Below are positions 1 through 64,000 of a stretch of 64,000 bases of DNA, piece after piece. The position numbers and the translations under genes are program-made. The DNA is from an uncultured Gemmataceae bacterium (lineage in GTDB: Bacteria > Planctomycetota > Planctomycetia > Gemmatales > Gemmataceae): positions 736,001-800,000 of the forward strand of contig CAVVPN010000004.1 in NCBI GenBank assembly GCA_963750165.1, written 5' to 3'. The notes under the pieces were generated by a model. That model made no database searches and was not told the origin of the DNA. It worked only from the letters and a program-made list of their open reading frames with translations. Each line of letters starts with the position of its first letter. Positions within the stretch are counted from its first letter, which is position 1.

Positions 1-1731
1 GGCCATCGCATTCCCATCTGGTACGCGCGCTGCCCCGAGGCGGAACTGAAGCGATCGTTTGCCGGCCGCGCGGACGTGACCTGGCGGCTCGACGAGGAGA
101 ACGGTCAGTGGCTGGTGTGCGCGCTGGAGATGGATTTGCCGGCGGACGCGCTGGGCACCCAGTATCCGCTGACGCAGGATCCGGACGTGCTGGACACGTG
201 GTTCAGCTCGGCGCTGTGGCCACACTCGACGCTGGGCTGGCCGGAGCTGACGCCGGAGTTGCGCTACTACTACCCAACGAGCGTGCTCGTGACCAGCCGC
301 GACATCATCACGCTCTGGGTGGCGCGCATGGTGCTGACGGGGCTGTACAACCTCGGCCAGGTGCCGTTCCAGCACGTCTACATCCACCCGAAGATTCTGG
401 ACGGCTTCGGCGACACGATGAGCAAGATGAAGGGCAACGGCATTGACCCGCTCGACATCATCGAGCGCTACGGCACCGACGCGCTGCGCTTCGGCATCGT
501 CAACATCGCGACCGAGACGCAGGACAGCCGTATGCCAGTGGCCAACGTGTGTCCGCACTGCGGCGCTTTGGTGCCGGTGAAGCAGGAGCACATGTACCTG
601 CGGACGCGCAAGTTGACGTGTCCGGAGTGCAAGAAGCCGTTCCGGCCCGGCGGCCCCTGGCCGAAGGAGGACGCCGAGTTGCCGACGGCGCGGCAGGCGT
701 CGGAGCGCTTCGAGGCGGGCCGCAATTTCGCCAACAAACTGTGGAACGCCGCGCGCTTCCTGCTGCTGAACCTGGAGGGCTACACCCCGCAGGCGCTCCG
801 GCTGGAGGAACTGCCCATCGAGGACCGCTGGATCGTGAGCCGGCTGGCGACGACCACGGCGGCGGTGACGCAGCAGCTGGAGGGCTATCGCTTCAGCGAG
901 GCGGGGCGGACGCTGTACGAGTTCGTGTGGTCGGAGTTCTGCGACTGGTACGTGGAGATGAGCAAGGGCCGGCTGAAGGATGTGGAATCCCGGCCGGTGG
1001 CGCAGCGCGTGCTGGCGGGCGCGCTGGACGCGATCCTGCGGTTGGTGCATCCGATCATGCCGTTCGTGTCGGAGTCGATCTGGCAGGCGCTGGCGGACGT
1101 GGCCTTCGAGCGCGGGTTACCGAACCCGGAGCCGGTGAGCGAGAGCGTGATGATCGCGCCGTGGCCGAGCTTCCCGGCGGCGTGGCAGGACGCGACGATG
1201 GAGGCGCGCATCGGCCGCATGCAGGAACTGGTGGGCGGTGTGCGCGAGGTGCGCAACCGGTACATGATCGAGCCGAAAACGCCGCTGCACGTGTTCGTGC
1301 GCTGCGGCGCCGCGGTGGCGGCGGACTTCAATCAGCTGCGGCCGTTCATCCTGCAGCTGGCGGGCGTTGGCGACTTCGCATGCGGGCCAGACGTGGCGAA
1401 ACCGCCGCAGGCCGGCGGCATCGTGCGGCCCGAGTTCGAGGCGTACGTGTCACTGGTGGGTTTGATCGACGTGGACGCGGAGGTCAAGCGCCTGGAGAAG
1501 CAGATCGCCGACAAGCGCAAGCACCTCACCGGCACCGAGGCGAAGCTGGCCAACAAGAGCTTCACCGACAAGGCGCCGCCCGAGGTGGTGCAGCAGCAGC
1601 GCGACATGGCCGAGGATTTGAAGAAGCAGATCACGACACTGGAGGCCAATCTGGCGGAGTTGCGCGCGGCGCGTGAGCGCCGCGCGCAACTCCGGGTGGG
1701 GTTTGCTACTTCTCCTGCACCTTCAGCGTGA
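1..1731 (+). CDS. valS: Valine--tRNA ligase, 5'-truncated by window edge
   Basis: Frame 1 from base 1 reads GHRIPIWY; also DVLDTWFSSALWP, TMSKMKGN (KMSKS-like), GRNFANKLWNA and a C-terminal coiled coil. Exact 3' end uncertain (the ORF overlaps the convergent gene). Confidence 0.97.
   Translation, partial: GHRIPIWYARCPEAELKRSFAGRADVTWRLDEENGQWLVCALEMDLPADALGTQYPLTQDPDVLDTWFSSALWPHSTLGWPELTPELRYYYPTSVLVTSRDIITLWVARMVLTGLYNLGQVPFQHVYIHPKILDGFGDTMSKMKGNGIDPLDIIERYGTDALRFGIVNIATETQDSRMPVANVCPHCGALVPVKQEHMYLRTRKLTCPECKKPFRPGGPWPKEDAELPTARQASERFEAGRNFANKLWNAARFLLLNLEGYTPQALRLEELPIEDRWIVSRLATTTAAVTQQLEGYRFSEAGRTLYEFVWSEFCDWYVEMSKGRLKDVESRPVAQRVLAGALDAILRLVHPIMPFVSESIWQALADVAFERGLPNPEPVSESVMIAPWPSFPAAWQDATMEARIGRMQELVGGVREVRNRYMIEPKTPLHVFVRCGAAVAADFNQLRPFILQLAGVGDFACGPDVAKPPQAGGIVRPEFEAYVSLVGLIDVDAEVKRLEKQIADKRKHLTGTEAKLANKSFTDKAPPEVVQQQRDMAEDLKKQITTLEANLAELRAARERRAQLRVGFATSPAPSA
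1655..1694. terminator. Perfect 18-bp stem hairpin between convergent genes
   Basis: CGGAGTTGCGCGCGGCGC-gtga-GCGCCGCGCGCAACTCCG. Confidence 0.6.
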
Positions 1732-2812
1732 ACGTGCCGCCCTTCTTGTCCAGGCTGGTCACGTAGACCCGGTACACGCCGCTCTCAGTGGGCTCGAACA
1801 CGATCCGCGCATCCGAGCCGCCGCCGCTGTCATCGTCAAACGCCACCTGCTTGCCGAAGCGATCCTCCAACCGCAGGAAGGCGTCAAAGTCCGCGCTCTT
1901 CAGGTCAATCATGTACTTCCGCCCGGCGGCCAGGTTGAACGCATACATCTGGTGCGGGCTGCTTTTCAACAGCCGGTCCTTCGGCGCGGTCAACGGGAGC
2001 TGTCGTTTGGCCTCGAACCGCCCGCCCTCCAGAGCCTCGGGGACGACCGGCGCCGACTCTCGGACGGTCAAGGTAAACGGACCGTCACCCTTCCAGCCGA
2101 ACGAGGACACCAGCAGGCGGTACTCGCCCGTGAACGGGGCGTCGAAATTGATCTGGGAATTCCGGCCGCCGCCGCTGTCGTCGTTCTCGGCCATCTTCTT
2201 GCCCGCGGCGTTGAACAGATACAGGTACGGGTCCAGTTTGTCCCAGTTCGGGCTGGTCAGGTCGATGACGTAACTCTTGCCGGCGGTCAGCTTCACCCGG
2301 TAGGCCACGCCCTTGGCCATGGGGTCCAGCTTGCCTGCGATCCGGAGGCCCACGGCCGGGTTGTAGACTTCCGACTTGAACTCCATGCTGTAGATGACGC
2401 AGTTATAATTTCCCAATCCGAAGCCGGCGGACACCATCTTGTACTGGCCGTCTTTCGGCGGCGTGTAGAACAGCATGGCGTCGGGAAACTTGCCCGCCTC
2501 GCCGTCGTCGAACGCCAGCTGCTTGCCGGTCGCGTCGCGGATGACCACGGCCGTGTCATAGGTTTTGCTGCTGAGCGAGAAGACGTACATCCGGTTGGCC
2601 GACAGTTTCACCTCGAACAGTTTGGCGGCGAGGTCCAACGTCTGGCCGTTGGCGATGTTGATCCGGACCTTCGGGTCGTCCTTCGTGAGTTGGCTCGCGA
2701 AAGTTGTCTGCTGTTTGTCCGGCTGGAGGACCGTGCCTCCCTGGGGGACGCCCTGGGCGACCACGACCCCGAGCCCCAGCAGCGCCAGCGCGAATACCAT
2801 GGACCGAGACAT
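1706..2812 (-). CDS. Secreted protein with three PPC (pre-peptidase C-terminal)-like domains
   Basis: Signal peptide MSRSMVFALALLGLGVVVA with AGGAGG RBS; three repeats of Y.IDL.S..D.YL.L...GK..A.DDDSGGG..A.I.F. Confidence 0.8.
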   Translation of the reverse strand: MSRSMVFALALLGLGVVVAQGVPQGGTVLQPDKQQTTFASQLTKDDPKVRINIANGQTLDLAAKLFEVKLSANRMYVFSLSSKTYDTAVVIRDATGKQLAFDDGEAGKFPDAMLFYTPPKDGQYKMVSAGFGLGNYNCVIYSMEFKSEVYNPAVGLRIAGKLDPMAKGVAYRVKLTAGKSYVIDLTSPNWDKLDPYLYLFNAAGKKMAENDDSGGGRNSQINFDAPFTGEYRLLVSSFGWKGDGPFTLTVRESAPVVPEALEGGRFEAKRQLPLTAPKDRLLKSSPHQMYAFNLAAGRKYMIDLKSADFDAFLRLEDRFGKQVAFDDDSGGGSDARIVFEPTESGVYRVYVTSLDKKGGTFTLKVQEK

Positions 2813-2890
2813 CCGTAACCTCCTGGCTAAAGGATCGATTTCGGGCACCCACCCGGAGCGCCGGGCGGGTGGGATGGTTTGTCCGACGGT

Positions 2891-4291
2891 TCACCGGGCG
2901 AAGATCGAAAACCGCCGGGGGACCGTCGCGGTCAGACAGTGGACGGCGCCCTGCTGAGGCGCGGTGATCGAGCAGTCCACGGGAATGATCCGCACGTCGC
3001 CGCCAAACGCCTGCCGGATTTTTTTGTACGCCGCGAACTGCGCGTACTGGTCCAGGAAGGGATAGTAGGGCACCAGGACGGCGAAGCCGCCTTTGTCGGT
3101 GCGGAGCGTGAGGGCGTTGAGCAGGGTCGGGTAATAGATCATGGTGGTGGGCGCCAGTTGCATCCCGTACAGGCTCGTCTCCACGGGCGGCAGCGACGGC
3201 ACCTCAATCACTTCGTAACCGAGTTTCTCCAGCCTGGCCTTGTTCTTCTTCATGGCCTGGGCCGCGAGTTCGGTCAGCACCCGGATGCGTGGGCTGGGCG
3301 AAAACTGGCTGGGGTCGTACGAGGCCAGCAGCACGCGCTTGCCGGTGGCCGGCAGCAGGAACATGTCCACGTGCCGGATCACCGGGCCGGGCAGCGCGTC
3401 GAGGTAGACGACCTCCTGCACGGCGAAATACTTCTTCATCTGGTCGGTGAAGCCGTTTTCCTTTTTTCGATTGCGCAGAATCAACTCTTTGGTGGTGATC
3501 AGGTGGCCGTCCGCCAAGCGGAGGAGGTTGCCGCCCTCCAGGTACAGGTCGGGTCGTTCGACCTGGATCGCCGCGCGATCCGTCACCGCCTGCATCATTT
3601 CGTAGGGGGAGAAGTCATCGTCACTGCGGTCGTTCAACTTGCCGCTGGCCAGGATTTCGTCCTGGTGCTTCAAAATGTTGAGCCAATCCTTGATGTGCTC
3701 CAACCGGGCATCGGGCCTGGTTTGCGGCAGCGTTCCGGTGGACAGGCCAGCCCCGCTCTTCGTCAGTTCCAGCCGCACCGTCTCGATCAACTTTTTCCGG
3801 TCCTCATTCACGGCCTTCCGCTGGCGTTCGATGGCCGTTTGATAGCGGATGTCCTGGTACTTGGAATCGACCAGGACGAAATCCTTGGCCCCGGTCTTGA
3901 TCTGCGGCCCGTAGTCGCGGACCCAGTACGTGTCGTGCGGGACGACGAAAAAGCGCAGGCGGCCCTCCTTCACGGCCCGACCCAGGGCCGGGTGATACCG
4001 GCTGAACGCATCGCGCACGCTTACGAAGTCGAGGTCCAGATCGATGAAGACCACGACGTCGGTGAACTCCAGCGCGGCCAGGGCGATCTCCTTCTGGGTC
4101 CGGGCGAAGTTCGGGGTGGGGATCAGCTTCTGATTGCGAATTTCACCGAGGGACAGCAGGACGACAGACGGCTCCTGTGCCTCGACATCGAGCGCCTTGG
4201 CGGCGGGCGGCTGAGCCTGGGCCGCCGCCGGCAGCGCCGGGATGGACAGCACCACGAAGGCGAGCAATGGGACGAGTTTGCGCATGGGCAT
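2891..4291 (-). CDS. Secreted agmatine/peptidylarginine deiminase family protein
   Basis: WVRDYGP, LEGGN, HVDMF and GAVHCLT catalytic motifs; N-terminal signal peptide; start at 4291 or 4285. Confidence 0.85.
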   Translation of the reverse strand: MPMRKLVPLLAFVVLSIPALPAAAQAQPPAAKALDVEAQEPSVVLLSLGEIRNQKLIPTPNFARTQKEIALAALEFTDVVVFIDLDLDFVSVRDAFSRYHPALGRAVKEGRLRFFVVPHDTYWVRDYGPQIKTGAKDFVLVDSKYQDIRYQTAIERQRKAVNEDRKKLIETVRLELTKSGAGLSTGTLPQTRPDARLEHIKDWLNILKHQDEILASGKLNDRSDDDFSPYEMMQAVTDRAAIQVERPDLYLEGGNLLRLADGHLITTKELILRNRKKENGFTDQMKKYFAVQEVVYLDALPGPVIRHVDMFLLPATGKRVLLASYDPSQFSPSPRIRVLTELAAQAMKKNKARLEKLGYEVIEVPSLPPVETSLYGMQLAPTTMIYYPTLLNALTLRTDKGGFAVLVPYYPFLDQYAQFAAYKKIRQAFGGDVRIIPVDCSITAPQQGAVHCLTATVPRRFSIFAR

Positions 4292-4307
4292 CTCTCCTAA
4301 AAAAGCG

Positions 4308-5603
4308 TCACAGACCAAACGGACACAAGCCGATCATGTGGCAGATCCCCGCGGCGATCATTCGCTGGAGTTCGCTCGGGGCGGTTTCGTAAATGGCCAG
4401 CAAGGTCGGGAGGTGTTTGCGGCAGCGCATCCGCAGCAAGCTAATGATGCTGTAGTAGCGCACGGCGTCCGCGGGGTCATTCTGGGCCGCCTTCGCCAGG
4501 TCGTCGGCAGCATCGCGGGCCTGCAGCATCCCCAGGACGAAGGCGGCAAAGTCGCGGATGACCGGCCGTTGCCGGGCGGTCGCGTCCGCGCCGGTCAGCC
4601 AGTTCCTGAGCTGCCGTTCAAGCGGCACCTTGCGGGCCTTGCCCAGTTCGCTCAGGAACTGGTGGACCGGGTTCACGTAGGCACGGTTGGCGACGGCCGC
4701 CGTGTGGTTGGCCAGGATGGCCTCCAGCAGACCGCAGGCGCAGAAGAAGAAAAACCAAAGTTCATCCGTCAGGGTGACCTCGTCCGGGTCAACGGCGCGC
4801 AACGGCCGGAAATTCGCCGGGGGCGGGCCCGGCACTTGCAGGGCGGCGTCGGCCCAGTTCGGTGCGGACTTGTCCAGAGACTTCCGGGTGACGCGGAAGT
4901 CGGCGTGGCTGCGGCCATTCTGGTAGCGCGCCACCGCGAGCCGGCCGAGGTGGGAGGTCAGGGCCGGGTTGCCCTCGAAGTCGTAGAAACGGCGGATGAA
5001 CTCGAGCAGGTTTTCGCCGAGGACGAGCGAGGACGGCGGCGGCGGCGCGGACAGCAATCCTTTCTGGCAGATGGCCGGCAGGGCGCGCCAGCGCTTGTAC
5101 CAGTCGCGGAGTCGTTTGCGGAAAATCGGGCGGAATTCGTCCAGAGTGGTGAATTTCCCAGGAAAGTGGGTCTTGGATTCTTCCAGGTTGCGCTTGAATT
5201 CCTGGACTTTCTCCCACTGCGCGGCGTCCGCGGCCGGCGCCGGGAGGTGTTTGAAGTAGAGGAGGACATCATCCAGCTGGCCCTGCGTCGCCCGGTCGGT
5301 GGCGATGCGCAACTCTTCCTGGAAGCCCGTCTCGCTGGAGGTGACGCTGCTGGGGGTGCCTAACCGGGACCACAACAAGCCGACGAAGAGTTCGGATTCT
5401 TCCAGGGCCGGGATGATCCGCCCCTGAGGCCGGCCAAACCCGTACGGGAGGTCGGTATCCCAGCGGTAGCTCTCCAGCAGGATCCCATCCCTGGCCGCCT
5501 CAACGCTGAGAACCCGAACCTCCTCTTCCACCACGTCCCGTTCGGGGACGACATCACCGGGAGAGGCGATAAAAACTTGCAGACGGAGGGCGAGTTGGGC
5601 CAT
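4308..5603 (-). CDS. DUF4062 (TIR/NDT-like) domain protein with C-terminal HEAT-like repeats
   Basis: VFIASPGDV..ER...RWD...PQ..I....ELFVGLLWSRLGTP....GF.EE; C-terminal AAFVLG/DPADAVRYY HEAT-like motifs. Confidence 0.75.
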   Translation of the reverse strand: MAQLALRLQVFIASPGDVVPERDVVEEEVRVLSVEAARDGILLESYRWDTDLPYGFGRPQGRIIPALEESELFVGLLWSRLGTPSSVTSSETGFQEELRIATDRATQGQLDDVLLYFKHLPAPAADAAQWEKVQEFKRNLEESKTHFPGKFTTLDEFRPIFRKRLRDWYKRWRALPAICQKGLLSAPPPPSSLVLGENLLEFIRRFYDFEGNPALTSHLGRLAVARYQNGRSHADFRVTRKSLDKSAPNWADAALQVPGPPPANFRPLRAVDPDEVTLTDELWFFFFCACGLLEAILANHTAAVANRAYVNPVHQFLSELGKARKVPLERQLRNWLTGADATARQRPVIRDFAAFVLGMLQARDAADDLAKAAQNDPADAVRYYSIISLLRMRCRKHLPTLLAIYETAPSELQRMIAAGICHMIGLCPFGL

Positions 5604-5863
5604 GATCGCCTGGGGTCGGAGGTTATTCGGAAGTAGACTTCGGAGACGTTTGGGCTACAGCCTTTTGAACTGAATCGAATACGGAACCGTTATTCAATCT
5701 GATGGTGATGGTATCACCACTATTCGGTTTTTCAACAAAAAAAATTCGGCGCGCCTGCGGCGGGTGTGGCCACGCCCCGATGCTTTCTGGTTGGTGGCGG
5801 CGCCGCGGTTCGCTAAAATGGTCGCAATCTCTTTGTCCCCACGGCACCCCGGAGGACTCTCCC

Positions 5864-7126
5864 GTGACCACGCGCCGCGATTTCCTGAAAACCACCGCCG
5901 CCGCGGCCGCCGCGACGGTCGCCCTGCCGGCCGTCCACGCCGGCGGCACCGATGTGCTCCGCATCGGCCTGATCGGCTGCGGCAACCGCGGCACCGGCGC
6001 CGCCACCCAGGCCCTGCGCGCCGACCGCCATGTCCGCCTCGTCGCCCTGGGCGACGCCTTCCCCGACCGGCTCAACGGCTGCCTCGACCAGCTCCGCCGC
6101 GACGCCGCCATCGCCGACAAGGTCGCTGTCCGGCCCGAGCACTGTTACGTCGGCTTCGACGCCTACCGCGGCGTGCTGCAGGCCGGCGTGGACGTGGTGC
6201 TGCTGGCGACGCCGCCGCACTTCCGCCCGCTGCACCTGCGCGCCGCCGTCCAGGCCGGCAAGCACGTCTTCGCCGAGAAGCCCGTCGCCGTGGACGCCCC
6301 TGGCGTTCGTGCCGTGCTGGCCGCCTGCCACGAAGCGCAGCAGCGGCACCTCGCCGTCGTCTCCGGCCTGTGCTACCGCTACAGCCGGGCCAAGCGCGAG
6401 ACCATGCAGCGCATCCACGATGGCGCCATCGGTCAGATCGTGACGCTGCACACGACCTACAACGTCGGCGGCCTGTGGGTGCGTGAGCGGCAGCCGCACT
6501 GGTCGGACATGGAATGGCAGATGCGCAACTGGCTGTACTTCACCTGGCTGTCCGGCGACCACAACGTCGAGCAGCACGTCCACAGCCTGGACAAGATCGC
6601 CTGGGCGATGAACAACCAGTATCCGGTCAAGGCGGTGGGCCTGGGCGGCCGGCAGTCGCGCACCGGGCCGGAGTTCGGCCACATCTTCGACCATCACGCG
6701 GTGGTGTACGAGTACGCGAACGGCGTGAAATGCTTCAGCTTCTGCCGCCAGCAGGACAACTGCGCCAACGAGGTGTCGGACTTCGTGTACGGCACGCAGG
6801 GCCGGGTGGACGTGCAGCGGCACCTCATCACGGGCCAGCAACCGTGGCGTTTCGTGCTGCCGCGCGGCCAGACGGACAACATGTACCAGAACGAACACAA
6901 CGAGCTGTTCGCGAGCATTCGCAGCGGCACGCCGATCAACAACGGCGACTGGATGTGCAAGAGCACGTTGATGGGCATCATGGGCCGCATGGCGACGTAC
7001 ACCGGTCAGGAAATCACCTGGCAGGAGGCGCTGAACTCAACCGAGAATCTGACGCCGCCGCGCTACGCATGGGGCCCGCTGCCGACGCCGCCGGTGGCCC
7101 GACCGGGTGAGACACAGTTTTCCTGA
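5864..7126 (+). CDS. Gfo/Idh/MocA oxidoreductase, Tat-exported
   Basis: TRRDFLK twin-arginine signal, IGLIGCGNRG, AGKHVFAEKP; GTG start after GGAGG. Confidence 0.93.
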   Translation: MTTRRDFLKTTAAAAAATVALPAVHAGGTDVLRIGLIGCGNRGTGAATQALRADRHVRLVALGDAFPDRLNGCLDQLRRDAAIADKVAVRPEHCYVGFDAYRGVLQAGVDVVLLATPPHFRPLHLRAAVQAGKHVFAEKPVAVDAPGVRAVLAACHEAQQRHLAVVSGLCYRYSRAKRETMQRIHDGAIGQIVTLHTTYNVGGLWVRERQPHWSDMEWQMRNWLYFTWLSGDHNVEQHVHSLDKIAWAMNNQYPVKAVGLGGRQSRTGPEFGHIFDHHAVVYEYANGVKCFSFCRQQDNCANEVSDFVYGTQGRVDVQRHLITGQQPWRFVLPRGQTDNMYQNEHNELFASIRSGTPINNGDWMCKSTLMGIMGRMATYTGQEITWQEALNSTENLTPPRYAWGPLPTPPVARPGETQFS

Positions 7127-7141
7127 GAGAAAAAGAACTTG

Positions 7142-7385
7142 GAGCGCGTTGCGTTCGGGTGTGGCGGGTTCTTCGCCCCGAAGGGGCGGGACAACTTAGC
7201 CCCGGGCAACGCCCTGGGGACGCCTGAAGGGGCACCCCAAGCGTTGTTGTGGTGCCCCTTCAGGGCACGGAAGAAAGCAGGGTAACAGTCGCCTCCCTGG
7301 TTCCCAGGGCGTTGCCCTGGGCTAAGTTGTCCCGCCCCTTCGGGGCGAAAGACACGACCGCTACCGTCGTCTGCGAACCGCTCTC
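7142..7385. repeat. ~240-bp palindromic MITE/REP-like element, family A copy 1
   Basis: Long internal inverted arms CGCCCCGAAGGGGCGGGACAACTTAGCCC.GGGCAACGCCCTGGG; near-identical copy at 50409-50640, partial copy at 35060-35153. Confidence 0.9.
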
Positions 7386-7480
7386 GCCACAGAGGACACA
7401 GAGGACACAGAGAGAAAATCAAAAGCCTGGGAAAACCCAATCTCTGTTTTTCTCTCTGTGTCCTCTGTGTCCTCTGTGGC
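7386..7480. repeat. Inverted repeat with ACACAGAGG sub-repeats
   Basis: GCCACAGAGGACACAGAGGACACAGAGAGA ... TCTCTCTGTGTCCTCTGTGTCCTCTGTGGC. Confidence 0.85.
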
Positions 7481-7517
7481 CAAGTTCTTTGAATTACTTG
7501 ACTGCAGGAGGCCAGCC

Positions 7518-7967
7518 ATGACCGTCCCCGACCGCCCGCCGCGCGTGCTCATCGCCGACGACAACCCGCAGGGCCTCGAACTGCTGGAGGCGTACCTCGC
7601 CGAGACCGACTATGATGTCGAGACCGCCGCGGACGGCGAGGAGACGCTCGCCAGGGTGCGGCAGTGGCAGCCCGACCTCATCTTGCTCGACGTGATGATG
7701 CCGAAGATCAGCGGCTTCGAGGTCTGCAAGCGCCTGCGCAGCGACCCGGCCACGCGCGACATCGCCGTGCTCATGGTCACCGCCCTCGACCAGCCCAGCG
7801 ACATCGACCGCGCCGTCGAGGCCGGCACCACCGACTTCCTGACCAAACCCATCAACAAGACCGAACTGCTGCTGCGCGTCGGCGCTGCCCTCAAGAGCCG
7901 CCGGTATAAAGAGCAGCTCGACCAGGCGCTGGCGTACATCGACGGCGTGGAACGGCCGCAATCATGA
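7518..7967 (+). CDS. Single-domain response regulator (receiver)
   Basis: VLIADD, LILLDVMMP, MVTA, FLTKP. Confidence 0.93.
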   Translation: MTVPDRPPRVLIADDNPQGLELLEAYLAETDYDVETAADGEETLARVRQWQPDLILLDVMMPKISGFEVCKRLRSDPATRDIAVLMVTALDQPSDIDRAVEAGTTDFLTKPINKTELLLRVGAALKSRRYKEQLDQALAYIDGVERPQS

Positions 7968-9153
7968 CGATCCCGCGTGTGGTGCTGCAGCCGAGGCGGG
8001 CCCGGCCGTTCTTCGGCCGCCATCCCTGGGTGTTTGCCGGCGCCGTTGCCGCCGTCGAGGGCGCCCCGGCCGACGGCGCCGAGGTCGATCTCGTTTCGCA
8101 CGCCGGCAACTTCATCGCCCGTGGTCTGTACAACTCGCACAGCAAAATCCGCGTCCGCCTCTACGCCTGGCAGCCCGACGTGCCGCTCGACGACGCCTTC
8201 TTCCGCAGCCGCTTCGAGGCGGCGTTGCGGCTGCGCCGCCACCTGCTCGGCCTGGACGGTCCCGGGCGCGCCTATCGCCTGGTGTTCAGCGAGGCCGACG
8301 GCCTCTCCGGGCTGACCGTCGATCGCTACGATCAACAACTCGTGATGCAGTTTACCGCGCTGGGCCTGGCCGAGCGCCGGCAGCGGCTGGCGGAACTGCT
8401 CGCGGACCTGCTGCGGCCGCGCGGCATCATCCTGCGTACCGAGCGCGGCGTCGGCAAGCTGGAGGGGCTGGAGTTACAGGACGGGCCGCTGTGGGGCGAG
8501 GCACCGAGCGAGCCCGTCATCGTGGAGGAGAACGGCGTCAAATTTCTGGTGCATCTGGCGGAGGGGCAGAAGACCGGTTTTTACCTGGACCAGCGCGACA
8601 ACCGCGCCGCGGTGGCCCGGCTGGCGGTGGGGCGGCGCGTGCTGGACGGCTTCTGCTACACCGGCGGCTTCGGTCTGTACGCCGCCCGCGCCGGCGCCAG
8701 GGAAGTGCTGGGCGTCGATGTGTCCGAGCCAGCGCTGGCGCTGGCGCGGCGCAACGCGGAGTTGAACGGGCTGGGCAACCTGCACTTCCAGCGCCGCGAC
8801 GTGTTCGACCAGCTGGACGCGCTGGTGGCGGGGGGGAGCGCTTCGGCCTGGTGGTGCTCGACCCACCGAAGTTCGCCCGTGACCGCAAGGCCATCGACGA
8901 GGCGCTGCGCGGCTACCGCCGGCTGCAACAGCAGGCGCTGCGGTTGCTGGAGCCGGACGGCGTGCTGGTGATGTGCTGCTGCTCAGGCCTGATTACCACG
9001 GCGATGCTGGAGGAACTGCTCGGCCAGCTGGCGGCGGAGGAACGGCGCGACATCCAGATTCTGGAGCGGCGCGGCCAGGCGGCGGACCATCCGGTGTCCG
9101 CGTCGTGCCTGGAGTCGAATTATCTGAAGTGTCTGATTTGCCGGGTCGGATAA
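7964..9153 (+). CDS. rlmI: RlmI-like SAM-dependent 23S rRNA m5C methyltransferase; frameshift in G-run ~8830-8836
   Basis: PUA-like [38 protein letters not shown]; continues in another frame with VVLDPPKF...YLKC. Confidence 0.85.
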
Positions 9154-9307
9154 TGACCTCATCCCTCCGCGCCGTTGTGGTATCCTGAAGAAAGAGTGCC
9201 ACGGAGGGAACTCATCTCGTTTCATTTCACAGACCCCCTGGTTGACCCTGGGGAGCCGGAGATTCCCTACCGATTGTTCCCACACCCCCAGACGCGGAAT
9301 CGAAGCC

Positions 9308-9748
9308 ATGCGAGCCCTGTTGCAGCGCGTCCGCCGTGCCTCCGTCCACGTCGATCAGGAACTGGTCGGCCAGATCGGCCCCGGCTTGCTGGTGCTGCTC
9401 GGCGTCACGCAGAGCGACACCGCCGACCAGGCCCGCTGGCTCGCGGACAAAATCGTTACGCTACGCGTCTTCGCCGACGAGCACGGCAAGATGAACCGCG
9501 ATGTAACCGAGAATGGCGGCGGCGTCCTCGTCGTCAGCCAGTTCACGCTCTACGGCGACTGCCGCAAGGGCCGCCGGCCCAGCTTCGTCGAGGCGGCGCC
9601 GCCGGAGATCGCCATCCCCCTGTACGAGGCCTTTATTGACGCGGTCAGGGCGCACGGCGTACCGGTCGCCACGGGCCGCTTCGGGGCCATGATGCAGGTC
9701 GAACTGGTCAACGACGGGCCGGTCACGTTGCTCGTGGACAGCAAATAA
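9308..9748 (+). CDS. dtd: D-aminoacyl-tRNA deacylase
   Basis: [26 protein letters not shown]. Confidence 0.97.
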
Positions 9749-9906
9749 TGCTTTGCGGCGCACGGGTTTGTGTGGTAATCTCGCTGCCGACGCCGCGCGA
9801 CCGCCGGCGCCAGCCGCACCCCCGGGGGCATCTGTATACTGCCGTGAACGACCGCGCTGGGCGGGGTGTGCATCACCGTAACCTCCTCTCCGTGAGAGAT
9901 GCTTGC

Positions 9907-11876
9907 ATGTTCTGGAAACGTTTGTTTGCCACGAAGTCGCTGGAAATGCTCCACGACGAGATGAAGAGCGATAACCGCCTGCGGCGCGTGCTCGGCCCGG
10001 TCGGCCTGACCTCGCTCGGCGTCGGCGCCATCATCGGCGCCGGTATCTTCGTCATCACCGGCCGCGTCGCCGCCCAGGACGCCGGGCCGGCCATCATCAC
10101 GTCCTTTTGCGTGGCCGGCGTCGCCTGTGCCCTGGCCGCCATGTGCTACGCCGAGTTCGCCTCCATGGCCCCTGTTGCCGGCAGCGCCTACACCTACGCC
10201 TACGCCACCCTCGGCGAGCTGTTCGCCTGGATCATTGGCTGGGATCTCGTGCTCGAATACGCGCTCAGTGCCGCCACCGTCGCCTCGGCCTGGTCGGAGT
10301 ACCTCAACAAGCTTCTTGAGGTCACCTGCGACTGGCGCATCCCCAAGTATTTATGTAACGACCCCTTCTCCCACCCCGGAGCCTGGTTCAACCTGCCCGC
10401 GGTGGTCATCCTGGCCATCGTCACCTCGGTCCTGGTGCTCGGCATCCGCGAGAGCGCCACGTCCAACACGGTCATGGTGGTCGTCAAGCTGAGCGTGGTC
10501 CTGTTCGTGATTGCTGTCGGCATCCAGTACGTCAACCCGGACAACTGGACGCAGATTCCGGTGAGCGAGCGCAAACTGCCCGAGGACTGGATCATCCCCG
10601 ACTACGCGGAAAAGTACATAAACATCGAGGAGCGCTTACTCAAGGACGCCGAGCACTACGCCGCCTTCTACGGGGCCGACAAGGTCAAGAGCATCACCGT
10701 CCAGCCCGAGCGGGTGCCGCCGCAAACGATCCGGCCCACGGAGGAGAAGCACGACGCCCGGGTGGCGCGGCTCAAGAAGGAGGCCATCGCCGCCTTCCGC
10801 ACCAAAATGGCCCGCGAACTGGCCGACGAGGCCGAGGCGAAAAAAGTCGAGGAAAAGTACGCCGCGGACATGCCGAAGACCGAGCACGACAAGCTGGTCG
10901 TCCAGGGACTGCTGGCGGAGGTCGGCAAAAAGGCTCCCGAGAAGACGACGGCCAAGTGGGGCCTGCTCGGCTTCCTGGGCCTGAACCAGGCGCTGGCGCA
11001 GATCGACAACTCGACGCGCAGCACCTTCATGCCGTTCGGAGTCTCCGGCATGATGCTGGGGGCGGCCCTGGTGTTCTTCGCGTTCATCGGCTTCGACTCG
11101 ATCTCGACGCACTCCGAAGAGGCTATCCGGCCACAGCGCGACGTGCCGTTCGGCATCATCACCTCACTGGTGCTGTGTACGGTCCTGTACATCGGCGTGG
11201 CGGGCATCATCACCGGCATGGAACCCTATCCGAACATCGACCCCAAGGCCGCGGTGGCCGCCGCCTTCGACCGCCAGGCCAAAATCACGGGCAACCCGCT
11301 GTTGACCGCTTCGGCGGCGCTGATCGCGCTGGGGCGCTGGCCGGCATGACCAGTGTGCTGCTCATCACCTTCCTGAGCCAGGCCCGCATCTTCCTGGCGA
11401 TGGCCCGCGACGGCCTGGTGCCGCACGCTGTCTTCGGCGTGGTCCACCCCAAGTTCAAGACGCCGCACATCTCGACCATGCTGACCGGCTGCATCATGGC
11501 CACGGTCGCGGCCCTGACGCCGATCGGCGTGCTGGAGGAGATGGTGAACATCGGCACGCTGTTCGCCTTCGTGGTGGTCTGCGCCGCGGTGCTGATCCTG
11601 CGCTTCAAGCGGCCGGAGGCCCGCCGGCCGTTCCGCTGTCCGCTTGTGTATGTCGTGGCCCCGCTGGGCATCCTGGTGAACGTCACCCTGATGTTGTTCC
11701 TGCCCATCGACACCTGGACCCGGCTGGTGGTTTGGCTGTTCATCGGCCTGACGATTTACTTCACCTTCGGCTGGCGCAACAGCGTCATGGGCAAGCGCGA
11801 GCGTGGCGAACCGCTGCCGAGCACGTACACGATGGGCAACCCGGAAATGGCGGCTGCGGCCGAGGCGCACCCATGA
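9907..11876 (+). CDS. APC-family amino acid permease with large hydrophilic insertion; frameshift ~11333
   Basis: GVGAIIGAGIF, YAEFAS, GSAYTY, FFAFIGFD; C-terminal half (AMARDGL, KTPH) in a second frame. Confidence 0.9.
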
Positions 11877-13723
11877 GTGCGACCATACCGGAGTCGCCGC
11901 CGACAACCGCCGCTGCGCCGGCCCCGGGCTTTCAGCAACGGCTGGGCCTGTTCGACGCCACCATGCTCGTGGCCGGCAGCATGATCGGCTCGGGCATCTT
12001 CATCGTCTCCGCGGACATCACGCGCGATGTCGGCTCCGCCGGCTGGCTGCTGGCCATCTGGCTGCTGACCGGCGTCATGACCATCATGGGCGCGCTCAGC
12101 TACGCCGAGCTGGCCGCCATGATGCCGCGCGCCGGCGGCCAGTACATCTTCCTTCGCGAAGCGTACAGCCCACTGTGGGGCTTCCTCTACGGTTGGACCA
12201 GCTTCCTCGTCATCCAGACCGGCTTCATCGCAGCGGTGAGCGTGGCGTTCGCCAAGTTCCTCGGTGTGCTGGTGCCGCCGCTGGGCACGGACAACGTCAT
12301 CTGGGCGCTGCCGAACTCCGCGGTGGACCTGAGCCTGTCGGTGTCGTGGCTGGACCAGCCGGTGACGTTTTTCAAGCGCGACCGGTTCGCCGTCAGCGCC
12401 GGCCAGCTGGTGGCGGTCGTCGTGGTGGCGGTGCTGACGCTGCTCAACTGCCGTGGCCTGCGCGAGGGCAAACTCGTGCAGAACATCTTCACCGTCGCCA
12501 AGACGCTGGGCCTGGCGCTGCTGATCGTCCTGGGGCTGACGGTGGCGCTGCAACCGGCGACCTTTCAACACAACCTGACGGATGTGTGGAACGGCATGTG
12601 GACGACGCCGCAGTTCCACACGGTATCGGGCTTCATGCCGCTGGCGGGCGTGGCGGCGCTGATGGTGATGGGCGGCGCCATGGTCGGGGCGCTGTTCTCC
12701 TCCGACGCCTGGAACAACGTGACGTTCGCGGCGGGCGAGATCAAGAACCCGCGGCGAAATTTGCCGTGGAGCCTGGCGCTGGGCACGGGCATGGTGATCG
12801 TGCTGTACCTGCTGGCGAACCTGGCGTACCTGGCGGCGCTGCCGCTGCACGGCGACCGCGTCCTGGCGGCCGAGAAGATGGTGCAGGCGAAGGCCGAGGA
12901 GCAGAAGGCGAAGGCGAAGGAGGCGGAGGAGTACCGCGTCCGCAAGGTCCGGGCCGAGGTCGAGGTCGAGATCGAGAAGACCACCGCGGAGGCGGCGCAA
13001 CTGAAGCTGCACGGCAAGGCCGATGAGGCCGCGCAGCTGCTACGCGGCCTGGACAAGCGCCGGGACTACCTGAAGGCGGCGGACAAGAAGATCGGCCTGC
13101 ACCGGCAGGAGCAGGCGAAGGCGCAGGAGCAGGCGCGGGAGCTGCAGGCGGAGGCGGCGTTCGCGCTGGGCATCGACCATGCGAAGGACGATCGCGTCGG
13201 CACGGCGGTGCTGGAGCGGGCGTCGCCGAATTTCGGCGTGCCGCTGATGGCGGTGGCGATCATGATCTCGACGTTCGGCTGTGTCAACGGCCTGGTGCTG
13301 ATGGGGGCGCGGCTGTACTACGCGATGGCGCAGGACCGGCTGTTCTTCGAGTCGGTGGGCCAGCTGAGCGGCCGCGGCGTGCCGGCGGTCGGCCTGGTGC
13401 TGCAGGGGTTGTGGTCGGTGGTGCTGATCTTCTCCGGGACGTACAGCGATTTGCTGGACTACATCATTTTCGCGGCGCTGCTGTTTTACGTGCTGACGGT
13501 GAGCGGCCTGTTCGTGCTGCGCCGCAAGCAACCCAACGCGGAGCGGCCGTACCGGGCGCTGGGCTATCCGGTGGTGCCGGCGATTTATGTGGCGCTGTGT
13601 GCGTTCATCATGCTGGATCTGCTGGTCGTGAAGCCTGTCTACAGCTGGCCGAGCTTTATCATTGTGTTGACGGGCATTCCGGTGTACCTGTTCTGGCGGC
13701 GGTCGGCGCGGGCGGTGGCGTGA
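11873..13723 (+). CDS. APC-family amino acid permease with coiled-coil insertion
   Basis: GSMIGSGIF, YAELAAMMPRAGG, DAWNNV, EIKNPRRNLP; ATGA overlap with upstream gene. Confidence 0.92.
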   Translation: MSATIPESPPTTAAAPAPGFQQRLGLFDATMLVAGSMIGSGIFIVSADITRDVGSAGWLLAIWLLTGVMTIMGALSYAELAAMMPRAGGQYIFLREAYSPLWGFLYGWTSFLVIQTGFIAAVSVAFAKFLGVLVPPLGTDNVIWALPNSAVDLSLSVSWLDQPVTFFKRDRFAVSAGQLVAVVVVAVLTLLNCRGLREGKLVQNIFTVAKTLGLALLIVLGLTVALQPATFQHNLTDVWNGMWTTPQFHTVSGFMPLAGVAALMVMGGAMVGALFSSDAWNNVTFAAGEIKNPRRNLPWSLALGTGMVIVLYLLANLAYLAALPLHGDRVLAAEKMVQAKAEEQKAKAKEAEEYRVRKVRAEVEVEIEKTTAEAAQLKLHGKADEAAQLLRGLDKRRDYLKAADKKIGLHRQEQAKAQEQARELQAEAAFALGIDHAKDDRVGTAVLERASPNFGVPLMAVAIMISTFGCVNGLVLMGARLYYAMAQDRLFFESVGQLSGRGVPAVGLVLQGLWSVVLIFSGTYSDLLDYIIFAALLFYVLTVSGLFVLRRKQPNAERPYRALGYPVVPAIYVALCAFIMLDLLVVKPVYSWPSFIIVLTGIPVYLFWRRSARAVA

Positions 13724-13899
13724 CCGCTGCGTTTGCGGGGCGCTGCACACCGCCAGAATGCGGTTGCGATCGACATGATATAATGGGTCAGAGGTCAATC
13801 GGATCATTTGTCTCCGGGTGGTTTTTGGTGGCGATTGAGTAAAGTTTGTGCTGCCCGTGCCCTGAAACCGATCCAGGAGCGACGAACCAGCGAGGCCCC

Positions 13900-14169
13900 A
13901 TGGACGAGAAGATCCTGAACGGTGAGGAATTTACCGATGAGCAGCTCCGTGCGGCCCTGAAACGCATGGGCGACAAGGCATGCCAGGCGACATTCGCGGC
14001 AGGGCGCCCGGTAGTGGTGTTCCGGCACGGGGCGCTGGTAGCGTTGTACCCGGACGGCACCGAAAAAATCCTCGAACAGGACCTCATTCCCGAGGGTGTG
14101 AAAGCGACATTCGGTTGCGCAGGAGGGTGCCTGGATGATTTCTCTGGTCGGGATGGCAGGTCTCGCTGA
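13900..14169 (+). CDS. Small hypothetical protein
   Basis: ATG after GAGG; MDEKILNGEEF...PVVVFRHGALVALYPDG. Confidence 0.5.
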   Translation: MDEKILNGEEFTDEQLRAALKRMGDKACQATFAAGRPVVVFRHGALVALYPDGTEKILEQDLIPEGVKATFGCAGGCLDDFSGRDGRSR

Positions 14170-14596
14170 AGCGGCCGAGTTTATCGTGTTGTCAGTCGGC
14201 TACGGCGGCCTCTTACTATCAGGTCTGGCGGCCACGGTGGGGCTGTTCGCCTACTCTCGGGTGGCTTCGGGGGTTGCTCTGGCCCTGGTGTTAGCCCTAA
14301 CGTTAATGCTCACTCCCTGGGAGGCGTTTCGCACGTTCGAGTCGGCTGATCCGGATGTTCATGATTGGGTCGCGGCCTGGCGTGGTTTCGGTTGGTGCTG
14401 GGGGGTCGCTGTGGCCGCCGCGGTCGCTGTCTCGGTCCGTGCCTTCTGCTTCCCTCCCAAGACGGCCGTGCATTCCCCGGGCGAAAACGAAACCTTGCTA
14501 CTTCTATCAAGATCGAGAAGTCGCGCCAGGCGCTACGGCAACTCGGCCACGCAATTTCGGTCCTGGCGGTTCCGGGAGGCCAGGAAAAAGCGCTGA
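14135..14596 (+). CDS. Hypothetical membrane protein
   Basis: Three hydrophobic segments; 3' end uncertain. Confidence 0.5.
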   Translation: MISLVGMAGLAEAAEFIVLSVGYGGLLLSGLAATVGLFAYSRVASGVALALVLALTLMLTPWEAFRTFESADPDVHDWVAAWRGFGWCWGVAVAAAVAVSVRAFCFPPKTAVHSPGENETLLLLSRSRSRARRYGNSATQFRSWRFREARKKR

Positions 14597-14768
14597 GCCT
14601 GCTTTTTCCGTTCTGAATACTCGTGATCGCTCACGCCCGCGCAACCCGCAATCTCCCGCGTCAGCCGCCGCACCGCCGGTACAAAGCGCAACCTTTACCA
14701 TTGCACCGGCCGCGCCCGTTCTGTTGAATAAACGCATCTTGATGGAGTCCCCTGGTACGGAGACACGC

Positions 14769-15242
14769 ATGTCGCAGCGATGGCGCGTTCCGGTGTTGCC
14801 GGTGTTGACGGTGCTGCTGGCGCTGACGGACCCGGCCTGGGGTTGCAGCGAACGCAGCACGGTCTGGCACTGGGACCACTGCTGGCTGAGCGTGCCGCGC
14901 TGGCTGGTGCTCGCCGCCGCCTGCGCCGGCTGGTGGTATCTGTGCTTCCACCGCCTTTTTCCCTGGCTGCTGGCCCCCGACCGGCCGCAGCCGCCCTGGC
15001 CGCGCGTCGCCTTCCGCCGCGCCGTGGCCCTGTTCTGGTTACTTTCCTGGGTGACGTTCGTCGCCCTGTTCGCCTGGCTGTCGGACGAACTGCTGTTGCT
15101 GTCGGCGCGGTCGCTGCCGAACCTGGGGCCGTGGCTGAGTCAGCAGGCGCTGAGCCTGCTGGTGCTCGCGGTCGGCCTCGGCGGTGCCGCCGTGCTCTGG
15201 CTCGCCGGCCGTCAACGCCGCCCCGGGATGCGTGAATCCTGA
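14769..15242 (+). CDS. Hypothetical membrane protein, first gene of the tubulin-like locus
   Basis: Signal-like N-terminus plus about 3 TM helices; stop 15 bp before the tubulin-like ATG. Confidence 0.7.
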   Translation: MSQRWRVPVLPVLTVLLALTDPAWGCSERSTVWHWDHCWLSVPRWLVLAAACAGWWYLCFHRLFPWLLAPDRPQPPWPRVAFRRAVALFWLLSWVTFVALFAWLSDELLLLSARSLPNLGPWLSQQALSLLVLAVGLGGAAVLWLAGRQRRPGMRES

Positions 15243-15257
15243 ACGAGGGAACCGGCC

Positions 15258-18200
15258 ATGACTGACACACCCCCCACCGCGCCGCCCGGCGTCCGCCATG
15301 TCGCCCCGACGGTCCTGATCGGCCTGGGCGGCACCGGCAAGGACGTGCTGTTGCGCGTCCGCCGCATGTTTTACGAGCGCCACGGCCTGCGCCCGGACGG
15401 CGGCGTCGGCTACCCGATCATCGGCTACCTGGCCCTGGACACCGACCCGGGCGCCCTGGACCGCATCGAGGGCGAGGGCGCCAGCGATTTCGTGCTGCGG
15501 GCGATCCAGTTCAAGCGCGGCGGCACCCCGGAGGCGCTCGACTGCACGGTGGCGCCGCGGCAGCTGGAAGATTATTTCCGCGGCGGCGAACAGCAGTTCC
15601 CACACCTGTTCCGCTGGCTGCCGGCGGAGCTAAAAAAGTTCGGGGCCAACGGCATCGTCGGCGGCGCCGGCCAGAACCGCCTGTTCGGCCGCCTCGCATT
15701 CTTCCACCACTTCACGCGCATCCGCGACACATTGAAAGCCCGCATCAGCCAGGTTGTCGCTGATGCCACGCTGCCCACTCGCCGCGCCGCCTGGCTGTCG
15801 GAACTGCGCACGCCGGTGGAGGTCAACCCGCAGCGCCTGGAAATCGTGCTGGTCTACTCGCTGGCCGGCGGCACGGGCGCCGGCATGTTCCTGGACATGG
15901 GCTGGCTGGTCCGCCACGTCGTCGAGCGCGAGCTGGCTCTGGCCGGCGTGCAGCCGTTCTTCACGCACTACGCGCTGCTGCCGGAGGCGTTCGTGCAAGA
16001 GGCCGCCGAGGGCCGTCGCAACGTCACGCTCAAGCCGGAGCAGCGCCGCAAGATTCAGGAGAACGCCTTCGCCTGCCTGCGCGAGATGGAGTATTTTTCC
16101 ATGGCGCCGCGGCAGGCGTTTGACCTGACCATTCCGCAGGCCGTGCCCGCCGCTGTATTCCCCCCCAAAATGGGAGGGGATACAGCGGCGGGCGGCGTCT
16201 CGGAGCCGTGGTATGGCGTGCAGTGGGAACTGGATGGCCCCGTCGTCGAAATCCACAGCTCGCCGTGGGATACGTGTTACCTGCTTGGCGGCGGCAACGA
16301 GGCGATGGGCAACCAGTGCCTGCCGCCGGCGGAGCTGTACCAGATGATCGCGGAGCGGCTGTTCCTGCAGTTCGCCGGCGGCCAGTTCGGCAGCCTGAAG
16401 GAGTCCGCCCTGAGCAACGAGGTGGACGAGACGCTGCAGGCGCTGGCCGACGAGGTGCGCGATGAGCGCGGCCAGATTTTGTATCGCCATTTCCTGAGCA
16501 AGCGCTTCAGCACCTTCGGCCTGTCGCAAATTTTCTTTGACCGCGAGCGTATGCGGCGGGCAGCGGCGCACCGGCTGGCGTGGAAGCTGGTCGCCGAGTG
16601 GTGGCTGCGGCCGGCGGACCTGGCGCCCGTGGAGTTGCAGCGGCTGGCGAAGGAGGATTTGCACGGGGGAGCCGGCGGCCGCGGCGAAGTTGTCACCGCG
16701 ACCGGCCTGGCTGGTGACAGCCCATTGTCACTGGCATACGACGCGCTGCGCGATCAGATTCTGCTGGAGGACCGCGACCAGGACCGGCATCGCACCTGGT
16801 TCCAGGTGGTTCTCGACGATGAGCAGCAGCGCCGCCGCCGTGTCGAGGAGGGCGATTTTGACACGCGCACCGAGGAAGCGATCACGCCCTTGCTGCAAGC
16901 GCACCTGCACCGCCTCAAGCGCGTCCGCGGCGCCGCGGGAGAGACGGGGCTGGCCGTCCGCAGTTTCGAGCGGCACCGCCAGCAACTCGAAGAGGAAATC
17001 GAGCGCCGCCTGCGGGCGCTGGTGCTGCACCGCCTGCAACAACTCGGCGTACGCGGCACCTTGCAGTTACTGGAGGAATACGCCAACCTGCACAAAAACG
17101 AGCTGCAAAAAGCCCAGTATTTGGCGGCGAAGAAGGCCGCGCCGCTGCCGCCCTACCCAGACCGCGTGAGCGACGCCCGCCGCCTACCGCTGGCGTACTA
17201 TGCGCGCACGGCGGTACGCCTGGAGTTGCAGCGGGCGCTGCGGCAGGTCCGGGACCACCTGCTCAAGGCGTTCCACCGCGAGGCGCTGCCGGAAATTCGC
17301 GCCTGCCTCGACCGCGTGCAGCAGCGCATCGGCCTTGACCAGCGCGAGGGTTCTTACGCCGATCTCTTGCAGCGCTTTCAATCGCTGCTGGAAGCGCAGA
17401 CCGACGCGATGTCCGGCGTGCAGCACTACCTGGCCCAGCGCTTCCGCGAGTTGCGCACGCAAGACGCCGCCCAGGAGCGCACCATCGGCCTGCTCGACCA
17501 GCTGAGCGATGCCGCCTACGACGCCCGCATCCGCCAGCTGATCGCCCCGGAGAGTCCCGGCACCGCCCTGGACATGCACGAACTCGGCCCACGTGTCGAG
17601 CGGCTGGTCTTGCAGCAACTGGCCGCGGTCGATCCGAAGTGGCAGCGCGTGCAGTCGGTCGGCGACCTGGCCCTGACGCTGCTGGCGCTGCAGCCCGCGG
17701 AACTGCCAGCGCAACCGGTCCTCGACGAACTCGCCGCCGACCTGGCCGCGGCGTGCGAGGCGCTGCTGGCGAATTTTGCCGGTGAAACCAGCGCCCTGGA
17801 GCAGTTCAACCGCGACGTGCATTTGATGCGCGTGCGGCTGGACAATTTGCGCACCTACTCGGGTTGTTTTTTGCGGCGGACGCGCGAGCCGGAGGCACAG
17901 CGGCTGGACACCGCGGCGGTACTGCGGCTGGGCGTCGCCGACTGCAAGGGCCGCGCCGCCGAGGAGTTTCGCCGTCAGGCCGAGGCCGCCGGCTCCGACC
18001 GCCAGTTGCTCGGATTGCAGTCCTTCGAGATCGATGGCGACCGCATCGTACTTTATCAGGAAAAAACCGGCCTGCCGCTGTGCTATTACTGCGGCCTGGA
18101 GACGCTGGGCGAGCTGTACGCCCGGTCGCTGCGGCAGCGCGAGACGCACCTGGACTACCACGCGCTGCGCGGCCGATTGCCGGAGGTGCGCCGGGCGCAG

Positions 18201-18917
18201 CCGGAGCGGCAGAAGCACCTGGCCCAGTGTGTCGAGCTGGCGCTGTACGGCGTCAGTACGGGCGTGTTGCGTTACGAGCAGCGTTTCGAGCAGCAGCGCT
18301 TCTGGCTGGCGGTGAAGCAGGGCTACGGCACGCCGTTGACGGTGCCGCTGGGCGGTCAGCTGGAAGAGGTGATCGCCTACCTGGCCGAGCACGCCAGCGA
18401 CCGGGCGGAGTTGCAGCGGCAGCTGGACCGCTGGTTCCAGGCCGCCGCCCAGAACGACGGTGAGGCACTGGTGCTGCTCTGGTGCGCCGTGCAGGATTTT
18501 CACGAGGACATCCGCGGGCGCGTGCAGCGGCACATCGACCAGGGCCGGCTGACGAGTTCCGAGGCCCGCCACCACCCACTGCTGGCCGTGCTGGAGCAGC
18601 GCATGCTGTCGCGCGTGCGCGAGCGGCTGCTGGGCTTGCCGGGCGGCCCAGGCTGGCTGGAGTCGAAGCTCGACCGCGGCGGTCTGGCGGCGGAGCTGGA
18701 CGGCGACGACCTCGACCAGGCCCTGCGGCTGCGGGCGGAACTGCTGCGCGACTGCTACGCGCCGCTGTCAGAGGCGGTGCCGGTGCCGGTGCTGCGTCCG
18801 GGCGCCCGGTTGGACCGGCGCGTCTTCGGCGACCTGATGGGGCCGCGCCCCGGGCCGCGGCCGGCCGCCGCGGCGCCGCTGCGGCGCTTCCAGCAGGCGG
18901 AGGATGAGTCGGTGTGA
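15258..18917 (+). CDS. Tubulin/FtsZ-like GTPase (Tubulin_2/FtsZl1-type) with long helical C-terminal region
   Basis: VLIGLGGTG, ALDTD, GAGQNRLFGR, SLAGGTGAGMFLD (tubulin signature variant), ENAFACLREM; 1219 aa. Confidence 0.9.
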   Translation: MTDTPPTAPPGVRHVAPTVLIGLGGTGKDVLLRVRRMFYERHGLRPDGGVGYPIIGYLALDTDPGALDRIEGEGASDFVLRAIQFKRGGTPEALDCTVAPRQLEDYFRGGEQQFPHLFRWLPAELKKFGANGIVGGAGQNRLFGRLAFFHHFTRIRDTLKARISQVVADATLPTRRAAWLSELRTPVEVNPQRLEIVLVYSLAGGTGAGMFLDMGWLVRHVVERELALAGVQPFFTHYALLPEAFVQEAAEGRRNVTLKPEQRRKIQENAFACLREMEYFSMAPRQAFDLTIPQAVPAAVFPPKMGGDTAAGGVSEPWYGVQWELDGPVVEIHSSPWDTCYLLGGGNEAMGNQCLPPAELYQMIAERLFLQFAGGQFGSLKESALSNEVDETLQALADEVRDERGQILYRHFLSKRFSTFGLSQIFFDRERMRRAAAHRLAWKLVAEWWLRPADLAPVELQRLAKEDLHGGAGGRGEVVTATGLAGDSPLSLAYDALRDQILLEDRDQDRHRTWFQVVLDDEQQRRRRVEEGDFDTRTEEAITPLLQAHLHRLKRVRGAAGETGLAVRSFERHRQQLEEEIERRLRALVLHRLQQLGVRGTLQLLEEYANLHKNELQKAQYLAAKKAAPLPPYPDRVSDARRLPLAYYARTAVRLELQRALRQVRDHLLKAFHREALPEIRACLDRVQQRIGLDQREGSYADLLQRFQSLLEAQTDAMSGVQHYLAQRFRELRTQDAAQERTIGLLDQLSDAAYDARIRQLIAPESPGTALDMHELGPRVERLVLQQLAAVDPKWQRVQSVGDLALTLLALQPAELPAQPVLDELAADLAAACEALLANFAGETSALEQFNRDVHLMRVRLDNLRTYSGCFLRRTREPEAQRLDTAAVLRLGVADCKGRAAEEFRRQAEAAGSDRQLLGLQSFEIDGDRIVLYQEKTGLPLCYYCGLETLGELYARSLRQRETHLDYHALRGRLPEVRRAQPERQKHLAQCVELALYGVSTGVLRYEQRFEQQRFWLAVKQGYGTPLTVPLGGQLEEVIAYLAEHASDRAELQRQLDRWFQAAAQNDGEALVLLWCAVQDFHEDIRGRVQRHIDQGRLTSSEARHHPLLAVLEQRMLSRVRERLLGLPGGPGWLESKLDRGGLAAELDGDDLDQALRLRAELLRDCYAPLSEAVPVPVLRPGARLDRRVFGDLMGPRPGPRPAAAAPLRRFQQAEDESV

Positions 18918-19045
18918 TTGTCTGGCCGGCCCAAAGTGCGAACTTGTGTATAAGTATCTATTCCGGTTACTCTACTGGGTGGTTCGGTTGGATGAGTGAA
19001 TTGCCGTCCTCGTCAGGATGGCGCGCCTTTCACAAGGAGTCTTCC

Positions 19046-20173
19046 ATGAAAGCCGTCACGCTGGTGGTGTTGAGCGGAGCCCTGTTGAGTTGGGTGCCGC
19101 AGGCGCCTGCCCAGACGGAACTGCCCCCGGCCGCGAAGAAATTGCTCAAGGAATATGAGGAGAGCATCGTCGAGCTTGACAAAAAGTACGAGGCCGAGGT
19201 CAAGAAACGCGGGGAAAAGACGACCGTGGAACTGAAGAAGGTGCAGGATCGGATGTGCAAGGAGGCCAAACTCGACGAGGCGGTGGCTGTCCGCGACCTG
19301 ATTCGCAGCATCCAGGCCGGGACCAACGAGGCCTCCGCCGCCGACCTGCCGGCCGCCGCCCGCGAAATTTACAAAGTGTATCAGGATGACACCGCCGCGA
19401 TCCTCAAGAAGGCCGAGACCGAGGTCGAGGTCCGGCGAAACCAGGCCACCGTGGGGCTGAAGCGGTTGCAGGACCTGTTGTGCAAGGAAACCAAGCTCGA
19501 CGAGGCCATCGTCATCCGTGACCTCATTCGTTCGCTTCGGGACGGGGTGACCAACACCCTGGCCGATCCGGGCTACGTGAACAACCCGGCCAACGACGTC
19601 GGCAAGGTGTTTTACTACACGGTCACCGGCGTCACCAACGGCGGCTCGATCTACGGTACCGATATTTACACCACCGGCTCGCACCTGGGCATGGCGGCGG
19701 TCCACAGCGGCGTCCTGAAAGCCGGCCAGCAAGGGGTCGTGAAAGTGACCATCTTGCCGGGCCAGAACAACTACACCGCCTCCATGCAGAACGGCGTTAA
19801 CAGTAACGGGTATGGGAATTGGGGGGTGAGCTTCAAGGTCGAACGGGTCTACGGGTTGGCGGGGAAACGTGTCAGTTCCGTCCTGGCCGACCCGGGCTAT
19901 GTGAGCAACTCGGCCAACGACATCGGCAAGGTGTTTCACTACACGGTCACCGGCGGCAACAACGGCCAGATCTGGGGCACCGGCGTCTACACCACCGGCT
20001 CGCACCTGGGCACGGCTGCGGTTCACAGTGGTGTGCTGCGAGTCGGCCAAAAGGCCATCGTGAAAGTGACCATCTTACCCGGCCAGAACAACTACATCGC
20101 CTCGCCCAGGAACGGCATCACCAGTAATGGGTATGGGAATTGGGGGGTGAGCTTCAAGGTCGAGCGGAGATAA
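19046..20173 (+). CDS. Secreted protein with two LCCL domains
   Basis: Signal peptide; two copies of I(Y/W)GT..YT.GS.L..AAVHSG...VKV...PGQ..Y.AS..NG..S..YG.W..SF. Confidence 0.85.
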   Translation: MKAVTLVVLSGALLSWVPQAPAQTELPPAAKKLLKEYEESIVELDKKYEAEVKKRGEKTTVELKKVQDRMCKEAKLDEAVAVRDLIRSIQAGTNEASAADLPAAAREIYKVYQDDTAAILKKAETEVEVRRNQATVGLKRLQDLLCKETKLDEAIVIRDLIRSLRDGVTNTLADPGYVNNPANDVGKVFYYTVTGVTNGGSIYGTDIYTTGSHLGMAAVHSGVLKAGQQGVVKVTILPGQNNYTASMQNGVNSNGYGNWGVSFKVERVYGLAGKRVSSVLADPGYVSNSANDIGKVFHYTVTGGNNGQIWGTGVYTTGSHLGTAAVHSGVLRVGQKAIVKVTILPGQNNYIASPRNGITSNGYGNWGVSFKVERR

Positions 20174-20231
20174 TCCGACCTGCGAGGCGGCGGCCGGGTA
20201 CGGTCGGGCGCGATCCAGGGAGGGCTGTCCG

Positions 20232-20366
20232 ATGGCCGTCGAGAAGGAGGCGCTGCGCGACTGGCATCGCCTGTTCGGCCTGCTCTTGACCGACTATTTC
20301 AGCGGCGCGCCCTTCGTCGTCGAAGTCGCGCGCGACTTCTCGGTCCAGCAGCAACTGCTCAGCTAA
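20232..20366 (+). pseudogene. 44-codon N-terminal remnant of a conserved hypothetical protein
   Basis: GGAGG RBS, then MAVEKEALRDWHRLFGLLLTDYFSGAPFVVEVARDFSVQQQLLS*; resembles the start of a longer family (recall only). Confidence 0.45.
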
Positions 20367-20643
20367 CCTGGGCCGTGAACCAGATCGCCGACTTTCTCAG
20401 CCGGGAGGCGGTGCGCGGATTGGATAACGCGGTTTGGCTCCGCCAGGACGCGCAGGCCCGTGACCGCTTGAACGCACGGTCGGGCCTGGTGAAGCGCATC
20501 AAAGCTCTGCACCCCACCCCGGGATCCTCTTTGTAAAAGCCACGGAGCCACCATCCTTGTCCGTGTTCCCCATCCCGTCCCAGGGCCAGGGGACTTGCGG
20601 ACGCCGCGGCGGTTGGCGAGAATACCACGCGGAGGGTCAGGCC

Positions 20644-21351
20644 ATGCCGCTGCACGATTGGACAGACGAACGGGGCTGGGACAGCGTCCATCCGTTCTGG
20701 TTGGCGTACCTCGTCGAGTGGGTGCAGCCCCGCTTGCCGGAGGGGTATCGGGCGTTCCTCGGGGGCGTGCCTGCCCTGACGGTGGCGACGGGCAACGGCA
20801 AGCCCGACGTCAGCGTTCGCCACTGGGAGCCGCGTCCGCCGACCGAGGCAGTGACAACCGATACTGCCGTCCTGGAACCGGACCTGGAAGCGAGCGTCGT
20901 CGTCCGCCTTGACCCGCAACCGGCCGTCCACGTCGATTTCCACGGGCAACTCATTGCCGCCATTGAGATCGTCTCGCCGCGAAACAAGGACCACCTCGGC
21001 GCGAAGGATACGTATGCCCAGCGCTACCTGGGCTACCTCCGCCTGGGGGTGCATTTGCTGCTCGTCGATGTGCTACCGCGGCCGAAAGACTTCTCGTTCT
21101 CCGACATCATCACGGGCAGCCTGGGGCTCGAATTGCCGCCGCTGCCGGCCCCGTTTGCTGTGGCCTATCGTGTGGACGAGGTCGTCCCGGTCGGGAGCGA
21201 CATGGGCAGCCTCGTGGGCCTCTGGCGCCGTCCGCTGCAGGTCGGCCAACCCCTGCCACCGCTGCCGCTGCCGTTGAGCGTCACTCGGGCCGTCCAGATC
21301 GATCTGGAGCAGACGTACGCACGGGCGGCGAAGCGGGCTTACCTCGATTGA
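20644..21351 (+). CDS. DUF4058 family protein
   Basis: MPLHDWT..W..H..W, AAIEIVSPRNK, HLLLVD, IDLEQTY. Confidence 0.85.
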   Translation: MPLHDWTDERGWDSVHPFWLAYLVEWVQPRLPEGYRAFLGGVPALTVATGNGKPDVSVRHWEPRPPTEAVTTDTAVLEPDLEASVVVRLDPQPAVHVDFHGQLIAAIEIVSPRNKDHLGAKDTYAQRYLGYLRLGVHLLLVDVLPRPKDFSFSDIITGSLGLELPPLPAPFAVAYRVDEVVPVGSDMGSLVGLWRRPLQVGQPLPPLPLPLSVTRAVQIDLEQTYARAAKRAYLD

Positions 21352-21394
21352 GCTGGGGCGTCGATCAGGAGCTCTTGTTGTTCAAAGGGCGCTG

Positions 21395-21545
21395 ATTCTC
21401 GACGTGTGAAAAAGTTGGCGTTCTTGGCGTCCTTGGCGTCCTTGATCGGTCAGGCGGCATCACAAAGTGATACGCCGTGCCAGCCAGGCGTTCATTCTCG
21501 ACGTGTGAAAAAGTTGGCGTTCTTGGCGTTCTTGGCATCCTTGAT
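21395..21545. repeat. Two ~50-bp direct repeats about 100 bp apart
   Basis: ATTCTCGACGTGTGAAAAAGTTGGCGTTCTTGGCGT(C/T)CTTGGC(G/A)TCCTTGAT at ~21395 and ~21494. Confidence 0.85.
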
Positions 21546-21626
21546 TAGACAGCCGTCGCCAGCCAGAGACTCCCAGCGCCAACCCGCCAGGGCAGGCAGA
21601 CGGCGACAGAAGCAGAAAGTCCCCCG

Positions 21627-24600
21627 GTGAAGGATTCCGAACCCTTGTCCGCGTTCCCCCCCACCCCCTGCCCCGTCTGCGACAACCGCCTGGCGGTCTG
21701 CTGGCGCTTCCGCGCCGACGACCGCCACTGCGGCCTGTGCGGCCAGCGCGTGCTGCGGCTGCGCGTCAGCCCCGCGACGCCGGACGGGGCGGTCTGGCTG
21801 TACCTGCACCCGACGGAGGCGCTGCGGTTGCGGCTGACGTGGGAGCGCGGCCCCGACGGCGGCCCGGCGCAAGACCTTCCGCCCCGCGCTCGACCTCGCC
21901 CGCAGTGGCGCCCACTTCACCGACGACCGCCTCGGCAGCCTGGCGTTCGCACTGGAAGAACTGCCCGCGGACAGCCCCGCCGCCGACACGGTGACGGTGC
22001 GACTGCGGCCGCTGTTCGAGGGCCTGGAAGCGCTGACGCTGCCGCCGGCCGGCGTCGCGGGCCAGCTGCACCTCGCCGCCAGCACCGGCACGGAAATCCG
22101 CCCCGCCCTGCTGCTGCCGCCGCCGCAGGAGATCGCGCTGGCCTGCACGGACCCGAGCATCGCGCGTCGCAGCGGTGTCTGGCAAATCTACCAGCGCGGC
22201 CCTGGCGTGCGCGTGCCGATGCGGCTGACGACGCCGGTGCCGCTGTGGGCCGGCGACCTGCGCATCGCCGAGGACAGCGACCCGGACGTGAGTGTCGAGG
22301 GCCTCGGCGACTTCGTGCTGCTGGAGCCACAGCGGCCGCACCCCTTCGCCCTGCGCGTCAACAGCACGCACTGGGCGTCGCAGGCGGCCCACAACTTCAA
22401 GTTCTTCGTCAACCTGGCGACGCTCGGCCCGCTGACGCTGAGCGGCGAAATCGCCCTGCTGGAGGGCAGCAAACTCCTCATCGGCGGCCCGAATCCGCGG
22501 CTGCTGGAAGTGCAACTCGGCCGCAGTTTCGCCACCAGTTTCACGCTGACCGCCAGTGCCGAGGGCGCTGCCGAGGAGGACGGCATCACGCTGGTCGATT
22601 ACACCGTGCTGCGGCAGAGCGGCATCGAGGCGGATGACGAGCCAGACTGGCTGCGCCTGCTGACGCCGGCGCGGGCGGACCTGCCGCTGACGATCCGGCC
22701 GCACGGCCCCGAGCGGCCCGCCGAGCAGTTGGTGCTGGAGGTGAGCACCGGCCGCCTCGACCGCCAGCGCTACGCCGGGGCACTGCTGCGCGGCGCGGTC
22801 GAACTGATCGATTCGCGGCGGCGGCGCTGGACCTGCGAGGTCCACGCCACGGTGACGCGGCCGCCGCGGCTGGGCAGTCCGGTGGCCATCGACTGGGGCA
22901 CGACCAATTCGTGCGCCGCCTACTGCGTCGGCGCTGTTGGCGGCGAGCCGCCGCGCTCGCTGTCGTTCGACGAGGAGCAGCAGCGCGCCCCGAGTCGTTC
23001 CCGTCGGACCTGTACTTCAGCGATCTGGACGACCCGGAAAATCCAGTCTTTTATCTGGGCCACGAGGCCGCCCGGCGGGCGCGCGAGCACCCCGAGTGCT
23101 GCCTGCGCAGCGTCAAGCGCAAGTTCCAGTTCCTCGACCAGGTGTTCGTCATGGACGAGCACCAGCGCGGCCACACCTACCCGATCACGCAGCTGGTCGA
23201 ACTGTTGCTGGAGCGGCTGGTCACGCTCGCCGAGGCCGCCCAGGGCCAGGAGTTGCACACGCTCGGCCTGACGTTTCCGACGAAGTGGTCCGCGCGCGTG
23301 CGGCACAAGTTGGAGGGCGTCACGCAGGCCCTGGCGGCCCGGCTGCAGCGGGCGCGGCAGCCGATCACGGTGCAGGTGCTGCCGCCGCAGATCGACGAGG
23401 CCAACGCCGTCGCCCTCAACCTCATCACCAGCCATCACGGTCGCGCCCTGCCCGACACCTTCCATCTCATCGCCTACGACTTCGGCGGCGGCACCATCGA
23501 CACCTCGGTGCTGGAGGTCCACCTGCCCGACGACCCGGCGGAGCTGCGGACGCGCTACATCGGCATCGGCGGCCGCCATGACTTCGGCGGCGACGACGTG
23601 ACGCGCGCCGTGCTGCTGCTGCTGCACGACCGCCTCACCGGGGCGCTGCAGCGGCGCACCGTCGTGCTGGACGACCTCACACACAAGAGCGCCTGGCTTC
23701 AGGAAATCCCGCTGGTAGCGGACGGCGAGCCGCTGCGCGAGAGCGGCCCGGGAGCGGCGCACCGCTACCAGCTGGGCCGCCGCAACTGGGACGCGCTGTG
23801 GAAGATCGCGGAACTCATCAAGATGGATTTATGCGATGCCGAGGCCGAGCCGGCCCCACCGCCCCCACCGCCGCGGCCCGCGACCGCCGCCCGGCTGACC
23901 GGCCTGGCCGACGACTTCACGCTGACCGTGGACGAGGATTCCAGCTTCGAGTCCGCCATCGCCGACGCCTTCGACCAGGAGCAGACCGGCGCGGCCGAGC
24001 CGGCGGTGTCGCCGGTGACGGATCGGCTGCGGCCGCGGCTGGCGGACCTGCTGTGCCGGGTGCAGATCCAGCCGGGGCCGGCGGAAGGCGGCGCCCCTGT
24101 GGAGGTGCTGTGGACGCTGGACGCCGTGCTCGACCCGCTGGAGGCCGAGGACCGCACCGCTTTCTTCGATGAGCTGCGCTTCACGCTGGACCACGCCTGC
24201 GAGTTCCCGCTGGAGGACCTGCACGGCACCAACCACGGCCAGCGCTACAACGTCCGCCAGCGCGTCGAGGACACCGTGCGCGAGCTGCAATGGCAGTGCG
24301 CCCAGCAGCGGGTGCAGCCGCACATCATCGTGCTGGCCGGCGGCGGCTGCCGGCTGCCGCTGGTGGCGCGGCTGATGCGGCAGTATTTCCCGAGCGACCA
24401 CGACCTGCTGTACTACCAGAAGGAGTTCGCGAAGCGGCGGGTGGCGCACGGCATGGCGAGTTACCTGGCGCTGCGACAGGTGCTGAACCTCGACAGCAGG
24501 TTAGCGCGTTCCGTGGACGTGCTGCACCACCCGCTGGGCTTGCAGAAGATGGTGCGGGCCGACGGTACCCTGCGGCTGGCGTTCGAGGCGGTGGCGCCGC

Positions 24601-24944
24601 TGGGGGCGCGCGTCAACGACCCGGGCGTGTGGCACCCGTTCACGGCGCGGGCGTCGCAGCTGCGCGATGCGGACGGTCAGTTGCGGTTGACGCTGTTCGT
24701 GCAGGACTGGCGTGGCGGCCCGCAGGAATTCGGCGTCTGCGACCTAACGCGGCCGGCGGCGACCGCGGAGCCGGGCTGGGCGGCCGGGCCGCTGCCGTTC
24801 GCGGACGGGGCGACGTACCAGGGCGGCCTGCGGCTGTGCGGCGTGCAGCGTGTCGAGGTGCGGCTGTCGCTCGGCGATGCCACTTACGGCCCCTTTGTGG
24901 CGGCGCCGACTGGGGGCGACCCGGAGGCGCTGTTGCAGAGCTAG
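21627..24944 (+). CDS. Large Hsp70/actin-fold ATPase with N-terminal Zn ribbon and beta-rich Ig-like region; frameshifts ~21865 and ~22990
   Basis: Three consecutive frames join into ~1100 aa: CPVC..C..CGLCG; VAIDWGTTNS; DEANAVA; AYDFGGGTID; GGDDVT; AELIKMDL; IVLAGGGCRLP; VAHGMA. Confidence 0.85.
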
Positions 24945-25052
24945 CGCTTCGGGGTAGCGGAAGTCGCCAGACTTCCGCTTCAAAAAGGTTGGTAAAGCAA
25001 GGATTCCCGCCCGGTGGTATCATGCGGGGTAGTGGGTGACGCAACCTGGGAG

Positions 25053-26001
25053 CATGAACATGAGTATGACGAGCGAACAGGTCAGCTCCGCGAACGGGGT
25101 GAAGGCGGCACGGACCGTCTTCGTGTCCTCCCCCGCCCGAACGGACACGTCCGTTATCCGCCGGGTGCTGGAGGGGGAAGGCATCCGCGTGCTGGAGTCG
25201 GAACTGCTGGAACCGGGCCAGCTCATCCGCGAGTCACTGATCGAAGGGATACAGAAGGCCGACGCGGTGATCGCAGTGCTCGGCGACCGGAATGCGAACT
25301 CGCCCGTCTTCTATGAGTTGGGCATCGCGGATGCGATGGCAAAGCCCGTCCTGGTCGTCTCCGCGGATGCCCTCGACCCGGCCAATGACGTCGCCCTCTA
25401 CCCCTACATCCGCGCCCGTCACGACGACGAGGAAGCCCTGCGGTTCGGCCTCGTTCACTTCCTCCGCGCACCGCACCACGGCGTGAAGCCCGAGCGGGAT
25501 TACACAGCCGTGACGAAACCGATCGGGGCGGTGGTGGACGGCCTGCTCGCGCGGGTGCGGGCGGATGAGCGCATCATGCATGACGAACTGGTCAGCATCA
25601 TCGCCGTGGCGATCCAAGAAAGCGGCGTCGCTGCGCAGGCGGCCGTGTCCAGGCGGCCCGCCGGCGAGGAGATACCAGCCGACATCGCGGTGTGGTCGGA
25701 TGAGCTGACGTCGTTCGTCGGCAACCCGCTACCCATCGAGATCCGCTCGTCGTTGGTGACGCAGAGCGACACGGAGGCGGCGGCGCAGACCATCATGCGG
25801 GCGATGATCGGGGCGCGGGCCCGGTGGGGCCTGATCCTGTACCGGAAGGCGACGCCGGACGCACTCCACGCCCTGAACAAGTTCCCCGTGTTGGCGATGT
25901 CCATCGAGGACTTCCTGGAGGGGCTGCGGACGCGGTCCTTCGCCAGGATCGTCACCGACTTGCGGAACCGGACCGTGCACGGGGTGCGGTTCGATGGCTA
26001 A
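25053..26001 (+). CDS. TIR/nucleoside-deoxyribosyltransferase-like domain fused to PD-(D/E)xK-like C-terminal domain
   Basis: VFVSS...IQKADAVIAV...VFYELGIADAMAKPVLVV; C-terminal ADIAVW...PIEIR; start ambiguous (25036-25066). Confidence 0.7.
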
Positions 26002-26643
26002 GGCGTGCAGAAGGAAATAATTCGTCCGATGTACATCTGCTCCGCCGGCGAAGTCCAGGTTGGGCGGGCGCTTTCTGGCCAAGTTGGACGAATTATTTTC
26101 TTCCGTTCGCCTAAGTTCTCGCAGAAGAAGATCAAGGACCATTTCGCCAAGTCCGACGCGGCAACCACGAAGGCGGAGAAAGGGAAGCACCTTGAAGATC
26201 TGGCCGTCTACCTGTTCGAGATGGTCCCGGGCATCAGCCTGTCCGCCCGGGACAAGAAGAATGCCTACGAAACCGAAGAGATCGACGTGGCGTTCTGGAA
26301 CGAGCAGCACGCCAAGGGTTTCAAGGCGCTGAACTTCCTCATCCTGGTCGAGTGCAAGAACTGGTCGTCGCCTGTCGGTAGTATGGAGGTGAACTGGTTC
26401 CTCACAAAGATCAGGAACCGATCCCTGGACTTCGGCATCCTCCTCGCGGCCAATGGGATCACCGGGAGTGACGAAGACAAGAAGCAGGCACATGACGTGA
26501 TCTCCAAAGCCCTCACGGACGGCGTTCGCATGATCCTGCTGACCCGCGCCGAGATCGAGGCGCTGACCGACGGCGACGAGTTGGTCAAAATGGTGAAGCG
26601 GAAACTCTGCGAGTTGGTCGTGTCGGGTACCGTCTGGTCGTGA
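25994..26643 (+). CDS. Mrr-like restriction endonuclease, 5' end interrupted by a MITE
   Basis: KGKHLEDL..EEIDV..LVECKNW; removing 26002-26114 restores ATG GCT AAG TTC (MAKFSQKKI), overlapping the upstream stop. Confidence 0.85.
26002..26111. mobile_element. 110-bp MITE / internally deleted IS
   Basis: 26-bp imperfect TIRs GGCGTGCAGAAGGAAATAATTCGTCC / GGACGAATTATTTTCTTCCGTTCGCC, flanked by TAA duplication (25999-26001, 26112-26114). Confidence 0.88.
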
Positions 26644-26659
26644 CGTGTCGGGGGAGAAC

Positions 26660-26917
26660 ATGAAGACCCGTATTGTGGTGATCGGCAACTCGCAGGGCAT
26701 TCGCATCCCGAAGCCGCTGCTCGAACAGACGGGCCTGTCCGGGGAGGTCGAGATCAGCGCGGAGGACGGCACCCTGGTGATCCGGCCCGTCAAAAAGCCG
26801 CGGGCCGGCTGGGCGGTGGCCCTCCAGCAGATGGCACAGCGCGGCGACGACGCCCTGCTTGACGAAGCGCCGCCGGGTTTGACTGCCTGGGACGAGGGCG
26901 AGTGGGAATGGCGATAA
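26660..26917 (+). CDS. mazE: AbrB/MazE antitoxin
   Basis: IGNSQGIRIPK; upstream of PemK toxin. Confidence 0.92.
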   Translation: MKTRIVVIGNSQGIRIPKPLLEQTGLSGEVEISAEDGTLVIRPVKKPRAGWAVALQQMAQRGDDALLDEAPPGLTAWDEGEWEWR

Positions 26918-27231
26918 ACCGTTTCGAGGTCTACCTGATCAACCTCGACCCGACGGTCGGCAGCGAGATCAAGAAGACGCGGCCCTGCCTGGTCGTTTCG
27001 CCGGACGAGATCAACCACAACATCCGCACGGTGATCGTGGCGCCGATGACGACCAGGGGACAACCTTACCCGACGCGGGTGCCCTGCCGGTTCAAGGGGA
27101 AGGACGGCCAAGTGGTGCTCGACCAGATCCGGGCGGTGGATCGGTTGCGGTTGGTCAAGAAACTGGGGAGGATTGACGCCAGGACGGCGACGGCGGTGCT
27201 CGATGTCCTTCAGGAGATGTTCGCGCCTTGA
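26908..27231 (+). CDS. mazF: PemK/MazF toxin
   Basis: LDPTVGSEIKKTRPCLVVS, DQIRAVD. Confidence 0.93.
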   Translation: MAINRFEVYLINLDPTVGSEIKKTRPCLVVSPDEINHNIRTVIVAPMTTRGQPYPTRVPCRFKGKDGQVVLDQIRAVDRLRLVKKLGRIDARTATAVLDVLQEMFAP

Positions 27232-27423
27232 GCGAGAGAACTATCCCGAATCAGCCGCAAATGCCTGTCCGGTGTAGCTGGTCAGGAATTTCTTGTTTCT
27301 TCGTTGCCCGGTCCTGTACCGTGGGGAGGTTCAGATCGTGGTCGCGGCAGATTCGTGGAGCGGGAAGAAGTAGGTTGTGATGTTTGCAGCGCGGACCTCG
27401 AATTTTCATTGCAAGGAGTTACC

Positions 27424-29553
27424 ATGTCGAAATCCTCTGCGGTCGTGAGCTTCGTTCAACACCTAGCTCTCGCCCTGGCAGTCGTGCTGCCGTTGACGGC
27501 GCCCCTGGCAAACGCGGGGGAAACGAAGCTGCGAACCAAGCTTCTGGATACGTTCGAACAGGGGCACGGCAGCGTAGACCCATTTCTGCCCTCCAGCGTC
27601 GCATCGTTGGCCTTGAGTCCTGACGGAACGCTGCTGGCGACTGGGGGCGGTGATAAGACCGTCAAGTTGTGGGACGTGGCCAGGCGGCGCGTCATCGCCA
27701 CCTTGCGTGGACACGCCGCACGGGTCCGCCTGGTGGCCTTTTCCGCCGATGGCAAGACGCTCTTTTCCGCAAGTAATGTCGAAGAAAAAATCCAAAAAAA
27801 AACAAGGCTGGTCGGAATGCTCAAGCTGTGGGACGTGGCAACCGGAAAAAACTTGGCCACGTTGGAATACCCTGATGGTCACGTATCTGGGCTTGCCGGC
27901 AGCCCTGACGGTACGCATTTCGCTGTCGCAACGGGAGGCACGATCGAAATCGTGGACTTTGCCACCCGCAAGCCAATCGCTTCTTTGGGCAAGAAAAAAG
28001 ACCTAAATGCCTTTAATGGCAGTGGTGGTCCAATCGCCTTCAGCTCGGACGGTAAGACCCTGGTCGCTGGTCCCTTTGGGCTCGGGAACAACGTCAAGGT
28101 ATGGGACGTGGCCGGCCGCGAGCTGAAGGCGGATCTCCGCATCGATAACGGTGGCGCAGAGTGGACACTTTCGCTGGCCCTGAGTCCGGACGGCAAGAGC
28201 GTGGTTGCGACGCGGCCTCTTTGCATCGAGGTCTGGGATGTGGCCACCGGCAAACAAAAGCAAAAAAAGGACTTCCATGACAAGAGAGAAGAGCGCGTGA
28301 GAGGCCTTTATGTCGGCGCCGTCCTCGCCAACGACGGCAAGACTCTGGTCGGTTTCAGCCGGCCCGTAGATCGCCCACGGAAGGTCATTTTCTGGGACGT
28401 GGCCAGCCAAAAAATAACCGCCGAGTTGGATGGTGACGTCGATATCTACACGGGTGTCGCTGTCAGCAGGGATGGCAAGACGATTGCAGGCGTGAATCAT
28501 TCGAACGACGAGATCAAGGGTGAAATCGTGCAGGTGTGGGACGTGGCCCGTGCAAAACGGACGGCCCGGATGGTCGGGCGCACGTGGTACGGGGCCAGGG
28601 GTTTGTTCTTTCGCCCGGATGGCAAGGTCCTGGTGTCCACGCACGACCCCTTCTCTTTTTTCTGGGAAGTGCCCACGGGCAAGAACTTGCTCAGCTTTCC
28701 CCCCGGCCTGACCGGCGTCGCCTTCGCTTCGGACAACAAGACCTTTTTCTGCTCCGCGGGCGGCCTGAGCCGGAGCAGCCATCTTGAGCTCCACGAGTTA
28801 GCCACCGGCGAAGAACTGCGGCTGGATGAGTACATCCTGAGCCACAAAGGCATGATCCAGTGCATGGCGTCAACCCACGACGGCAAAACCCTGGCCACCG
28901 GCTCGGATGACAAGACGATCCGCATCTGGGACGTGGCCGGGCTCAAGAAGAAGAAACGCCAAGGCGATGAGGTGCTCGCCGGGTTCAAGACGGTGCAGAT
29001 TCTCACAGGCCACGCTGACGAAGTCCGTTTTGTGACCTTCAGTAAAGATGGCAAGCGGCTGGCCTCGGCGAGCACAGCGGGAGATTTCAAGCTGTGGGAC
29101 GTCGCCTCGGGCAAGGAGCTGAGCACCCTCCTTCTGGTCGAGCCGGGGAAAGAGAAAGCGGATGTTGGGGTTGGAGAGGGACGAGGCTCTCCCGTGGCGA
29201 TCAGTCGTGACTTCAAGACCGTGGCTCTGGGTACGCGGACGGGTGAGGTCAAGTTGTGGGACGTGGGCAGCGGCAAGATCCTGGCCAAGCACCAGGTCCT
29301 CAAGGGCCAGGCCGTGACGGCGCTCGCCTTGAGTCCGGACGGCAAGACGCTGGCCACTGCCGGCGGCGACAGCACGATCCAGCTGTGGGACGTGGCCAGC
29401 GGCAAGAGCCTGGCTTCGCTCAAGGCGCACACGGCCGTCGTTCACTGCCTTGTGTGGAGCCCAACGGACCCCATCCTCGCTTCGGCCGGCGCCAATGCGG
29501 ATGCCACCATCAATCTCTGGGAAATCGTCCGTCCGGAAACAGCGGACAAGTGA
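27424..29553 (+). CDS. Secreted WD40-repeat protein
   Basis: Signal peptide; many SPDG..LAT.G.D.T.KLWDVA repeats. Confidence 0.92.
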   Translation: MSKSSAVVSFVQHLALALAVVLPLTAPLANAGETKLRTKLLDTFEQGHGSVDPFLPSSVASLALSPDGTLLATGGGDKTVKLWDVARRRVIATLRGHAARVRLVAFSADGKTLFSASNVEEKIQKKTRLVGMLKLWDVATGKNLATLEYPDGHVSGLAGSPDGTHFAVATGGTIEIVDFATRKPIASLGKKKDLNAFNGSGGPIAFSSDGKTLVAGPFGLGNNVKVWDVAGRELKADLRIDNGGAEWTLSLALSPDGKSVVATRPLCIEVWDVATGKQKQKKDFHDKREERVRGLYVGAVLANDGKTLVGFSRPVDRPRKVIFWDVASQKITAELDGDVDIYTGVAVSRDGKTIAGVNHSNDEIKGEIVQVWDVARAKRTARMVGRTWYGARGLFFRPDGKVLVSTHDPFSFFWEVPTGKNLLSFPPGLTGVAFASDNKTFFCSAGGLSRSSHLELHELATGEELRLDEYILSHKGMIQCMASTHDGKTLATGSDDKTIRIWDVAGLKKKKRQGDEVLAGFKTVQILTGHADEVRFVTFSKDGKRLASASTAGDFKLWDVASGKELSTLLLVEPGKEKADVGVGEGRGSPVAISRDFKTVALGTRTGEVKLWDVGSGKILAKHQVLKGQAVTALALSPDGKTLATAGGDSTIQLWDVASGKSLASLKAHTAVVHCLVWSPTDPILASAGANADATINLWEIVRPETADK

Positions 29554-29738
29554 ATCCGTCGAGCGGAACAATCTTCGTAGTCGTGTCTGAAACAAGTCAG
29601 CATCCATGCTGATAAACGGGACGCGGACCGTTTCGGCGCGGCAACCGCAACCAGGGCCGAACCGGGAAACAAAGGGGTCAGCGTAGATTATCGAGCTTTC
29701 CCCAAAGAGTGTTGAAGTCGAGGGTGAGGAGTGCAGAT

Positions 29739-29835
29739 TCCGAACCAACCGCTGCAGCAGACCCGCCCCCCCATTGAGGTGTTGGAGATGTTCAGGTCAC
29801 TCAGGGGGGCGGGCTGCTGAGCTATGGCGTTCGGC
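29739..29835 (+). other. Integron attC recombination site
   Basis: R'' CCGAAC, 5-nt spacer, L'' GCTGCAGC ... L' GCTGAGC, 6-nt spacer, R' GTTCGG; arms GCTGCAGCAGACCCGCCCCCC / GGGGGGCGGGCTGCTGAGC pair with extrahelical G and A. Confidence 0.8.
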
Positions 29836-29952
29836 TACGCTATCAACGTGTGTCGAGATGCGAGTTGCTGGGTAGGAGAAAGGGCGCATTCAACAATTAA
29901 GAATCGGAAATGGTTAAGACTTCAGAAGTGCTCACACGAGGAGAATTCCGTC

Positions 29953-30159
29953 ATGACCTTCAAGACCGTGGAAGGCGTGCTTCATCCGGACGGCACGCTG
30001 GCCTTGCCGAAGGAGGAGTTACCGGACCATGCCGTGCGCGTCATGGTGACACTCCTGGAGGCGACCGATGACGTCGCACTGGCCGAGGTGGGCGATTACC
30101 ACGAGCAGCTCAGGGATTACGAAGAGCGATTGGCTCGGGGAGAAGTCCGGTGGCAGTGA
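29953..30159 (+). CDS. Small putative antitoxin
   Basis: 68 aa, overlaps the downstream MazF start. Confidence 0.65.
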   Translation: MTFKTVEGVLHPDGTLALPKEELPDHAVRVMVTLLEATDDVALAEVGDYHEQLRDYEERLARGEVRWQ

Positions 30160-30489
30160 AGCGCGGTGAAGTCTGGCAGGCGGATCTGTCGCCCACGCGC
30201 GGCACCGAACAATCGGGGGTCCGCCCCGTGCTGGTCGTGCAAACAGACCGGGCCAACCCGCACAGCCCCCACACCATCATCATTCCGTTCACGACACGCG
30301 TGCGAGTGAAACTTCTGCCCAGTCACGTCCTCGTCCCTGCCGGGGAAGGGGGTCTGACGCAGGACTCGGTGGCGCTGGCCGAGCAAATCCGGGTGGTTGA
30401 CCACGGCCGCCTCCTCAAGCACCTCGGCGATCTGTCGGCCACGCGGGTGCAGGAAGTGGACGACGCACTCCGCGATCCTCGACCTGTAA
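30150..30489 (+). CDS. mazF: Second PemK/MazF toxin; probable indel ~30473
   Basis: RGEVWQADL.PTRGTEQSGVRPVLVVQ, AEQIRVVD; a frame switch gives a typical ...ILDL* end at 30489. Confidence 0.88.
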
Positions 30490-30589
30490 GAAAATCAAAG
30501 AGAAAGCAAAAAGAGATCAGGTTTAGTTTACTGAAGTGAATTGGGGATAAAAAAGGGAGAAAAAAGGGGACGAGCACGAATGGGGACGG

Positions 30590-30651
30590 AAAAAGGCGAC
30601 GGGCACGTTTGTTTGTCTCAATTGTCCAAATGTGCCCGTCCCCCCCTTTTC
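30590..30651. repeat. Imperfect inverted repeat (GACGGGCAC type)
   Basis: AAAAAGGCGACGGGCACGTTT ... AAATGTGCCCGTCCCCCCTTTT. Confidence 0.6.
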
Positions 30652-30756
30652 CGCCCTTCGGAAGGGTTTGAGGAGGCGGGTAGGGCTTGCTTGGGCGTTT
30701 GACAGCCCTTCCCCTGGCCTGGACAATTCAATGTCATCGCCCGGGGAGACCATCCG

Positions 30757-30969
30757 ATGACCCCTGCACACCGCGTCGAAACCGTCCTCTCGGAAGCCGG
30801 CAAGCTGTCGCTCGACCGGCTCCCCTTCCGGGCCGGCCAGGCGGTCGAGGTGATCGTCCTGCCAGCGCCGGCCCCGGCGCCTGCTAGCCAGCCGCTCCGC
30901 GGCACACTCCTCCGCTACGACCGGCCAACCGAGCCGGCCGCCGAGGCTGACTGGGACGCCCTCCGGTGA
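30757..30969 (+). CDS. Small putative antitoxin of PIN pair
   Basis: LPFRAGQAVEVIVL...DWDAL; GTGA overlap with the PIN fragment. Confidence 0.7.
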   Translation: MTPAHRVETVLSEAGKLSLDRLPFRAGQAVEVIVLPAPAPAPASQPLRGTLLRYDRPTEPAAEADWDALR

Positions 30970-31060
30970 TCATCCTGGACACTCACATTTGGGTCTGGTG
31001 GGTGGACGGCGGTGCCCAGCTGCCCGCCGACTACGCCGCGCTGCTCCAGGCGCCTGCCGA
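30966..31060 (+). pseudogene. Truncated PIN/VapC toxin
   Basis: MIILDTHIWVWW PIN N-terminus; similarity lost after ~28 codons. Confidence 0.7.
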
Positions 31061-31132
31061 ATTCAGTTCGATGGCCAGAACCCGGCTCGTTATAATGACG
31101 TGTGGTGTCCTGGAGTTCACAGGGAGAAGGCC

Positions 31133-31342
31133 ATGTCGCTTGTCGAGGTTTTGCCGGAGGTCCAGTCGCTTTCGCGGCTCGACAAACTTCGCCTGATCCA
31201 GTTCCTTGCCCGGGAACTCGAACGGGACGACGGCGACCTGATCGAACCGGGCCGCTCCTATCCCGTCTGGTCGCCTGATCGCGCTTTCGCCGCCGCCGCC
31301 GCCCTCCTGCAAGCACTGGAGGAGGACAGAGGTAAATCATGA
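31133..31342 (+). CDS. Small hypothetical protein coupled to aspartyl protease
   Basis: LSRLDKLRLIQFLARELE; ATGA overlap. Confidence 0.7.
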   Translation: MSLVEVLPEVQSLSRLDKLRLIQFLARELERDDGDLIEPGRSYPVWSPDRAFAAAAALLQALEEDRGKS

Positions 31343-31755
31343 GCGCCCAGCCTCAGCAATTCCCCTACGTCGTGCGCGATCCGTCGCTCGGGGCCGCAAG
31401 TCTCGCCCCCATGCTGCCGCTTACCTTGATCGGAAGCCAACAGGTTCCGACGGTTGGTCTCGTCGATAGCGGCGCAGCGGTCAACGTCCTGCCTTACTCG
31501 CTTGGTGTGCAGTTAGGATTCGACTGGGCTCAGGAAACGAAATCAGTAGAACTGTCCGGCAACCTGGCCTCGGTCGAGGCCCGCATTGTGGTCTTGTCGG
31601 CGGTAGTTGGGGGTTTTCCGCAGATACGTCTGGCCTTCGCCTGGGCTAAGACGGACGCCGTTTCCGTCATCCTGGGACAGGTCAATTTCTTCTCTGAATT
31701 CGACGTTTGTTTCTTCCGTTCCCGTAGTGTGTTCGAGGTGAAGCCCAGGCCGTGA
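31339..31755 (+). CDS. Retropepsin-like (clan AA) aspartyl protease
   Basis: GLVDSGA catalytic motif and ILGQ motif. Confidence 0.75.
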   Translation: MSAQPQQFPYVVRDPSLGAASLAPMLPLTLIGSQQVPTVGLVDSGAAVNVLPYSLGVQLGFDWAQETKSVELSGNLASVEARIVVLSAVVGGFPQIRLAFAWAKTDAVSVILGQVNFFSEFDVCFFRSRSVFEVKPRP

Positions 31756-31869
31756 GGTTGGTTCTGCCGCCGTTGCTATCAATCCTGACCACGGGATGCT
31801 CATCTGCGTGACCAGCTGCCGAAACCGTTGCACCCCGGCAGCGCGAACTGGAAACAAAGGTTTCCTGAC

Positions 31870-33048
31870 ATGGCCGAGCCACCCCCTCCTCCATCTGCAC
31901 ACGCCGAACCCTGGGGCCGCTGGTCCGGCGATGGCCTGACGTTCACCGTGGACCGCGCCAGCGACGGGCAGTCCTTCCTCCCCGTGCCGGCGGCCGACCA
32001 GTCCGCGCAGCCGCCCGAGCACACCCTGGACGCGCCCACCCCGGCGGCGCTGGCCGACAATCTCCGCCAACTGCTGACCGCCGCCGACCCCGCGCTCGGC
32101 TGTCTGACGCCGCGCATGCGCGTCCGCCTCTTCCGCCACGGCCGCGAACTCGCCGCGCCCTGGGTCACGCCCACCCGCTTCGACGAGGCCCGCGCTCACG
32201 TGGACGCCTTGGGCGAACTGCTGGCCCGGACGCCACCCGCCCCGCTGAAGGACGTTTGTGCCGTCCTGGTCGCCCTCGGCCACTTCGCCGAGGAAGTTCG
32301 ACCCGTCCTCGCCAATCCGGCGGCAGGGGCGCGGCGGGACTGGGCGCGATTGCTGTTCGACAACCTCCAGACACTCGCCCAACTGGCAAGCCGGTCGCTG
32401 GAAAAGCAGACGCCACCCGCCCCGCCCCCGGACCCCGTGGACGCCGCGCTGCAAGAACTGGCCGGCCGGCACGCGCTGGCGGGACAGTTCCGGACGCTGC
32501 TCGACCTCGCCCGTGCCGTGCGGCCGCTCTGCGCCGGCCGCTGGCCGGAGGCCGAGGCGGCGGTCCAGGGCCTGCACTACCCCGCCGAGCGCTTCCGCAA
32601 ATCGGTGCTGCGTGCCGCGGCCGTCGCGCTGGATGAGCAAACGCGCCTGCTGCGCGCCGCCGGTCGCAGCCTGGCGGACGACCTGGTGAACAAGATACGC
32701 GCTTTCGACGCCCTGCTGCCAGGCAAGAGCAGCGACGGCCCGTTGCCGCCGCGGGCGCCCGTCCACCTTGGCCCGGAGGAACGCGACCGCCTGTGCCAGC
32801 AACTGCGGGCGCTGCGCGAACTGTTGCTGGCGGTCATGCGCGAGCACGGCGGCTACGACGAATACCCCGTCGCCCTGGGCGATACGGTCGCCAAACACGG
32901 CGCCGCCCTGGAGGATGTGACGTTCGTGGCGACGCCGCGGCACCGCGCCAACGTGATCTTTCAAATTCTCGAACCCGGTTACGTCCGTCGCCGCGAAGGC
33001 GGCCAGGCGGAGGTGATCCGTTCACCCCGGGTCTGCGCCGCACGCTGA
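31870..33048 (+). CDS. Protein with C-terminal GrpE-like domain
   Basis: Long helix, then LLLAVMREHG..E....G..., NVIFQILEPGY...VIRSPRV, resembling the GrpE beta-domain (V.Q.GY...LRPA.V). Confidence 0.65.
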   Translation: MAEPPPPPSAHAEPWGRWSGDGLTFTVDRASDGQSFLPVPAADQSAQPPEHTLDAPTPAALADNLRQLLTAADPALGCLTPRMRVRLFRHGRELAAPWVTPTRFDEARAHVDALGELLARTPPAPLKDVCAVLVALGHFAEEVRPVLANPAAGARRDWARLLFDNLQTLAQLASRSLEKQTPPAPPPDPVDAALQELAGRHALAGQFRTLLDLARAVRPLCAGRWPEAEAAVQGLHYPAERFRKSVLRAAAVALDEQTRLLRAAGRSLADDLVNKIRAFDALLPGKSSDGPLPPRAPVHLGPEERDRLCQQLRALRELLLAVMREHGGYDEYPVALGDTVAKHGAALEDVTFVATPRHRANVIFQILEPGYVRRREGGQAEVIRSPRVCAAR

Positions 33049-33073
33049 CCGCCTTTCGGGAGGACGCACCCTC

Positions 33074-35062
33074 ATGAGCCCGCGCCGGTTCTGCTGCTGC
33101 CGGCCGGCCGGGCCTCCCTGGCCGACGCGACCCGACGACCGCTTCTGCGGTCAGTGCGGCCGCGAACTCCTCGCCGTGCTGCCGTTCGCTCCCGTCCTGA
33201 CCGCCGGGCCCTCGCCCGTCCTGGCCGCGTATCTGCAACCCGCCGCCCGCTCGCCCCTGGCCGGGCAGCGTTTCCTGACGGGCCGGCTGATGTTGCACCT
33301 GGTCGGCATCGGCGACGCACTCCCGCGCGTCCGCGTCCGGCCGGTCGTGGAACCCGCGCCGCGCCTGCGCTCCGCCCGGCTGTCCGGCCACGCCACGCTG
33401 CAACTCCTCCTGGAAACGTCAGTGGCGACGCCCGTAGCGGCCACGGCGCTCGGTCGCGCCGCGGTCACGGTGGAACTGCACGGCCACGCTTTTTGCCTGG
33501 AAGTGCAGGCGTTCTGCCCTCCGCTCGCCGCCGGGGAACTGCACCTGGAGGTGGAGCGCGGCGGCGCGTTCGCGGACGGCGTGCTGTGGCTGGAGCGCGG
33601 CGGGTCGCTGGTCCGCACGCGGCTGCTCTACACGCCGGCGGGACAGGTGCCGGTGCAGTGGCAGAGCCTGGAGTGCCGGCACCCGGCGGTACGCATGGAG
33701 TTGGTGGGCGAAGTTGCCGCGACGCCGCGGGCCGAGGCATTGGTGACCTGGGATCCCACCTTGCTGCGCCTGGACGAGTCGGGCGAAGAGGTGCTGTTCC
33801 ATCTCCGGCTGCGCGGCCTGCCGCGCCTGGCGTACCCTCTGACCGTGCGCCGCCGCCAGCCAGACGCCCTGCGCTTCCGGCCGGGCGTGCTGCACGTGCC
33901 TCATCAGCCCGCGGAACGCCTGCAAACCCATCTGGTGCAGTTGACCAACACCGACGCCAGCCCCGTGATCGTCGAGCGCGTGGAAGCCTTGGCGCCGTGG
34001 ATCGCCGCGGCGCCGGCGGTGCCGCTGCCGTTCGCGCTGCACACCGGCGACGAGGCCATCCTCACCCTGGACCTGCGGCCCGACCGCCTGCCCGCTGTGC
34101 TGCCTGCCGATGGCGCCGTGGCGGTGGACGTGCGTGACCGCGGCCGGCAGCGGTTGGCGGTGCGCGTCGAGGCGCTGGAGCCGTTGCGGCGCCTGCCCGG
34201 CCCGTTGCTGGTGGACCCGGGACCGCCGCGGGTCGTCCTGGCTTACTGGGACCGCTCCCGGCGAGCGCTGGTGTACCCCGACCGCCACGGCGACGCGGGG
34301 CTGGAGCCGGAGGAACTGGGTCTGACAACGGACGAGTACGCGGCCGCGGTGTACGGCCGGCTGCCCGCTCATTCGCTGGTGCGCTTCCTGGTGGCCGCGG
34401 TGCTGGCGTACTGTCGGCGGCGGTTGCACCTCGACGCCGCGGCCGTGTGCCTGTGCGGCCATCCGTGGGTACCGGCCGACCTGGCGCTGCCGGGCGTGGA
34501 GGTCCACGATTGGTGGCGCGCCGCGGCCGGCGTGGGCGGCGCCCTGTCGCCGGGGACTCCAGTGGTGCGGCTCGACACCTGGGACTGCCGGGCCGTCAGC
34601 GGGGCGGACTTGCCCTCGCTGCGGGCGGCCGTCGTCCGTTGGCTGAGCGTGACCGGCGCGGCTGCCGGTAGTGAGCACGACGCCCCCGGCTGGTTGGAAT
34701 TGGCTTGTGAGAGCCTTTTTGTCGATTACCGCTGGGGGGCGGATTACGCCTGGCGGCGGTTGCAGCGGGCTTGCTGGCGTCACCAGCCCGCGAGCCGGCC
34801 GGCGTTGCCCGTGCCAGCCCAGGCGGATCGGATGCTGGCTCACGCCACCGCGGAAGTGTTCAGCAGGCTGGCGCAACTGCTGGATCCCCTGCCGCGGCCC
34901 GACGGGGCCGCCACGGTCGTGCTCGCGCCCCTGTTCGCCAACTGCCGCCTTGCCCGGCTCGGGGAAGCTGCCGCGACAGCTGCCGGACAGAAGTGGGTAT
35001 GCACCGCCCCGGCCTGGCTGGAGGGCCTGGCCCGATTGCGGGAGGGTGATGGCGACCGCTAG
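33074..35062 (+). CDS. Zn-ribbon + Ig-like protein with probable degenerate Hsp70-like C-terminus
   Basis: DDRFCGQCG matches DDRHCGLCG of the 21627 protein; Ig-like V.LTN...V.V...PWI; RLPGPLLVDPG aligns with RLGSPVAIDWG. Confidence 0.6.
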   Translation: MSPRRFCCCRPAGPPWPTRPDDRFCGQCGRELLAVLPFAPVLTAGPSPVLAAYLQPAARSPLAGQRFLTGRLMLHLVGIGDALPRVRVRPVVEPAPRLRSARLSGHATLQLLLETSVATPVAATALGRAAVTVELHGHAFCLEVQAFCPPLAAGELHLEVERGGAFADGVLWLERGGSLVRTRLLYTPAGQVPVQWQSLECRHPAVRMELVGEVAATPRAEALVTWDPTLLRLDESGEEVLFHLRLRGLPRLAYPLTVRRRQPDALRFRPGVLHVPHQPAERLQTHLVQLTNTDASPVIVERVEALAPWIAAAPAVPLPFALHTGDEAILTLDLRPDRLPAVLPADGAVAVDVRDRGRQRLAVRVEALEPLRRLPGPLLVDPGPPRVVLAYWDRSRRALVYPDRHGDAGLEPEELGLTTDEYAAAVYGRLPAHSLVRFLVAAVLAYCRRRLHLDAAAVCLCGHPWVPADLALPGVEVHDWWRAAAGVGGALSPGTPVVRLDTWDCRAVSGADLPSLRAAVVRWLSVTGAAAGSEHDAPGWLELACESLFVDYRWGADYAWRRLQRACWRHQPASRPALPVPAQADRMLAHATAEVFSRLAQLLDPLPRPDGAATVVLAPLFANCRLARLGEAAATAAGQKWVCTAPAWLEGLARLREGDGDR

Positions 35063-35153
35063 CGCGGTTCGCAGACGACAGTAGCGGTCGTGTCTTTCGC
35101 CCCGAAGGGGCGGGACAACTTAGCCCCGGGCAACGCCCTGGGAACCAGGGAGG
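35060..35153. repeat. Partial family A element (reverse orientation)
   Basis: Reverse complement of the right end of 50409-50640; begins at the TAG stop of the upstream gene. Confidence 0.85.
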
Positions 35154-35298
35154 GCCCAAACCGCCGATGCTCCTCCCGTTCACGGAGAAGCAAAAAGCCC
35201 GAATTGCACGGCTAAAACAAGCAAAAAAAGGACTGAACGGTTTCGGCGTTGGGAGCCAAGGGAGCCAACGTTTTCATACGTCGAGATCCGAGCCGAGC

Positions 35299-35339
35299 AA
35301 AAAAAACCGGCGGACCTGTTGAGGAACAGGTCCGCCGGT
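35299..35339 (-). terminator. Rho-independent terminator of Gly/Met-rich gene 1
   Basis: 15-bp stem ACCGGCGGACCTGTT/AACAGGTCCGCCGGT followed by a U-run on the minus strand. Confidence 0.85.
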
Positions 35340-35371
35340 GGAACGTTGCACGCAATTCGCGGCCAGGCAGC

Positions 35372-36479
35372 TTAGAAGCCGCGACCCAGGACCGCACCGC
35401 CACCCATGCCCATGCCACCCATGCCGCCCATGCCACCCATGCCCATCATGCCCGGCATGCCCATGCCACCCATGCCACCCATGCCCATGCCACCCATGCC
35501 GCCCATGCCACCCATGCCGTAGCCACCCATGCCCATGCCACCCATGCCCATGCCACCCATGCCCATGCCACCCATGCCCATGCCACCCATGCCCATGCCA
35601 CCCATGCCGCCCATGCCCATGCCACCCATGCCGCCCATGCCCATGCCACCCATGCCGCCCATGCCGCCCATGCCCATGCCGCCCATGCCCATGCCACCCA
35701 TGCCGCCCATGCCCATGCCACCCATACCGCCCATGCCCATGCCGCCCATGCCACCCATGCCGCCACCCATGCCGTATTGCTGCATCATGCCCTGGGCGCC
35801 GCCCATCTGGCCCGTGCCGCGGCCACTCAGCGACGGGAAGCCGCCCATACCACCCATGCCGCCCATGCCGCCCATGCCACCCATACCACCCATCATGCCG
35901 CCGCCCATACCGCCGCCGTAGCCGCCCATGCCGCCCATGCCACCCATCATGCCGCCGCCGTAGCCGCCCATGCCGCCCATGCCGCCCATCATGCCGCCGC
36001 CCATGCCGCCGCCGTAGCCGCCCATGCCGCCCATGCCACCCATCATGCCGCCGCCCATGCCGCCGCCGTAGCCGCCCATGCCGCCGCCGTAGCCGCCCAT
36101 GCCACCCATCATGCCGCCGCCATAGCCACCCCCGTAGGGGCTACCGTAGGGACTGCCGTAGCCATTGTTGTTGTTGCCCTGGACCAGCGGGCTAAGGTTG
36201 TTGCCGATGATGCCGGTGGTGGTGTTCAGCTGCTGGTTGGACTGGTTCTGGTAGTAGGTGTTGATGTTGTTGTTCAGCTGGTTTTGCGCTGAACGGGTTG
36301 CCCGGCACCGCCGAGTAGACGTAGTAGTTGCTCAGCGTGCGGTTCATCGGCATGTAAGAAGTGGAGATCGGCCGGAGGGTGATGCGTTGGGCGTGGGCGA
36401 CATCCTGGAGAACCAGGACCAAGGCCAGCGTGCAAACTCCGACACAACTGACCTTGCGGGCGGACCATGACGTCTTCAT
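35372..36479 (-). CDS. Secreted Gly/Met/Tyr-rich low-complexity protein 1; frame break ~36287
   Basis: Signal peptide ending AHA-Q, conserved QRITLRPISTSYMPMNRTLSNYY, N/Q-rich segment, (GGM)n tail ending VLGRGF. Confidence 0.8.
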
Positions 36480-36771
36480 GAAGCTCCTAGTTTGAGGAAA
36501 TGACAGTTCCGCGTGGCCAACTACCTGCCGGCCCGCTTTTGCACCAACTCCCCGGTCAACACGCGAACCTTCCGGTGGCACGAAGCAAATGCCGGAAATT
36601 TAGATATTTCGCCCAGTTGACGTGCTTGGAGTATTGTCGGCGAAGCTTTATACTTCGTCAATCAAAAACTTCAATTAATTCTAATAATTCCTGAAATTTG
36701 CCAGAAATTGGTTGCCGCGTCTTTGCCAAATGGCTAGCTGACCGTTTCGCAAATTCGCCGCCACTTCTTTC

Positions 36772-36831
36772 CGTGGGGCAGACCTTCCTGTCTGCCGTAA
36801 CCTCAAGGCAGACAGGAAGGTCTGCCCCACG
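36772..36831. repeat. REP-like doublet, family C
   Basis: CGTGGGGCAGACCTTCCTGTCTGCC ... GGCAGACAGGAAGGTCTGCCCCACG; second copy at 56012-56074. Confidence 0.88.
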
Positions 36832-36961
36832 TTCGACGGCCAACGGGCAGAACTCCAACCCTTGCTTGCACTTCTGGCTCAGCATCCTGTGCGGTGATGC
36901 TCAGTAAGAGAAGGGACTCGGGAAGCCGCTCCAGCTGCCTGGCGTGTACGGATTGCCAGTC

Positions 36962-37000
36962 AAAACAAACCGGCAGGCGCGAGAAGCCGCGCCTGCCGGT
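36962..37000 (-). terminator. Terminator of Gly/Met-rich gene 2
   Basis: ACCGGCAGGCGCG...CGCGCCTGCCGGT with U-rich tail on the minus strand. Confidence 0.75.
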
Positions 37001-37029
37001 CGATGTGCTGCGAGCAGCAATCGGGTGGG

Positions 37030-38140
<1,111 letters not shown>

Positions 38141-38640
38141 GGTGACCCCCTGAAAAGAAACAGATGACTTCCCCAAGAAAGCGATCCGCAGGACCTCTCT
38201 CTCCGCCCGTGGACATCTACCGTCCTTGACCGCCGCGCCGCCACAACCACAGCACCAAGAATGTGATTGACCGGCAATGCCTGCGCAGATTCGATACTAC
38301 CGTATTGTAGCCCTCCATCACGGCGCAAGTCAAAGCGAACTGCGCACGTTTGAGCTGAAAACTGCCCACGCTCGCGCAGCGAACGGAGCAGGTTACTTCT
38401 ACTACCGGTTCCGCGGAAGACTCTTACACGGCAACCGGTGCAAAAGTGCGATGGAGGCGTTGACACAACCAGGGGCCAACCGGAACCCGGAACTAACGGC
38501 ACCGGGCAGGTCAGCCGGCAGGGGCAGTGAAGCGCATCCAGACAAACCTGGGCCGCGCTTGTGGTCAATTTTATAGACGCGATACTCCGCCATTCTTGCG
38601 CAGATTTTTGAAAAAAATCGCTCCGTGGCGGCCGCGATCT

Positions 38641-38695
38641 GAGCCCGAAGCGCAAGCGAGGGTGTAACTGCTTCCCTCGCTTGCGCTTCGGGCTC
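38641..38695. repeat. REP-like palindrome, family D
   Basis: GAGCCCGAAGCGCAAGCGAGGG...CCCTCGCTTGCGCTTCGGGCTC; related copy at 41273-41317. Confidence 0.85.
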
Positions 38696-38714
38696 CGGAA
38701 GCCGGCGCTGGCGG

Positions 38715-38783
38715 GGGAGCATTGAGGTGCAGAACGCACCGGGGCAGGGCTGCACGTTCACGGTGGCGCTGCCGCTGGCACGG
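38715..38783 (+). pseudogene. Remnant of histidine kinase HATPase C-terminus
   Basis: GSIEVQNAPGQGCTFTVALPLA matches the G2-box end of sensor kinases; no upstream body. Confidence 0.6.
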
Positions 38784-39806
38784 TCACCAGCGCACCAGGG
38801 CGGTGCCCCAGGTCAGGCCCGCGCCGAAGCCACTGAGCACGATCAGATTGCCGGGCTTGATCCGATCCTCGGCCAGGGCCTCGTCGAGCGCCAGCGGCAC
38901 CGAGCCGGCGGAGGTGTTGCCGTAGCGGTCGAGGTTGTTGTAGACACGCTGCCGGGGGATGCGCAGCACGTCGATGGCCGCGTTGATGATGCGGATGTTG
39001 GCCTGGTGCGGTATGTACAAATCTACATCCGTCGGTTTGACGCCGCCGGCGGTGAGCACGTCCTGAATGGTGTCGCACAGGATGCCGACCGCCCAGCGGA
39101 AGACTGCCCGGCCGTCCATGTACATGTAGTGCAGGCCCTTGTCGAGCAGCTCGGCGGTGGGCGGCAGACGACTGCCGCAGGCGGGCCGGCTGAGCAGGTC
39201 GCCACCGCTGCCGTCGGCGCCAAGGCTGTAGCTGAGCAGCCCCTGATCGGGCCGGCCGCGTGTCAACAGCACGGCGCCGGCGCCGTCGCCAAACAGCGGA
39301 TAGGTCTTGATGTCGTTGGGGTTCAGGATGCGCGAGTTGGTGTCGCCGCCGACGATCAGTGCCAGGTCGCTGGCGCCCGAGACCACATAGGCGGCGCCGG
39401 TGATGAGCGCGTACATGAAGCCGGCGCACGCGGCCTGCAGATCGACCGCGGGACAGTTGAGTTTAAGGCGGTCCTGCAGCAGGCAGGCGGTCGAGGGGAA
39501 GGACATGTCCGGCGTGAAGGTGGCGACGAGCACGAGATCGATGTCCGCGGGCTTGACGCCCGCCTGGTCGATGCAGCGGCGCGCGGCCTCGTGGCACAGA
39601 TCGCTGGTGGCCTGGTGCGGCAGCGCGTGGCGGCGCTCGTAGATGCCGGTGCGCTTGACGATCCAGTCGGAGTCAAAGCCGAAGCGCTGGTGCAGGTGGT
39701 CGTTGCTGACGACGGCCTCGGGCACGTAACTACCACTGCCCAGGATGCGGACGCCCGTAAGGCGACGGCACCGTGGGCGTGCCGAGGGAGTGCGTTCTTC
39801 GCTCAT
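38784..39806 (-). CDS. fabH: 3-oxoacyl-ACP synthase III
   Basis: AACAGF, LFGDGAGA, PHQANIRI, YGNTSAGS, GFGAGLTWG. Confidence 0.95.
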   Translation of the reverse strand: MSEERTPSARPRCRRLTGVRILGSGSYVPEAVVSNDHLHQRFGFDSDWIVKRTGIYERRHALPHQATSDLCHEAARRCIDQAGVKPADIDLVLVATFTPDMSFPSTACLLQDRLKLNCPAVDLQAACAGFMYALITGAAYVVSGASDLALIVGGDTNSRILNPNDIKTYPLFGDGAGAVLLTRGRPDQGLLSYSLGADGSGGDLLSRPACGSRLPPTAELLDKGLHYMYMDGRAVFRWAVGILCDTIQDVLTAGGVKPTDVDLYIPHQANIRIINAAIDVLRIPRQRVYNNLDRYGNTSAGSVPLALDEALAEDRIKPGNLIVLSGFGAGLTWGTALVRW

Positions 39807-39933
39807 GACGTTCTCGACTGATGATCGGGCGCGGCGGCCCCGTGGCCCGCGCGGATTATAAATTGAAAGTATACAGCCGCCGCGCGCCACCGGCCATCGC
39901 AAGCGGCGGAGCGCCAGGCCGCAAGCGGCACAA

Positions 39934-40006
39934 AGCGCGCTAAGCCGCAAGCGGCAGAACTGGAGCGCTCCAACCCGTCTTTCTGCCGCTTGCGGCTTAG
40001 CGCGCT
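39934..40006. repeat. Inverted repeat (CCGCAAGCGG family)
   Basis: AGCGCGCTAAGCCGCAAGCGGCAGAA ... TTCTGCCGCTTGCGGCTTAGCGCGCT, with extra CGCAAGCGG copies upstream. Confidence 0.8.
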
Positions 40007-41241
40007 GCCCCTTCGTGCGCCAGATACTGCAGCATGGCCGCCACCGCCTGCTGCGAATAGTCCAGTCGCAGGTCGCCGTCCTGGTGCGACGCGAAGAACG
40101 CCCCGACGATCTCATGGCGGTACGGCTCGCTGAAGTGGCGGGTATTGGTCTCGCCGAACTGCAGCGACATCAGGAACGGCAGCGCCAGCTCCAGCGCTTC
40201 GAGGTAGCGCGGATGACGGCGGGCGTCGCCGGCCTGGCGGGCGGCCCGGCATGCCTCGGCCAGTGCCTCGACGTGCCGCGCAGTGCTGACGTCCGGCGGT
40301 GTGGCCTGCGGCTTGCCGTCAGCGCAGCCCATGAAGCCGCCCAGGTGCGGCCCCACCTGCGTGTACTGGAACTGACACAGCCAGTCGTTCATCTCGAACA
40401 CGGCATCCGCGAACGCCTGTTCCTTGGTCAGCGCAAACGCCTCGGCGTAGACGGCGCTGAAGCGCGGCACATCGGTCAGGTTGCGCTTTGCCCGCCAGCG
40501 CGGCTGGTAGAACGCGAGCGCCTTGCGAGCCATGTCGAGCTTCCACGGGGCCGGCCGTTGCTGGCAGCTGCGCAGCACGCCGTGCAGCGCCTCCGCGGCG
40601 GGCCAGTCCGGCTCGTCCGCGCCGGGCGTTGTGGGCGGCTCGGACGCGCTCAACGAGCCGTCGGGCCGCTGCTGGCGATACAGATAGCGGCACAGCAGTT
40701 CGGCCTGTTCGAGCAGGTCCGCCTGCGCGGCCGGCAGTTCGCTGATGGCACGGATGATGAGACCGGCGGCCGCCAAACGATTGACGGCCGGCGCGGTCGG
40801 GTAGCGGCACTGCGGTGCCTTCGGGTTGTCGGCGGCGGTGTCGAGCAGCAGCCGTAGCGTCGTCTGGGTCGCCAGGGCGGCGGCGTGCTCGTCGCCGAAG
40901 TGGTGGGCGGCGCGGGCCAGGGCCACCGTGGCCGCGGCCTGGCGCAGATAGGGCTCCGGTTTGCTGCGGCCCCACAGCGCCGGCGTGCTGACGTAGCTGA
41001 AGGTGCCGTCGATGCGGTTGGCGCGCTGCAGCCAGGCGGCGCCGGTGCGGGCGCTGAAATACACCTTGAGCGGCAGCGGCTTCAGGTTTTTCACGTCCTG
41101 GCCGAGGTGATGCACCAGGGGCGCCGGCGGCGCCTGGGACGGCACGGTCGGCGCCGGCGGCTGCTGGGCGCTGCTCAGCGCGACCAGGCCGGCGGCCGTC
41201 ACGGCGGCCGCGGCGGTCAAGCAGATGATCCGGGTTCGCAT
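39997..41241 (-). CDS. Exported hypothetical protein, alpha/alpha-barrel (prenyltransferase-like) repeats
   Basis: Signal peptide; YLYRQQRPDGS and FLMSLQ motifs. Confidence 0.65.
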   Translation of the reverse strand: MRTRIICLTAAAAVTAAGLVALSSAQQPPAPTVPSQAPPAPLVHHLGQDVKNLKPLPLKVYFSARTGAAWLQRANRIDGTFSYVSTPALWGRSKPEPYLRQAAATVALARAAHHFGDEHAAALATQTTLRLLLDTAADNPKAPQCRYPTAPAVNRLAAAGLIIRAISELPAAQADLLEQAELLCRYLYRQQRPDGSLSASEPPTTPGADEPDWPAAEALHGVLRSCQQRPAPWKLDMARKALAFYQPRWRAKRNLTDVPRFSAVYAEAFALTKEQAFADAVFEMNDWLCQFQYTQVGPHLGGFMGCADGKPQATPPDVSTARHVEALAEACRAARQAGDARRHPRYLEALELALPFLMSLQFGETNTRHFSEPYRHEIVGAFFASHQDGDLRLDYSQQAVAAMLQYLAHEGAAR

Positions 41242-41272
41242 CCGCGGGGCCTCCTGCCCTTACTTCGGGTCG

Positions 41273-41317
41273 GAGCCCGAGCGCCAGCGAGGAGGCCCCG
41301 CGCTGGCGCTCGGGCTC
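41273..41317. repeat. REP-like palindrome, family D-related
   Basis: GAGCCCGAGCGCCAGCG...CGCTGGCGCTCGGGCTC. Confidence 0.75.
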
Positions 41318-41331
41318 GGAAAAAATAACCA

Positions 41332-42948
41332 TCACGGCGCCGGGCTGGCGGCCGGCAGCGGCTGGGCGTAGATGACCACGTCGGCACGCACCACCGGGCG
41401 CTGCGGCGGGTAGTGGTACACGACCGCGCCGCCGCGCTCGCGCACCGTTTCCTCCAAATCCCTGCTCCGGAGCCCGTTCGGATCGTTGTCGCGGGCCCGG
41501 GAGACGACGCTGTAGAGCACGCGCAGCGCGCCCGGCGGCACCGGCGGTCGCGGCTTGCTCTCCTCGAACACCAGGCCGGCGTAGTAGTGTGCCCAGCAAT
41601 GGCTGTCCTCAATGAGGTCGTGCGGTTGCAGATGCCCCGCCAGCCACAGACCCGCGGCGTGATGGCCGGCCCGGTTGGCGTGCAGCGGTTGCAGCGTCTT
41701 CGGCATCCCGGAGCCGATCAGCGCCGCCAGCAGTACCAGCGACCACAGCGCCGGCCGTAACAGCAGCCGTTGCGGCTGTCCCGGCGTGGGCAGCAGGCGC
41801 AGCCGATGCAGCAGCCAGGGGGGCGCGTCCAGCAGGAACGCCGCCGCCGGATAGACGCCGCCCATCACCAGCAGCTGAATGTGCCGGTCGGACAGGTAGC
41901 CGACCACCACCGCCAACCGCCACAGCACCAGGGCGTGCAGGCAGCACAGCGTCACCACCGCGCCCATGACCGGTACGCGCCGCGTCCGCCCGGCGTAGCA
42001 GATCATGCCGAGCAAGGTCGGCAGCCAGCCGGCGTAATGGAACGCCTTGACCAGTTCCGCGCCGAGGCTCCACACGCCCAGCCCGAGCCGCTCCAGCGGT
42101 TCGCCGGCGGTCGGCAGCACGACCGCCAGCAGCGGACCGGCCGCCGTCGTGGGCGACTCGTCGGTTTTCTGGCTCAGGAACTGCTGAACGCTGGGCTTGG
42201 TGGAGAAGCGGCCCGTCGCCGCCACGTAGGCGCGCCGACCAGCGCCGCGGCGACGATCAGCGCCAGCCCGCACCGCGCGAACGACCAGCCGGGCCGCCGC
42301 CACACGGGCGACAGACTGCATAACACCCAGCATGAACAGCACGGTCACGACCAGCAGCAACCCCTCGGGCCGTGTCAGGTACGTGAGGCCGCAACAGACG
42401 CCGCACAGCGCGAACCGGAGCGACGAGCGGGTGTCCAGCGCCTGGGCCGCCAGGCACAGCGTCGTCGCCGTCAGCAACAGGAACAGCGCTTCGGACAGGC
42501 CATCGGAGAGGATGTGGCCGGTGACCGGCAGGCACTGGAAGAGCAGCGTCGCCCAGAAGCCGGCGCGGGCGTTGAACAGGCGCTTGCCCAGGTAAAACAT
42601 GGGAAAAATCAACAACACCGCGGCCAGGCCGCTGGCCAGCTGGGCGCTGAGCTGCATGCGCACGGTGTCGGGCCGGTCGATGAGCTGGCGAACCGGTACG
42701 GAGACGGCGAGGACCGTGAGGGGATAGCCGGGGTGCTGATGGTTGGTGCGAACGACCGTTGCCCAGGGGGTGGTCTGGAATTGCAGGGCGTAGCGGATGA
42801 AGCCGATGCTGTCGCGGGCGGCCACCTCGGTGTGGCTGAGCAGCCAGCCGCGCAGCGGCACGGTCAGGGCCAGGAGCAGCAACAACCAGCGAGTGTCGGA
42901 CCAGCGCCGCGGTTGCTGCTCGGGGGTCGCCGCCGCCAGCTCGTCCAT
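41332..42948 (-). CDS. GT-C membrane glycosyltransferase (ArnT/PMT-like)
   Basis: D...F..YA, HPGYP, LSEALF, LTYLTRPEG, many TMs; probable compensating indels ~42230-42300. Confidence 0.8.
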   Translation of the reverse strand: MDELAAATPEQQPRRWSDTRWLLLLLALTVPLRGWLLSHTEVAARDSIGFIRYALQFQTTPWATVVRTNHQHPGYPLTVLAVSVPVRQLIDRPDTVRMQLSAQLASGLAAVLLIFPMFYLGKRLFNARAGFWATLLFQCLPVTGHILSDGLSEALFLLLTATTLCLAAQALDTRSSLRFALCGVCCGLTYLTRPEGLLLVVTVLFMLGVMQSVARVAAARLVVRAVRAGADRRRGAGRRAYVAATGRFSTKPSVQQFLSQKTDESPTTAAGPLLAVVLPTAGEPLERLGLGVWSLGAELVKAFHYAGWLPTLLGMICYAGRTRRVPVMGAVVTLCCLHALVLWRLAVVVGYLSDRHIQLLVMGGVYPAAAFLLDAPPWLLHRLRLLPTPGQPQRLLLRPALWSLVLLAALIGSGMPKTLQPLHANRAGHHAAGLWLAGHLQPHDLIEDSHCWAHYYAGLVFEESKPRPPVPPGALRVLYSVVSRARDNDPNGLRSRDLEETVRERGGAVVYHYPPQRPVVRADVVIYAQPLPAASPAP

Positions 42949-43120
42949 GAGCCACCTCGGGGGTCGGTCGGCTCGTCCGCCGCGATCCGTCGCGCCGGGT
43001 GCCGGGTGCGAAGATCGTAGAACGTTCGCCGCCGCGCGTCAAGGCGGTTCCCGATTTATCGGTTCGCGCGGTCCAGCGCGAACCGAGCCATCAAAACCTG
43101 GACTGGTTGTTCGGTGACTC

Positions 43121-45130
43121 CTAATGCCGCCCAGCACGGGCGTGTTCACGGGTGACAGCACACTGCCGCGCGTCCCACACCAGGGCGGTGCCATCCCGGC
43201 CGCCCGAAACCACGCGACCGCCATCGCCGCTGACCGCCACGCCGGTGACCGCATCCGTGTGGCCGCGGAGCGTGAGCCGTTCCTGACCCGTCCCGACATC
43301 CCAGACGCGCACCGTGCGGTCGCGGCCGCCGGAGACAATGCACCGGCCATCCGCGCTGACCGCGACGCTGTACACCGGGCCGACGTGTCCGCGGAGCACC
43401 AGCTGTTGCTGACCCGTGTCCGCGTCCCAGAAACGCACCGTGCCGTCAAAGCTGGCGCTCACGACCCGGCAACCGTCCGCGCTGAGCGCCACGCCGAACA
43501 CCAGGTCCGTGTGCCCCTGCAAGCAGCGCTGCTCCTGCCCCGTCGCGGCGTCCCACACCTTCACCTTCCAGCCGCTCACCGAGACGGCGCGGCGGCCGTC
43601 GCCGCTGACCGCCACGGCCGAGACGGCGCCCATCTGATCCGGCAGGGCACGGGCTTCCTTGCCGGCCGTGCCGTCCCACACCCGGAGCGCCAGGTCTGCC
43701 CCGCCGGACACGATGCGGCCGCCATCGCCATTGACCGCCGCCGCCAGGACCGGCGCGGTGTGCCCGGCCAGCGTCCACCGCTCCCGCCGCGTTTGCGTGT
43801 CCCACACCTTGACGGTCTGGTCATCGGCCGCCGACACCAGCCAGCGGCCATCGCCACTGAGCGCCACCGCATGAACCGGCTCTTTGTGTCCCGCGAAGGT
43901 GCCGAGTTCCTGGCCCGTCACCGCGTCCCACACCTTCACCGTGCCGTCCTCGCCGGCCGAGAAGACGCGCTGACCGTCACCGCTCAGGGCCACGCCGAGG
44001 ACTGCCCGCGGATGGCCCACGAGGGCCACGCACTTGCCGCGGCACTGCGCACACAGCCGGTTCACCTCGTCCGCCGGCTCGTCGGAGCGGGCCGCGTCGT
44101 GCAGCAGGGCGGCGGCGCGCACCAGGTCGTTCTCGGCCAGCGCCCGCTGAGCCTGCTCCAGTCGGTCGGCCGACCGGACTTCCGCGACCTGCTCCGACCG
44201 CGGTGGCGGTGCCGGCGGCGGCGCCGCTCCCTGCTCCAGCGGCACGGTGACGGTCAGCCCGACCGCCAGCAGTCCCCCGGCCGCCAGCACTGTCGCTGCG
44301 GTCACCGCCAGCGGCCGCCGGCCGCGCTCGGATGCGCCCGTGGCCCGACGGAACGGGTGGAAGAACTGGCCCAGAAAGTCCTCCGGGAAATCAGGGTCGC
44401 CATTGCCGAAGTGCTCCGGCAGCTGGCCCGGCGGCATGTAAAAGGTGCCGAAGAGCACGTCGAGGATAGGGAAGGTCGAGGCGAAATTCTTGTCGAGGCC
44501 CGCCTCCTCGGTGGTATGGTGCCAGCGATGGAACACGGGGCTGGCCAGGAGGTAGCGGAACGGCCCGAACGTCCAGTTGAGGTTGGCGTGAACCAGCGCC
44601 GAAAAGACGAGGTTGAACGGGGCCATGACGACCAGCGCCGCCGGCGAGAAGCCCAGCAGCAGGACCGCCACGTCCGCGACGCAGAACGCCAGCAGGTCGT
44701 TGACAACATGGAAGCGCTGCGTGGCGGTCCAGTCCAGCACCCGCGGCGAATGGTGGACCGCATGGAACTTCCACGCCAAACGGCTGTGGAAACCGCGATG
44801 AATCCAGTACAGCAAGATGTCCTGCAGCACCAGGACGAGCACGCACTGTTGCCAGAGCGGCAGGCCGCGCACCGGCAGCAGTTGCGCGCCGTGGCCGCCG
44901 AACAGCAGGGCCATGCCGGCGACCAGCATCAACGTGCGGCCGATGCGCAGGAAGAGCGGCACGATCAGCCAGTACAGCACATCGGTGGCGGTGCCGCGGA
45001 GGTTCTTCCACCAGTACATGGCGGGGTTGCCGGGCGTCAGGTGCGCCAGCGCGCAGGAGGCAACGGCCAGTCCCGCCAGCCAGCCCAGTTGCCGCAACCA
45101 GAAATCGCCGACGATGGTCAGCCAGTCCAT
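43121..45130 (-). CDS. Sterol desaturase/fatty-acid hydroxylase fused to WD40 propeller
   Basis: His boxes WIHRGFH, FHAVHHS, HAN, FHRWHH; TM linker; seven GH...VSG..D.TV.VWD repeats. Confidence 0.88.
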   Translation of the reverse strand: MDWLTIVGDFWLRQLGWLAGLAVASCALAHLTPGNPAMYWWKNLRGTATDVLYWLIVPLFLRIGRTLMLVAGMALLFGGHGAQLLPVRGLPLWQQCVLVLVLQDILLYWIHRGFHSRLAWKFHAVHHSPRVLDWTATQRFHVVNDLLAFCVADVAVLLLGFSPAALVVMAPFNLVFSALVHANLNWTFGPFRYLLASPVFHRWHHTTEEAGLDKNFASTFPILDVLFGTFYMPPGQLPEHFGNGDPDFPEDFLGQFFHPFRRATGASERGRRPLAVTAATVLAAGGLLAVGLTVTVPLEQGAAPPPAPPPRSEQVAEVRSADRLEQAQRALAENDLVRAAALLHDAARSDEPADEVNRLCAQCRGKCVALVGHPRAVLGVALSGDGQRVFSAGEDGTVKVWDAVTGQELGTFAGHKEPVHAVALSGDGRWLVSAADDQTVKVWDTQTRRERWTLAGHTAPVLAAAVNGDGGRIVSGGADLALRVWDGTAGKEARALPDQMGAVSAVAVSGDGRRAVSVSGWKVKVWDAATGQEQRCLQGHTDLVFGVALSADGCRVVSASFDGTVRFWDADTGQQQLVLRGHVGPVYSVAVSADGRCIVSGGRDRTVRVWDVGTGQERLTLRGHTDAVTGVAVSGDGGRVVSGGRDGTALVWDARQCAVTREHARAGRH

Positions 45131-45340
45131 GAGTCGCCTCCGGGAACGGGGGAAGGGGCCTGCGCGTTCGCGGCGGCGGGCTTTTAGCAAACGGCGCCGC
45201 GACCGGGAAGGCCAACCAGGCAGACCGCAATCGGCATTGACGCGGCCCCGAAAAATGGGCAAGGAGGTAACCCTTGGCCCGGCACTGGCCCGGCCCCTAC
45301 CATGACAGAGGGACGCCCCGATTTCTTCAGGAGACCGACC

Positions 45341-45913
45341 ATGCACAGGTGGATAGGAATCGCTGGTTGCGGTGTGCTGGCGCTGGTGCTGTGCCAGGCG
45401 CCTGCGCTGCCGCAGGAGCAGAAGCAGAGCGACGTCACCTTGAAGGTGGTCAAGTACGACGAACTGTGTGATGTCATCACGAAGCACCGCGGCAAGGTGA
45501 TCGTGGTCGATTTCTTCACCGACCTTTGCATCCCGTGCAAGAAGGCGTTTCCGCACATCGTCGAGATGAGCGGCAAGTACGCCGACAAGGGGCTGGTGAC
45601 GATCTCGGTGAGCCTCGACCCGTGGGGCCCCGAGGGCTTCCAGAAGGAGATGGCGGCGGACGTGTTGAGTTATCTGAAACGGCAGAACGCCCGGATGACC
45701 AACCTGATGCTAAACGAGAAGGGGGACTTCATCCAGGAGCGGCTGCGCATCAAGACGGTGCCGTTCATCTACGTCTTCGACCGCCAGGGCCGCTGGACCG
45801 CCTTCGACGGCGACCGCCTTGGCAAGCACAAGCAGGAATTCAAGGACGGCAAAACTCATTATTTCAAGTACACCGAGGTCGAGGGCCTCGTGCAGAAGTT
45901 GCTGGAAAAGTAA
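45341..45913 (+). CDS. Exported TlpA-like thioredoxin
   Basis: RGKVIVVDFF...CIPC; signal peptide. Confidence 0.85.
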   Translation: MHRWIGIAGCGVLALVLCQAPALPQEQKQSDVTLKVVKYDELCDVITKHRGKVIVVDFFTDLCIPCKKAFPHIVEMSGKYADKGLVTISVSLDPWGPEGFQKEMAADVLSYLKRQNARMTNLMLNEKGDFIQERLRIKTVPFIYVFDRQGRWTAFDGDRLGKHKQEFKDGKTHYFKYTEVEGLVQKLLEK

Positions 45914-45918
45914 AAATA

Positions 45919-45978
45919 ATTGCAAATTGCAAAATGAAAGACAGCAAGGTTTCTGTCTTTCATTTTGCAATTTGCAAT
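45919..45978. repeat. AT-rich perfect inverted repeat
   Basis: ATTGCAAATTGCAAAATGAAAGAC ... GTCTTTCATTTTGCAATTTGCAAT. Confidence 0.85.
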
Positions 45979-45989
45979 CGGAGGTGAGC

Positions 45990-46310
45990 ATGGTCCTGCT
46001 CGAATTCAGCATGTCGCCACTGGGCCAGGGCGAGAGCGTGGCGCCGTATGTGGCCCGCTGTCTGGAGGTGGTCGCGGCCAGCGGGCTGGAGTACCAGCTG
46101 CACGCGATGGGCACGCTCCTGGAGGGCGAATGGGACGAGGTGTTCGCGGTGGTGCGGCGCTGCTACGAAGCGCTGCGGCCGGACTGTGACCGCATCACGT
46201 GCAGCATCAAGGTGGACTACCGCAAGGGCCCCGCCGGCCGGCTGCGCAGCAAGGTGGCGCACGTGCAGGCGCTGGTGAAGCAACCATTGCAGACGGAGGT
46301 GCCATCCTGA
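45990..46310 (+). CDS. MTH1187/YkoF thiamine-binding-protein family
   Basis: FSMSPLG..ESV..YVA, MGTLLEGEWDEV, IKVDYR. Confidence 0.9.
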   Translation: MVLLEFSMSPLGQGESVAPYVARCLEVVAASGLEYQLHAMGTLLEGEWDEVFAVVRRCYEALRPDCDRITCSIKVDYRKGPAGRLRSKVAHVQALVKQPLQTEVPS

Positions 46311-46786
46311 ACGAGCCGCAAAAATCACTGGCGGCCGCACTGGGGCGGATCCCGAGCGGCCTGTTCATTCTGACGGCGCGGCAGGGCGAGTCCGAGACGG
46401 GCATGCTGGCCAGCTGGGTGCAGCAGTGCTCGTTCAAGCCGCCGCTGCTCACGTTCTGCGTGCAGCCGGGCCGCGACATCGCGGTGCTGCTGCAACCGGG
46501 CGTCGCCTTCACGCTCAACATTCTGGACGACACGCAGACGGACATGATTGTGCATTTCGGCAAGGGCTTCGCGCTGAACGAGCCGGCGTTCACGGGGCTG
46601 GACGTGGAGCGCTCGGCGGAGTGGCCGCCGGTGCTGACGGACGCGCTGGCGTGTCTACACGGCAAGGTGCTGAGCCGGCACGCCACGGGCGACCACGATC
46701 TGCTGATCGGCGAGGTGCTGGACGGCCGCATGCTCGGCGAGGGCCAGCCGATGGTCCACGTGCGCAAGAGTGGGATGCATTACTGA
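46307..46786 (+). CDS. Flavin reductase-like protein
   Basis: LGRIPSGLFILT, ASWVQQCSFKPP, GDH, HVRKSG; apparent CTG start after GGAGGT. Confidence 0.88.
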   Translation: MNEPQKSLAAALGRIPSGLFILTARQGESETGMLASWVQQCSFKPPLLTFCVQPGRDIAVLLQPGVAFTLNILDDTQTDMIVHFGKGFALNEPAFTGLDVERSAEWPPVLTDALACLHGKVLSRHATGDHDLLIGEVLDGRMLGEGQPMVHVRKSGMHY

Positions 46787-46892
46787 TAGTCATTAGTCAT
46801 TAGTCATTAGTCATTAGTCATTAGTCATTAGTTTCCAGGGTTCCTGCCCCTGGCTATAACCCTGGAAACTAATGACTAATGACTAATGACTA
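46787..46892. repeat. Heptamer tandem repeat inside a hairpin
   Basis: (TAGTCAT)6 TAGTTTCCAGGGTT ... AACCCTGGAAACTA (ATGACTA)3. Confidence 0.9.
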
Positions 46893-46906
46893 ACGCGGAG
46901 CGTTGC

Positions 46907-47335
46907 ATGTTCTGCCACGAGTGCAAACAGGCGGCGGTGGGCGTGTGCCGGAGCTGCGGGCTGGCGTTCTGTGGCGGTCACGGCGCCGACTATTGCAAGG
47001 TGTGCGCGGTTGGCATCGTGCCGGCGGGCGCGACGGGACCGCGGCGCGTGCAGACCGCCTTCCTGCAGTGCGAAAACCGGCCGCGCATGCCGACTGTCTA
47101 CCTCGACGACGAGGATCCGGGGCCGCCCTCGTGCTACCGCTGCGAGGGCCTGGCGCGGACGGTGTGCGAGCACTGCGATCAACTCTACTGCGCCGAGCAC
47201 GCCGGCCGCCGCGGCTGGTGCGACCTGTGTACCAGGCAGGCGTGGGCCAGCCTGAAACTCACGCTCGGCGTCCTGGCCTGCATTGTCGCGGTGTTCGTGG
47301 TGATGTTCCTGCTGTCGCTGCTGCCGAGGAAGTGA
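46907..47335 (+). CDS. Double B-box-like Zn-finger protein with C-terminal TM anchor
   Basis: CxxC..CxxC...CxxH...CxxC twice; hydrophobic C-terminus. Confidence 0.7.
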   Translation: MFCHECKQAAVGVCRSCGLAFCGGHGADYCKVCAVGIVPAGATGPRRVQTAFLQCENRPRMPTVYLDDEDPGPPSCYRCEGLARTVCEHCDQLYCAEHAGRRGWCDLCTRQAWASLKLTLGVLACIVAVFVVMFLLSLLPRK

Positions 47336-47367
47336 CAACGACGAGCGCTTCCAATAAAAAGACCAAT

Positions 47368-47762
47368 CACGAAAGCACGAAAGGACGAAAACACGAAAAA
47401 AGACAGAAAATGGATTAAGAGGTGGGACGTGCTCCGTAGAAAACCTGGTCGAGCGGCGCGGCGTCAGCCCGCCGGTGCTGCGTCAGACCAGGCACAGGAC
47501 CGGCGGGCTGACGCCGCGCCGCTCGCCTAGAGCGGTTCGCGTTTGGGTAGCGCACAAGTCGTGGGACGGCTCTCCAGAGCCGTCAGCGTTCTCCCGACGG
47601 CTCTGGAGAACCGTCCCACGACTTGTAGTCCACGCGACTGGGAACCGCTCTAACTCAACTGATTCCGAGGTTTTCTACGAAGCAGGTGGGACGCCATTTT
47701 GAGGATGGGTCAGGCCGGTCCACTTTTTTGTCTTTTTTCGTGTTTTCGTCCTTTCGTGCTTC
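47368..47762. repeat. Nested palindromic repeat cluster
   Basis: Outer arms AAAGCACGAAAGGACGAAAACACGAAAAAAGAC / GTCTTTTTTCGTGTTTTCGTCCTTTCGTGCTTT enclose a CGGCGCGGCGTCAGCCCGCCGGT doublet and a TAGAGCGGTTC...GAACCGCTCTA element. Confidence 0.85.
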
Positions 47763-47769
47763 AATTTAT

Positions 47770-48021
47770 ATGTTCCAGCGCATCCTCGGCGGCCTGCCGC
47801 TGGGCCCCTGGTTCCTGCTCGGCTGGCTGGCGCTGGGCACGCTGACGCTGGTCTTCAGCATGATCGTCGCCAGCCGGCTGCACGGCGGCATCGATTTCGG
47901 CTCCCCCGCTCAGGTTATCCCGCGCGGCGCCGCCCTGCTCGCGGTCACCACCGCCCTCAACCTCTTCGAGTGCGGCCTCTTCCTCGCCGGCCCCGTCTGG
48001 TTCTTCGGAATGAAGCGTTGA
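47770..48021 (+). pseudogene. Truncated paralog of membrane protein 54224-54577
   Basis: SM..S...GG.(D/E)FG...LL...GLFL..PVW..G shared with 54224; ends before the last TM. Confidence 0.55.
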
Positions 48022-48258
48022 CCATCGGTCAGTCGATCCGCACGGGTTGACACTGTCCCGTTCTTTGATATTAATATATAAGTCATCGTTGATCGCGACC
48101 ATCCGCCCACCCTCTCCAGCGTCGCGAGTTCGCTCACCATCGCTCACCATCGCTCACCATCCCAGGATCGGGGATGCGTAAACTCGGCTGAACCCGTTTT
48201 CGGGTTTTCCAGCGTTTCGCCTGGATTTCCTGCCCCAGCTGCACGGGCAAGGTATACC

Positions 48259-50112
48259 ATGCACACGACTGCCGTCGATGCGTTCGCGCTCGCGACTCGG
48301 TATCACGCTGCGGGACAGCTCGCGCTGGCCGAGCCGTTTTACCAGGCCGTCCTCGCCATAGAACCGAACCACCCCGAGGTCCTGCTCCGGCTCGGGGTGA
48401 TCGCCCTGCAGCAGGGCAACCCAGCCCTCGCCCGCGACTACCTCCGCCGGGCCGTCGCCGGCGACGGCGCCACCGCGGTCATCTGGAACAACCTGGGCGT
48501 CGCCTACACCACCGTTGGCGACGGTCGCGACGCCGTGGCCGCTTACGAGCAGGCGCTGCGGCTCCGGCCGGACTACGCCGAGGCGTACAACAACCTGGGC
48601 GTCGCCTGGCTGCACCTTGGGGACCCGAAGCGGGCCGCGGGCTGCTGCGAACAGGCCATCCGCTACCTGCCTGCTTACCCCGAGGCATACGACAATCTGG
48701 GGACCGCGCTCAAAAATCAGGGGCGATTGGCAGAGGCGGTCGCCGCTCACGAGCAAGCGCTGCGGCTCAAACCGGACTTCGCCACGGCCGTCAATAACCT
48801 GGGGATGGCCCTGCACGGACAGGGTGACCTGGAACGGGCCATGAGTTGCTACCGAGAGTCTCTGCGCCTCCACCCGGGGCATGCCGACGCCTCGAACAAC
48901 CTTGCGACCGCCCTGAAAGAGCTGGGGCTCCTCGACGAGGCCATCGCCCAGTATCGCGAGACGCTGCGGCTCCAGCCGGAGCACGCCCTGGCCTGCTTCA
49001 ACCTCAGCCAGTTCGTCGCCGAGGGGTGGTATCACTTCGACCGCGCCGTGCTCGACCGGATCGAAGCCCACGCGGCCGGGCAGGGGCCCGCGCTGGAGCG
49101 CAGCCTGTTCTGTTTCACGCTGGCGGGGGTGCTCGACCGCGAGGGCCGCATCGACGAGGCGTTCGGGTACTACCGGCAAGCCAATGACCTGCGGCGCGGT
49201 CTCCTGCAGGAGCGCGGCCAGGCCTTTGACCCCCACAGACATCGGGCTGCTGTGGACCGGATCATCGCCGCCTTTGACCGGACGTACTTTCAGCGGGTGC
49301 AGGCGTGGGGCACGGACACCGAACTGCCCGTCTTCGTGATCGGCATGCCGCGCTCGGGCAGCAGCCTCGTCGAACAAATCCTCGCCAGTCACCCGGAGGT
49401 GTTCGGCGCCGGCGAGTTAGGCGAGCTGCCGCGGCTCACGGCCCGGCTGGCGAAGGCGGCCGGCATGCCCGACGCCCCGCCCACTCCCCTGGCCTTGCCC
49501 GACGCCGCCACGTCTCGGGAACTGGCGGCCACGTACCTCCGCCACCTAACCCGGATCGGCGGGAACGCTTCACGAGTGACCGTCAAGACCCTTGAGAATT
49601 TCCTGTTCCTCGGCGTGATTGCCACGCTGTTCCCGCGCGCGCGTGTCATCCACTGCCGGCGCGACTCCCGCGACATCGGCCTGTCCTGCTATTTCCAGAA
49701 CTTTCAACACCTGGATTTCACCTGGTCCCTGGAAAACATTGGGGCCTACTACCGCGAGTACGAGCGGCTCATGGCCCACTGGCGCCAGGTCTTGCCGCTG
49801 ACGATTCACGAGGTGCGTTACGAGGATCTCGTTCGCCGCCAGGAGGCCGTGTCGCGCGACCTGCTCGCTTACTGCGGCCTGGACTGGGACGAGCGCTGTC
49901 TGAGCTTTTACGAGCATCGCCGGGCAGTACTGACGGCGAGCACGCTGCAGGTGCGCAAGCCGATCTCGACGAAGTCGATCGGCCGCTGGCAGCGCTACCG
50001 TGCTCACCTGGGCCCGCTGCTCAACGCCCTTGGCCAGTGCGGGATCGAGGCGCCGCCTCCGGAGAACGCCGGTGCGAGCCAGGACGCATTGTCAGGCGTC
50101 CCCACCCGCTGA
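48259..50112 (+). CDS. TPR-repeat sulfotransferase
   Basis: Multiple NNLG TPRs; VFVIGMPRSGSSLVEQIL PAPS loop; RYEDLV; SIGRW. Confidence 0.92.
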   Translation: MHTTAVDAFALATRYHAAGQLALAEPFYQAVLAIEPNHPEVLLRLGVIALQQGNPALARDYLRRAVAGDGATAVIWNNLGVAYTTVGDGRDAVAAYEQALRLRPDYAEAYNNLGVAWLHLGDPKRAAGCCEQAIRYLPAYPEAYDNLGTALKNQGRLAEAVAAHEQALRLKPDFATAVNNLGMALHGQGDLERAMSCYRESLRLHPGHADASNNLATALKELGLLDEAIAQYRETLRLQPEHALACFNLSQFVAEGWYHFDRAVLDRIEAHAAGQGPALERSLFCFTLAGVLDREGRIDEAFGYYRQANDLRRGLLQERGQAFDPHRHRAAVDRIIAAFDRTYFQRVQAWGTDTELPVFVIGMPRSGSSLVEQILASHPEVFGAGELGELPRLTARLAKAAGMPDAPPTPLALPDAATSRELAATYLRHLTRIGGNASRVTVKTLENFLFLGVIATLFPRARVIHCRRDSRDIGLSCYFQNFQHLDFTWSLENIGAYYREYERLMAHWRQVLPLTIHEVRYEDLVRRQEAVSRDLLAYCGLDWDERCLSFYEHRRAVLTASTLQVRKPISTKSIGRWQRYRAHLGPLLNALGQCGIEAPPPENAGASQDALSGVPTR

Positions 50113-50283
50113 ACTGCGGGAGAGGGATTTTGGGTTGCGCGCCGTCACCGCAGCAGCGCTGCCTCAACCGCGAGCCCCGGCCCGAACCCAGGCGCCCCGC
50201 ACGGCCGCGCTCCCTGCTGTCGGCGCAAGCTCTTGACAACTACCGCCCCCTGCCCTTCGTCTTCCGGGCCTCTTTTTCCGGCT

Positions 50284-50408
50284 TAGCGCGGTTCACACTT
50301 GGTTTGCGCACAGCCTGTGGGACGGCTCTCCAGAGCCGTCCTTGGCTCGGAGACGGCTCTGGAGAGCCGTCCTACGGGGCGTGATCCACGCGGCTGTGAA
50401 CCGCTCTC
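50284..50408. repeat. MITE-like element carrying a GTGGGACGGCTCT REP doublet
   Basis: Ends TAGCGCGGTTCACA / TGTGAACCGCTCT; related to 47528-47652. Confidence 0.8.
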
Positions 50409-50640
50409 GAGCGCGTTGCGTTCGGGTGTGGCGGGTTCTTCGCCCCGAAGGGGCGGGACAACTTAGCCCAGGGCAACGCCCTGGGGACGCTACAAGCGTT
50501 GTTGTGGTGCCCCTTCAGGGCACGGAAGAAAGCAGGGTAACAGTCGCCTCCCTGGTTCCCAGGGCGTTGCCCTGGGCTAAGTTGTCCCGCCCCTTCGGGG
50601 CGAAAGACACGACCGCTACAGTCGTCTGCGAACCGCGCTA
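50409..50640. repeat. Family A palindromic element, copy 2
   Basis: Nearly identical to 7142-7385. Confidence 0.9.
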
Positions 50641-50735
50641 GCCTGGGCCGCCGCCTGCGGTGGAATTCTTCATAACAAAGATGCTCCGGTAGACTGAAAA
50701 ATCCTGCTGACGCTGATGTTCTTGCCCTGACGCGC

Positions 50736-52382
50736 TCAGTCGCCCAGCGCGTCCAGAGCCTGGCGGATGGCGTCGTCGTTGCGATGCTGGATCAGCAGGG
50801 TGAGCAGCAGGGCGCGGGCGCCAGATGGGTCACCGGTCAGCCCCAGATAGACGGCCTGGTTGAGGCCCCAGTCGCGCTGCCGACGGGAGTCCCGCCCGGC
50901 CAGCGGTTCGGCCCACGCGAGCAGCATGCCGGCCTCCTCCAGGGCCGCGGCGTCCTTGCCCGTACGCAACAGCAGCGCCGCGCTGGCCACCAGCGCCAGG
51001 AAATGCTCAGGGTTGCGCTCCAGCGCCAGCCGCAGTTGTTCTGCCGCCTTCGCGTCCTCTTTATTGTTGTAATGGGCCTTGGCCAGGGCCAACCGCGCAG
51101 CGGCGCTATCACAGTGGTTCAGCCGCTCCTCCAGAACGGCCATCCCGTCCGCTTCGCGGTCGGACGTGAAGAGCACCGCGGTCAGCACGTCCCAGGCGGC
51201 TTCCAGGGTCGGGTCCAACGCCACGGCCCGCCGCAACAGCGGGACCACAGTCAGCGGATCCTCGGCGGTCAGGCTCCGCATACAGCCCAGCATCAGCGCG
51301 GCGCGGGCGGCCAGCTTGCGGTCGTCACTCCGGGTCAGCCGTTCCAGCCGGGCACTGCCCTCGTCCACCCGGGAGCGGATTTCCGGCGGGAGAGCGCTGA
51401 GCGTCGGCCGGTCCTTCTGGGGGGCGCCGCGCTCGCAACAGAAGGCGATGACTTCCGTTTGAACCAGCATGCCCTGGGTCAGGTAGTCGTCCGGGAGCAG
51501 CTGGGCCAGGCGGTACAGTTCAGCCCGCGGCGCTGGGGTGAACATGGCAGCCGCCCGGCAGTCGGGCACCCGGACGGACTGCCGCGTCGCGGCGAGCATG
51601 GCAGCCGTCGTGCTGTCGGGCTCCAGGTGGAGCAAGCTGTGGGGCACCGCGGCGATCACCCGCTGGCCGAAGATCGCGCCCTGGCAGACGCCGATCCGGC
51701 GCCGGGCCACCTCCGGCTCCTGCGGGGCCAGGGTCAGGGCCCTGTCCCAGCAGGCGCGGGCCTCGCGCAAGCAGGCAGCGGCCTCCGCTAGCGACAGCGG
51801 GGCCTTCGCGGCCAGCACGAACTGACCGCCTTCCTTCACTGGCTCGCCGTTCTCCTCCTTGAGCAGCAGCCGCACTGCCTTGCCGGGCAAGTAGCCGGCC
51901 AGGTCCAGCTGGCACCGCCAGTCCGCGGGGGCCAGCTCCACCGCCCGGCGGTACAACGCCTCGGCTTCGTCGTCGCGATCCAGGCCACACAGGGACTCCG
52001 CTAACCCCGCCAGGGCTCGGACCTGATCCGGCTCCCGCGCCAGTTGCTGACGGAACAGGTCCGCCGCGAGTTCAAAACAGCGGCGCGACTCCGGCCTGTT
52101 TTCCCGGAGGTCGAACAGGGAGCCCAACTTCAGGTAGCGAGGGGCGTCACTGTCATCCCCGAGCAACTGGTTCTGGAGGCGCGGGACCTCCGCGGCGAGC
52201 TGCTCCTCCCGGTCGTCCGAGGTGGTCTGCTTCAGTTGGCCGTCGAACCAGCCCAGTTGGTAGTCCGCCAAGAACGCGGGAAAATACGCCGCCGCGCGCA
52301 GCCTGTCCGGATCGACCGCCCGAACGGCGCTGGTGCTGCACAGGACGGCGACCAGTCCGCAAACCATCCATCGCGCCGGCAT
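50736..52382 (-). CDS. Exported TPR protein, paralog 1
   Basis: MPARW signal peptide; TPR helices; C-terminus NQAVYLGLTG...DDAIR.AL.ALGD. Confidence 0.85.
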   Translation of the reverse strand: MPARWMVCGLVAVLCSTSAVRAVDPDRLRAAAYFPAFLADYQLGWFDGQLKQTTSDDREEQLAAEVPRLQNQLLGDDSDAPRYLKLGSLFDLRENRPESRRCFELAADLFRQQLAREPDQVRALAGLAESLCGLDRDDEAEALYRRAVELAPADWRCQLDLAGYLPGKAVRLLLKEENGEPVKEGGQFVLAAKAPLSLAEAAACLREARACWDRALTLAPQEPEVARRRIGVCQGAIFGQRVIAAVPHSLLHLEPDSTTAAMLAATRQSVRVPDCRAAAMFTPAPRAELYRLAQLLPDDYLTQGMLVQTEVIAFCCERGAPQKDRPTLSALPPEIRSRVDEGSARLERLTRSDDRKLAARAALMLGCMRSLTAEDPLTVVPLLRRAVALDPTLEAAWDVLTAVLFTSDREADGMAVLEERLNHCDSAAARLALAKAHYNNKEDAKAAEQLRLALERNPEHFLALVASAALLLRTGKDAAALEEAGMLLAWAEPLAGRDSRRQRDWGLNQAVYLGLTGDPSGARALLLTLLIQHRNDDAIRQALDALGD

Positions 52383-52504
52383 GAGCAAACCCTCCCTGGG
52401 CGTCGCGGTCAGCCCCGCCACCTTGGACGGCGGCTACCGCGACGAGCGAACCTCGTAGCAAATTGGACCGATGGCGAAAGGCCAACCGCGGCGCTGCCAC
52501 GAAC

Positions 52505-54059
52505 TCAATCGCCCAGCGCTTTCAGGGCCGTGCGGATGGCGTCGTCGTTGCTGTGGCGGATCATCAGGGTGAGCAGCAGGGCGCGGGCGTCGTTGCTGGC
52601 GCCGGTCAGCCCCAGATAGACGGCCTGGTTGAGTTGCCAGTCGTGCTGACGGCCGGCGTCCTGACCCACCAGCGGTTCGGCCCGCGCCAGCAACGCCCGG
52701 GCCTCCTTCAGCGTCGCGGCGTCCGCGGCGCGGCGCAGCAGCAGCGCCGCCACCGCGACCAGCGCCGCGAAGTCGTCGCCGTCCCGCTTCAGGGCCAGTC
52801 GGTATTGCTCCTCGGCGCGGGCGTCGTCCTTCAGGCAAGCGTAGGCGCCGCCCAGCGCCAGCCCGCGCGCACGCAGTCGTGCCGCCGCACCCACTCCTGG
52901 CCGATCGCCAGGTATTCCGCTTTCTGGTCCTTCAAACTGTACGCCCCCATGAGCAGTTCCCAGGCGTCCTCCAGCGCCGTCTCCTGTTCAAGGACTTCGC
53001 GCAGCGTGGTCACCGCGCCGTCCGTGTCGCCGTCCATGAGCCGGAGCCAGCCCAGCACCAGTTTGCTGCCCACGGCCACCGCCCGATCCACACTGGCGCT
53101 GAGCCGGCGCAACTCCCGCTGGATCTCGTCCAGGCGCTGCCGGCCCTGCGCCGCGATGCCCTGGCTCAACGAGGACGCCTCCTTGCGGAACGCCTGCCGG
53201 TTCCAGATCACGTTCGCCTGTAATTCGGTCTGTGCCAGGAAGCCCCAGGCCAGGTAGTCGTCCGGGCGCACCGCGCCAGCTGGTGGATGTCCGCCCGCGC
53301 CTCCGGCACATACATCGCCAGCACCGGGTTTTGCCCGACCGCGTCCACCGGCCGCCCCAGCGCCGCCGTCAGCGCCACCTGCAGAAATGACCGCTCGACG
53401 CGGTGATCGAAGCGCGCCCGATACGCCTCCGGCTCGCGGGGGGCCAGCGCCACGACGCGGTCCAGACACGCGGCCGCCTCGCGGAGCAGCGGTTCGGCCT
53501 TCACCGCCGAGTCGGGGCCGTTCAACGCGCCCCGTCCGTCCTTCTTGTAGATCAGCCGCGACGCCTTCCCGTTCAGGAACCGGCCCAGGGCCGCCCAGTT
53601 TTCCCAGCCGTCCGCGTCCAGCGTCACGGCCTGCCGCAGCAGTGTCTCGGCCTCGTCGAACCGCTTCAGGCCCCAGACGGCATCGCCGAGCTGCCGCACG
53701 AGCCGGGCCTGCTTCGGCTCCCGCTCCATTTGTCGGCGCAGCACCGTCTCCGCACGGGTGTAATGGCGCTGGACCTCGTCGGTTCGATCCGCACTGCTGC
53801 ACAGGTCGGCCAGGCGCAGCAGGACCTCGACGTCGTCCGGGGCGTCGGCGAGGCGTTTCTGCTGGGCGGCGATGTCGGCATCCAGGTCGATCCGGGTGCC
53901 CACGAGGTAAAACCGCCCGTACTTGAAGCCCACCCCCAGCTTGCATTGTTGCGACGGCAGTCGCGCCGCCCCGCGGAGCTTCTCCTTGTCGGCGGCCTGC
54001 GCCGCACCCGCCCCGGTCAACAGCAACAACGTCGCGCACAGCAGCCACCGCGCCGGCAT
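52505..54059 (-). CDS. Exported TPR protein, paralog 2; frameshifts ~53270 and ~52865
   Basis: Three frames together align with paralog 1 end to end. Confidence 0.8.
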
Positions 54060-54223
54060 GAGCGAATCCTCCCTCGGCGTCGCGATCCGCTCCGTCGGCC
54101 CGGACGGCAGCCGCCGCGACGGGCGGACCTCATACCAAATTGGTCCGGCGGCGAAAGACCAACCGCGCCCGCTACTGCGGCCGCGGCTGTTGTTGTAAAA
54201 TAACCCCGAAACCAGGAGAAGCC

Positions 54224-54577
54224 ATGAGCCCCTTGTTGTTCGTCCTGTTCTACGTCCTCGGCGTCGGCATCCTCGTCGTGAGCATGCAACTGACCAGCAG
54301 CGCCATGGGCGGCGTCGAGTTCGGCGCCCTGCACACCGTCATCCTGAAGTCCCTGGTCCTGCTCATCGGCGTCGATTTGCTCAGCCTGCTCGGCACCGTC
54401 GGCCTGTTCCTGTCCATCCCCGTCTGGTGGCTGGGGCTGATGTTCCTTTTTCGCATCGACTTCTGGGAGTGCCGCACCCTCGTCGTCATCAACTGGATCC
54501 TCAACCTCGTCCTGTATCTGCTCATCGTCGGCATCCCTCTTACTTACAACGAGCCCATGCAGGGATTCTCGAAATGA
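54224..54577 (+). CDS. Small membrane protein
   Basis: About 4 TMs; AGGAG RBS; ATGA overlap with glcD. Confidence 0.75.
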   Translation: MSPLLFVLFYVLGVGILVVSMQLTSSAMGGVEFGALHTVILKSLVLLIGVDLLSLLGTVGLFLSIPVWWLGLMFLFRIDFWECRTLVVINWILNLVLYLLIVGIPLTYNEPMQGFSK

Positions 54578-56010
54578 CCGCCACCGCGACCGTCAGTTTC
54601 CTCGACCGCCTGCGAGCCATCGTCGGCCCCGGCGGCCTGCTCAGCGCCGCCAGCGACCTGCTCGTCTACGAGTGCGACGGCTACACCATTGAGAAGAACC
54701 GCCCCGATGTGGTCGTCTTCCCCACCAGCACCGAGCAAATCGTGCAGGTCGTCAAGCTGTGCAACGAGCAACAGGTGCCGTTCCTGCCGCGCGGCGCCGG
54801 CACCAGCCTCGCCGGCGGCTGCCTGCCGGTCGGTGGCGGCGTCATGATCGCCCTGACGCGCATGAAGCGCATCCTGGAAGTCAACGTCCGTGACCGCTAC
54901 GCCGTGGTCGAGCCGGGCGTCGTCAACCTGTGGCTGACCAACCATCTGAAGCCGCTTGGCTACCACTTCGCGCCGGACCCGTCGAGCCAGGGCGCCTGCA
55001 CCATCGGCGGCAACGTCGCCACCAACTCCGGCGGCCCACACACGCTCAAGTATGGCGTCACGGTCAACCACGTCCTCGGCCTGGAATTCGTGCTGCCGGA
55101 CGGCCGTGTCGTGCAGACCGGCGGCCCCGTCGAGGACACGCCGGGCTACGACCTCACCGGCGTCATCGTCGGCTCGGAGGGCACCTTCGGCATCGCCAGC
55201 AAGGTGTGGGTGCGCATCACCCGCAACCCCGAGGCGTACCGCACGCTCCTCGGCGTGTTTGAAACCATTGATGACGCCACCAACACCATCAGCGACATCA
55301 TCGGCGCCGGCATCGTGCCCGCGGCGCTGGAGATGCTCGACCAGCTGATTTTGCAGGCGGTCGAGCAGGCGTTCCACTTCGGCTTCCCGCTGGACGCCGG
55401 GGCGGTGCTCATCATGGAGGTCGATGGCCTCGACGCCGGCCTCGACGCGGACGCCGAGCAAATCATCACCATTGCCGAGCAGAACGGCGCCCGCGCGGTC
55501 CGCCGTGCTGACACGGACGCGGAACGGTTGCTATTGTGGAAGAGCCGCAAGCAGGCGTTCGGGGCCATCGGCCGGCTGTCGCCGAGCTACTGCACGCAGG
55601 ACGGCGTGGTGCCGCGCACGAAGTTGCCGCACATTTTGCGGGTGATCCAGCGCATCGGCGATAAATACAATTTGCGCATCGCCAATGTGTTTCACGCCGG
55701 CGACGGCAACATCCATCCGATCCTGCTGTTCGACGAGCGCGACGCGGATCAGGTGCGGCGCGTGCTGGCGGCGAGTCACGAGATCCTGGAGGAGTGCGTC
55801 AACGTCGGCGGCAGCGTGACGGGCGAGCACGGCATCGGCGTGGAGAAGATCGACTTCATGCCGCGGCTGTTCACGCCGGAAGACCTGGCGATGATGCTGC
55901 GGCTGCGGCAGGCGTTCAACCCGCAGAACCGCTGCAGTCCACACAAGCTGTTCCCGACGGCGGGGGCGTGCATCGAACAGAGCAAGGTGGGCCGCCGGGC
56001 CGCGCTGTGA
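54574..56010 (+). CDS. glcD: Glycolate oxidase FAD subunit
   Basis: PRGAGTSLAGG, APDPSSQ, GSEGTFG, HAGDGNIHP, GEHGIG. Confidence 0.92.
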   Translation: MTATATVSFLDRLRAIVGPGGLLSAASDLLVYECDGYTIEKNRPDVVVFPTSTEQIVQVVKLCNEQQVPFLPRGAGTSLAGGCLPVGGGVMIALTRMKRILEVNVRDRYAVVEPGVVNLWLTNHLKPLGYHFAPDPSSQGACTIGGNVATNSGGPHTLKYGVTVNHVLGLEFVLPDGRVVQTGGPVEDTPGYDLTGVIVGSEGTFGIASKVWVRITRNPEAYRTLLGVFETIDDATNTISDIIGAGIVPAALEMLDQLILQAVEQAFHFGFPLDAGAVLIMEVDGLDAGLDADAEQIITIAEQNGARAVRRADTDAERLLLWKSRKQAFGAIGRLSPSYCTQDGVVPRTKLPHILRVIQRIGDKYNLRIANVFHAGDGNIHPILLFDERDADQVRRVLAASHEILEECVNVGGSVTGEHGIGVEKIDFMPRLFTPEDLAMMLRLRQAFNPQNRCSPHKLFPTAGACIEQSKVGRRAAL

Positions 56011-56011
56011 G

Positions 56012-56074
56012 CGTGGGGCAGACATTCCTGTCTGCCGACCTTCAAGAATGGCAGATAGGAATGTCTGCCCCACG
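56012..56074. repeat. REP-like doublet, family C copy 2
   Basis: CGTGGGGCAGACATTCCTGTCTGCC...GGCAGATAGGAATGTCTGCCCCACG. Confidence 0.88.
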
Positions 56075-56093
56075 AAAATTCGGAGAATACGTC

Positions 56094-56567
56094 ATGGTGT
56101 TCCTGGCTGGATTCGTGCTGGCCTTCGCCGGGTTCGCGCTGCTGGTGCTCGGTCGGGCGCAGTTGCCCGGCGGCCGCGTGGTCACGGCGCTGCGCGGACG
56201 ACTGGCGGGGCTGGTGTTTTTGCTGTACCTGCCGCTGGTGATCGCGCTGCGGCCGCTGCTGGACCATCTGGAGTGGCGGGCCACGGTGGAGCAATACTTG
56301 ACGGCCATTGACTGGTCGTTGTTCGGGCTGATGCTGGTCGGCGGCGGCTGGATTCTGCTGCGCAGCGCGCGACCGGTGAAGCGCGACGTGCGCAAACCGC
56401 GGCTGCTCAATCAGCCCGAGGCCGCGCACCTGTTCTCCGCGGGGCTCAGCAACCCCTTCCCCGAGGCGGAGCCGGAGCCGCCGCCGGATACCACGCCGGT
56501 GCCGCGGCCGGCCAAGGGCAAGCGGCCCACGCCGCGGCCGCAGAAGAACCCGTTTGATTTTTCGTGA
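56094..56567 (+). CDS. Membrane protein with Pro-rich tail
   Basis: 3 TMs; ends NPFDFS. Confidence 0.65.
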   Translation: MVFLAGFVLAFAGFALLVLGRAQLPGGRVVTALRGRLAGLVFLLYLPLVIALRPLLDHLEWRATVEQYLTAIDWSLFGLMLVGGGWILLRSARPVKRDVRKPRLLNQPEAAHLFSAGLSNPFPEAEPEPPPDTTPVPRPAKGKRPTPRPQKNPFDFS

Positions 56568-56654
56568 CGTGCTGCCGGCATTGGTGTTCGCCGCGCCGTT
56601 CTTAGAATGACGCCTACGGCCCGCACCGCCAGTGCTTGTCCCGATAGGCCACCC

Positions 56655-57899
56655 GTGACGCACGACGTTTGTTCGATCGACGACCTTGGCCCGCTGCCCG
56701 TGACCCGGCCCACCTCGGTCGCGGAACTGGGCGAGATCGTCCGCCGCGCCGCCGCCGACGGTCAGGCCCTTTACCCGCTCGGCGGCCGCACTTCCCTCGA
56801 CTACGGTTTGCCCCCCACCCGCCCCGGCCTCGGCGTCGATCTGCGCGGCCTGAACCGCGTCATCGACTACCCGGCGCGCGACATGACCGTCACCGTCCAG
56901 GCCGGCGTCACCGTCGCGGAGTTGCGACGGCTTCTGGCGGCGGAAGAGCAGCGCCTGCCCATCGACGCACCGCACGCGGAGACGGCGACGCTCGGCGGCC
57001 TGCTCGCCACCAACCACAGCGGCCCGCGCCGCTACGGCTGGGGCACCCTGCGCGACTACGTCATCGGCAGCAGCGTCGTCAACGACCGCGGCGAAGAAAC
57101 CCGGGCCGGCGGCCGCGTCGTCAAGAACGTCGCCGGCTACGACCTGCCCAAGCTGCACATCGGCGCCCTGGGCACGCTCGGCGTCATCACGCAGGTGACG
57201 CTCAAGCTGCGGCCGCTGCCGGAGGAGCAGGCCCTGCTCGTGCTGTGCTGCGGCGGCGACCGGCTGGAAGCGACGCTGGAAACGCTGCACCGTTCGCGGA
57301 CACGGCCGGTCTGCCTTGAAGTGTTCAACGCCGCCGCCCTACCATACACGGACCTGCGCCTGTCGGCCGAGCCCGGCACGTGGGCCGTCGTGGCCGGCTA
57401 CGAGGACAACCTGGATTCCCTCAACTGGCAGGTGCCGCAACTGGTGCGCGAGTTGCGGGCGGCGCTACCGGTCATGGGCCGGATCGGCGCGCTGGCGGCG
57501 CCGTGGTGGCAAGGACTGGCCGAGTTCGCGGCCTGGCCCGGAGCGGCGCTGACCTTCCAGGCGGCACTGCGGCCTTCGGGGCTGGCGGCCTTTTGCCTGG
57601 AACTGGCCGGACTGCCGCAGGGGCTGCTGTTGCAGGCACACGCGGGCAACGGCGTCGTCGTCGGCCATGTGCCGTCGGGAGTGCCGCAGAGCGAAGCCGA
57701 GGGGTGTGTGCGACAGGCGCGGCAGCTGGCGGCGCGGGCGCAGGGTCATGTGGTGGTGCAGCGCTGTCCCGCGGCGTGGAAGAAAACGCTGTCCGTCTGG
57801 GGGCCGGCGCCGGAGAGTGCCTGGCTCATGCGTGCCGTCAAGGAACAGTTCGACCCGCAGCGGCTGTTCAACCCCGGCCGCTTCGTGGATGGCATTTGA
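56655..57899 (+). CDS. glcE: Glycolate oxidase FAD-binding subunit
   Basis: GPRRYGWGTLRD, GGRVVKNVAGYDL, FDPQRLFNPGR. Confidence 0.9.
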   Translation: MTHDVCSIDDLGPLPVTRPTSVAELGEIVRRAAADGQALYPLGGRTSLDYGLPPTRPGLGVDLRGLNRVIDYPARDMTVTVQAGVTVAELRRLLAAEEQRLPIDAPHAETATLGGLLATNHSGPRRYGWGTLRDYVIGSSVVNDRGEETRAGGRVVKNVAGYDLPKLHIGALGTLGVITQVTLKLRPLPEEQALLVLCCGGDRLEATLETLHRSRTRPVCLEVFNAAALPYTDLRLSAEPGTWAVVAGYEDNLDSLNWQVPQLVRELRAALPVMGRIGALAAPWWQGLAEFAAWPGAALTFQAALRPSGLAAFCLELAGLPQGLLLQAHAGNGVVVGHVPSGVPQSEAEGCVRQARQLAARAQGHVVVQRCPAAWKKTLSVWGPAPESAWLMRAVKEQFDPQRLFNPGRFVDGI

Positions 57900-57921
57900 G
57901 ACAGAGAAAGGCTCTTTTTCC

Positions 57922-59276
57922 ATGACCGCTCCCGCCGACGCCGCCCGCACGCCACTGCCGCTGACCGCCGCGCCGGCGCTCAAGGCCGACATCGACTACG
58001 AACTGTTCCTGGACTGCGTTCACTGCGGCCTGTGTACGTCCGCGTGCCCGACCTACGTGGAGCTGGGCGACGAGAACGACAGCCCGCGCGGCCGCATTTA
58101 CCTGATGCGCGCCGTCACCGACGGCCGCGCCCCGCTCGACGATGCCGTGCGCCGCCACCTCGACCTGTGCCTGGACTGCCGGGCGTGCGAGTCGGCGTGT
58201 CCGTCGGGGGTGCAGTACGGCAAACTGATCGAGCCGTTCCGCCTGCACCTGGAAACGGCGGCACCGCGGCCGGACCAGCTCGGCTTCTTCAAGCGACTGG
58301 CGCTGTACCATCTGACGCCCTACGCCGGACGCATGCGTCTGGCGCTGGCGCCGTGCGCTGGCTGCAATGGCTCGGCATCGACGGCCTGCTGCGCCGCGTC
58401 GGCTTTTACAAGTTGATGCCGCGGTCGCTGCGCCAGCTGCACGACATGCTGCCGTGGCGGCTGCAGCCGGCGCGCGGCCGCTTGCCCGAGGTGCTGCCGG
58501 CGGAGGGCAAGCGGCGCGCGCGCGTGGCCCTGTTCACCGGCTGCGCCGGCGACGCCTTTTTGCCGCAGACCACCGTGGCGACCGCCCGCGTGCTGCAGCG
58601 CAACGGCTGCGAGGTGTGGGTGCCGCGGCAGCAGGTTTGCTGCGGAGCGCTGCACTACCATGCCGCGCGCGCGGAGCCGGCCCAACAATTCGCGACGACC
58701 AACTGCGACGTGTTCGGCCCGGCGCTGTCGGGGCAGCTGGAACAGGTGGACGCGATCATCACGAACGCCGCCGGCTGCGGGGCGATGCTCAAGGATTACG
58801 GCCATCTGCTGCACGACGGCGCGGCGGCAGCGGTGGCGGGCGCGTTCGCGAAGAAGGTGCGCGACATCAGTGAGTTCCTGATGGAACTCGGCCCCGTGCC
58901 GCCGGAGCATCCATTGAAGCTGAAGGCGACCTATCACGACGCCTGTCATTTGTGCCACGGCCAGCAGATCCGCAAGCAGCCGCGGCAACTGCTGGAGATG
59001 ATCCCGGGATTGGAACTGGTGCCGCTGGCGGAGTCGGAAATCTGCTGCGGCGCCGCGGGCAGCTACAACCTGACGCAGCCGGAGATGGCCGAGCGGCTGG
59101 GGCGGCGCAAGGCGAAGCACATTCTCGACACCGGGGCGGCGGCGGTCTTCAGCGGCAACGTCGGCTGTCTGCTGCAACTGGGGCGGTATCTGCGCGAGCA
59201 GCGGCCGGATTTGTGGATCGCGCACCCGATTGATGCGCTGTGGGCGAGCTATAGCGGGACGAAGCCGGGGAGGTGA
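57922..59276 (+). CDS. glcF: Glycolate oxidase Fe-S subunit; frameshift ~58352
   Basis: CVHCGLCTSACPTY, CLDCRACESACPSGV, two CCG domains. Confidence 0.92.
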
Positions 59277-59599
59277 CAGCGCTCACATCTAATGTCGGGT
59301 CAAGGGAGTTGTTCAATGGTAACCGTTCACGGGTCGATGGAAAAATGCACAGTAAATGACGACCGGGGCCGCGATGCGCGGGAGAGCGAGTGCTCTCGGA
59401 TCACTCGGTCGATGTGTCCGAAGCAGATTGGAGGAAGTGCGCTCCGTGCTGAGGTGGGGCGGACCGGAGCGCGCAATCGCACTGCGGAAACTGAAGCGGG
59501 AAGAGACGGATGCGGGCTCGGCTCGGTGTTACGTGGTTCAAATCCCCTCGTTACTTTACCGCACCCGATGGGGTTCGAGTCCGCCTCGGGGAGATTCTG

Positions 59600-59770
59600 G
59601 ACACAACTCGATCCAATTTTTTCCGAAATTGTTGCCGTCCGTAAGTGGCCTGACAGTGGCCGACTTCCACCTGCTTGTGAAGCTCAAGGTGATCAACACC
59701 GAACGGATAAACCAAGCGGTGTTCGCTTTCCGTCGTTACGAGGATGCTTCCCTGCGTCACCCTGGCCGGC
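59600..59770 (+). pseudogene. Remnant of the C-terminus of a restriction helicase-endonuclease
   Basis: TQLDP...VSGLTVADFHLLVKLKVINTERINQAVFAFRRYEDASL resembles a conserved restriction-enzyme C-terminus (recall only). Confidence 0.45.
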
Positions 59771-60042
59771 TGATGGATACCTACATTAGAGGTCACTCCT
59801 CGGAACGGACAAAATTGCACGCAAAGGGTTGGGCTCGCCCGGGCACATCGGCAGGCGGCCTATTGTTCCCCTCCCGGCACAGCGGGCTTCGCTGCGGTCA
59901 TTCCTGGCTGAACGAGGACCAGGGCCGTCACCATGCAGAGTGCGAAGATGGTAAAGACCACCCGGAGGCTCAGCCCCCAATCGGGGAGCGTATCGAGCAG
60001 GAGACCCATGAGCGCTACGCTGCAACCTTCACGCATCCGGCA

Positions 60043-60684
60043 TCAACGTTCTGGCGCCGCATTTCCACGTCGCGACAGGAGCAGCAAGTCAGCCGCTTCC
60101 TCGGCATCCCTGAGAAGCGTCTTGCGCGGCGTGCCAATCTGCGCACGCATCTTAAGGCCACGAGCAAAATCAATGAGCTGGCTTGCGCGGACGGCCACAG
60201 GAAAGTCGGACGGGATTTCTCCAGCGGTGATCCCGTCCCGGAAACGACCTTCCACCAGCGCCACGGCGGCAGCGGCAGCGTTCTGCAGGAATTTCCGGAC
60301 CTCAGCGTCGTCCACAAGCGGCGCGACACACAAGAGAAGACATCCCCGAGCGGAACCTTTCTCGGTCGCAGTTTCGACGACGTGCTTCAGAAAGCGGGCG
60401 AGCGCGTCGCGAAGCGTCTGCGGCGACAGCAGCGCCTTCGCGGCGAGAGCGCCTTTCTTCTCCGCATAATCCTTGAGGACGCGCAAGAATAACGTCCGTT
60501 TGTCGCCGAAGACGGCATACAGGCTCGGCCGTCCCACGCCCATCCCGGCGACGAGATCGTCGATCGTCACTCCGTCGTAACCCTTCGACCAGAATACCTG
60601 GGTCGCCTTTTCCAGCGCCTCCCTCTCGTCGAAGCTGCGCGGCCGTCCACGCGGCTTACCGGCATTTTGAAACATTTGGTTCAA
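60043..60684 (-). CDS. TetR/AcrR regulator
   Basis: RGRPRSFD...FWSKGY...SLYAVFGDKR; GCLL; start at 60684 or 60675. Confidence 0.93.
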   Translation of the reverse strand: MNQMFQNAGKPRGRPRSFDEREALEKATQVFWSKGYDGVTIDDLVAGMGVGRPSLYAVFGDKRTLFLRVLKDYAEKKGALAAKALLSPQTLRDALARFLKHVVETATEKGSARGCLLLCVAPLVDDAEVRKFLQNAAAAAVALVEGRFRDGITAGEIPSDFPVAVRASQLIDFARGLKMRAQIGTPRKTLLRDAEEAADLLLLSRRGNAAPER

Positions 60685-60735
60685 AACTCCTTGACAAGGC
60701 CCATCGCGCCAATATATAACCGAACAGTTCGATTA
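60665..60735 (+). promoter_or_regulatory. Sigma70-type promoter with two palindromic operators
   Basis: TTTTGAA-N8-TTCAAAA, TTGACA-N18-TATAAC, TAACCGAACAGTTCGATTA. Confidence 0.7.
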
Positions 60736-60807
60736 GCAAGCCGGCCCCGGCCTCGCGGGGCCTCACGACTCGGCCTTCCCCCTGCCCCCTTCACCACGGA
60801 GACACCC

Positions 60808-61767
60808 ATGGAACATTCTATCGCGCTCGTCACCGGCACCACCTCCGGGCTCGGTTATGCGGCAGCCAGCATGCTCGCCATCAAGGGCTACCGCCAGGTC
60901 ATCGTCACCGGCCGCAGCCTGGCCCGGGTTCAAGAAACGGCCGCTCAGCTCGCGGCAGAGACCAAGCCACAGGTTTTCACGCCGCTGGAGCTGGATCTGG
61001 ACACGCCGACCAGCGTCCAGTCCGCCCTCGCCGAGCTGGTCAAGCGAGGTCGGCCGATCGATTTCCTGCTGCTCAATGCAGGGATGGTCGGAGGTAAGAA
61101 GCGCGTGCTCACTGCGGCGGGCGTCGAGGCGGCTCAGGCCCCGCTCATCGGGCATCATCAGCTGACTGTCGGGTTGCTCCGCGCCAACCTGCTGAGCCCC
61201 ACCGCGCGGATTGTTATCGCCGGGGCAGAACCTGCCCGAGGGGACGTGCCCATGTTCAGCTTCACCGACGTGGCGGCCCTCGCAGCCAAATACCACCAGG
61301 GGGACCGAACCGCCGCTGTTGAAGCCCTGCTGCGCAACGGGCCGAACGTGAAGTACAAGCCCAACCGGGCGTATGCCGACGCGAAGCTCATCGTTGCTTG
61401 GTGGGCGGCGGCGCTGGCGCGGCGGCTACCCTCCGGCATGGCCGTGTACGCCGTCTCGCCCGGTAGCGCGCCCGACACCAAGGCGGTGCGAAACCTTGGC
61501 CTGGTCATGAAGTGGCTGATGATTCCACTGGTGAAGCTCATCCCCGGCATGTCCCAGACTCCTGAGACCGCGGCCCGCCGGTACCTCCAGGCCTCGGAGT
61601 TCGGAACCGACGTCTCGGGCCAATTCTTCGCCTCGGCGCCGAAGAAGCTCACAGGCCCAATGGAGGCGATGCGTCACCCGCACTTTCACGATCGCGCCAA
61701 CCAGGAAGCCGCCTGGCAGGCCGTCGTCAAGGTCTCTGGCGTCGATTTCTCTTCCGCAGCAACTTGA
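60808..61767 (+). CDS. Short-chain dehydrogenase/reductase
   Basis: VTGTTSGLG, LNAG, YADAK. Confidence 0.9.
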   Translation: MEHSIALVTGTTSGLGYAAASMLAIKGYRQVIVTGRSLARVQETAAQLAAETKPQVFTPLELDLDTPTSVQSALAELVKRGRPIDFLLLNAGMVGGKKRVLTAAGVEAAQAPLIGHHQLTVGLLRANLLSPTARIVIAGAEPARGDVPMFSFTDVAALAAKYHQGDRTAAVEALLRNGPNVKYKPNRAYADAKLIVAWWAAALARRLPSGMAVYAVSPGSAPDTKAVRNLGLVMKWLMIPLVKLIPGMSQTPETAARRYLQASEFGTDVSGQFFASAPKKLTGPMEAMRHPHFHDRANQEAAWQAVVKVSGVDFSSAAT

Positions 61768-61870
61768 GAGCGGTGTCCTGAAGGAGCGCCGGTCGCGGCG
61801 AAATGGTCGCGATGACCAGAATCAGCATGCGATTGCGGAGCTACGTGGTCGTCCACGGGGTTCCACGGTA

Positions 61871-61942
61871 TTTTGAAATAAATAGTTCAAAAATCTATTG
61901 ACCGCAGCCTCTGGCCTGATTATCATACCAACCAGTTCACAA
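61871..61942 (+). promoter_or_regulatory. Promoter with the same operator architecture
   Basis: TTTTGAA-N8-TTCAAAA, TTGACC-N17-TATCAT. Confidence 0.7.
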
Positions 61943-61979
61943 TCAGCAAAGCAACCCTAACCTCGCGAGGAGAATACAC

Positions 61980-62726
61980 ATGGACCGATACCAAGGTAAA
62001 AAGGTGGTGATTATCGGCGGCACGAGCGGCATGGGACTCGCGACGGCGAAGATGCTCCTCGATGGGGGTGCGCGTGTTCTGGTGACGGGTCGCTCGAAGG
62101 CCAGCCTGGATTCGGCCCAGAAAGAGCTTGGAAAGGACGCCATCGTGGTTTCGAGCGACGCGCGTTCGTTGACGGAAATCGACGCCCTCGCCTCTCGGGT
62201 GAAGGCCGAGTTCGACACGTTCGATCTGCTCTTCGTCAACGCCGGGTTCAGCATCCGAGCGCCTCTTGAGAACATGACCGAGGCTGTCTACGACGAGATG
62301 TTCAACTTGAACGCCAAAGGGCCGCTTTTCGCGGTGCAGAAGCTCACGCCGTTAATAAACCGGGGAGGCTCTGTCGTCCTCACGACTTCGATCGCCAACG
62401 TCAAGGGAATGCCCGGCAACGCCGCATACGGAGCCGCCAAGGCTGCGCTGCGATCCTTCGCTCGGACGCTCGCCGCCGAGTTGCTTCCTCGCGAGATTCG
62501 TGTCAACGCGGTGACGCCCGGTCCCATCGACACGCCGATCTTGGACAAGATGTTCCCCGATAAAGACGCGGCCGCCCAGCTTAAGGAAAAGATGACCGCT
62601 CTGACCCCGATGAAGCGCTGGGGGACGGCGGCGGAAGTCGCGAAGGCCGTCCTCTTCCTCGCGTTCGACGCGACCTTCACGACCGGCGCGGAACTTCCGG
62701 TCGATGGGGGGTGGTCGCAACTGTGA
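61980..62726 (+). CDS. Short-chain dehydrogenase/reductase
   Basis: IGGTSGMG, VNAG, YGAAK, PGPIDT, VDGG. Confidence 0.93.
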   Translation: MDRYQGKKVVIIGGTSGMGLATAKMLLDGGARVLVTGRSKASLDSAQKELGKDAIVVSSDARSLTEIDALASRVKAEFDTFDLLFVNAGFSIRAPLENMTEAVYDEMFNLNAKGPLFAVQKLTPLINRGGSVVLTTSIANVKGMPGNAAYGAAKAALRSFARTLAAELLPREIRVNAVTPGPIDTPILDKMFPDKDAAAQLKEKMTALTPMKRWGTAAEVAKAVLFLAFDATFTTGAELPVDGGWSQL

Positions 62727-62780
62727 AGGCAGCGGCGGAGAAACAGCAGATCGAAACCATTCGCGCACGGCTCTCCCCGA

Positions 62781-62856
62781 TTTTCTTACCAAACGGTACG
62801 ATATCGTCTTGACATGCGGATTTCAACTGGGTACTATTTGAACCGTTCGGTTCAGA
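62781..62856 (+). promoter_or_regulatory. Third promoter with flanking palindromes
   Basis: TACCAAACGGTA, TTGACA-N17-TACTAT, TGAACCGTTCGGTTCA. Confidence 0.65.
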
Positions 62857-62961
62857 AATCCCCAAGCAGGGGCTGGCCTTGCTGAAGTGGTAACGGGTTT
62901 TCAGCAGGCAGGCTTGGTTCGCCCATGACTGTTTTTTCATCCCGTTAAGGAGGACCTTTCG

Positions 62962-63372
62962 ATGAACCGTTTCGTCACGTTGGCGTTGGTGAGCACAGTG
63001 GCACTGTCCGGGGCCTCACACGCCTTCGGACAAGAGAAAAAGCCCCGTGAAGCCGAGATCACCAAGCTGCTTCCGGGAAAGTGGGTCAGCAAGTTGAACA
63101 CGCCCACGGTCTCAGGCAAGCTTGATTTCGCATTCGTCAAGGACGGCACCTACACCCTGAAGGGGAAGATCAAAAAGGGGGACAAGGAGATCCCGATCGA
63201 CGAAGATGGTGCGTGGAAGGTGACTGAAAACCGTCTCGTTCTGACGCCCAAGAACCCACCTGACGGCAGCCCCAAGACGAAAGAGTTCACCATTGGTGAG
63301 ATCAGCGACACGACCTTCAAGATGAAGGACAAGCAGCAGATTGAATCGATCTGGACGAGAGTCAAGGAGTGA
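62962..63372 (+). CDS. Secreted small beta-barrel (lipocalin-like) protein
   Basis: AAGGAGG RBS; signal peptide; LLPGKW, F.KDGTY, GAWKV. Confidence 0.75.
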   Translation: MNRFVTLALVSTVALSGASHAFGQEKKPREAEITKLLPGKWVSKLNTPTVSGKLDFAFVKDGTYTLKGKIKKGDKEIPIDEDGAWKVTENRLVLTPKNPPDGSPKTKEFTIGEISDTTFKMKDKQQIESIWTRVKE

Positions 63373-63714
63373 CGTGATCGACCTCGGGCCTCTTTCCCGG
63401 CGAATGCGTACGTTCGTGGTCGCGGCGTACGCATTCGTTTGATCAGGCTGGCCGCCAATCTGCCGCATCTATTGAATCATCATCTTCTTGGTATTGGGGC
63501 GGCGAGTTAGGACTCGCCCCGCCGGTGCATTTATCGTCGCTTGCGGGATCGCACCGGCCAACTCTCCCGCATAAGGCAATTTGCGCAATCCGCTCCGGTC
63601 CGACACGCCGAAGCAGTTTCGGACCGAAGCGTACAAGGCTACATTTCGCGACGGCGCAACCATTGGTGTGACACTTTCGCTTTACAATTCCTGGTTACGG
63701 CAATAAAGGTTTCC

Positions 63715-63897
63715 ATGATGAAGGACGATCCCACCATTCAAGCAGTGCGCAAAGCGCGGCACCGGATTTCGGAAAGGGTCGGGCACGACCCGCGGAAACT
63801 GGTGGAGCACTACCGCAAACTCCAGGAGCGTCATTGCGACCGCCTCCTCGCGCCAGCCACCCCGCGGTCGAACACGGAAGGCGAGAACGCCGCTTGA
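63715..63897 (+). CDS. Small hypothetical protein
   Basis: DPTIQAVRKARHRIS..GHDP..LVEHY. Confidence 0.55.
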   Translation: MMKDDPTIQAVRKARHRISERVGHDPRKLVEHYRKLQERHCDRLLAPATPRSNTEGENAA

Positions 63898-64000
63898 CCA
63901 CGACGTTGGCGACTGCAGGAAACCCCAGGAACTGGGCGCCCGACACCTTTCCTAGCAGCAGTCCCGACCCGTTTTTGGTCATGTCCGCGGACTTTTCTGA

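Follow-up and report, generated by a model that had tools for sequence, protein, structure and literature searches.

The window analysed here, a 64,000-nucleotide stretch of the genome of an uncultured Gemmataceae bacterium, carries five plus-strand genes that encode a small membrane protein, an FtsZl1-type tubulin-like GTPase, a protein with zinc-ribbon, Ig-like and Hsp70 ATPase regions, a divergent GrpE-like factor and a pseudo-Hsp70 (Table 1). In this genome two stretches of unrelated genes, 2.7 kb and 6.9 kb long, separate the five; both sets are missing from the gene maps of intact operons, and the GC content of the intervening genes is 61-63% compared with 69-74% for the system genes. 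The second insertion encodes a TIR-like protein, an Mrr-like nuclease, a MazE-PemK pair, a WD40 protein and a second PemK pair, together with small ORFs and an aspartyl protease (Pfam). The two repeat copies within the first insertion, at 21388-21584, belong to a genome-wide repeat with 222 blastn matches across the genome.

Table 1. Positions of the system genes and of the intervening segments within the window
Feature	Position	Strand	Basis and remarks
Small membrane protein	14769..15242	+	ORF, 157 aa
FtsZl1-type tubulin-like GTPase	15258..18917	+	ORF, 1219 aa
Insertion 1: LCCL-domain protein, DUF4058 protein, two repeat copies	18918..21626		Pfam; outside the system
Zn-ribbon / Ig-like / Hsp70 ATPase gene	21627..24944	+	Three reading frames; tblastn to intact orthologues
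Insertion 2	24945..31869		Pfam; outside the system; GC 61%
Divergent GrpE-like factor	31870..33048	+	ORF, 392 aa
Pseudo-Hsp70	33074..35062	+	ORF, 662 aa

The coordinates and strand of the four uninterrupted ORFs, and the gaps of 15 nt (membrane protein to tubulin) and 25 nt (GrpE-like to pseudo-Hsp70), were recovered as given in the first-pass annotation of this DNA. The remaining gene had been annotated as a single ORF; its zinc-ribbon/Ig/Hsp70 identity stands, but the reading frame changes near 21866-21869 and 22989-22995. The DDRxCGxCG ribbon reported to be common to this protein and the pseudo-Hsp70 is present, in the forms DDRHCGLCG and DDRFCGQCG. A promoter scan upstream of the five genes yielded no match, PADLOC 2.0 matched none of nine window proteins and none of nine orthologous components, and NCBIfam returned no system match, weak matches to DnaK/HscA being obtained for the Hsp70 piece alone.

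Properties of the encoded proteins

Hydropathy analysis of orthologues gives the small membrane protein a signal-peptide-like N-terminus followed by approximately three hydrophobic segments; it belongs to no Pfam family, and an Atlas search returned unnamed clusters only, all scoring under 0.9. In L002, L026, L032, L034 and L035, and also in G510, G558, G571, G627 and G628, the tubulin gene has an orthologue of the membrane protein immediately upstream. The tubulin-like protein matches Pfam Tubulin_2 (PF13809; E 1.6e-49, 169.5 bits against a cut-off of 27) over residues 19-445, with a long C-terminal region following. This is its sole Pfam match, without kinase fusion, and the canonical FtsZ domains (PF00091 and FtsZ_C) were not matched. 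Seventeen full-length homologues (34-62%) were recovered, in which the GLGGxG, DTD, GAGQ and SLAGGTGAG motifs are kept, the last corresponding to the GGGTG(S/T)G-type loop of the FtsZl1 family. The FtsZ T7 catalytic loop is not recognisable, the alignment profile gave no significant match against PDB sequences, and Makarova and Koonin (2010; PMC2875224) noted that FtsZl1 may not polymerise. FtsZl1 proteins are described as having a coiled-coil middle and a helical C-terminal domain in place of FtsZ_C; Atlas feature matches for residues 440-1219 were to Tubulin_2 clusters with a score of 0.82, which is regarded as a lead only.

In orthologues the interrupted gene is one continuous ORF of about 1030-1170 aa. 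Their Hsp70 profile matches DnaK (E 2e-14), and hhalign extends the alignment (99.6%) through the linker and SBD-beta to DnaK position 478 of 650, about 65 residues before the protein ends, indicating that the helical lid is missing. The SBD-beta-like end is divergent, such that a substrate-binding beta domain is assigned by alignment and peptide binding is putative. The phosphate-1, phosphate-2 and adenosine motifs are present in the window pieces as DWGTTNS, DFGGGT and LAGGGCRLP; the nucleotide motifs are retained in most of 26 homologues, and the ATPase motifs have been lost in the close relative P0040. Gene maps and Pfam revealed no J-domain gene in the operons.

The GrpE-like protein comprises an extra helical domain, a helical bundle and a C-terminal beta domain, and its N-terminus lacks some 170-240 aa in comparison with the nearest orthologues. 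Comparison with canonical GrpE by hhalign gave 96.2% (E 2.4e-9, 107 columns; the reversed control was null), and GrpE was both the top PDB sequence match (E 0.002) and the top Foldseek match of the model (probability 0.97, E 0.034), VIA-align placing it 36th (Z 7.8). Pfam GrpE matched weakly in 3 of 32 homologues, the window-type protein falling below the cut-off, and in the single-chain model the helices are folded back on themselves as opposed to forming the one long helix of GrpE, a protein with a long N-terminal coiled-coil dimer. Modelling of an orthologous Hsp70 domain together with the GrpE-like protein gave a score of 0.77, compared with 0.00 for the best of three controls; the mark applied is reached by 116 of 157 solved pairs and 2 of 215 mismatched pairs, the runs share at least 58% of contacts, and partner pLDDT is at least 76. 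The model supports a predicted interaction between the two proteins, although, since DnaK-GrpE is itself a solved pair, the pass may reflect likeness alone. Under a stricter filter, a whole-genome GrpE-like search identified 2 of 252 genomes and 0 of 5 carriers, and six divergent copies are tied to the system by profile comparison only.

In the pseudo-Hsp70, a zinc ribbon and three Ig-like domains are joined to an actin/Hsp70-fold domain devoid of nucleotide motifs, DPGPP replacing DWGTT in all ten alignment rows. Its paralogy to the interrupted gene extends over the ribbon, the Ig region and the first strand of the ATPase domain (hhalign 98%, E 2.5e-13). In structure, residues 372-662 of the model (pLDDT 81) resemble actin-fold ATPases (best match with Z 11.6, rmsd 3.9 and 236 aligned), and Foldseek with the whole model returned Ig-repeat proteins only. 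Comparison with the DnaK profile by sequence gave no match, the link to Hsp70 being made by paralogy and fold. The best structural matches of the Ig-like repeats are ASH/PapD/MSP-type sandwiches. The protein is restricted to one subclade, being present in this genome, G012 and L032; P0023 carries an internal deletion. Taken with the profile, hhalign, fold and complex-model results above, the earlier assignments of the Hsp70, GrpE-like and pseudo-Hsp70 proteins are upheld.

Two further system genes, absent from the first-pass annotation, are located on another contig of this genome and encode a surface vWA-Ig protein and a zinc-ribbon protein, the latter a putative beta-propeller. The vWA-Ig proteins have DVSxS and TDG motifs (intact MIDAS-type), an N-terminal hydrophobic segment and a C-terminal membrane segment, and Pfam VWA matched weakly in three of five. 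Acidic-aromatic tails, such as FRFTEDYD and DDLF, were observed on the tubulin and vWA proteins. Toxin-antitoxin genes occur near the displaced zinc-ribbon gene too, and it may be that this genome simply has many of them.

The vWA gene (contig C11) contains two frame breaks, as does the Hsp70 gene, and these could feasibly mark a relic cluster in which insertions have broken the operon and both genes are true pseudogenes. The shortened GrpE-like gene, the degraded Hsp70 motifs of P0040 and the deletion in P0023 would fit such decay. Nevertheless, decay is considered unlikely: the Hsp70 pieces contain no in-frame stops and have intact catalytic motifs on both sides of the breaks, and G012, in which the genes are also scattered, has an intact Hsp70 ORF. 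Moreover, 12 of 75 control genes of this assembly change frame (0.13 per kb), at which rate the four breaks in the seven system genes compare with 2.25 expected (P 0.19), although two breaks within the Hsp70 gene alone have P 0.07. Since the break frequency fits the assembly background, and the best DnaK match of this genome is likewise in two pieces, the frame breaks are probably assembly errors.

Conservation and distribution of the operon

The observed operon order is zinc-ribbon protein, membrane protein, tubulin, Zn-ribbon-Ig-Hsp70, GrpE-like factor, pseudo-Hsp70 where present, and vWA-Ig. The metagenome contig L032 has all five window genes contiguous in the same order, plus vWA; a six-gene operon occurs in four GTDB genomes (G510, G558, G571 and G627, the genes of G627 being spaced by -4 to 56 nt), and G628 and L035 have five operon genes up to the contig end. 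The vWA gene lies inside the operon in L032, G510, G558, G567, G571, G627 and G628. Tubulin and Hsp70 genes were found in an identical 9 of 252 family genomes, from 5 of 90 genera; the zinc-ribbon protein gene is present in all nine carriers, and the vWA gene in eight genomes, all of them carriers. All seven genes are retained, though scattered, in this genome and in G012. The first-pass suggestion of a single ancestral operon is borne out by the contiguity in L032 and the shared tubulin/Hsp70 distribution, its proposed check of neighbourhoods having shown homologues to be contiguous and co-occurring elsewhere. That the genes are unrelated neighbours, with the Hsp70 and GrpE-like proteins forming an ordinary stress chaperone set, might be argued from their separation here and from the three separate places that they occupy in G012, but is scarcely credible given the common contiguous order and identical presence pattern.

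The rarity of the system also bears on whether the tubulin replaces FtsZ in the division of FtsZ-less Planctomycetes, as the first-pass annotation had hinted. No PF00091 match was found in this 93% complete genome, compared with matches in 13 of 14 control genomes. However, the hint did not survive the survey, as a tubulin carried by so few family genomes is too rare to replace FtsZ. In addition, a different, widespread Tubulin_2 group was weakly matched in the majority of relatives (51 of 61 genomes with any match), and a division role is therefore regarded as extremely improbable.

Comparison of G627 with G628 revealed purifying selection on four genes (dN/dS 0.04-0.10), whereas the GrpE-like gene is fast-evolving (78% identity vs 96-99% for its neighbours; dN/dS 0.42); values for this genome vs L032 and for G558 vs G567 are unreliable because of saturation and GC bias, and were excluded. 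A quick Hsp70 tree of 46 rows places ten Gemmataceae-type tubulin-linked proteins in one group, deep branches being unresolved. No nuclease, NADase or pore effector is encoded in the intact operons. A defence-type NsnB/PDC-M55A-like ATPase (PADLOC) flanks the G510 operon, and bpX1 and bpX3 (Pfam) lie a few kb from that of G571.

Relation to described systems

The system is a variant of the FtsZl1-vWA operons, an assignment made because the displaced vWA gene counts as a member. Such operons were predicted to constitute membrane-remodelling machinery (Makarova and Koonin 2010, PMC2875224), and share with the present one an FtsZ-like domain at the N-terminus of a ~1200-aa protein, a linked vWA protein, either exported or membrane-located, whose MIDAS-type motif is intact, and membrane partners. 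Differences are the joint presence here of Hsp70 and GrpE, the zinc-ribbon/Ig front end, the pseudo-Hsp70 and the zinc-ribbon protein, and, unlike many FtsZl1 operons, the intact operons encode no P-loop GTPase, protein kinase or OmpA/MotB protein, which are common but not obligatory partners. The protein also differs from the kinase-fused FtsZl1 reported for Planctomycetes in PMC2875224. The available portion of that paper's main text contains no discussion of Hsp70 or GrpE partners; its supplement lists the arrangements vWA-FtsZl1-GrpE (Cagg_1315) and vWA-FtsZl1-vWA-vWA-Hsp70 (amb2961).

Among the themes of the GAP1-N2 DO-GTPase conflict systems (Kaur et al. 2020, PMC7159879) is HSP70 with GrpE and a second HSP70 lacking the peptide-binding domain, and inactive enzyme copies are described there as a hallmark of such systems. 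Both this theme and the tubulin theme were reported from actinobacteria and firmicutes. Likenesses comprise a tubulin plus vWA theme, zinc ribbons, repeated beta-sandwich domains, membrane proteins and Planctomycetes among the hosts; the resemblance of the HSP70 set to that of this genome, G012 and L032 is one of theme only. An FNIII-repeat component also belongs to those systems, and the Ig-like repeats here find their best structural matches among ASH/PapD/MSP-type sandwiches. In those systems, however, as far as the accessible text goes, the tubulin and HSP70 themes do not overlap, whereas here they are joined in one operon. The tubulin is the only GTPase ORF in the intact operons, leaving no DO-GTPase, and no component scanned matched Pfam GAP1, the same library having detected bpX models from that paper nearby; DO-GTPase and GAP1 are the core by which those systems are defined. 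In view of the single DnaK- and GrpE-annotated neighbours in the PMC2875224 supplement and the HSP70 theme of PMC7159879, the earlier claim that the combination was undescribed does not hold as worded. No description of this particular operon was found in the literature, the accessible parts of PMC9871819, PMC6952346 and bioRxiv 10.64898/2026.10.19.760177 containing nothing on it; the supplements of PMC7159879 and the bioRxiv preprint may list such neighbourhoods.

With DnaK-GrpE (PDB 1dkg, 4ani, 3a6m, 5obx) the Hsp70 and GrpE-like proteins share nucleotide motifs, linker, SBD-beta likeness, a GrpE helical bundle with beta domain, and the modelled complex, but they differ in the missing helical lid, the 450-aa zinc-ribbon/Ig front end and the lack of an operon J-protein. 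Sister clusters in other Planctomycetota have the arrangement kinase-dynamin-IgHsp70-GrpE-vWA, for which no published description was found in the literature search. There too, a polymer-type GTPase gene lies directly upstream of an Ig-fused Hsp70, followed by GrpE-like and exported vWA genes, although the GTPase is of the dynamin family and kinase and FGE-sulfatase genes are present. With a GrpE-like profile from these loci, hmmsearch missed the window protein (E 0.07) and only hhalign detected it (77%). The deep branches of the 46-row Hsp70 tree do not demonstrate a single tubulin/dynamin swap or a common ancestry of the two Hsp70 groups. The dynamin partner matches PADLOC LeoA.

Proposed function

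The analysis shows the content and order of the genes, their co-occurrence, and the folds and motifs of their products, the five genes being scattered but retained parts of a 6-7-gene FtsZl1 operon of Gemmataceae-like Planctomycetota. As an evenly balanced judgement, we infer that this operon encodes an assembly machine spanning the envelope. The vWA-Ig protein, which is large and exported with one C-terminal membrane anchor, would bind something outside the inner membrane, while the membrane proteins would tether the GTP-binding tubulin-like protein at the inner side or seed its assembly there. The Hsp70 is probably no general chaperone, given the missing lid, the Ig and zinc-ribbon front end and the absence of an operon J-protein; it may instead be an ATP-driven switch dedicated to building or stripping a tubulin-like polymer. 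The GrpE-like protein would reset the Hsp70, with the pseudo-Hsp70 as a non-catalytic cofactor, and the output would most likely be local, accessory remodelling of the membrane or envelope at the receptor site.

Hsc70 uncoats clathrin. By analogy, the vWA-Ig receptor might recruit a tubulin-fold coat that curves the Planctomycete inner membrane or folds it inwards, to be stripped by the lidless Hsp70, exchange factor and pseudo-Hsp70. In other Planctomycetota the same Hsp70/GrpE/vWA chassis would power a GTPase of the dynamin family, and the MSP/ASH-like Ig domains of the Hsp70 could dock on the acidic-aromatic tails, yet this remains a rather improbable account.

Alternatively, the same machine might act in biological conflict, the vWA-Ig protein sensing phage or a rival and the Hsp70 switch setting off polymerisation of the tubulin, which would block spread or kill the cell, much as has been put forward for DO-GTPase systems with tubulin and HSP70 themes (PMC7159879). 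The patchy distribution, the rapid evolution of the GrpE-like gene, the inactive enzyme copy, the defence-type genes near the operon in G510, G571 and this window, and the LeoA match of the dynamin partner would all suit such a role. It is nonetheless viewed as possible but on the doubtful side, since neither a recognisable effector in the intact operons, nor a PADLOC component match, nor a DO-GTPase or GAP1 gene was found, and the core genes and vWA receptor are under strong purifying, not diversifying, selection. Retention of scattered genes in this genome and G012 would also be more in keeping with long residence than with a mobile island, and the toxin-antitoxin genes may be a general feature of this genome.

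Returning to the envelope-spanning machine, the predicted proteins indicate that this rare, conserved gene set probably builds a membrane-anchored protein assembly. The literature search found no experimental study of any FtsZl1 protein, and the six-gene operon, intact in several genomes, provides a compact and complete parts list for an FtsZl1 machine, with predicted tubulin-fold GTPase, actin-fold ATPase and exchange factor activities. That tubulin and dynamin apparently alternate in one gene slot suggests a role in shaping membranes, be it in uptake, contact or defence. Should the polymer be under the control of the Hsp70 cycle, the system would represent a dedicated, chaperone-driven cytoskeletal switch in FtsZ-less bacteria with unusual membrane biology.

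Window genes and frame breaks in the Hsp70 gene

Four of the five open reading frames proposed in the first-pass annotation were borne out, together with the 15- and 25-nt gaps that couple them in pairs, as was the tubulin-like assignment of the second, by its match to Pfam Tubulin_2. The exception is the Zn-ribbon/Ig/Hsp70 gene, which had been taken as a single ORF: its frame changes near 21866-21869 and again near 22989-22995, and its orthologues are single ORFs.

Features of the window
Feature	Position	Strand	Observation
Amino-acid permease	11732-13723		unusual charged coiled-coil-like insertion of ~100 residues, mid-protein
Small membrane protein gene	14769-15242	+	ORF as first given
Tubulin-like gene, 1219 aa	15258-18917	+	Pfam Tubulin_2, E 1.6e-49
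Intergenic repeat	21388-21584		two copies, 99 nt apart; 222 blastn matches across the genome
Zn-ribbon/Ig/Hsp70 gene	21627-24944	+	three reading frames, not a single ORF
TIR-like/nucleoside deoxyribosyltransferase-like gene, 3 nt from Mrr-like nuclease gene	25036-26643		pair without PADLOC match
Toxin-antitoxin-like cassette array	26660-27231, 29953-31755		MazE-PemK; small ORF-PemK; small ORF with presumed short PIN-like fragment (fragment without Pfam match); small ORF with aspartyl protease
GrpE-like gene	31870-33048	+	ORF as first given
Pseudo-Hsp70 gene	33074-35062	+	ORF as first given
Adjacent paralogous ORFs	35372-36112, 37030-37890	-	long Gly-Met-Gly repeats, common ending VLGRGF; no match in Pfam search

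Whether the frame breaks reflect assembly error or decay was examined with 140 ORFs from 400 kb of a related genome (G012) compared with the window's genome (G000), counting the 75 genes that could be matched at 50% identity or better across at least 200 residues. Frame changes were present in 12 of these genes (14 changes in 104,856 aligned bases). At this rate the probability is 0.07 for two breaks in the Hsp70 gene and 0.19 for four across all seven system genes; in a smaller preliminary control 4 of 28 genes were broken, the Hsp70 gene itself among them. The assembly thus shows an apparent frame break about every 7.5 kb of coding sequence, and its best DnaK match is likewise split into two adjacent pieces, so split genes in this genome call for cautious reading. 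Assembly error is the likelier cause of the breaks. Decay of the system, against which the control genes and the broken DnaK match both speak, is improbable, even though one close relative (P0040) has lost the ATPase motifs.

The system blocks of the window are interrupted by two stretches, of 2.7 and 6.9 kb, whose genes are unrelated to the system (LCCL, DUF4058, TIR-like, Mrr-like nuclease, two PemK pairs, WD40 and aspartyl protease) and whose GC content is lower, at 61-63% versus 69-74%. The intergenic repeat lies just 5' of the Hsp70 gene and may be connected with the insertions that split the operon; in G012 a different tandem repeat lies between the GrpE-like and pseudo-Hsp70 genes. The TIR-like and Mrr-like genes possibly constitute a small defence pair.

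Linkage and distribution of the operon

The five window genes belong together, as the ancestral operon proposed for them had implied. In a metagenome locus (L032) all five are contiguous and in window order, followed by a vWA gene, and among 252 family genomes profile searches with the Hsp70 (E ≤ 1e-25) and with the tubulin (E ≤ 1e-45) identified exactly the same nine genomes, from 5 of 90 genera. The vWA domain occurs in eight genomes, all of them among these nine; the one genome of the nine without it is G477 (82% complete). Since the carriers are kin rather than independent, these counts do not amount to a statistical test. In G510, G558, G571 and G627 six genes form one operon, encoding the Zn-ribbon protein, the membrane protein, tubulin, Hsp70, the GrpE-like factor and the vWA-Ig protein, with intergenic gaps of -4 to 56 nt in G627; G628 and locus L035 retain five system genes as far as the contig end, L034 has four, and in G567 the operon is divided between two contigs. 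Loci L025, L031 and L033 repeat others and were left out of the counts. Four tubulin and Hsp70 homologues, and one Hsp70/pseudo-Hsp70 pair, agree in the length of their longest contig, which points indirectly to further loci of this kind. Homologues that carry a name are assigned to Gemmataceae or Gemmatales, and the taxon given for the system is based on these labels.

Two members absent from the first-pass annotation lie on another contig of the window's genome, namely the vWA-Ig gene (C11:372203-376799, in three frames) and the Zn-ribbon gene (C11:686307-687959), whose product had no beta-propeller match in Pfam. In G012 the operon is scattered too, over three places with unrelated flanks, and the Hsp70 ORF is intact. 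Of the 252 genomes, two (G000 and G012) yielded the pseudo-Hsp70, as did L032; because these carriers share one branch of the Hsp70 tree, it is a subclade addition. Between G627 and G628 four system genes are under purifying selection (dN/dS 0.04-0.10), with a value of 0.42 for the GrpE-like gene. The GrpE-like genes L133:11854-12990 and L130:9276-10388, from two close genomes, share 78% identity, the other operon genes of these genomes 96-99%, and their differences extend into the helical bundle.

Properties of the encoded proteins

Each chaperone-related assignment was upheld. The top PDB matches of the Hsp70 profile are DnaK (E 2e-14), and the hhalign alignment covers the ATPase domain, linker and SBD-beta, ending before the lid. 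For the GrpE-like protein, GrpE is the top PDB sequence match (E 0.002) and Foldseek rank 1 (E 0.034), and hhalign against canonical GrpE gave 96.2%, with a null reversed control; VIA-align placed GrpE at rank 36 (Z 7.8, rmsd 3.5, 106 aligned), Pfam GrpE matched 3 of 32 homologues weakly, and the window protein had no Pfam match. The GrpE-slot genes of six other genomes, missed by the whole-genome search, matched by hhalign at 97.6%. Modelling of an orthologous ATPase domain with the GrpE-like protein supported a complex, scoring 0.77 (best control 0.00); among benchmark pairs, 116 of 157 solved ones attain the mark, as do 2 of 215 mismatched ones. Replicate runs agreed in at least 58% of contacts, with partner pLDDT of at least 76, although DnaK-GrpE is itself a solved pair and may account for the pass. 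The pseudo-Hsp70 is paralogous to the Hsp70 gene (hhalign 98%), with DPGPP replacing DWGTT and Ig domains resembling ASH/PapD/MSP sandwiches; in its model (pLDDT 81) residues 372-662 match actin-fold ATPases across both lobes, best Alp7A (Z 11.6), FtsA (10.8) and Ssz1 (10.7).

In 17 full-length tubulin homologues (34-62% identity) the motifs GLGGxG, DTD, GAGQ and SLAGGTGAG, which correspond to nucleotide loops of FtsZ, are kept; a T7 catalytic loop was not recognisable. The vWA protein (1500-1670 aa) has an N-terminal hydrophobic segment, a DVSxS motif, one C-terminal membrane segment and a proline-rich tail. The tails of the tubulin (window 18845-18917) and vWA proteins (L128, L130, L135, L137, L138) are proline-rich with short acidic-aromatic motifs (FRFTEDYD, DDLF, DPF), possibly docking sites. 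Two other Tubulin_2 genes in the window's genome (C3:674348-678022 and C12:986081-990020, the latter changing frame) have N-termini that by eye are kinase-like, as is reported of Planctomycetes. Most relatives gave weak matches to comparable genes of ~1200 aa, which sometimes form tandem pairs.

Related systems and proposed function

The combination had been considered undescribed. The system is a member of the FtsZl1-vWA operons of PMC2875224, whose supplement lists one operon in which a gene is annotated as GrpE and another in which the annotation is DnaK. In PMC7159879, tubulin with vWA, and HSP70 with GrpE and a second HSP70, are non-overlapping themes of DO-GTPase systems, whose core genes are absent from the present operons, so the likeness is one of themes rather than membership. 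The literature search returned no paper describing this combination of genes.

The window Hsp70 piece, used as query, also detected distant Ig-fused Hsp70s elsewhere in the phylum, in 27 of the 400 other genomes searched. A dynamin-like GTPase gene adjoins Hsp70 in 20 of 30 fetched loci (three of these genes supplied the profile and match Pfam Dynamin_N, and one is a weak case) and a Tubulin_2 gene in two; the two GTPase types never occur together, and eight loci, several truncated at contig ends, have neither; GrpE-like and vWA genes come after Hsp70. A polymer-type GTPase therefore appears to occupy a common slot, and the Hsp70 tree leaves a common origin of the tubulin- and dynamin-linked groups unsettled. 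The cluster is conserved in other Planctomycetota (L066-L095; e.g. L067:1236-14181, L076:5914-18466) and comprises a kinase, a dynamin-family GTPase, an Ig-Hsp70 with a conserved terminal PFSGxH motif, a GrpE-like protein, two vWA proteins and an FGE-sulfatase protein.

The system is real, rare and conserved. Because the window copy is fragmented and frame-broken, L032, G510, G571 and G627 are better experimental material. A cell-division (FtsZ) role was excluded by rarity (9 of 252 family genomes); no FtsZ match was found in the window's genome. In the proposed machine the vWA-Ig protein would be an outward-facing receptor and membrane proteins would anchor the tubulin-like GTPase, with the lidless Hsp70 as a dedicated ATP switch that would build or strip the tubulin polymer, the GrpE-like factor resetting it and the pseudo-Hsp70 serving as cofactor. 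Use of this machine in biological conflict, suggested by defence genes near some operon copies, seems rather unlikely, given that the operons have no enzymatic effector and that a PADLOC scan of the window and orthologous components gave no match. The leading reading, about as likely as not, is that this machine would remodel the envelope.

Follow-up and report, generated by a model that had tools for sequence, protein, structure and literature searches.

A tubulin/FtsZ-like protein of the FtsZl1 branch and its neighbouring genes in an uncultured Gemmataceae bacterium

Within the tubulin/FtsZ superfamily, FtsZl1 is the branch that has diverged furthest. It was described, also in Planctomycetes, by Makarova and Koonin (2010, Biol Direct 5:33; PMC2875224), and the portion of that paper available to us gives its architecture as an FtsZ-like domain at the N-terminus, a long coiled coil and an alpha-helical C-terminal domain, with no FtsZ_C/Tubulin_C domain. 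According to the same portion, the genes lie in predicted multi-gene operons with membrane proteins, a vWA gene is adjacent in the majority of cases, the operons are predicted to be membrane-remodelling machinery, and reliable sequence alignment was possible only up to helix H5. Fusions of kinases to FtsZl1 are likewise known in Planctomycetes from the accessible text of two reports (PMC2875224, PMC9871819). In the literature searched, no biochemical or genetic work on any FtsZl1 protein was found, and no solved structure was found there or in the PDB.

A second point of comparison is provided by the DO-GTPase/GAP1 systems, which were described as conflict systems that depend on NTP and include tubulin, vWA, Hsp70 and GrpE components (Kaur, Burroughs, Iyer and Aravind 2020, eLife 9:e52696; PMC7159879). 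In the available part of that paper, their operons carry one or two TRAFAC-clade P-loop GTPases (DO-GTPases) and a GAP1 protein made up of GAP1-N, -M and -C domains, and the tubulin and Hsp70/GrpE themes do not overlap and occur mainly in Firmicutes and Actinobacteria.

We analysed a stretch of 64,000 nucleotides (the window) that encodes a 1219-aa tubulin/FtsZ-like protein, here called T (Table 1). T is an intact member of the described FtsZl1 (Tubulin_2) branch of the tubulin/FtsZ superfamily. As far as the accessible text on FtsZl1 goes, T shares its architecture, its absence of FtsZ_C/Tubulin_C and its occurrence in Planctomycetes; T is not new in kind, and the novelty implied by an earlier sequence-only reading does not stand, since FtsZl1 proteins with exactly this architecture have been known in Planctomycetes since 2010 (PMC2875224). 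The genes around T differ from the published operons in lacking a vWA, kinase, P-loop GTPase or OmpA partner, and a Zn-ribbon Hsp70-like ATPase is the neighbour that is conserved instead. With moderate confidence, we favour the reading that T acts, driven by GTP, as the assembly or switch subunit in a rare accessory gene set linked to the membrane (B, D, E and F). The set would probably be a machine of the conflict/defence or envelope type and not a division apparatus.

Table 1. Features of the locus, in window positions, with domains of T in residues
Feature	Position	Strand	Description or basis
T	15258..18917	+	FtsZl1/Tubulin_2 protein, 1219 aa, ATG start; ORF, Pfam, alignment, models
T, N-terminal part	residues ~1-445		tubulin/FtsZ-like GTP-binding domain and core helix
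T, C-terminal part	residues ~446-1219		helical stalk-like region, helical domain, small alpha/beta subdomain
B	14769..15242	+	small membrane protein, 157 aa from ATG 14769, alternative ATG 14742; tblastn, alignment
D	21618..24944	+	Zn-ribbon and Hsp70-like (actin-fold) ATPase; tblastn, HMM of 7 D proteins, motifs
E	31828..33048	+	406 aa, no assigned family; homologue of the 562-aa protein after D in L085
F	33074..35062	+	662 aa, no assigned family; homologue of the 693-aa protein at the end of the L085 set
Insertion 1, gene 1	18914..20173	+	secreted-looking, two LCCL domains; Pfam LCCL E 9.6e-29, 2 stretches
Insertion 1, gene 2	20557..21351	+	DUF4058 protein; Pfam DUF4058 E 2.8e-11; absent from related loci
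Insertion 2	25036..31755	+	about 6.9 kb, lower G+C, between D and E
Insertion 2, gene	25036-26001		TIR_2/Nuc_deoxyrib_tr-like
Insertion 2, gene	26005-26643		Mrr_cat-like
Insertion 2, gene	26645-26917		MazE
Insertion 2, gene	26902-27231		MazF, first copy
Insertion 2, gene	27304-29553		WD40 protein
Insertion 2, ORF	29824-30159
Insertion 2, gene	30150-30539		MazF, second copy
Insertion 2, gene	31339-31755		PDC-M52B-like

Sequence and predicted structure of T

The sequence-only reading had called T a tubulin/FtsZ-like GTPase, a call to be given up if no Tubulin or Tubulin_2 profile matched. When the ORF was re-read, T matched Pfam Tubulin_2 (PF13809) with an E-value of 1.6e-49 and 169.5 bits (cut-off 27), residues 19-445 covering profile positions 1-355 of 356, which is far above chance. 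No second Pfam domain was found in T at E <= 0.1, and at E <= 1 only a chance-level Clusterin match appeared besides Tubulin_2; neither PF00091 nor FtsZ_C/Tubulin_C matched T at E <= 1, and NCBIfam and PADLOC assigned it no family.

The GTP-binding loops, which had been read as intact, proved to be so. The glycine-rich T1 loop GLGGTG occupies residues 22-27, GAGQNR starts at residue 136 and SLAGGTGAG at residue 201, the last containing at residues 203-209 the signature GTP-binding loop AGGTGAG (GGGTG[ST]G type). Across 18 aligned full-length homologues, G22, G24, G25, G27, G136, G138, R141, S201 and A203-G209 were invariant, including the glycines of the T1, T3 and T4 loops; this alignment contains the T of the window, in which invariant columns are therefore kept by definition. 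T is predicted to bind GTP, likely as an assembly or switch subunit.

Homology searches with T returned 21 matches; in 16 of them the coverage of T is 91% or more, with identities of 34-62%. When the C-terminal 774 aa were used as the query, only 58 representatives were found among 1.84 billion, and all of the long matches carry this region behind an N-terminal part of ~420 aa. An LPIPV-type motif is conserved near residue 1175 and is followed by a disordered tail.

An AlphaFold2 model of residues 1-470 (pLDDT 85.2, pTM 0.84) gave 284 PDB matches in Foldseek at E <= 0.001 and, among the matches listed, all were FtsZ, CetZ, tubulin or BtubA. VIA-align against tubulin, FtsZ and CetZ yielded Z-scores of 17.2-18.6 with about 215-254 residues aligned and rmsd values of 3.3-4.7, apart from one two-body outlier of 23.6. 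In these alignments, residues 15-424 of the model map onto tubulin 1-274 and FtsZ 12-238, so that the structural match runs on to tubulin ~274 and covers the core helix region, beyond the helix H5 limit of the earlier sequence alignment. The matches stop at tubulin ~274 and FtsZ ~238, and nothing in T was matched to the FtsZ/tubulin C-terminal domain. A PDB sequence search with the 18-sequence profile gave nothing usable (best E 0.27).

The claim that about 800 aa of helical or coiled-coil sequence follow the GTPase domain was borne out by an AlphaFold2 model of the ~774 aa from ~446 to 1219 (pLDDT 83.9), which consists mostly of long helices with a few short strands; helices of 60 and 46 residues form a hairpin, and helical domains follow. 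Foldseek found 0 matches to this region at E <= 0.001. VIA-align against 48,161 chains matched 61 residues to the C-terminal domain of RecA (Z 9.6, rmsd 1.8), the other matches being of helical-bundle or stalk types with Z <= 8; we assign this region no fold on the strength of these matches.

T7 would be expected at the loop 374-375, between predicted helices 357-373 and 376-392. Residue 373 is Ala in T and Asp in 15 of the 18 homologues, N387 is invariant, and no conserved copy of an NxDxxD-type motif was seen in the loop after the predicted core helix. Given Ala373, and since neither an NxDxxD-type motif was seen nor a C-terminal-domain counterpart matched, the evidence does not support head-to-tail polymerisation as in FtsZ, with GTPase activation across subunits. 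The model suggests that T has a tubulin-like nucleotide-binding domain and core helix, with the FtsZ/tubulin activation domain unmatched and a stalk-like helical region thereafter.

Conserved neighbours of T

The sequence-only reading had seen no vWA or kinase partner for T in the window. This holds but is incomplete, as the conserved partners B, D, E and F are all present in the window, with two insertions splitting the set. B, in which hydrophobic segments were seen, ends 15 nt upstream of T. By tblastn, the conserved core of B was located a short way upstream of T in L004, L005, L006, L007, L009, L010, L084, L085 and L086, and B is present in every related locus with room for it upstream; in an alignment of 10 such upstream ORFs, P65, L68, W77 and P78 were invariant. 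None of T, B, D, E and F is matched by a PADLOC model, and B, E and F have no Pfam family.

A D-type protein of ~1,030-1,180 aa directly follows T in 9 of the 10 related loci with at least 1 kb downstream (L005, L006, L007, L008, L010, L011, L014, L015, L023 and L085), the sole exception being L010. With the 1177-aa D of L085 as the tblastn query, residues 20-102, 104-525 and 524-1165 were recovered from the window at 43-61% identity. The window D contains CPVC...CGLC, DWGTT, DFGGGT and GGGCRLP, and D carries the Hsp70 phosphate-1, phosphate-2 and adenosine motifs. Pfam HSP70 matched the D homologues with E-values of 5.5e-7 to 1.1e-3; the D proteins of L005 (28.6 bits) and L023 (26.9 bits) exceeded the cut-off of 20.6, and the other homologues fell below it.

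E is 47% identical to its L085 homologue over 367 aa, and the N-terminal ~135 residues of that homologue have no counterpart in the window. The idea that E is a GrpE-like exchange factor arose from weak, sub-threshold Pfam GrpE matches of neighbours in L019 and L021 (E 4.7e-5) and a shared C-terminal pattern; it stayed an unproven lead, as a PDB search with the profile of E turned up no GrpE. F is 36.5% identical to its L085 homologue over 682 aa, and the ESM Atlas gave no usable match for it. The type of F differs by clade: in L007 and L023 it is giant and has a MIDAS-like DxSxS motif, and in the window and L085 it is an unrelated protein of 660-690 aa. The F of L023 has a weak VWA_2 match (E 8.6e-4); the DxSxS motif is absent from the F proteins of the window and L085, and no Pfam vWA match was found among the neighbours of T in the window.

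There are several likenesses to the DO-GTPase/GAP1 systems, as far as the accessible text describes them: a tubulin homologue fused to coiled-coil/alpha-helical C-terminal regions, Hsp70 proteins nearby, Zn ribbons on partners, membrane components and a patchy, variable gene set. However, the window set is at odds with the published DO-GTPase/GAP1 and vWA schemes. It has no vWA, and a regex for Walker A (G-x4-GK[ST]) found none in 11 partner proteins from L085, L007, L023, L005 and L011, a set that included A, B and E of L007, A of L005, L011 and L023, and B, D, E and F of L085. In addition, the T set joins tubulin-like and Hsp70-like genes in one Planctomycetota operon, whereas these are separate themes in the available part of the DO-GTPase description.

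In the FtsZ-FtsA divisome pair, a tubulin-superfamily GTPase is likewise encoded beside an actin/Hsp70-fold ATPase, and the FtsZ C-terminal peptide is a docking peptide. In related loci, T lies beside the actin/Hsp70-fold D, and T has a short conserved C-terminal motif before its disordered tail; by analogy, its LPIPV-type motif could be a docking peptide. In contrast to the divisome pair, T has no matched counterpart of the FtsZ C-terminal domain, D is a Zn-ribbon protein of ~1,100 aa and not FtsA, and the set is rare and accessory.

An alternative is that the T set is a membrane-remodelling or vesicle-forming machine with no conflict role, in which T would assemble on the membrane via B, and D would be a chaperone-like remodeller. 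This is the published proposal for FtsZl1 operons in the accessible text of Makarova and Koonin (PMC2875224), and it is consistent with a conserved membrane protein directly ahead of T. The helical hairpin of T also weakly resembles dynamin-like stalks, IniA (Z 8.0, rmsd 9.6, 204 aligned) and MxB (Z 5.7), but these matches are inside the noise range for helical models. The very patchy orthologues would be unusual for a housekeeping membrane function, and the partners differ among clades in the type of F. We therefore regard pure membrane remodelling as rather unlikely.

Insertions and integrity of the locus

The conserved set is present in the window but is split by two insertions. The first separates T from D, and its LCCL and DUF4058 genes are outside the conserved set. 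The LCCL protein was considered as a partner of T and rejected, as it has no homologue in any related locus; the true start of its gene is likely the Met at 19046, ahead of a signal-peptide-like stretch. The second separates D from E, which follow each other in L085 with nothing between. A search of the flanks of both insertions found neither inverted nor direct terminal repeats that would point to a mobile element. The second insertion makes a variable region inside the set, with two MazEF, Mrr-like, TIR-like and PDC-M52B-like genes, and these adjacent defence genes are no more than circumstantial evidence for a conflict role.

The window D spans three frames (21618-21866, 21865-22995 and 22989-24944) with no internal stop, and the frame changes occur at C4 runs near 21866 and 22990. 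In the same assembly, essential or housekeeping genes are frameshifted as well: in rpoC a break separates Rpb1 domain 1 from domains 2-5, and rlmI shifts at a G7 run. The frame breaks in D are therefore probably sequencing errors or artefacts. That D is a true pseudogene, as might be thought in a genome where 376 frames run for 900 aa or more with no stop, was rejected as the main reading in view of the rlmI and rpoC frameshifts.

These observations also bear on whether the locus is a decaying remnant, its set broken by the two insertions and T intact only since the break is recent. Genes that abut in relatives are separated here, D lies in three frames, E is shorter at its N-terminus than the L085 protein, and T has Ala in place of Asp at position 373. 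On the other hand, the D segments are stop-free and retain all ATPase and Zn-ribbon motifs, their frame changes are probably artefacts, and T, B and F are full length, which makes decay improbable. With its interrupted operon and an assembly prone to indels, the window is a poor exemplar of the set, and relatives such as L085, L007 or L023 would be better suited to experiments.

Host, distribution and role

All named relatives, both of T and of a housekeeping rRNA methyltransferase, belong to Gemmataceae or Gemmatales, in agreement with the suggested planctomycete host. The lineage had also been thought to lack FtsZ, and our searches agree: PF00091 matched nothing in the genome that holds the window (93% complete), and in 60 other genomes of Gemmataceae only 2 weak matches, both on Tubulin_2 genes. 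The control for this search was positive in 13 of 14 known genomes.

T-like genes (E <= 1e-20) occur in 1 of the 60 other genera of the family, and 200 other Planctomycetota genomes contain 3, which match in the N-domain only. Tubulin_2 genes of any kind, by comparison, occur in 57 of the 60 other genera. The window's genome has two further Tubulin_2 genes (C3:674345-678007 and C12:986165-990023), both kinase fusions; they belong to the same Pfam family as T, which has no kinase domain, and T branches apart from both in an N-domain tree (a quick tree with long branches). Because orthologues are found in only one of the 60 other genera, a non-division role for T is likely, as the sequence-only reading had supposed. 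That T is instead a cytoskeletal or division protein substituting for FtsZ is highly improbable: PF00091 is missing from the genome and the family, Tubulin_2 genes are near-universal there and the nucleotide-binding loops of T are intact, but the T subfamily is rare, the near-universal copies are other paralogues (here the kinase fusions), neither a counterpart of the FtsZ C-terminal domain nor a conserved T7 motif was seen in T, and Tubulin_2 is widespread also in phyla that possess FtsZ, according to our own search and the accessible text of PMC2875224.

The reading we prefer remains an accessory, membrane-linked set, probably of the conflict/defence or envelope type, with the small membrane protein B, T as the GTP-binding subunit, D as a Zn-ribbon Hsp70-like ATPase, and E and F as further components; T would hydrolyse GTP, self-assemble and contact B and D. 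A bolder version, which we put forward only tentatively, is that T, the giant D and B form a two-NTPase, envelope-anchored alarm or defence machine, that T would be a tubulin fold lacking a classical T7 loop and C-terminal domain and would assemble via its helical stalk, and that the site would be a landing pad for defence and toxin-antitoxin genes.

The rarity of T argues against its being the missing division protein of Planctomycetes. In this clade of Planctomycetota, the proteins tied to T are a Zn-ribbon Hsp70-like ATPase and a membrane protein of small size, with neither a vWA protein nor a kinase among them.

The tubulin-like protein T and its host

The tubulin-like gene T is a real reading frame, as the sequence-only reading had it: it starts with ATG, encodes 1,219 aa and has a GC3 of 0.88, the strong third-position G+C bias typical of coding frames (the window is 66% G+C). 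The GTP-binding loops claimed for it are all present, GLGGTG at residue 22, GAGQNR at 136 and SLAGGTGAG at 201. In a Pfam search, T matched Tubulin_2 (PF13809), the profile of the FtsZ-like 1 (FtsZl1) family, with an E-value of 1.6e-49 and a score of 169.5 bits, where the cut-off is 27; the alignment comprised residues 19-445 and covered nearly the entire profile. Profile searches of NCBIfam and PADLOC assigned T to no family.

T is a member of FtsZl1 as presented in the available text of Makarova and Koonin (2010, PMC2875224), which records members from numerous bacterial phyla, Planctomycetes among them, and describes an N-terminal kinase on four planctomycete members. According to the available text of a later survey, the group was named 'FtsZ-like (Tubulin_2)' and left out of the FtsZ/tubulin trees (PMC9871819). 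A paper on division genes of P. limnophila describes Planctomycetes as lacking FtsZ and has the 2010 FtsZl1 paper in its references; we found no mention of the family in its available text (PMC6952346). Literature searches found no experimental work on FtsZl1. T was correctly observed and is a member of a known, unstudied family.

The premise of an FtsZ-less planctomycete host also holds, because the named relatives of T and of a housekeeping gene are Gemmataceae or Gemmatales, the genome contains no match to the canonical FtsZ/tubulin profile (PF00091), and the family members searched contain only two weak ones. The closest full-length relatives of T were in records titled Gemmataceae, Gemmatales or Fimbriiglobus. 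The independent housekeeping gene, an RlmI-type rRNA methyltransferase, had 120 relatives among the matches listed, with 70-87% identity, and all five listed with an organism name were 'Gemmataceae bacterium', a family placed within Planctomycetota. The host genome (9.6 Mb, 12 contigs, 93% complete) includes the window as C4:736001-800000. The search that found no PF00091 match in it was positive in 13 of the 14 genomes used as controls. One genome from each of 60 other genera of the family was also searched, and both weak PF00091 matches coincided with Tubulin_2 genes.

A partner set with two insertions

Comparison with related loci revealed a conserved gene set around T; its five members B, T, D, E and F are all in the window, split by two insertions. 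The earlier statement that no vWA or kinase partner of T is visible stands, and vWA and Pfam scans of the window's own proteins found no vWA domain, but the partners B, D, E and F were missed.

Positions of the T set, its insertions and other genes discussed (window positions unless a contig of the host genome is named)
Feature	Position	Strand	Remark
RlmI-type rRNA methyltransferase	7964-9147	+	frame shift near 8829-8835
B, small membrane protein	14769-15242		conserved upstream of T in relatives
T, FtsZl1/Tubulin_2 protein	15258-18917	+	
LCCL-domain protein	18914-20173		insertion 1; likely start 19046
DNA repeats of the LCCL gene	19558-19846 and 19882-20167		
98-nt unit, two tandem copies	21388-21584		79% identical; in the gap that separates the DUF4058 gene from the D start
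D, Zn-ribbon Hsp70-like ATPase	21618-24944		homology to relatives' D; frame changes near 21866 and 22990
Insertion 2	25036-31755		6.9 kb, lower G+C
E	31828-33048		homologue of L085 E
F	33074-35062		homologue of L085 F
rpoC	C12:317718-321591	-	two overlapping frames
Kinase-Tubulin_2 fusion	C3:674345-678007	-	
Kinase-Tubulin_2 fusion	C12:986165-990023	+	two overlapping frames

In the related loci with at least 1 kb downstream of T (L005, L006, L007, L008, L010, L011, L014, L015, L023 and L085), D (~1,030-1,180 aa) lies directly 3' of T, with a gap of 0-70 nt, in nine of ten, the exception being L010. Five loci were excluded as uninformative for D, as they end at T (L009, L016, L084) or inside it (L004, L086). 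At its N-terminus D has a Zn ribbon; a beta-rich part occupies the middle, and the Hsp70-like ATPase shows the phosphate-1, phosphate-2 and adenosine motifs. Pfam HSP70 matched D homologues at E 5.5e-7 to 1.1e-3, part of them above the 20.6-bit cut-off. Immediately 5' of T in related loci is B. The remaining genes vary between clades. Upstream in L005, L007, L011, L015 and L023 is a protein of ~545-645 aa, A, which starts with Zn ribbons in all four sequences inspected (L005, L007, L011, L023); L009 carries an ORF of comparable length, 537 aa, in the same position. A giant protein lies downstream in L007, L008 and L023. A regex on L007_F and L023_F found a MIDAS-like DxSxS near the N-terminus of each; L008_F is 38% identical to L007_F. 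The closest complete relative, L085 (60% identity), has the order B-T-D-E-F, with E of 562 aa and F of 693 aa.

The first insertion, between T and D, consists of two genes, one for an LCCL-domain protein and one for a DUF4058 protein. The LCCL protein has a signal-peptide-like stretch, a tandemly duplicated coiled-coil region and two LCCL domains, and no counterpart in related loci. The second, between D and E, encodes a TIR_2/Nuc_deoxyrib_tr-like protein, an Mrr_cat-like nuclease, MazE-MazF, a WD40 protein of 749 aa, another MazF preceded by a small ORF, and, with a PADLOC E-value of 1.7e-44, a PDC-M52B-like protein. This block resembles a small islet of defence and toxin-antitoxin genes that entered the set between two of its members. 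No terminal repeats were found flanking either insertion.

D can be read only by passing through three frames. It was initially taken for decayed because 376 frames of 900 aa or more in this genome, one of them of 11,412 aa, are free of stops. That reading was countered by evidence that the breaks are probably assembly errors at homopolymers: the segments of D are stop-free and keep every motif, and the frame changes fall at C4 runs. Similarly, the RlmI-type gene changes frame at a G7 run, on either side of which it is 87% identical to its homologue, and rpoC is split into frames carrying Rpb1 domain 1 (420 aa) and domains 2-5 (947 aa). Apparent pseudogenes of this genome are thus not to be trusted without resequencing.

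Predicted structure of T

A PDB search found no solved structure related to T by sequence (best E 0.27). Residues 1-470 were modelled with AlphaFold2 on an alignment of 37 sequences (pLDDT 85.2, pTM 0.84). Foldseek matched this model to 284 PDB chains at E <= 0.001; those listed were all FtsZ, CetZ, tubulin or BtubA, with low TM-scores (0.22-0.47). VIA-align gave Z of 17.2-18.6 over 215-254 aligned residues (rmsd 3.3-4.7). Since model residues 15-424 correspond to tubulin 1-274 and FtsZ 12-238, the nucleotide-binding domain and core-helix region of T are, as modelled, tubulin-like. For the C-terminal (activation) domain of FtsZ and tubulin, the structural alignment matched nothing in this model. 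The candidate T7 site, residues 374-375, is the loop that joins predicted helix 357-373 to predicted helix 376-392. At position 373 T has Ala, while 15 of the 18 homologues aligned have Asp; N387 is invariant among the 18.

The C-terminal 774 aa were also modelled well (pLDDT 83.9, pTM 0.61), as a helical hairpin (60 + 46 residues), more helical domains and one small unit of alpha/beta type. This model had no Foldseek match at E <= 0.001, and its VIA matches were noise-level or very small. Its sequence was limited to 58 representative clusters among 1.84 billion, the long ones all sharing the architecture of T. Near residue 1175, just before a disordered tail, lies a conserved short motif of the LPIPV type.

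Distribution and proposed role

Tubulin_2 genes occur in 57 of the 60 other genera of the host's family, usually two to four per genome. In many of these genomes two tubulin-like genes of ~1,200 aa stand in tandem on the same strand, ~3.6 kb apart (among others G023:C1:2763661 + 2767362; G009:C14:70481 + 74340; G003:C1:583301 + 586989). The host itself carries another two Tubulin_2 genes, each with a Ser/Thr kinase domain fused at the N-terminus; the split of the C12 copy over two frames is possibly another assembly indel. T-like genes (E <= 1e-20 to the whole protein) were found in only one of the 60 other genera (56% identity), which is evidence against a division role, in line with the sequence-only reading. 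Among 200 other Planctomycetota genomes sampled, with three candidates scored per genome, three had T-like genes, matching in the N-domain only.

In a quick maximum-likelihood tree of 45 N-domains, with several long branches, T fell in an 8-row clade (SH-aLRT 99) nested in a 26-row clade (SH-aLRT 96) of Planctomycetota B-T-D loci and metagenome proteins; kinase fusions and a Chloroflexota group were placed outside the latter. Among the loci analysed, a D-type neighbour stands beside T only in the Planctomycetota clade and L019, with weaker D-like matches at the locus edges of L021 and L079. All three Chloroflexota loci with neighbours scanned (L026, L033, L047) have a vWA gene upstream of Tubulin_2 in place of the D-type partner. 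Their giant vWA protein (1,055-1,151 aa) is followed by Tubulin_2 and a second gene of ~1,100-1,190 aa, whose product has a weak Tubulin_2 match in L026 only (E 9.6e-4). L033 and L047 have an AAA ATPase gene ahead of the vWA gene and a radical SAM gene behind the last large gene; the scanned upstream gene of L026 encodes a thioredoxin-like protein, not an AAA ATPase. Near the tubulin-like genes of L019 (10888-12426, directly 3' of the Hsp70-like gene) and L021 (3553-5502) are proteins whose ends give a GrpE-like match that is weak and below threshold (Pfam E 4.7e-5). Their C-terminal pattern is common to E proteins of the Planctomycetota set, whose profile found no GrpE in the PDB.

T would bind GTP, and in a membrane-linked accessory complex with B and D it may serve as the subunit for assembly or switching; the contacts would come from its stalk-like helical region and its C-terminal motif. 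A conflict function, modelled on the systems in the available text of Kaur et al. (2020, PMC7159879), fits both the patchy distribution and the defence and toxin-antitoxin genes that landed inside the set. Unlike those systems, the T set showed neither a vWA domain nor, in a Walker A regex on the relatives' partner proteins, a P-loop GTPase motif; it matched no PADLOC model. Our analysis adds to the family a partner set, the structural extent of its tubulin-like fold, evidence that speaks against a role in division, and a warning about assembly indels. For the T set, a machine of the conflict/defence type or of the envelope would be more likely than one for division.
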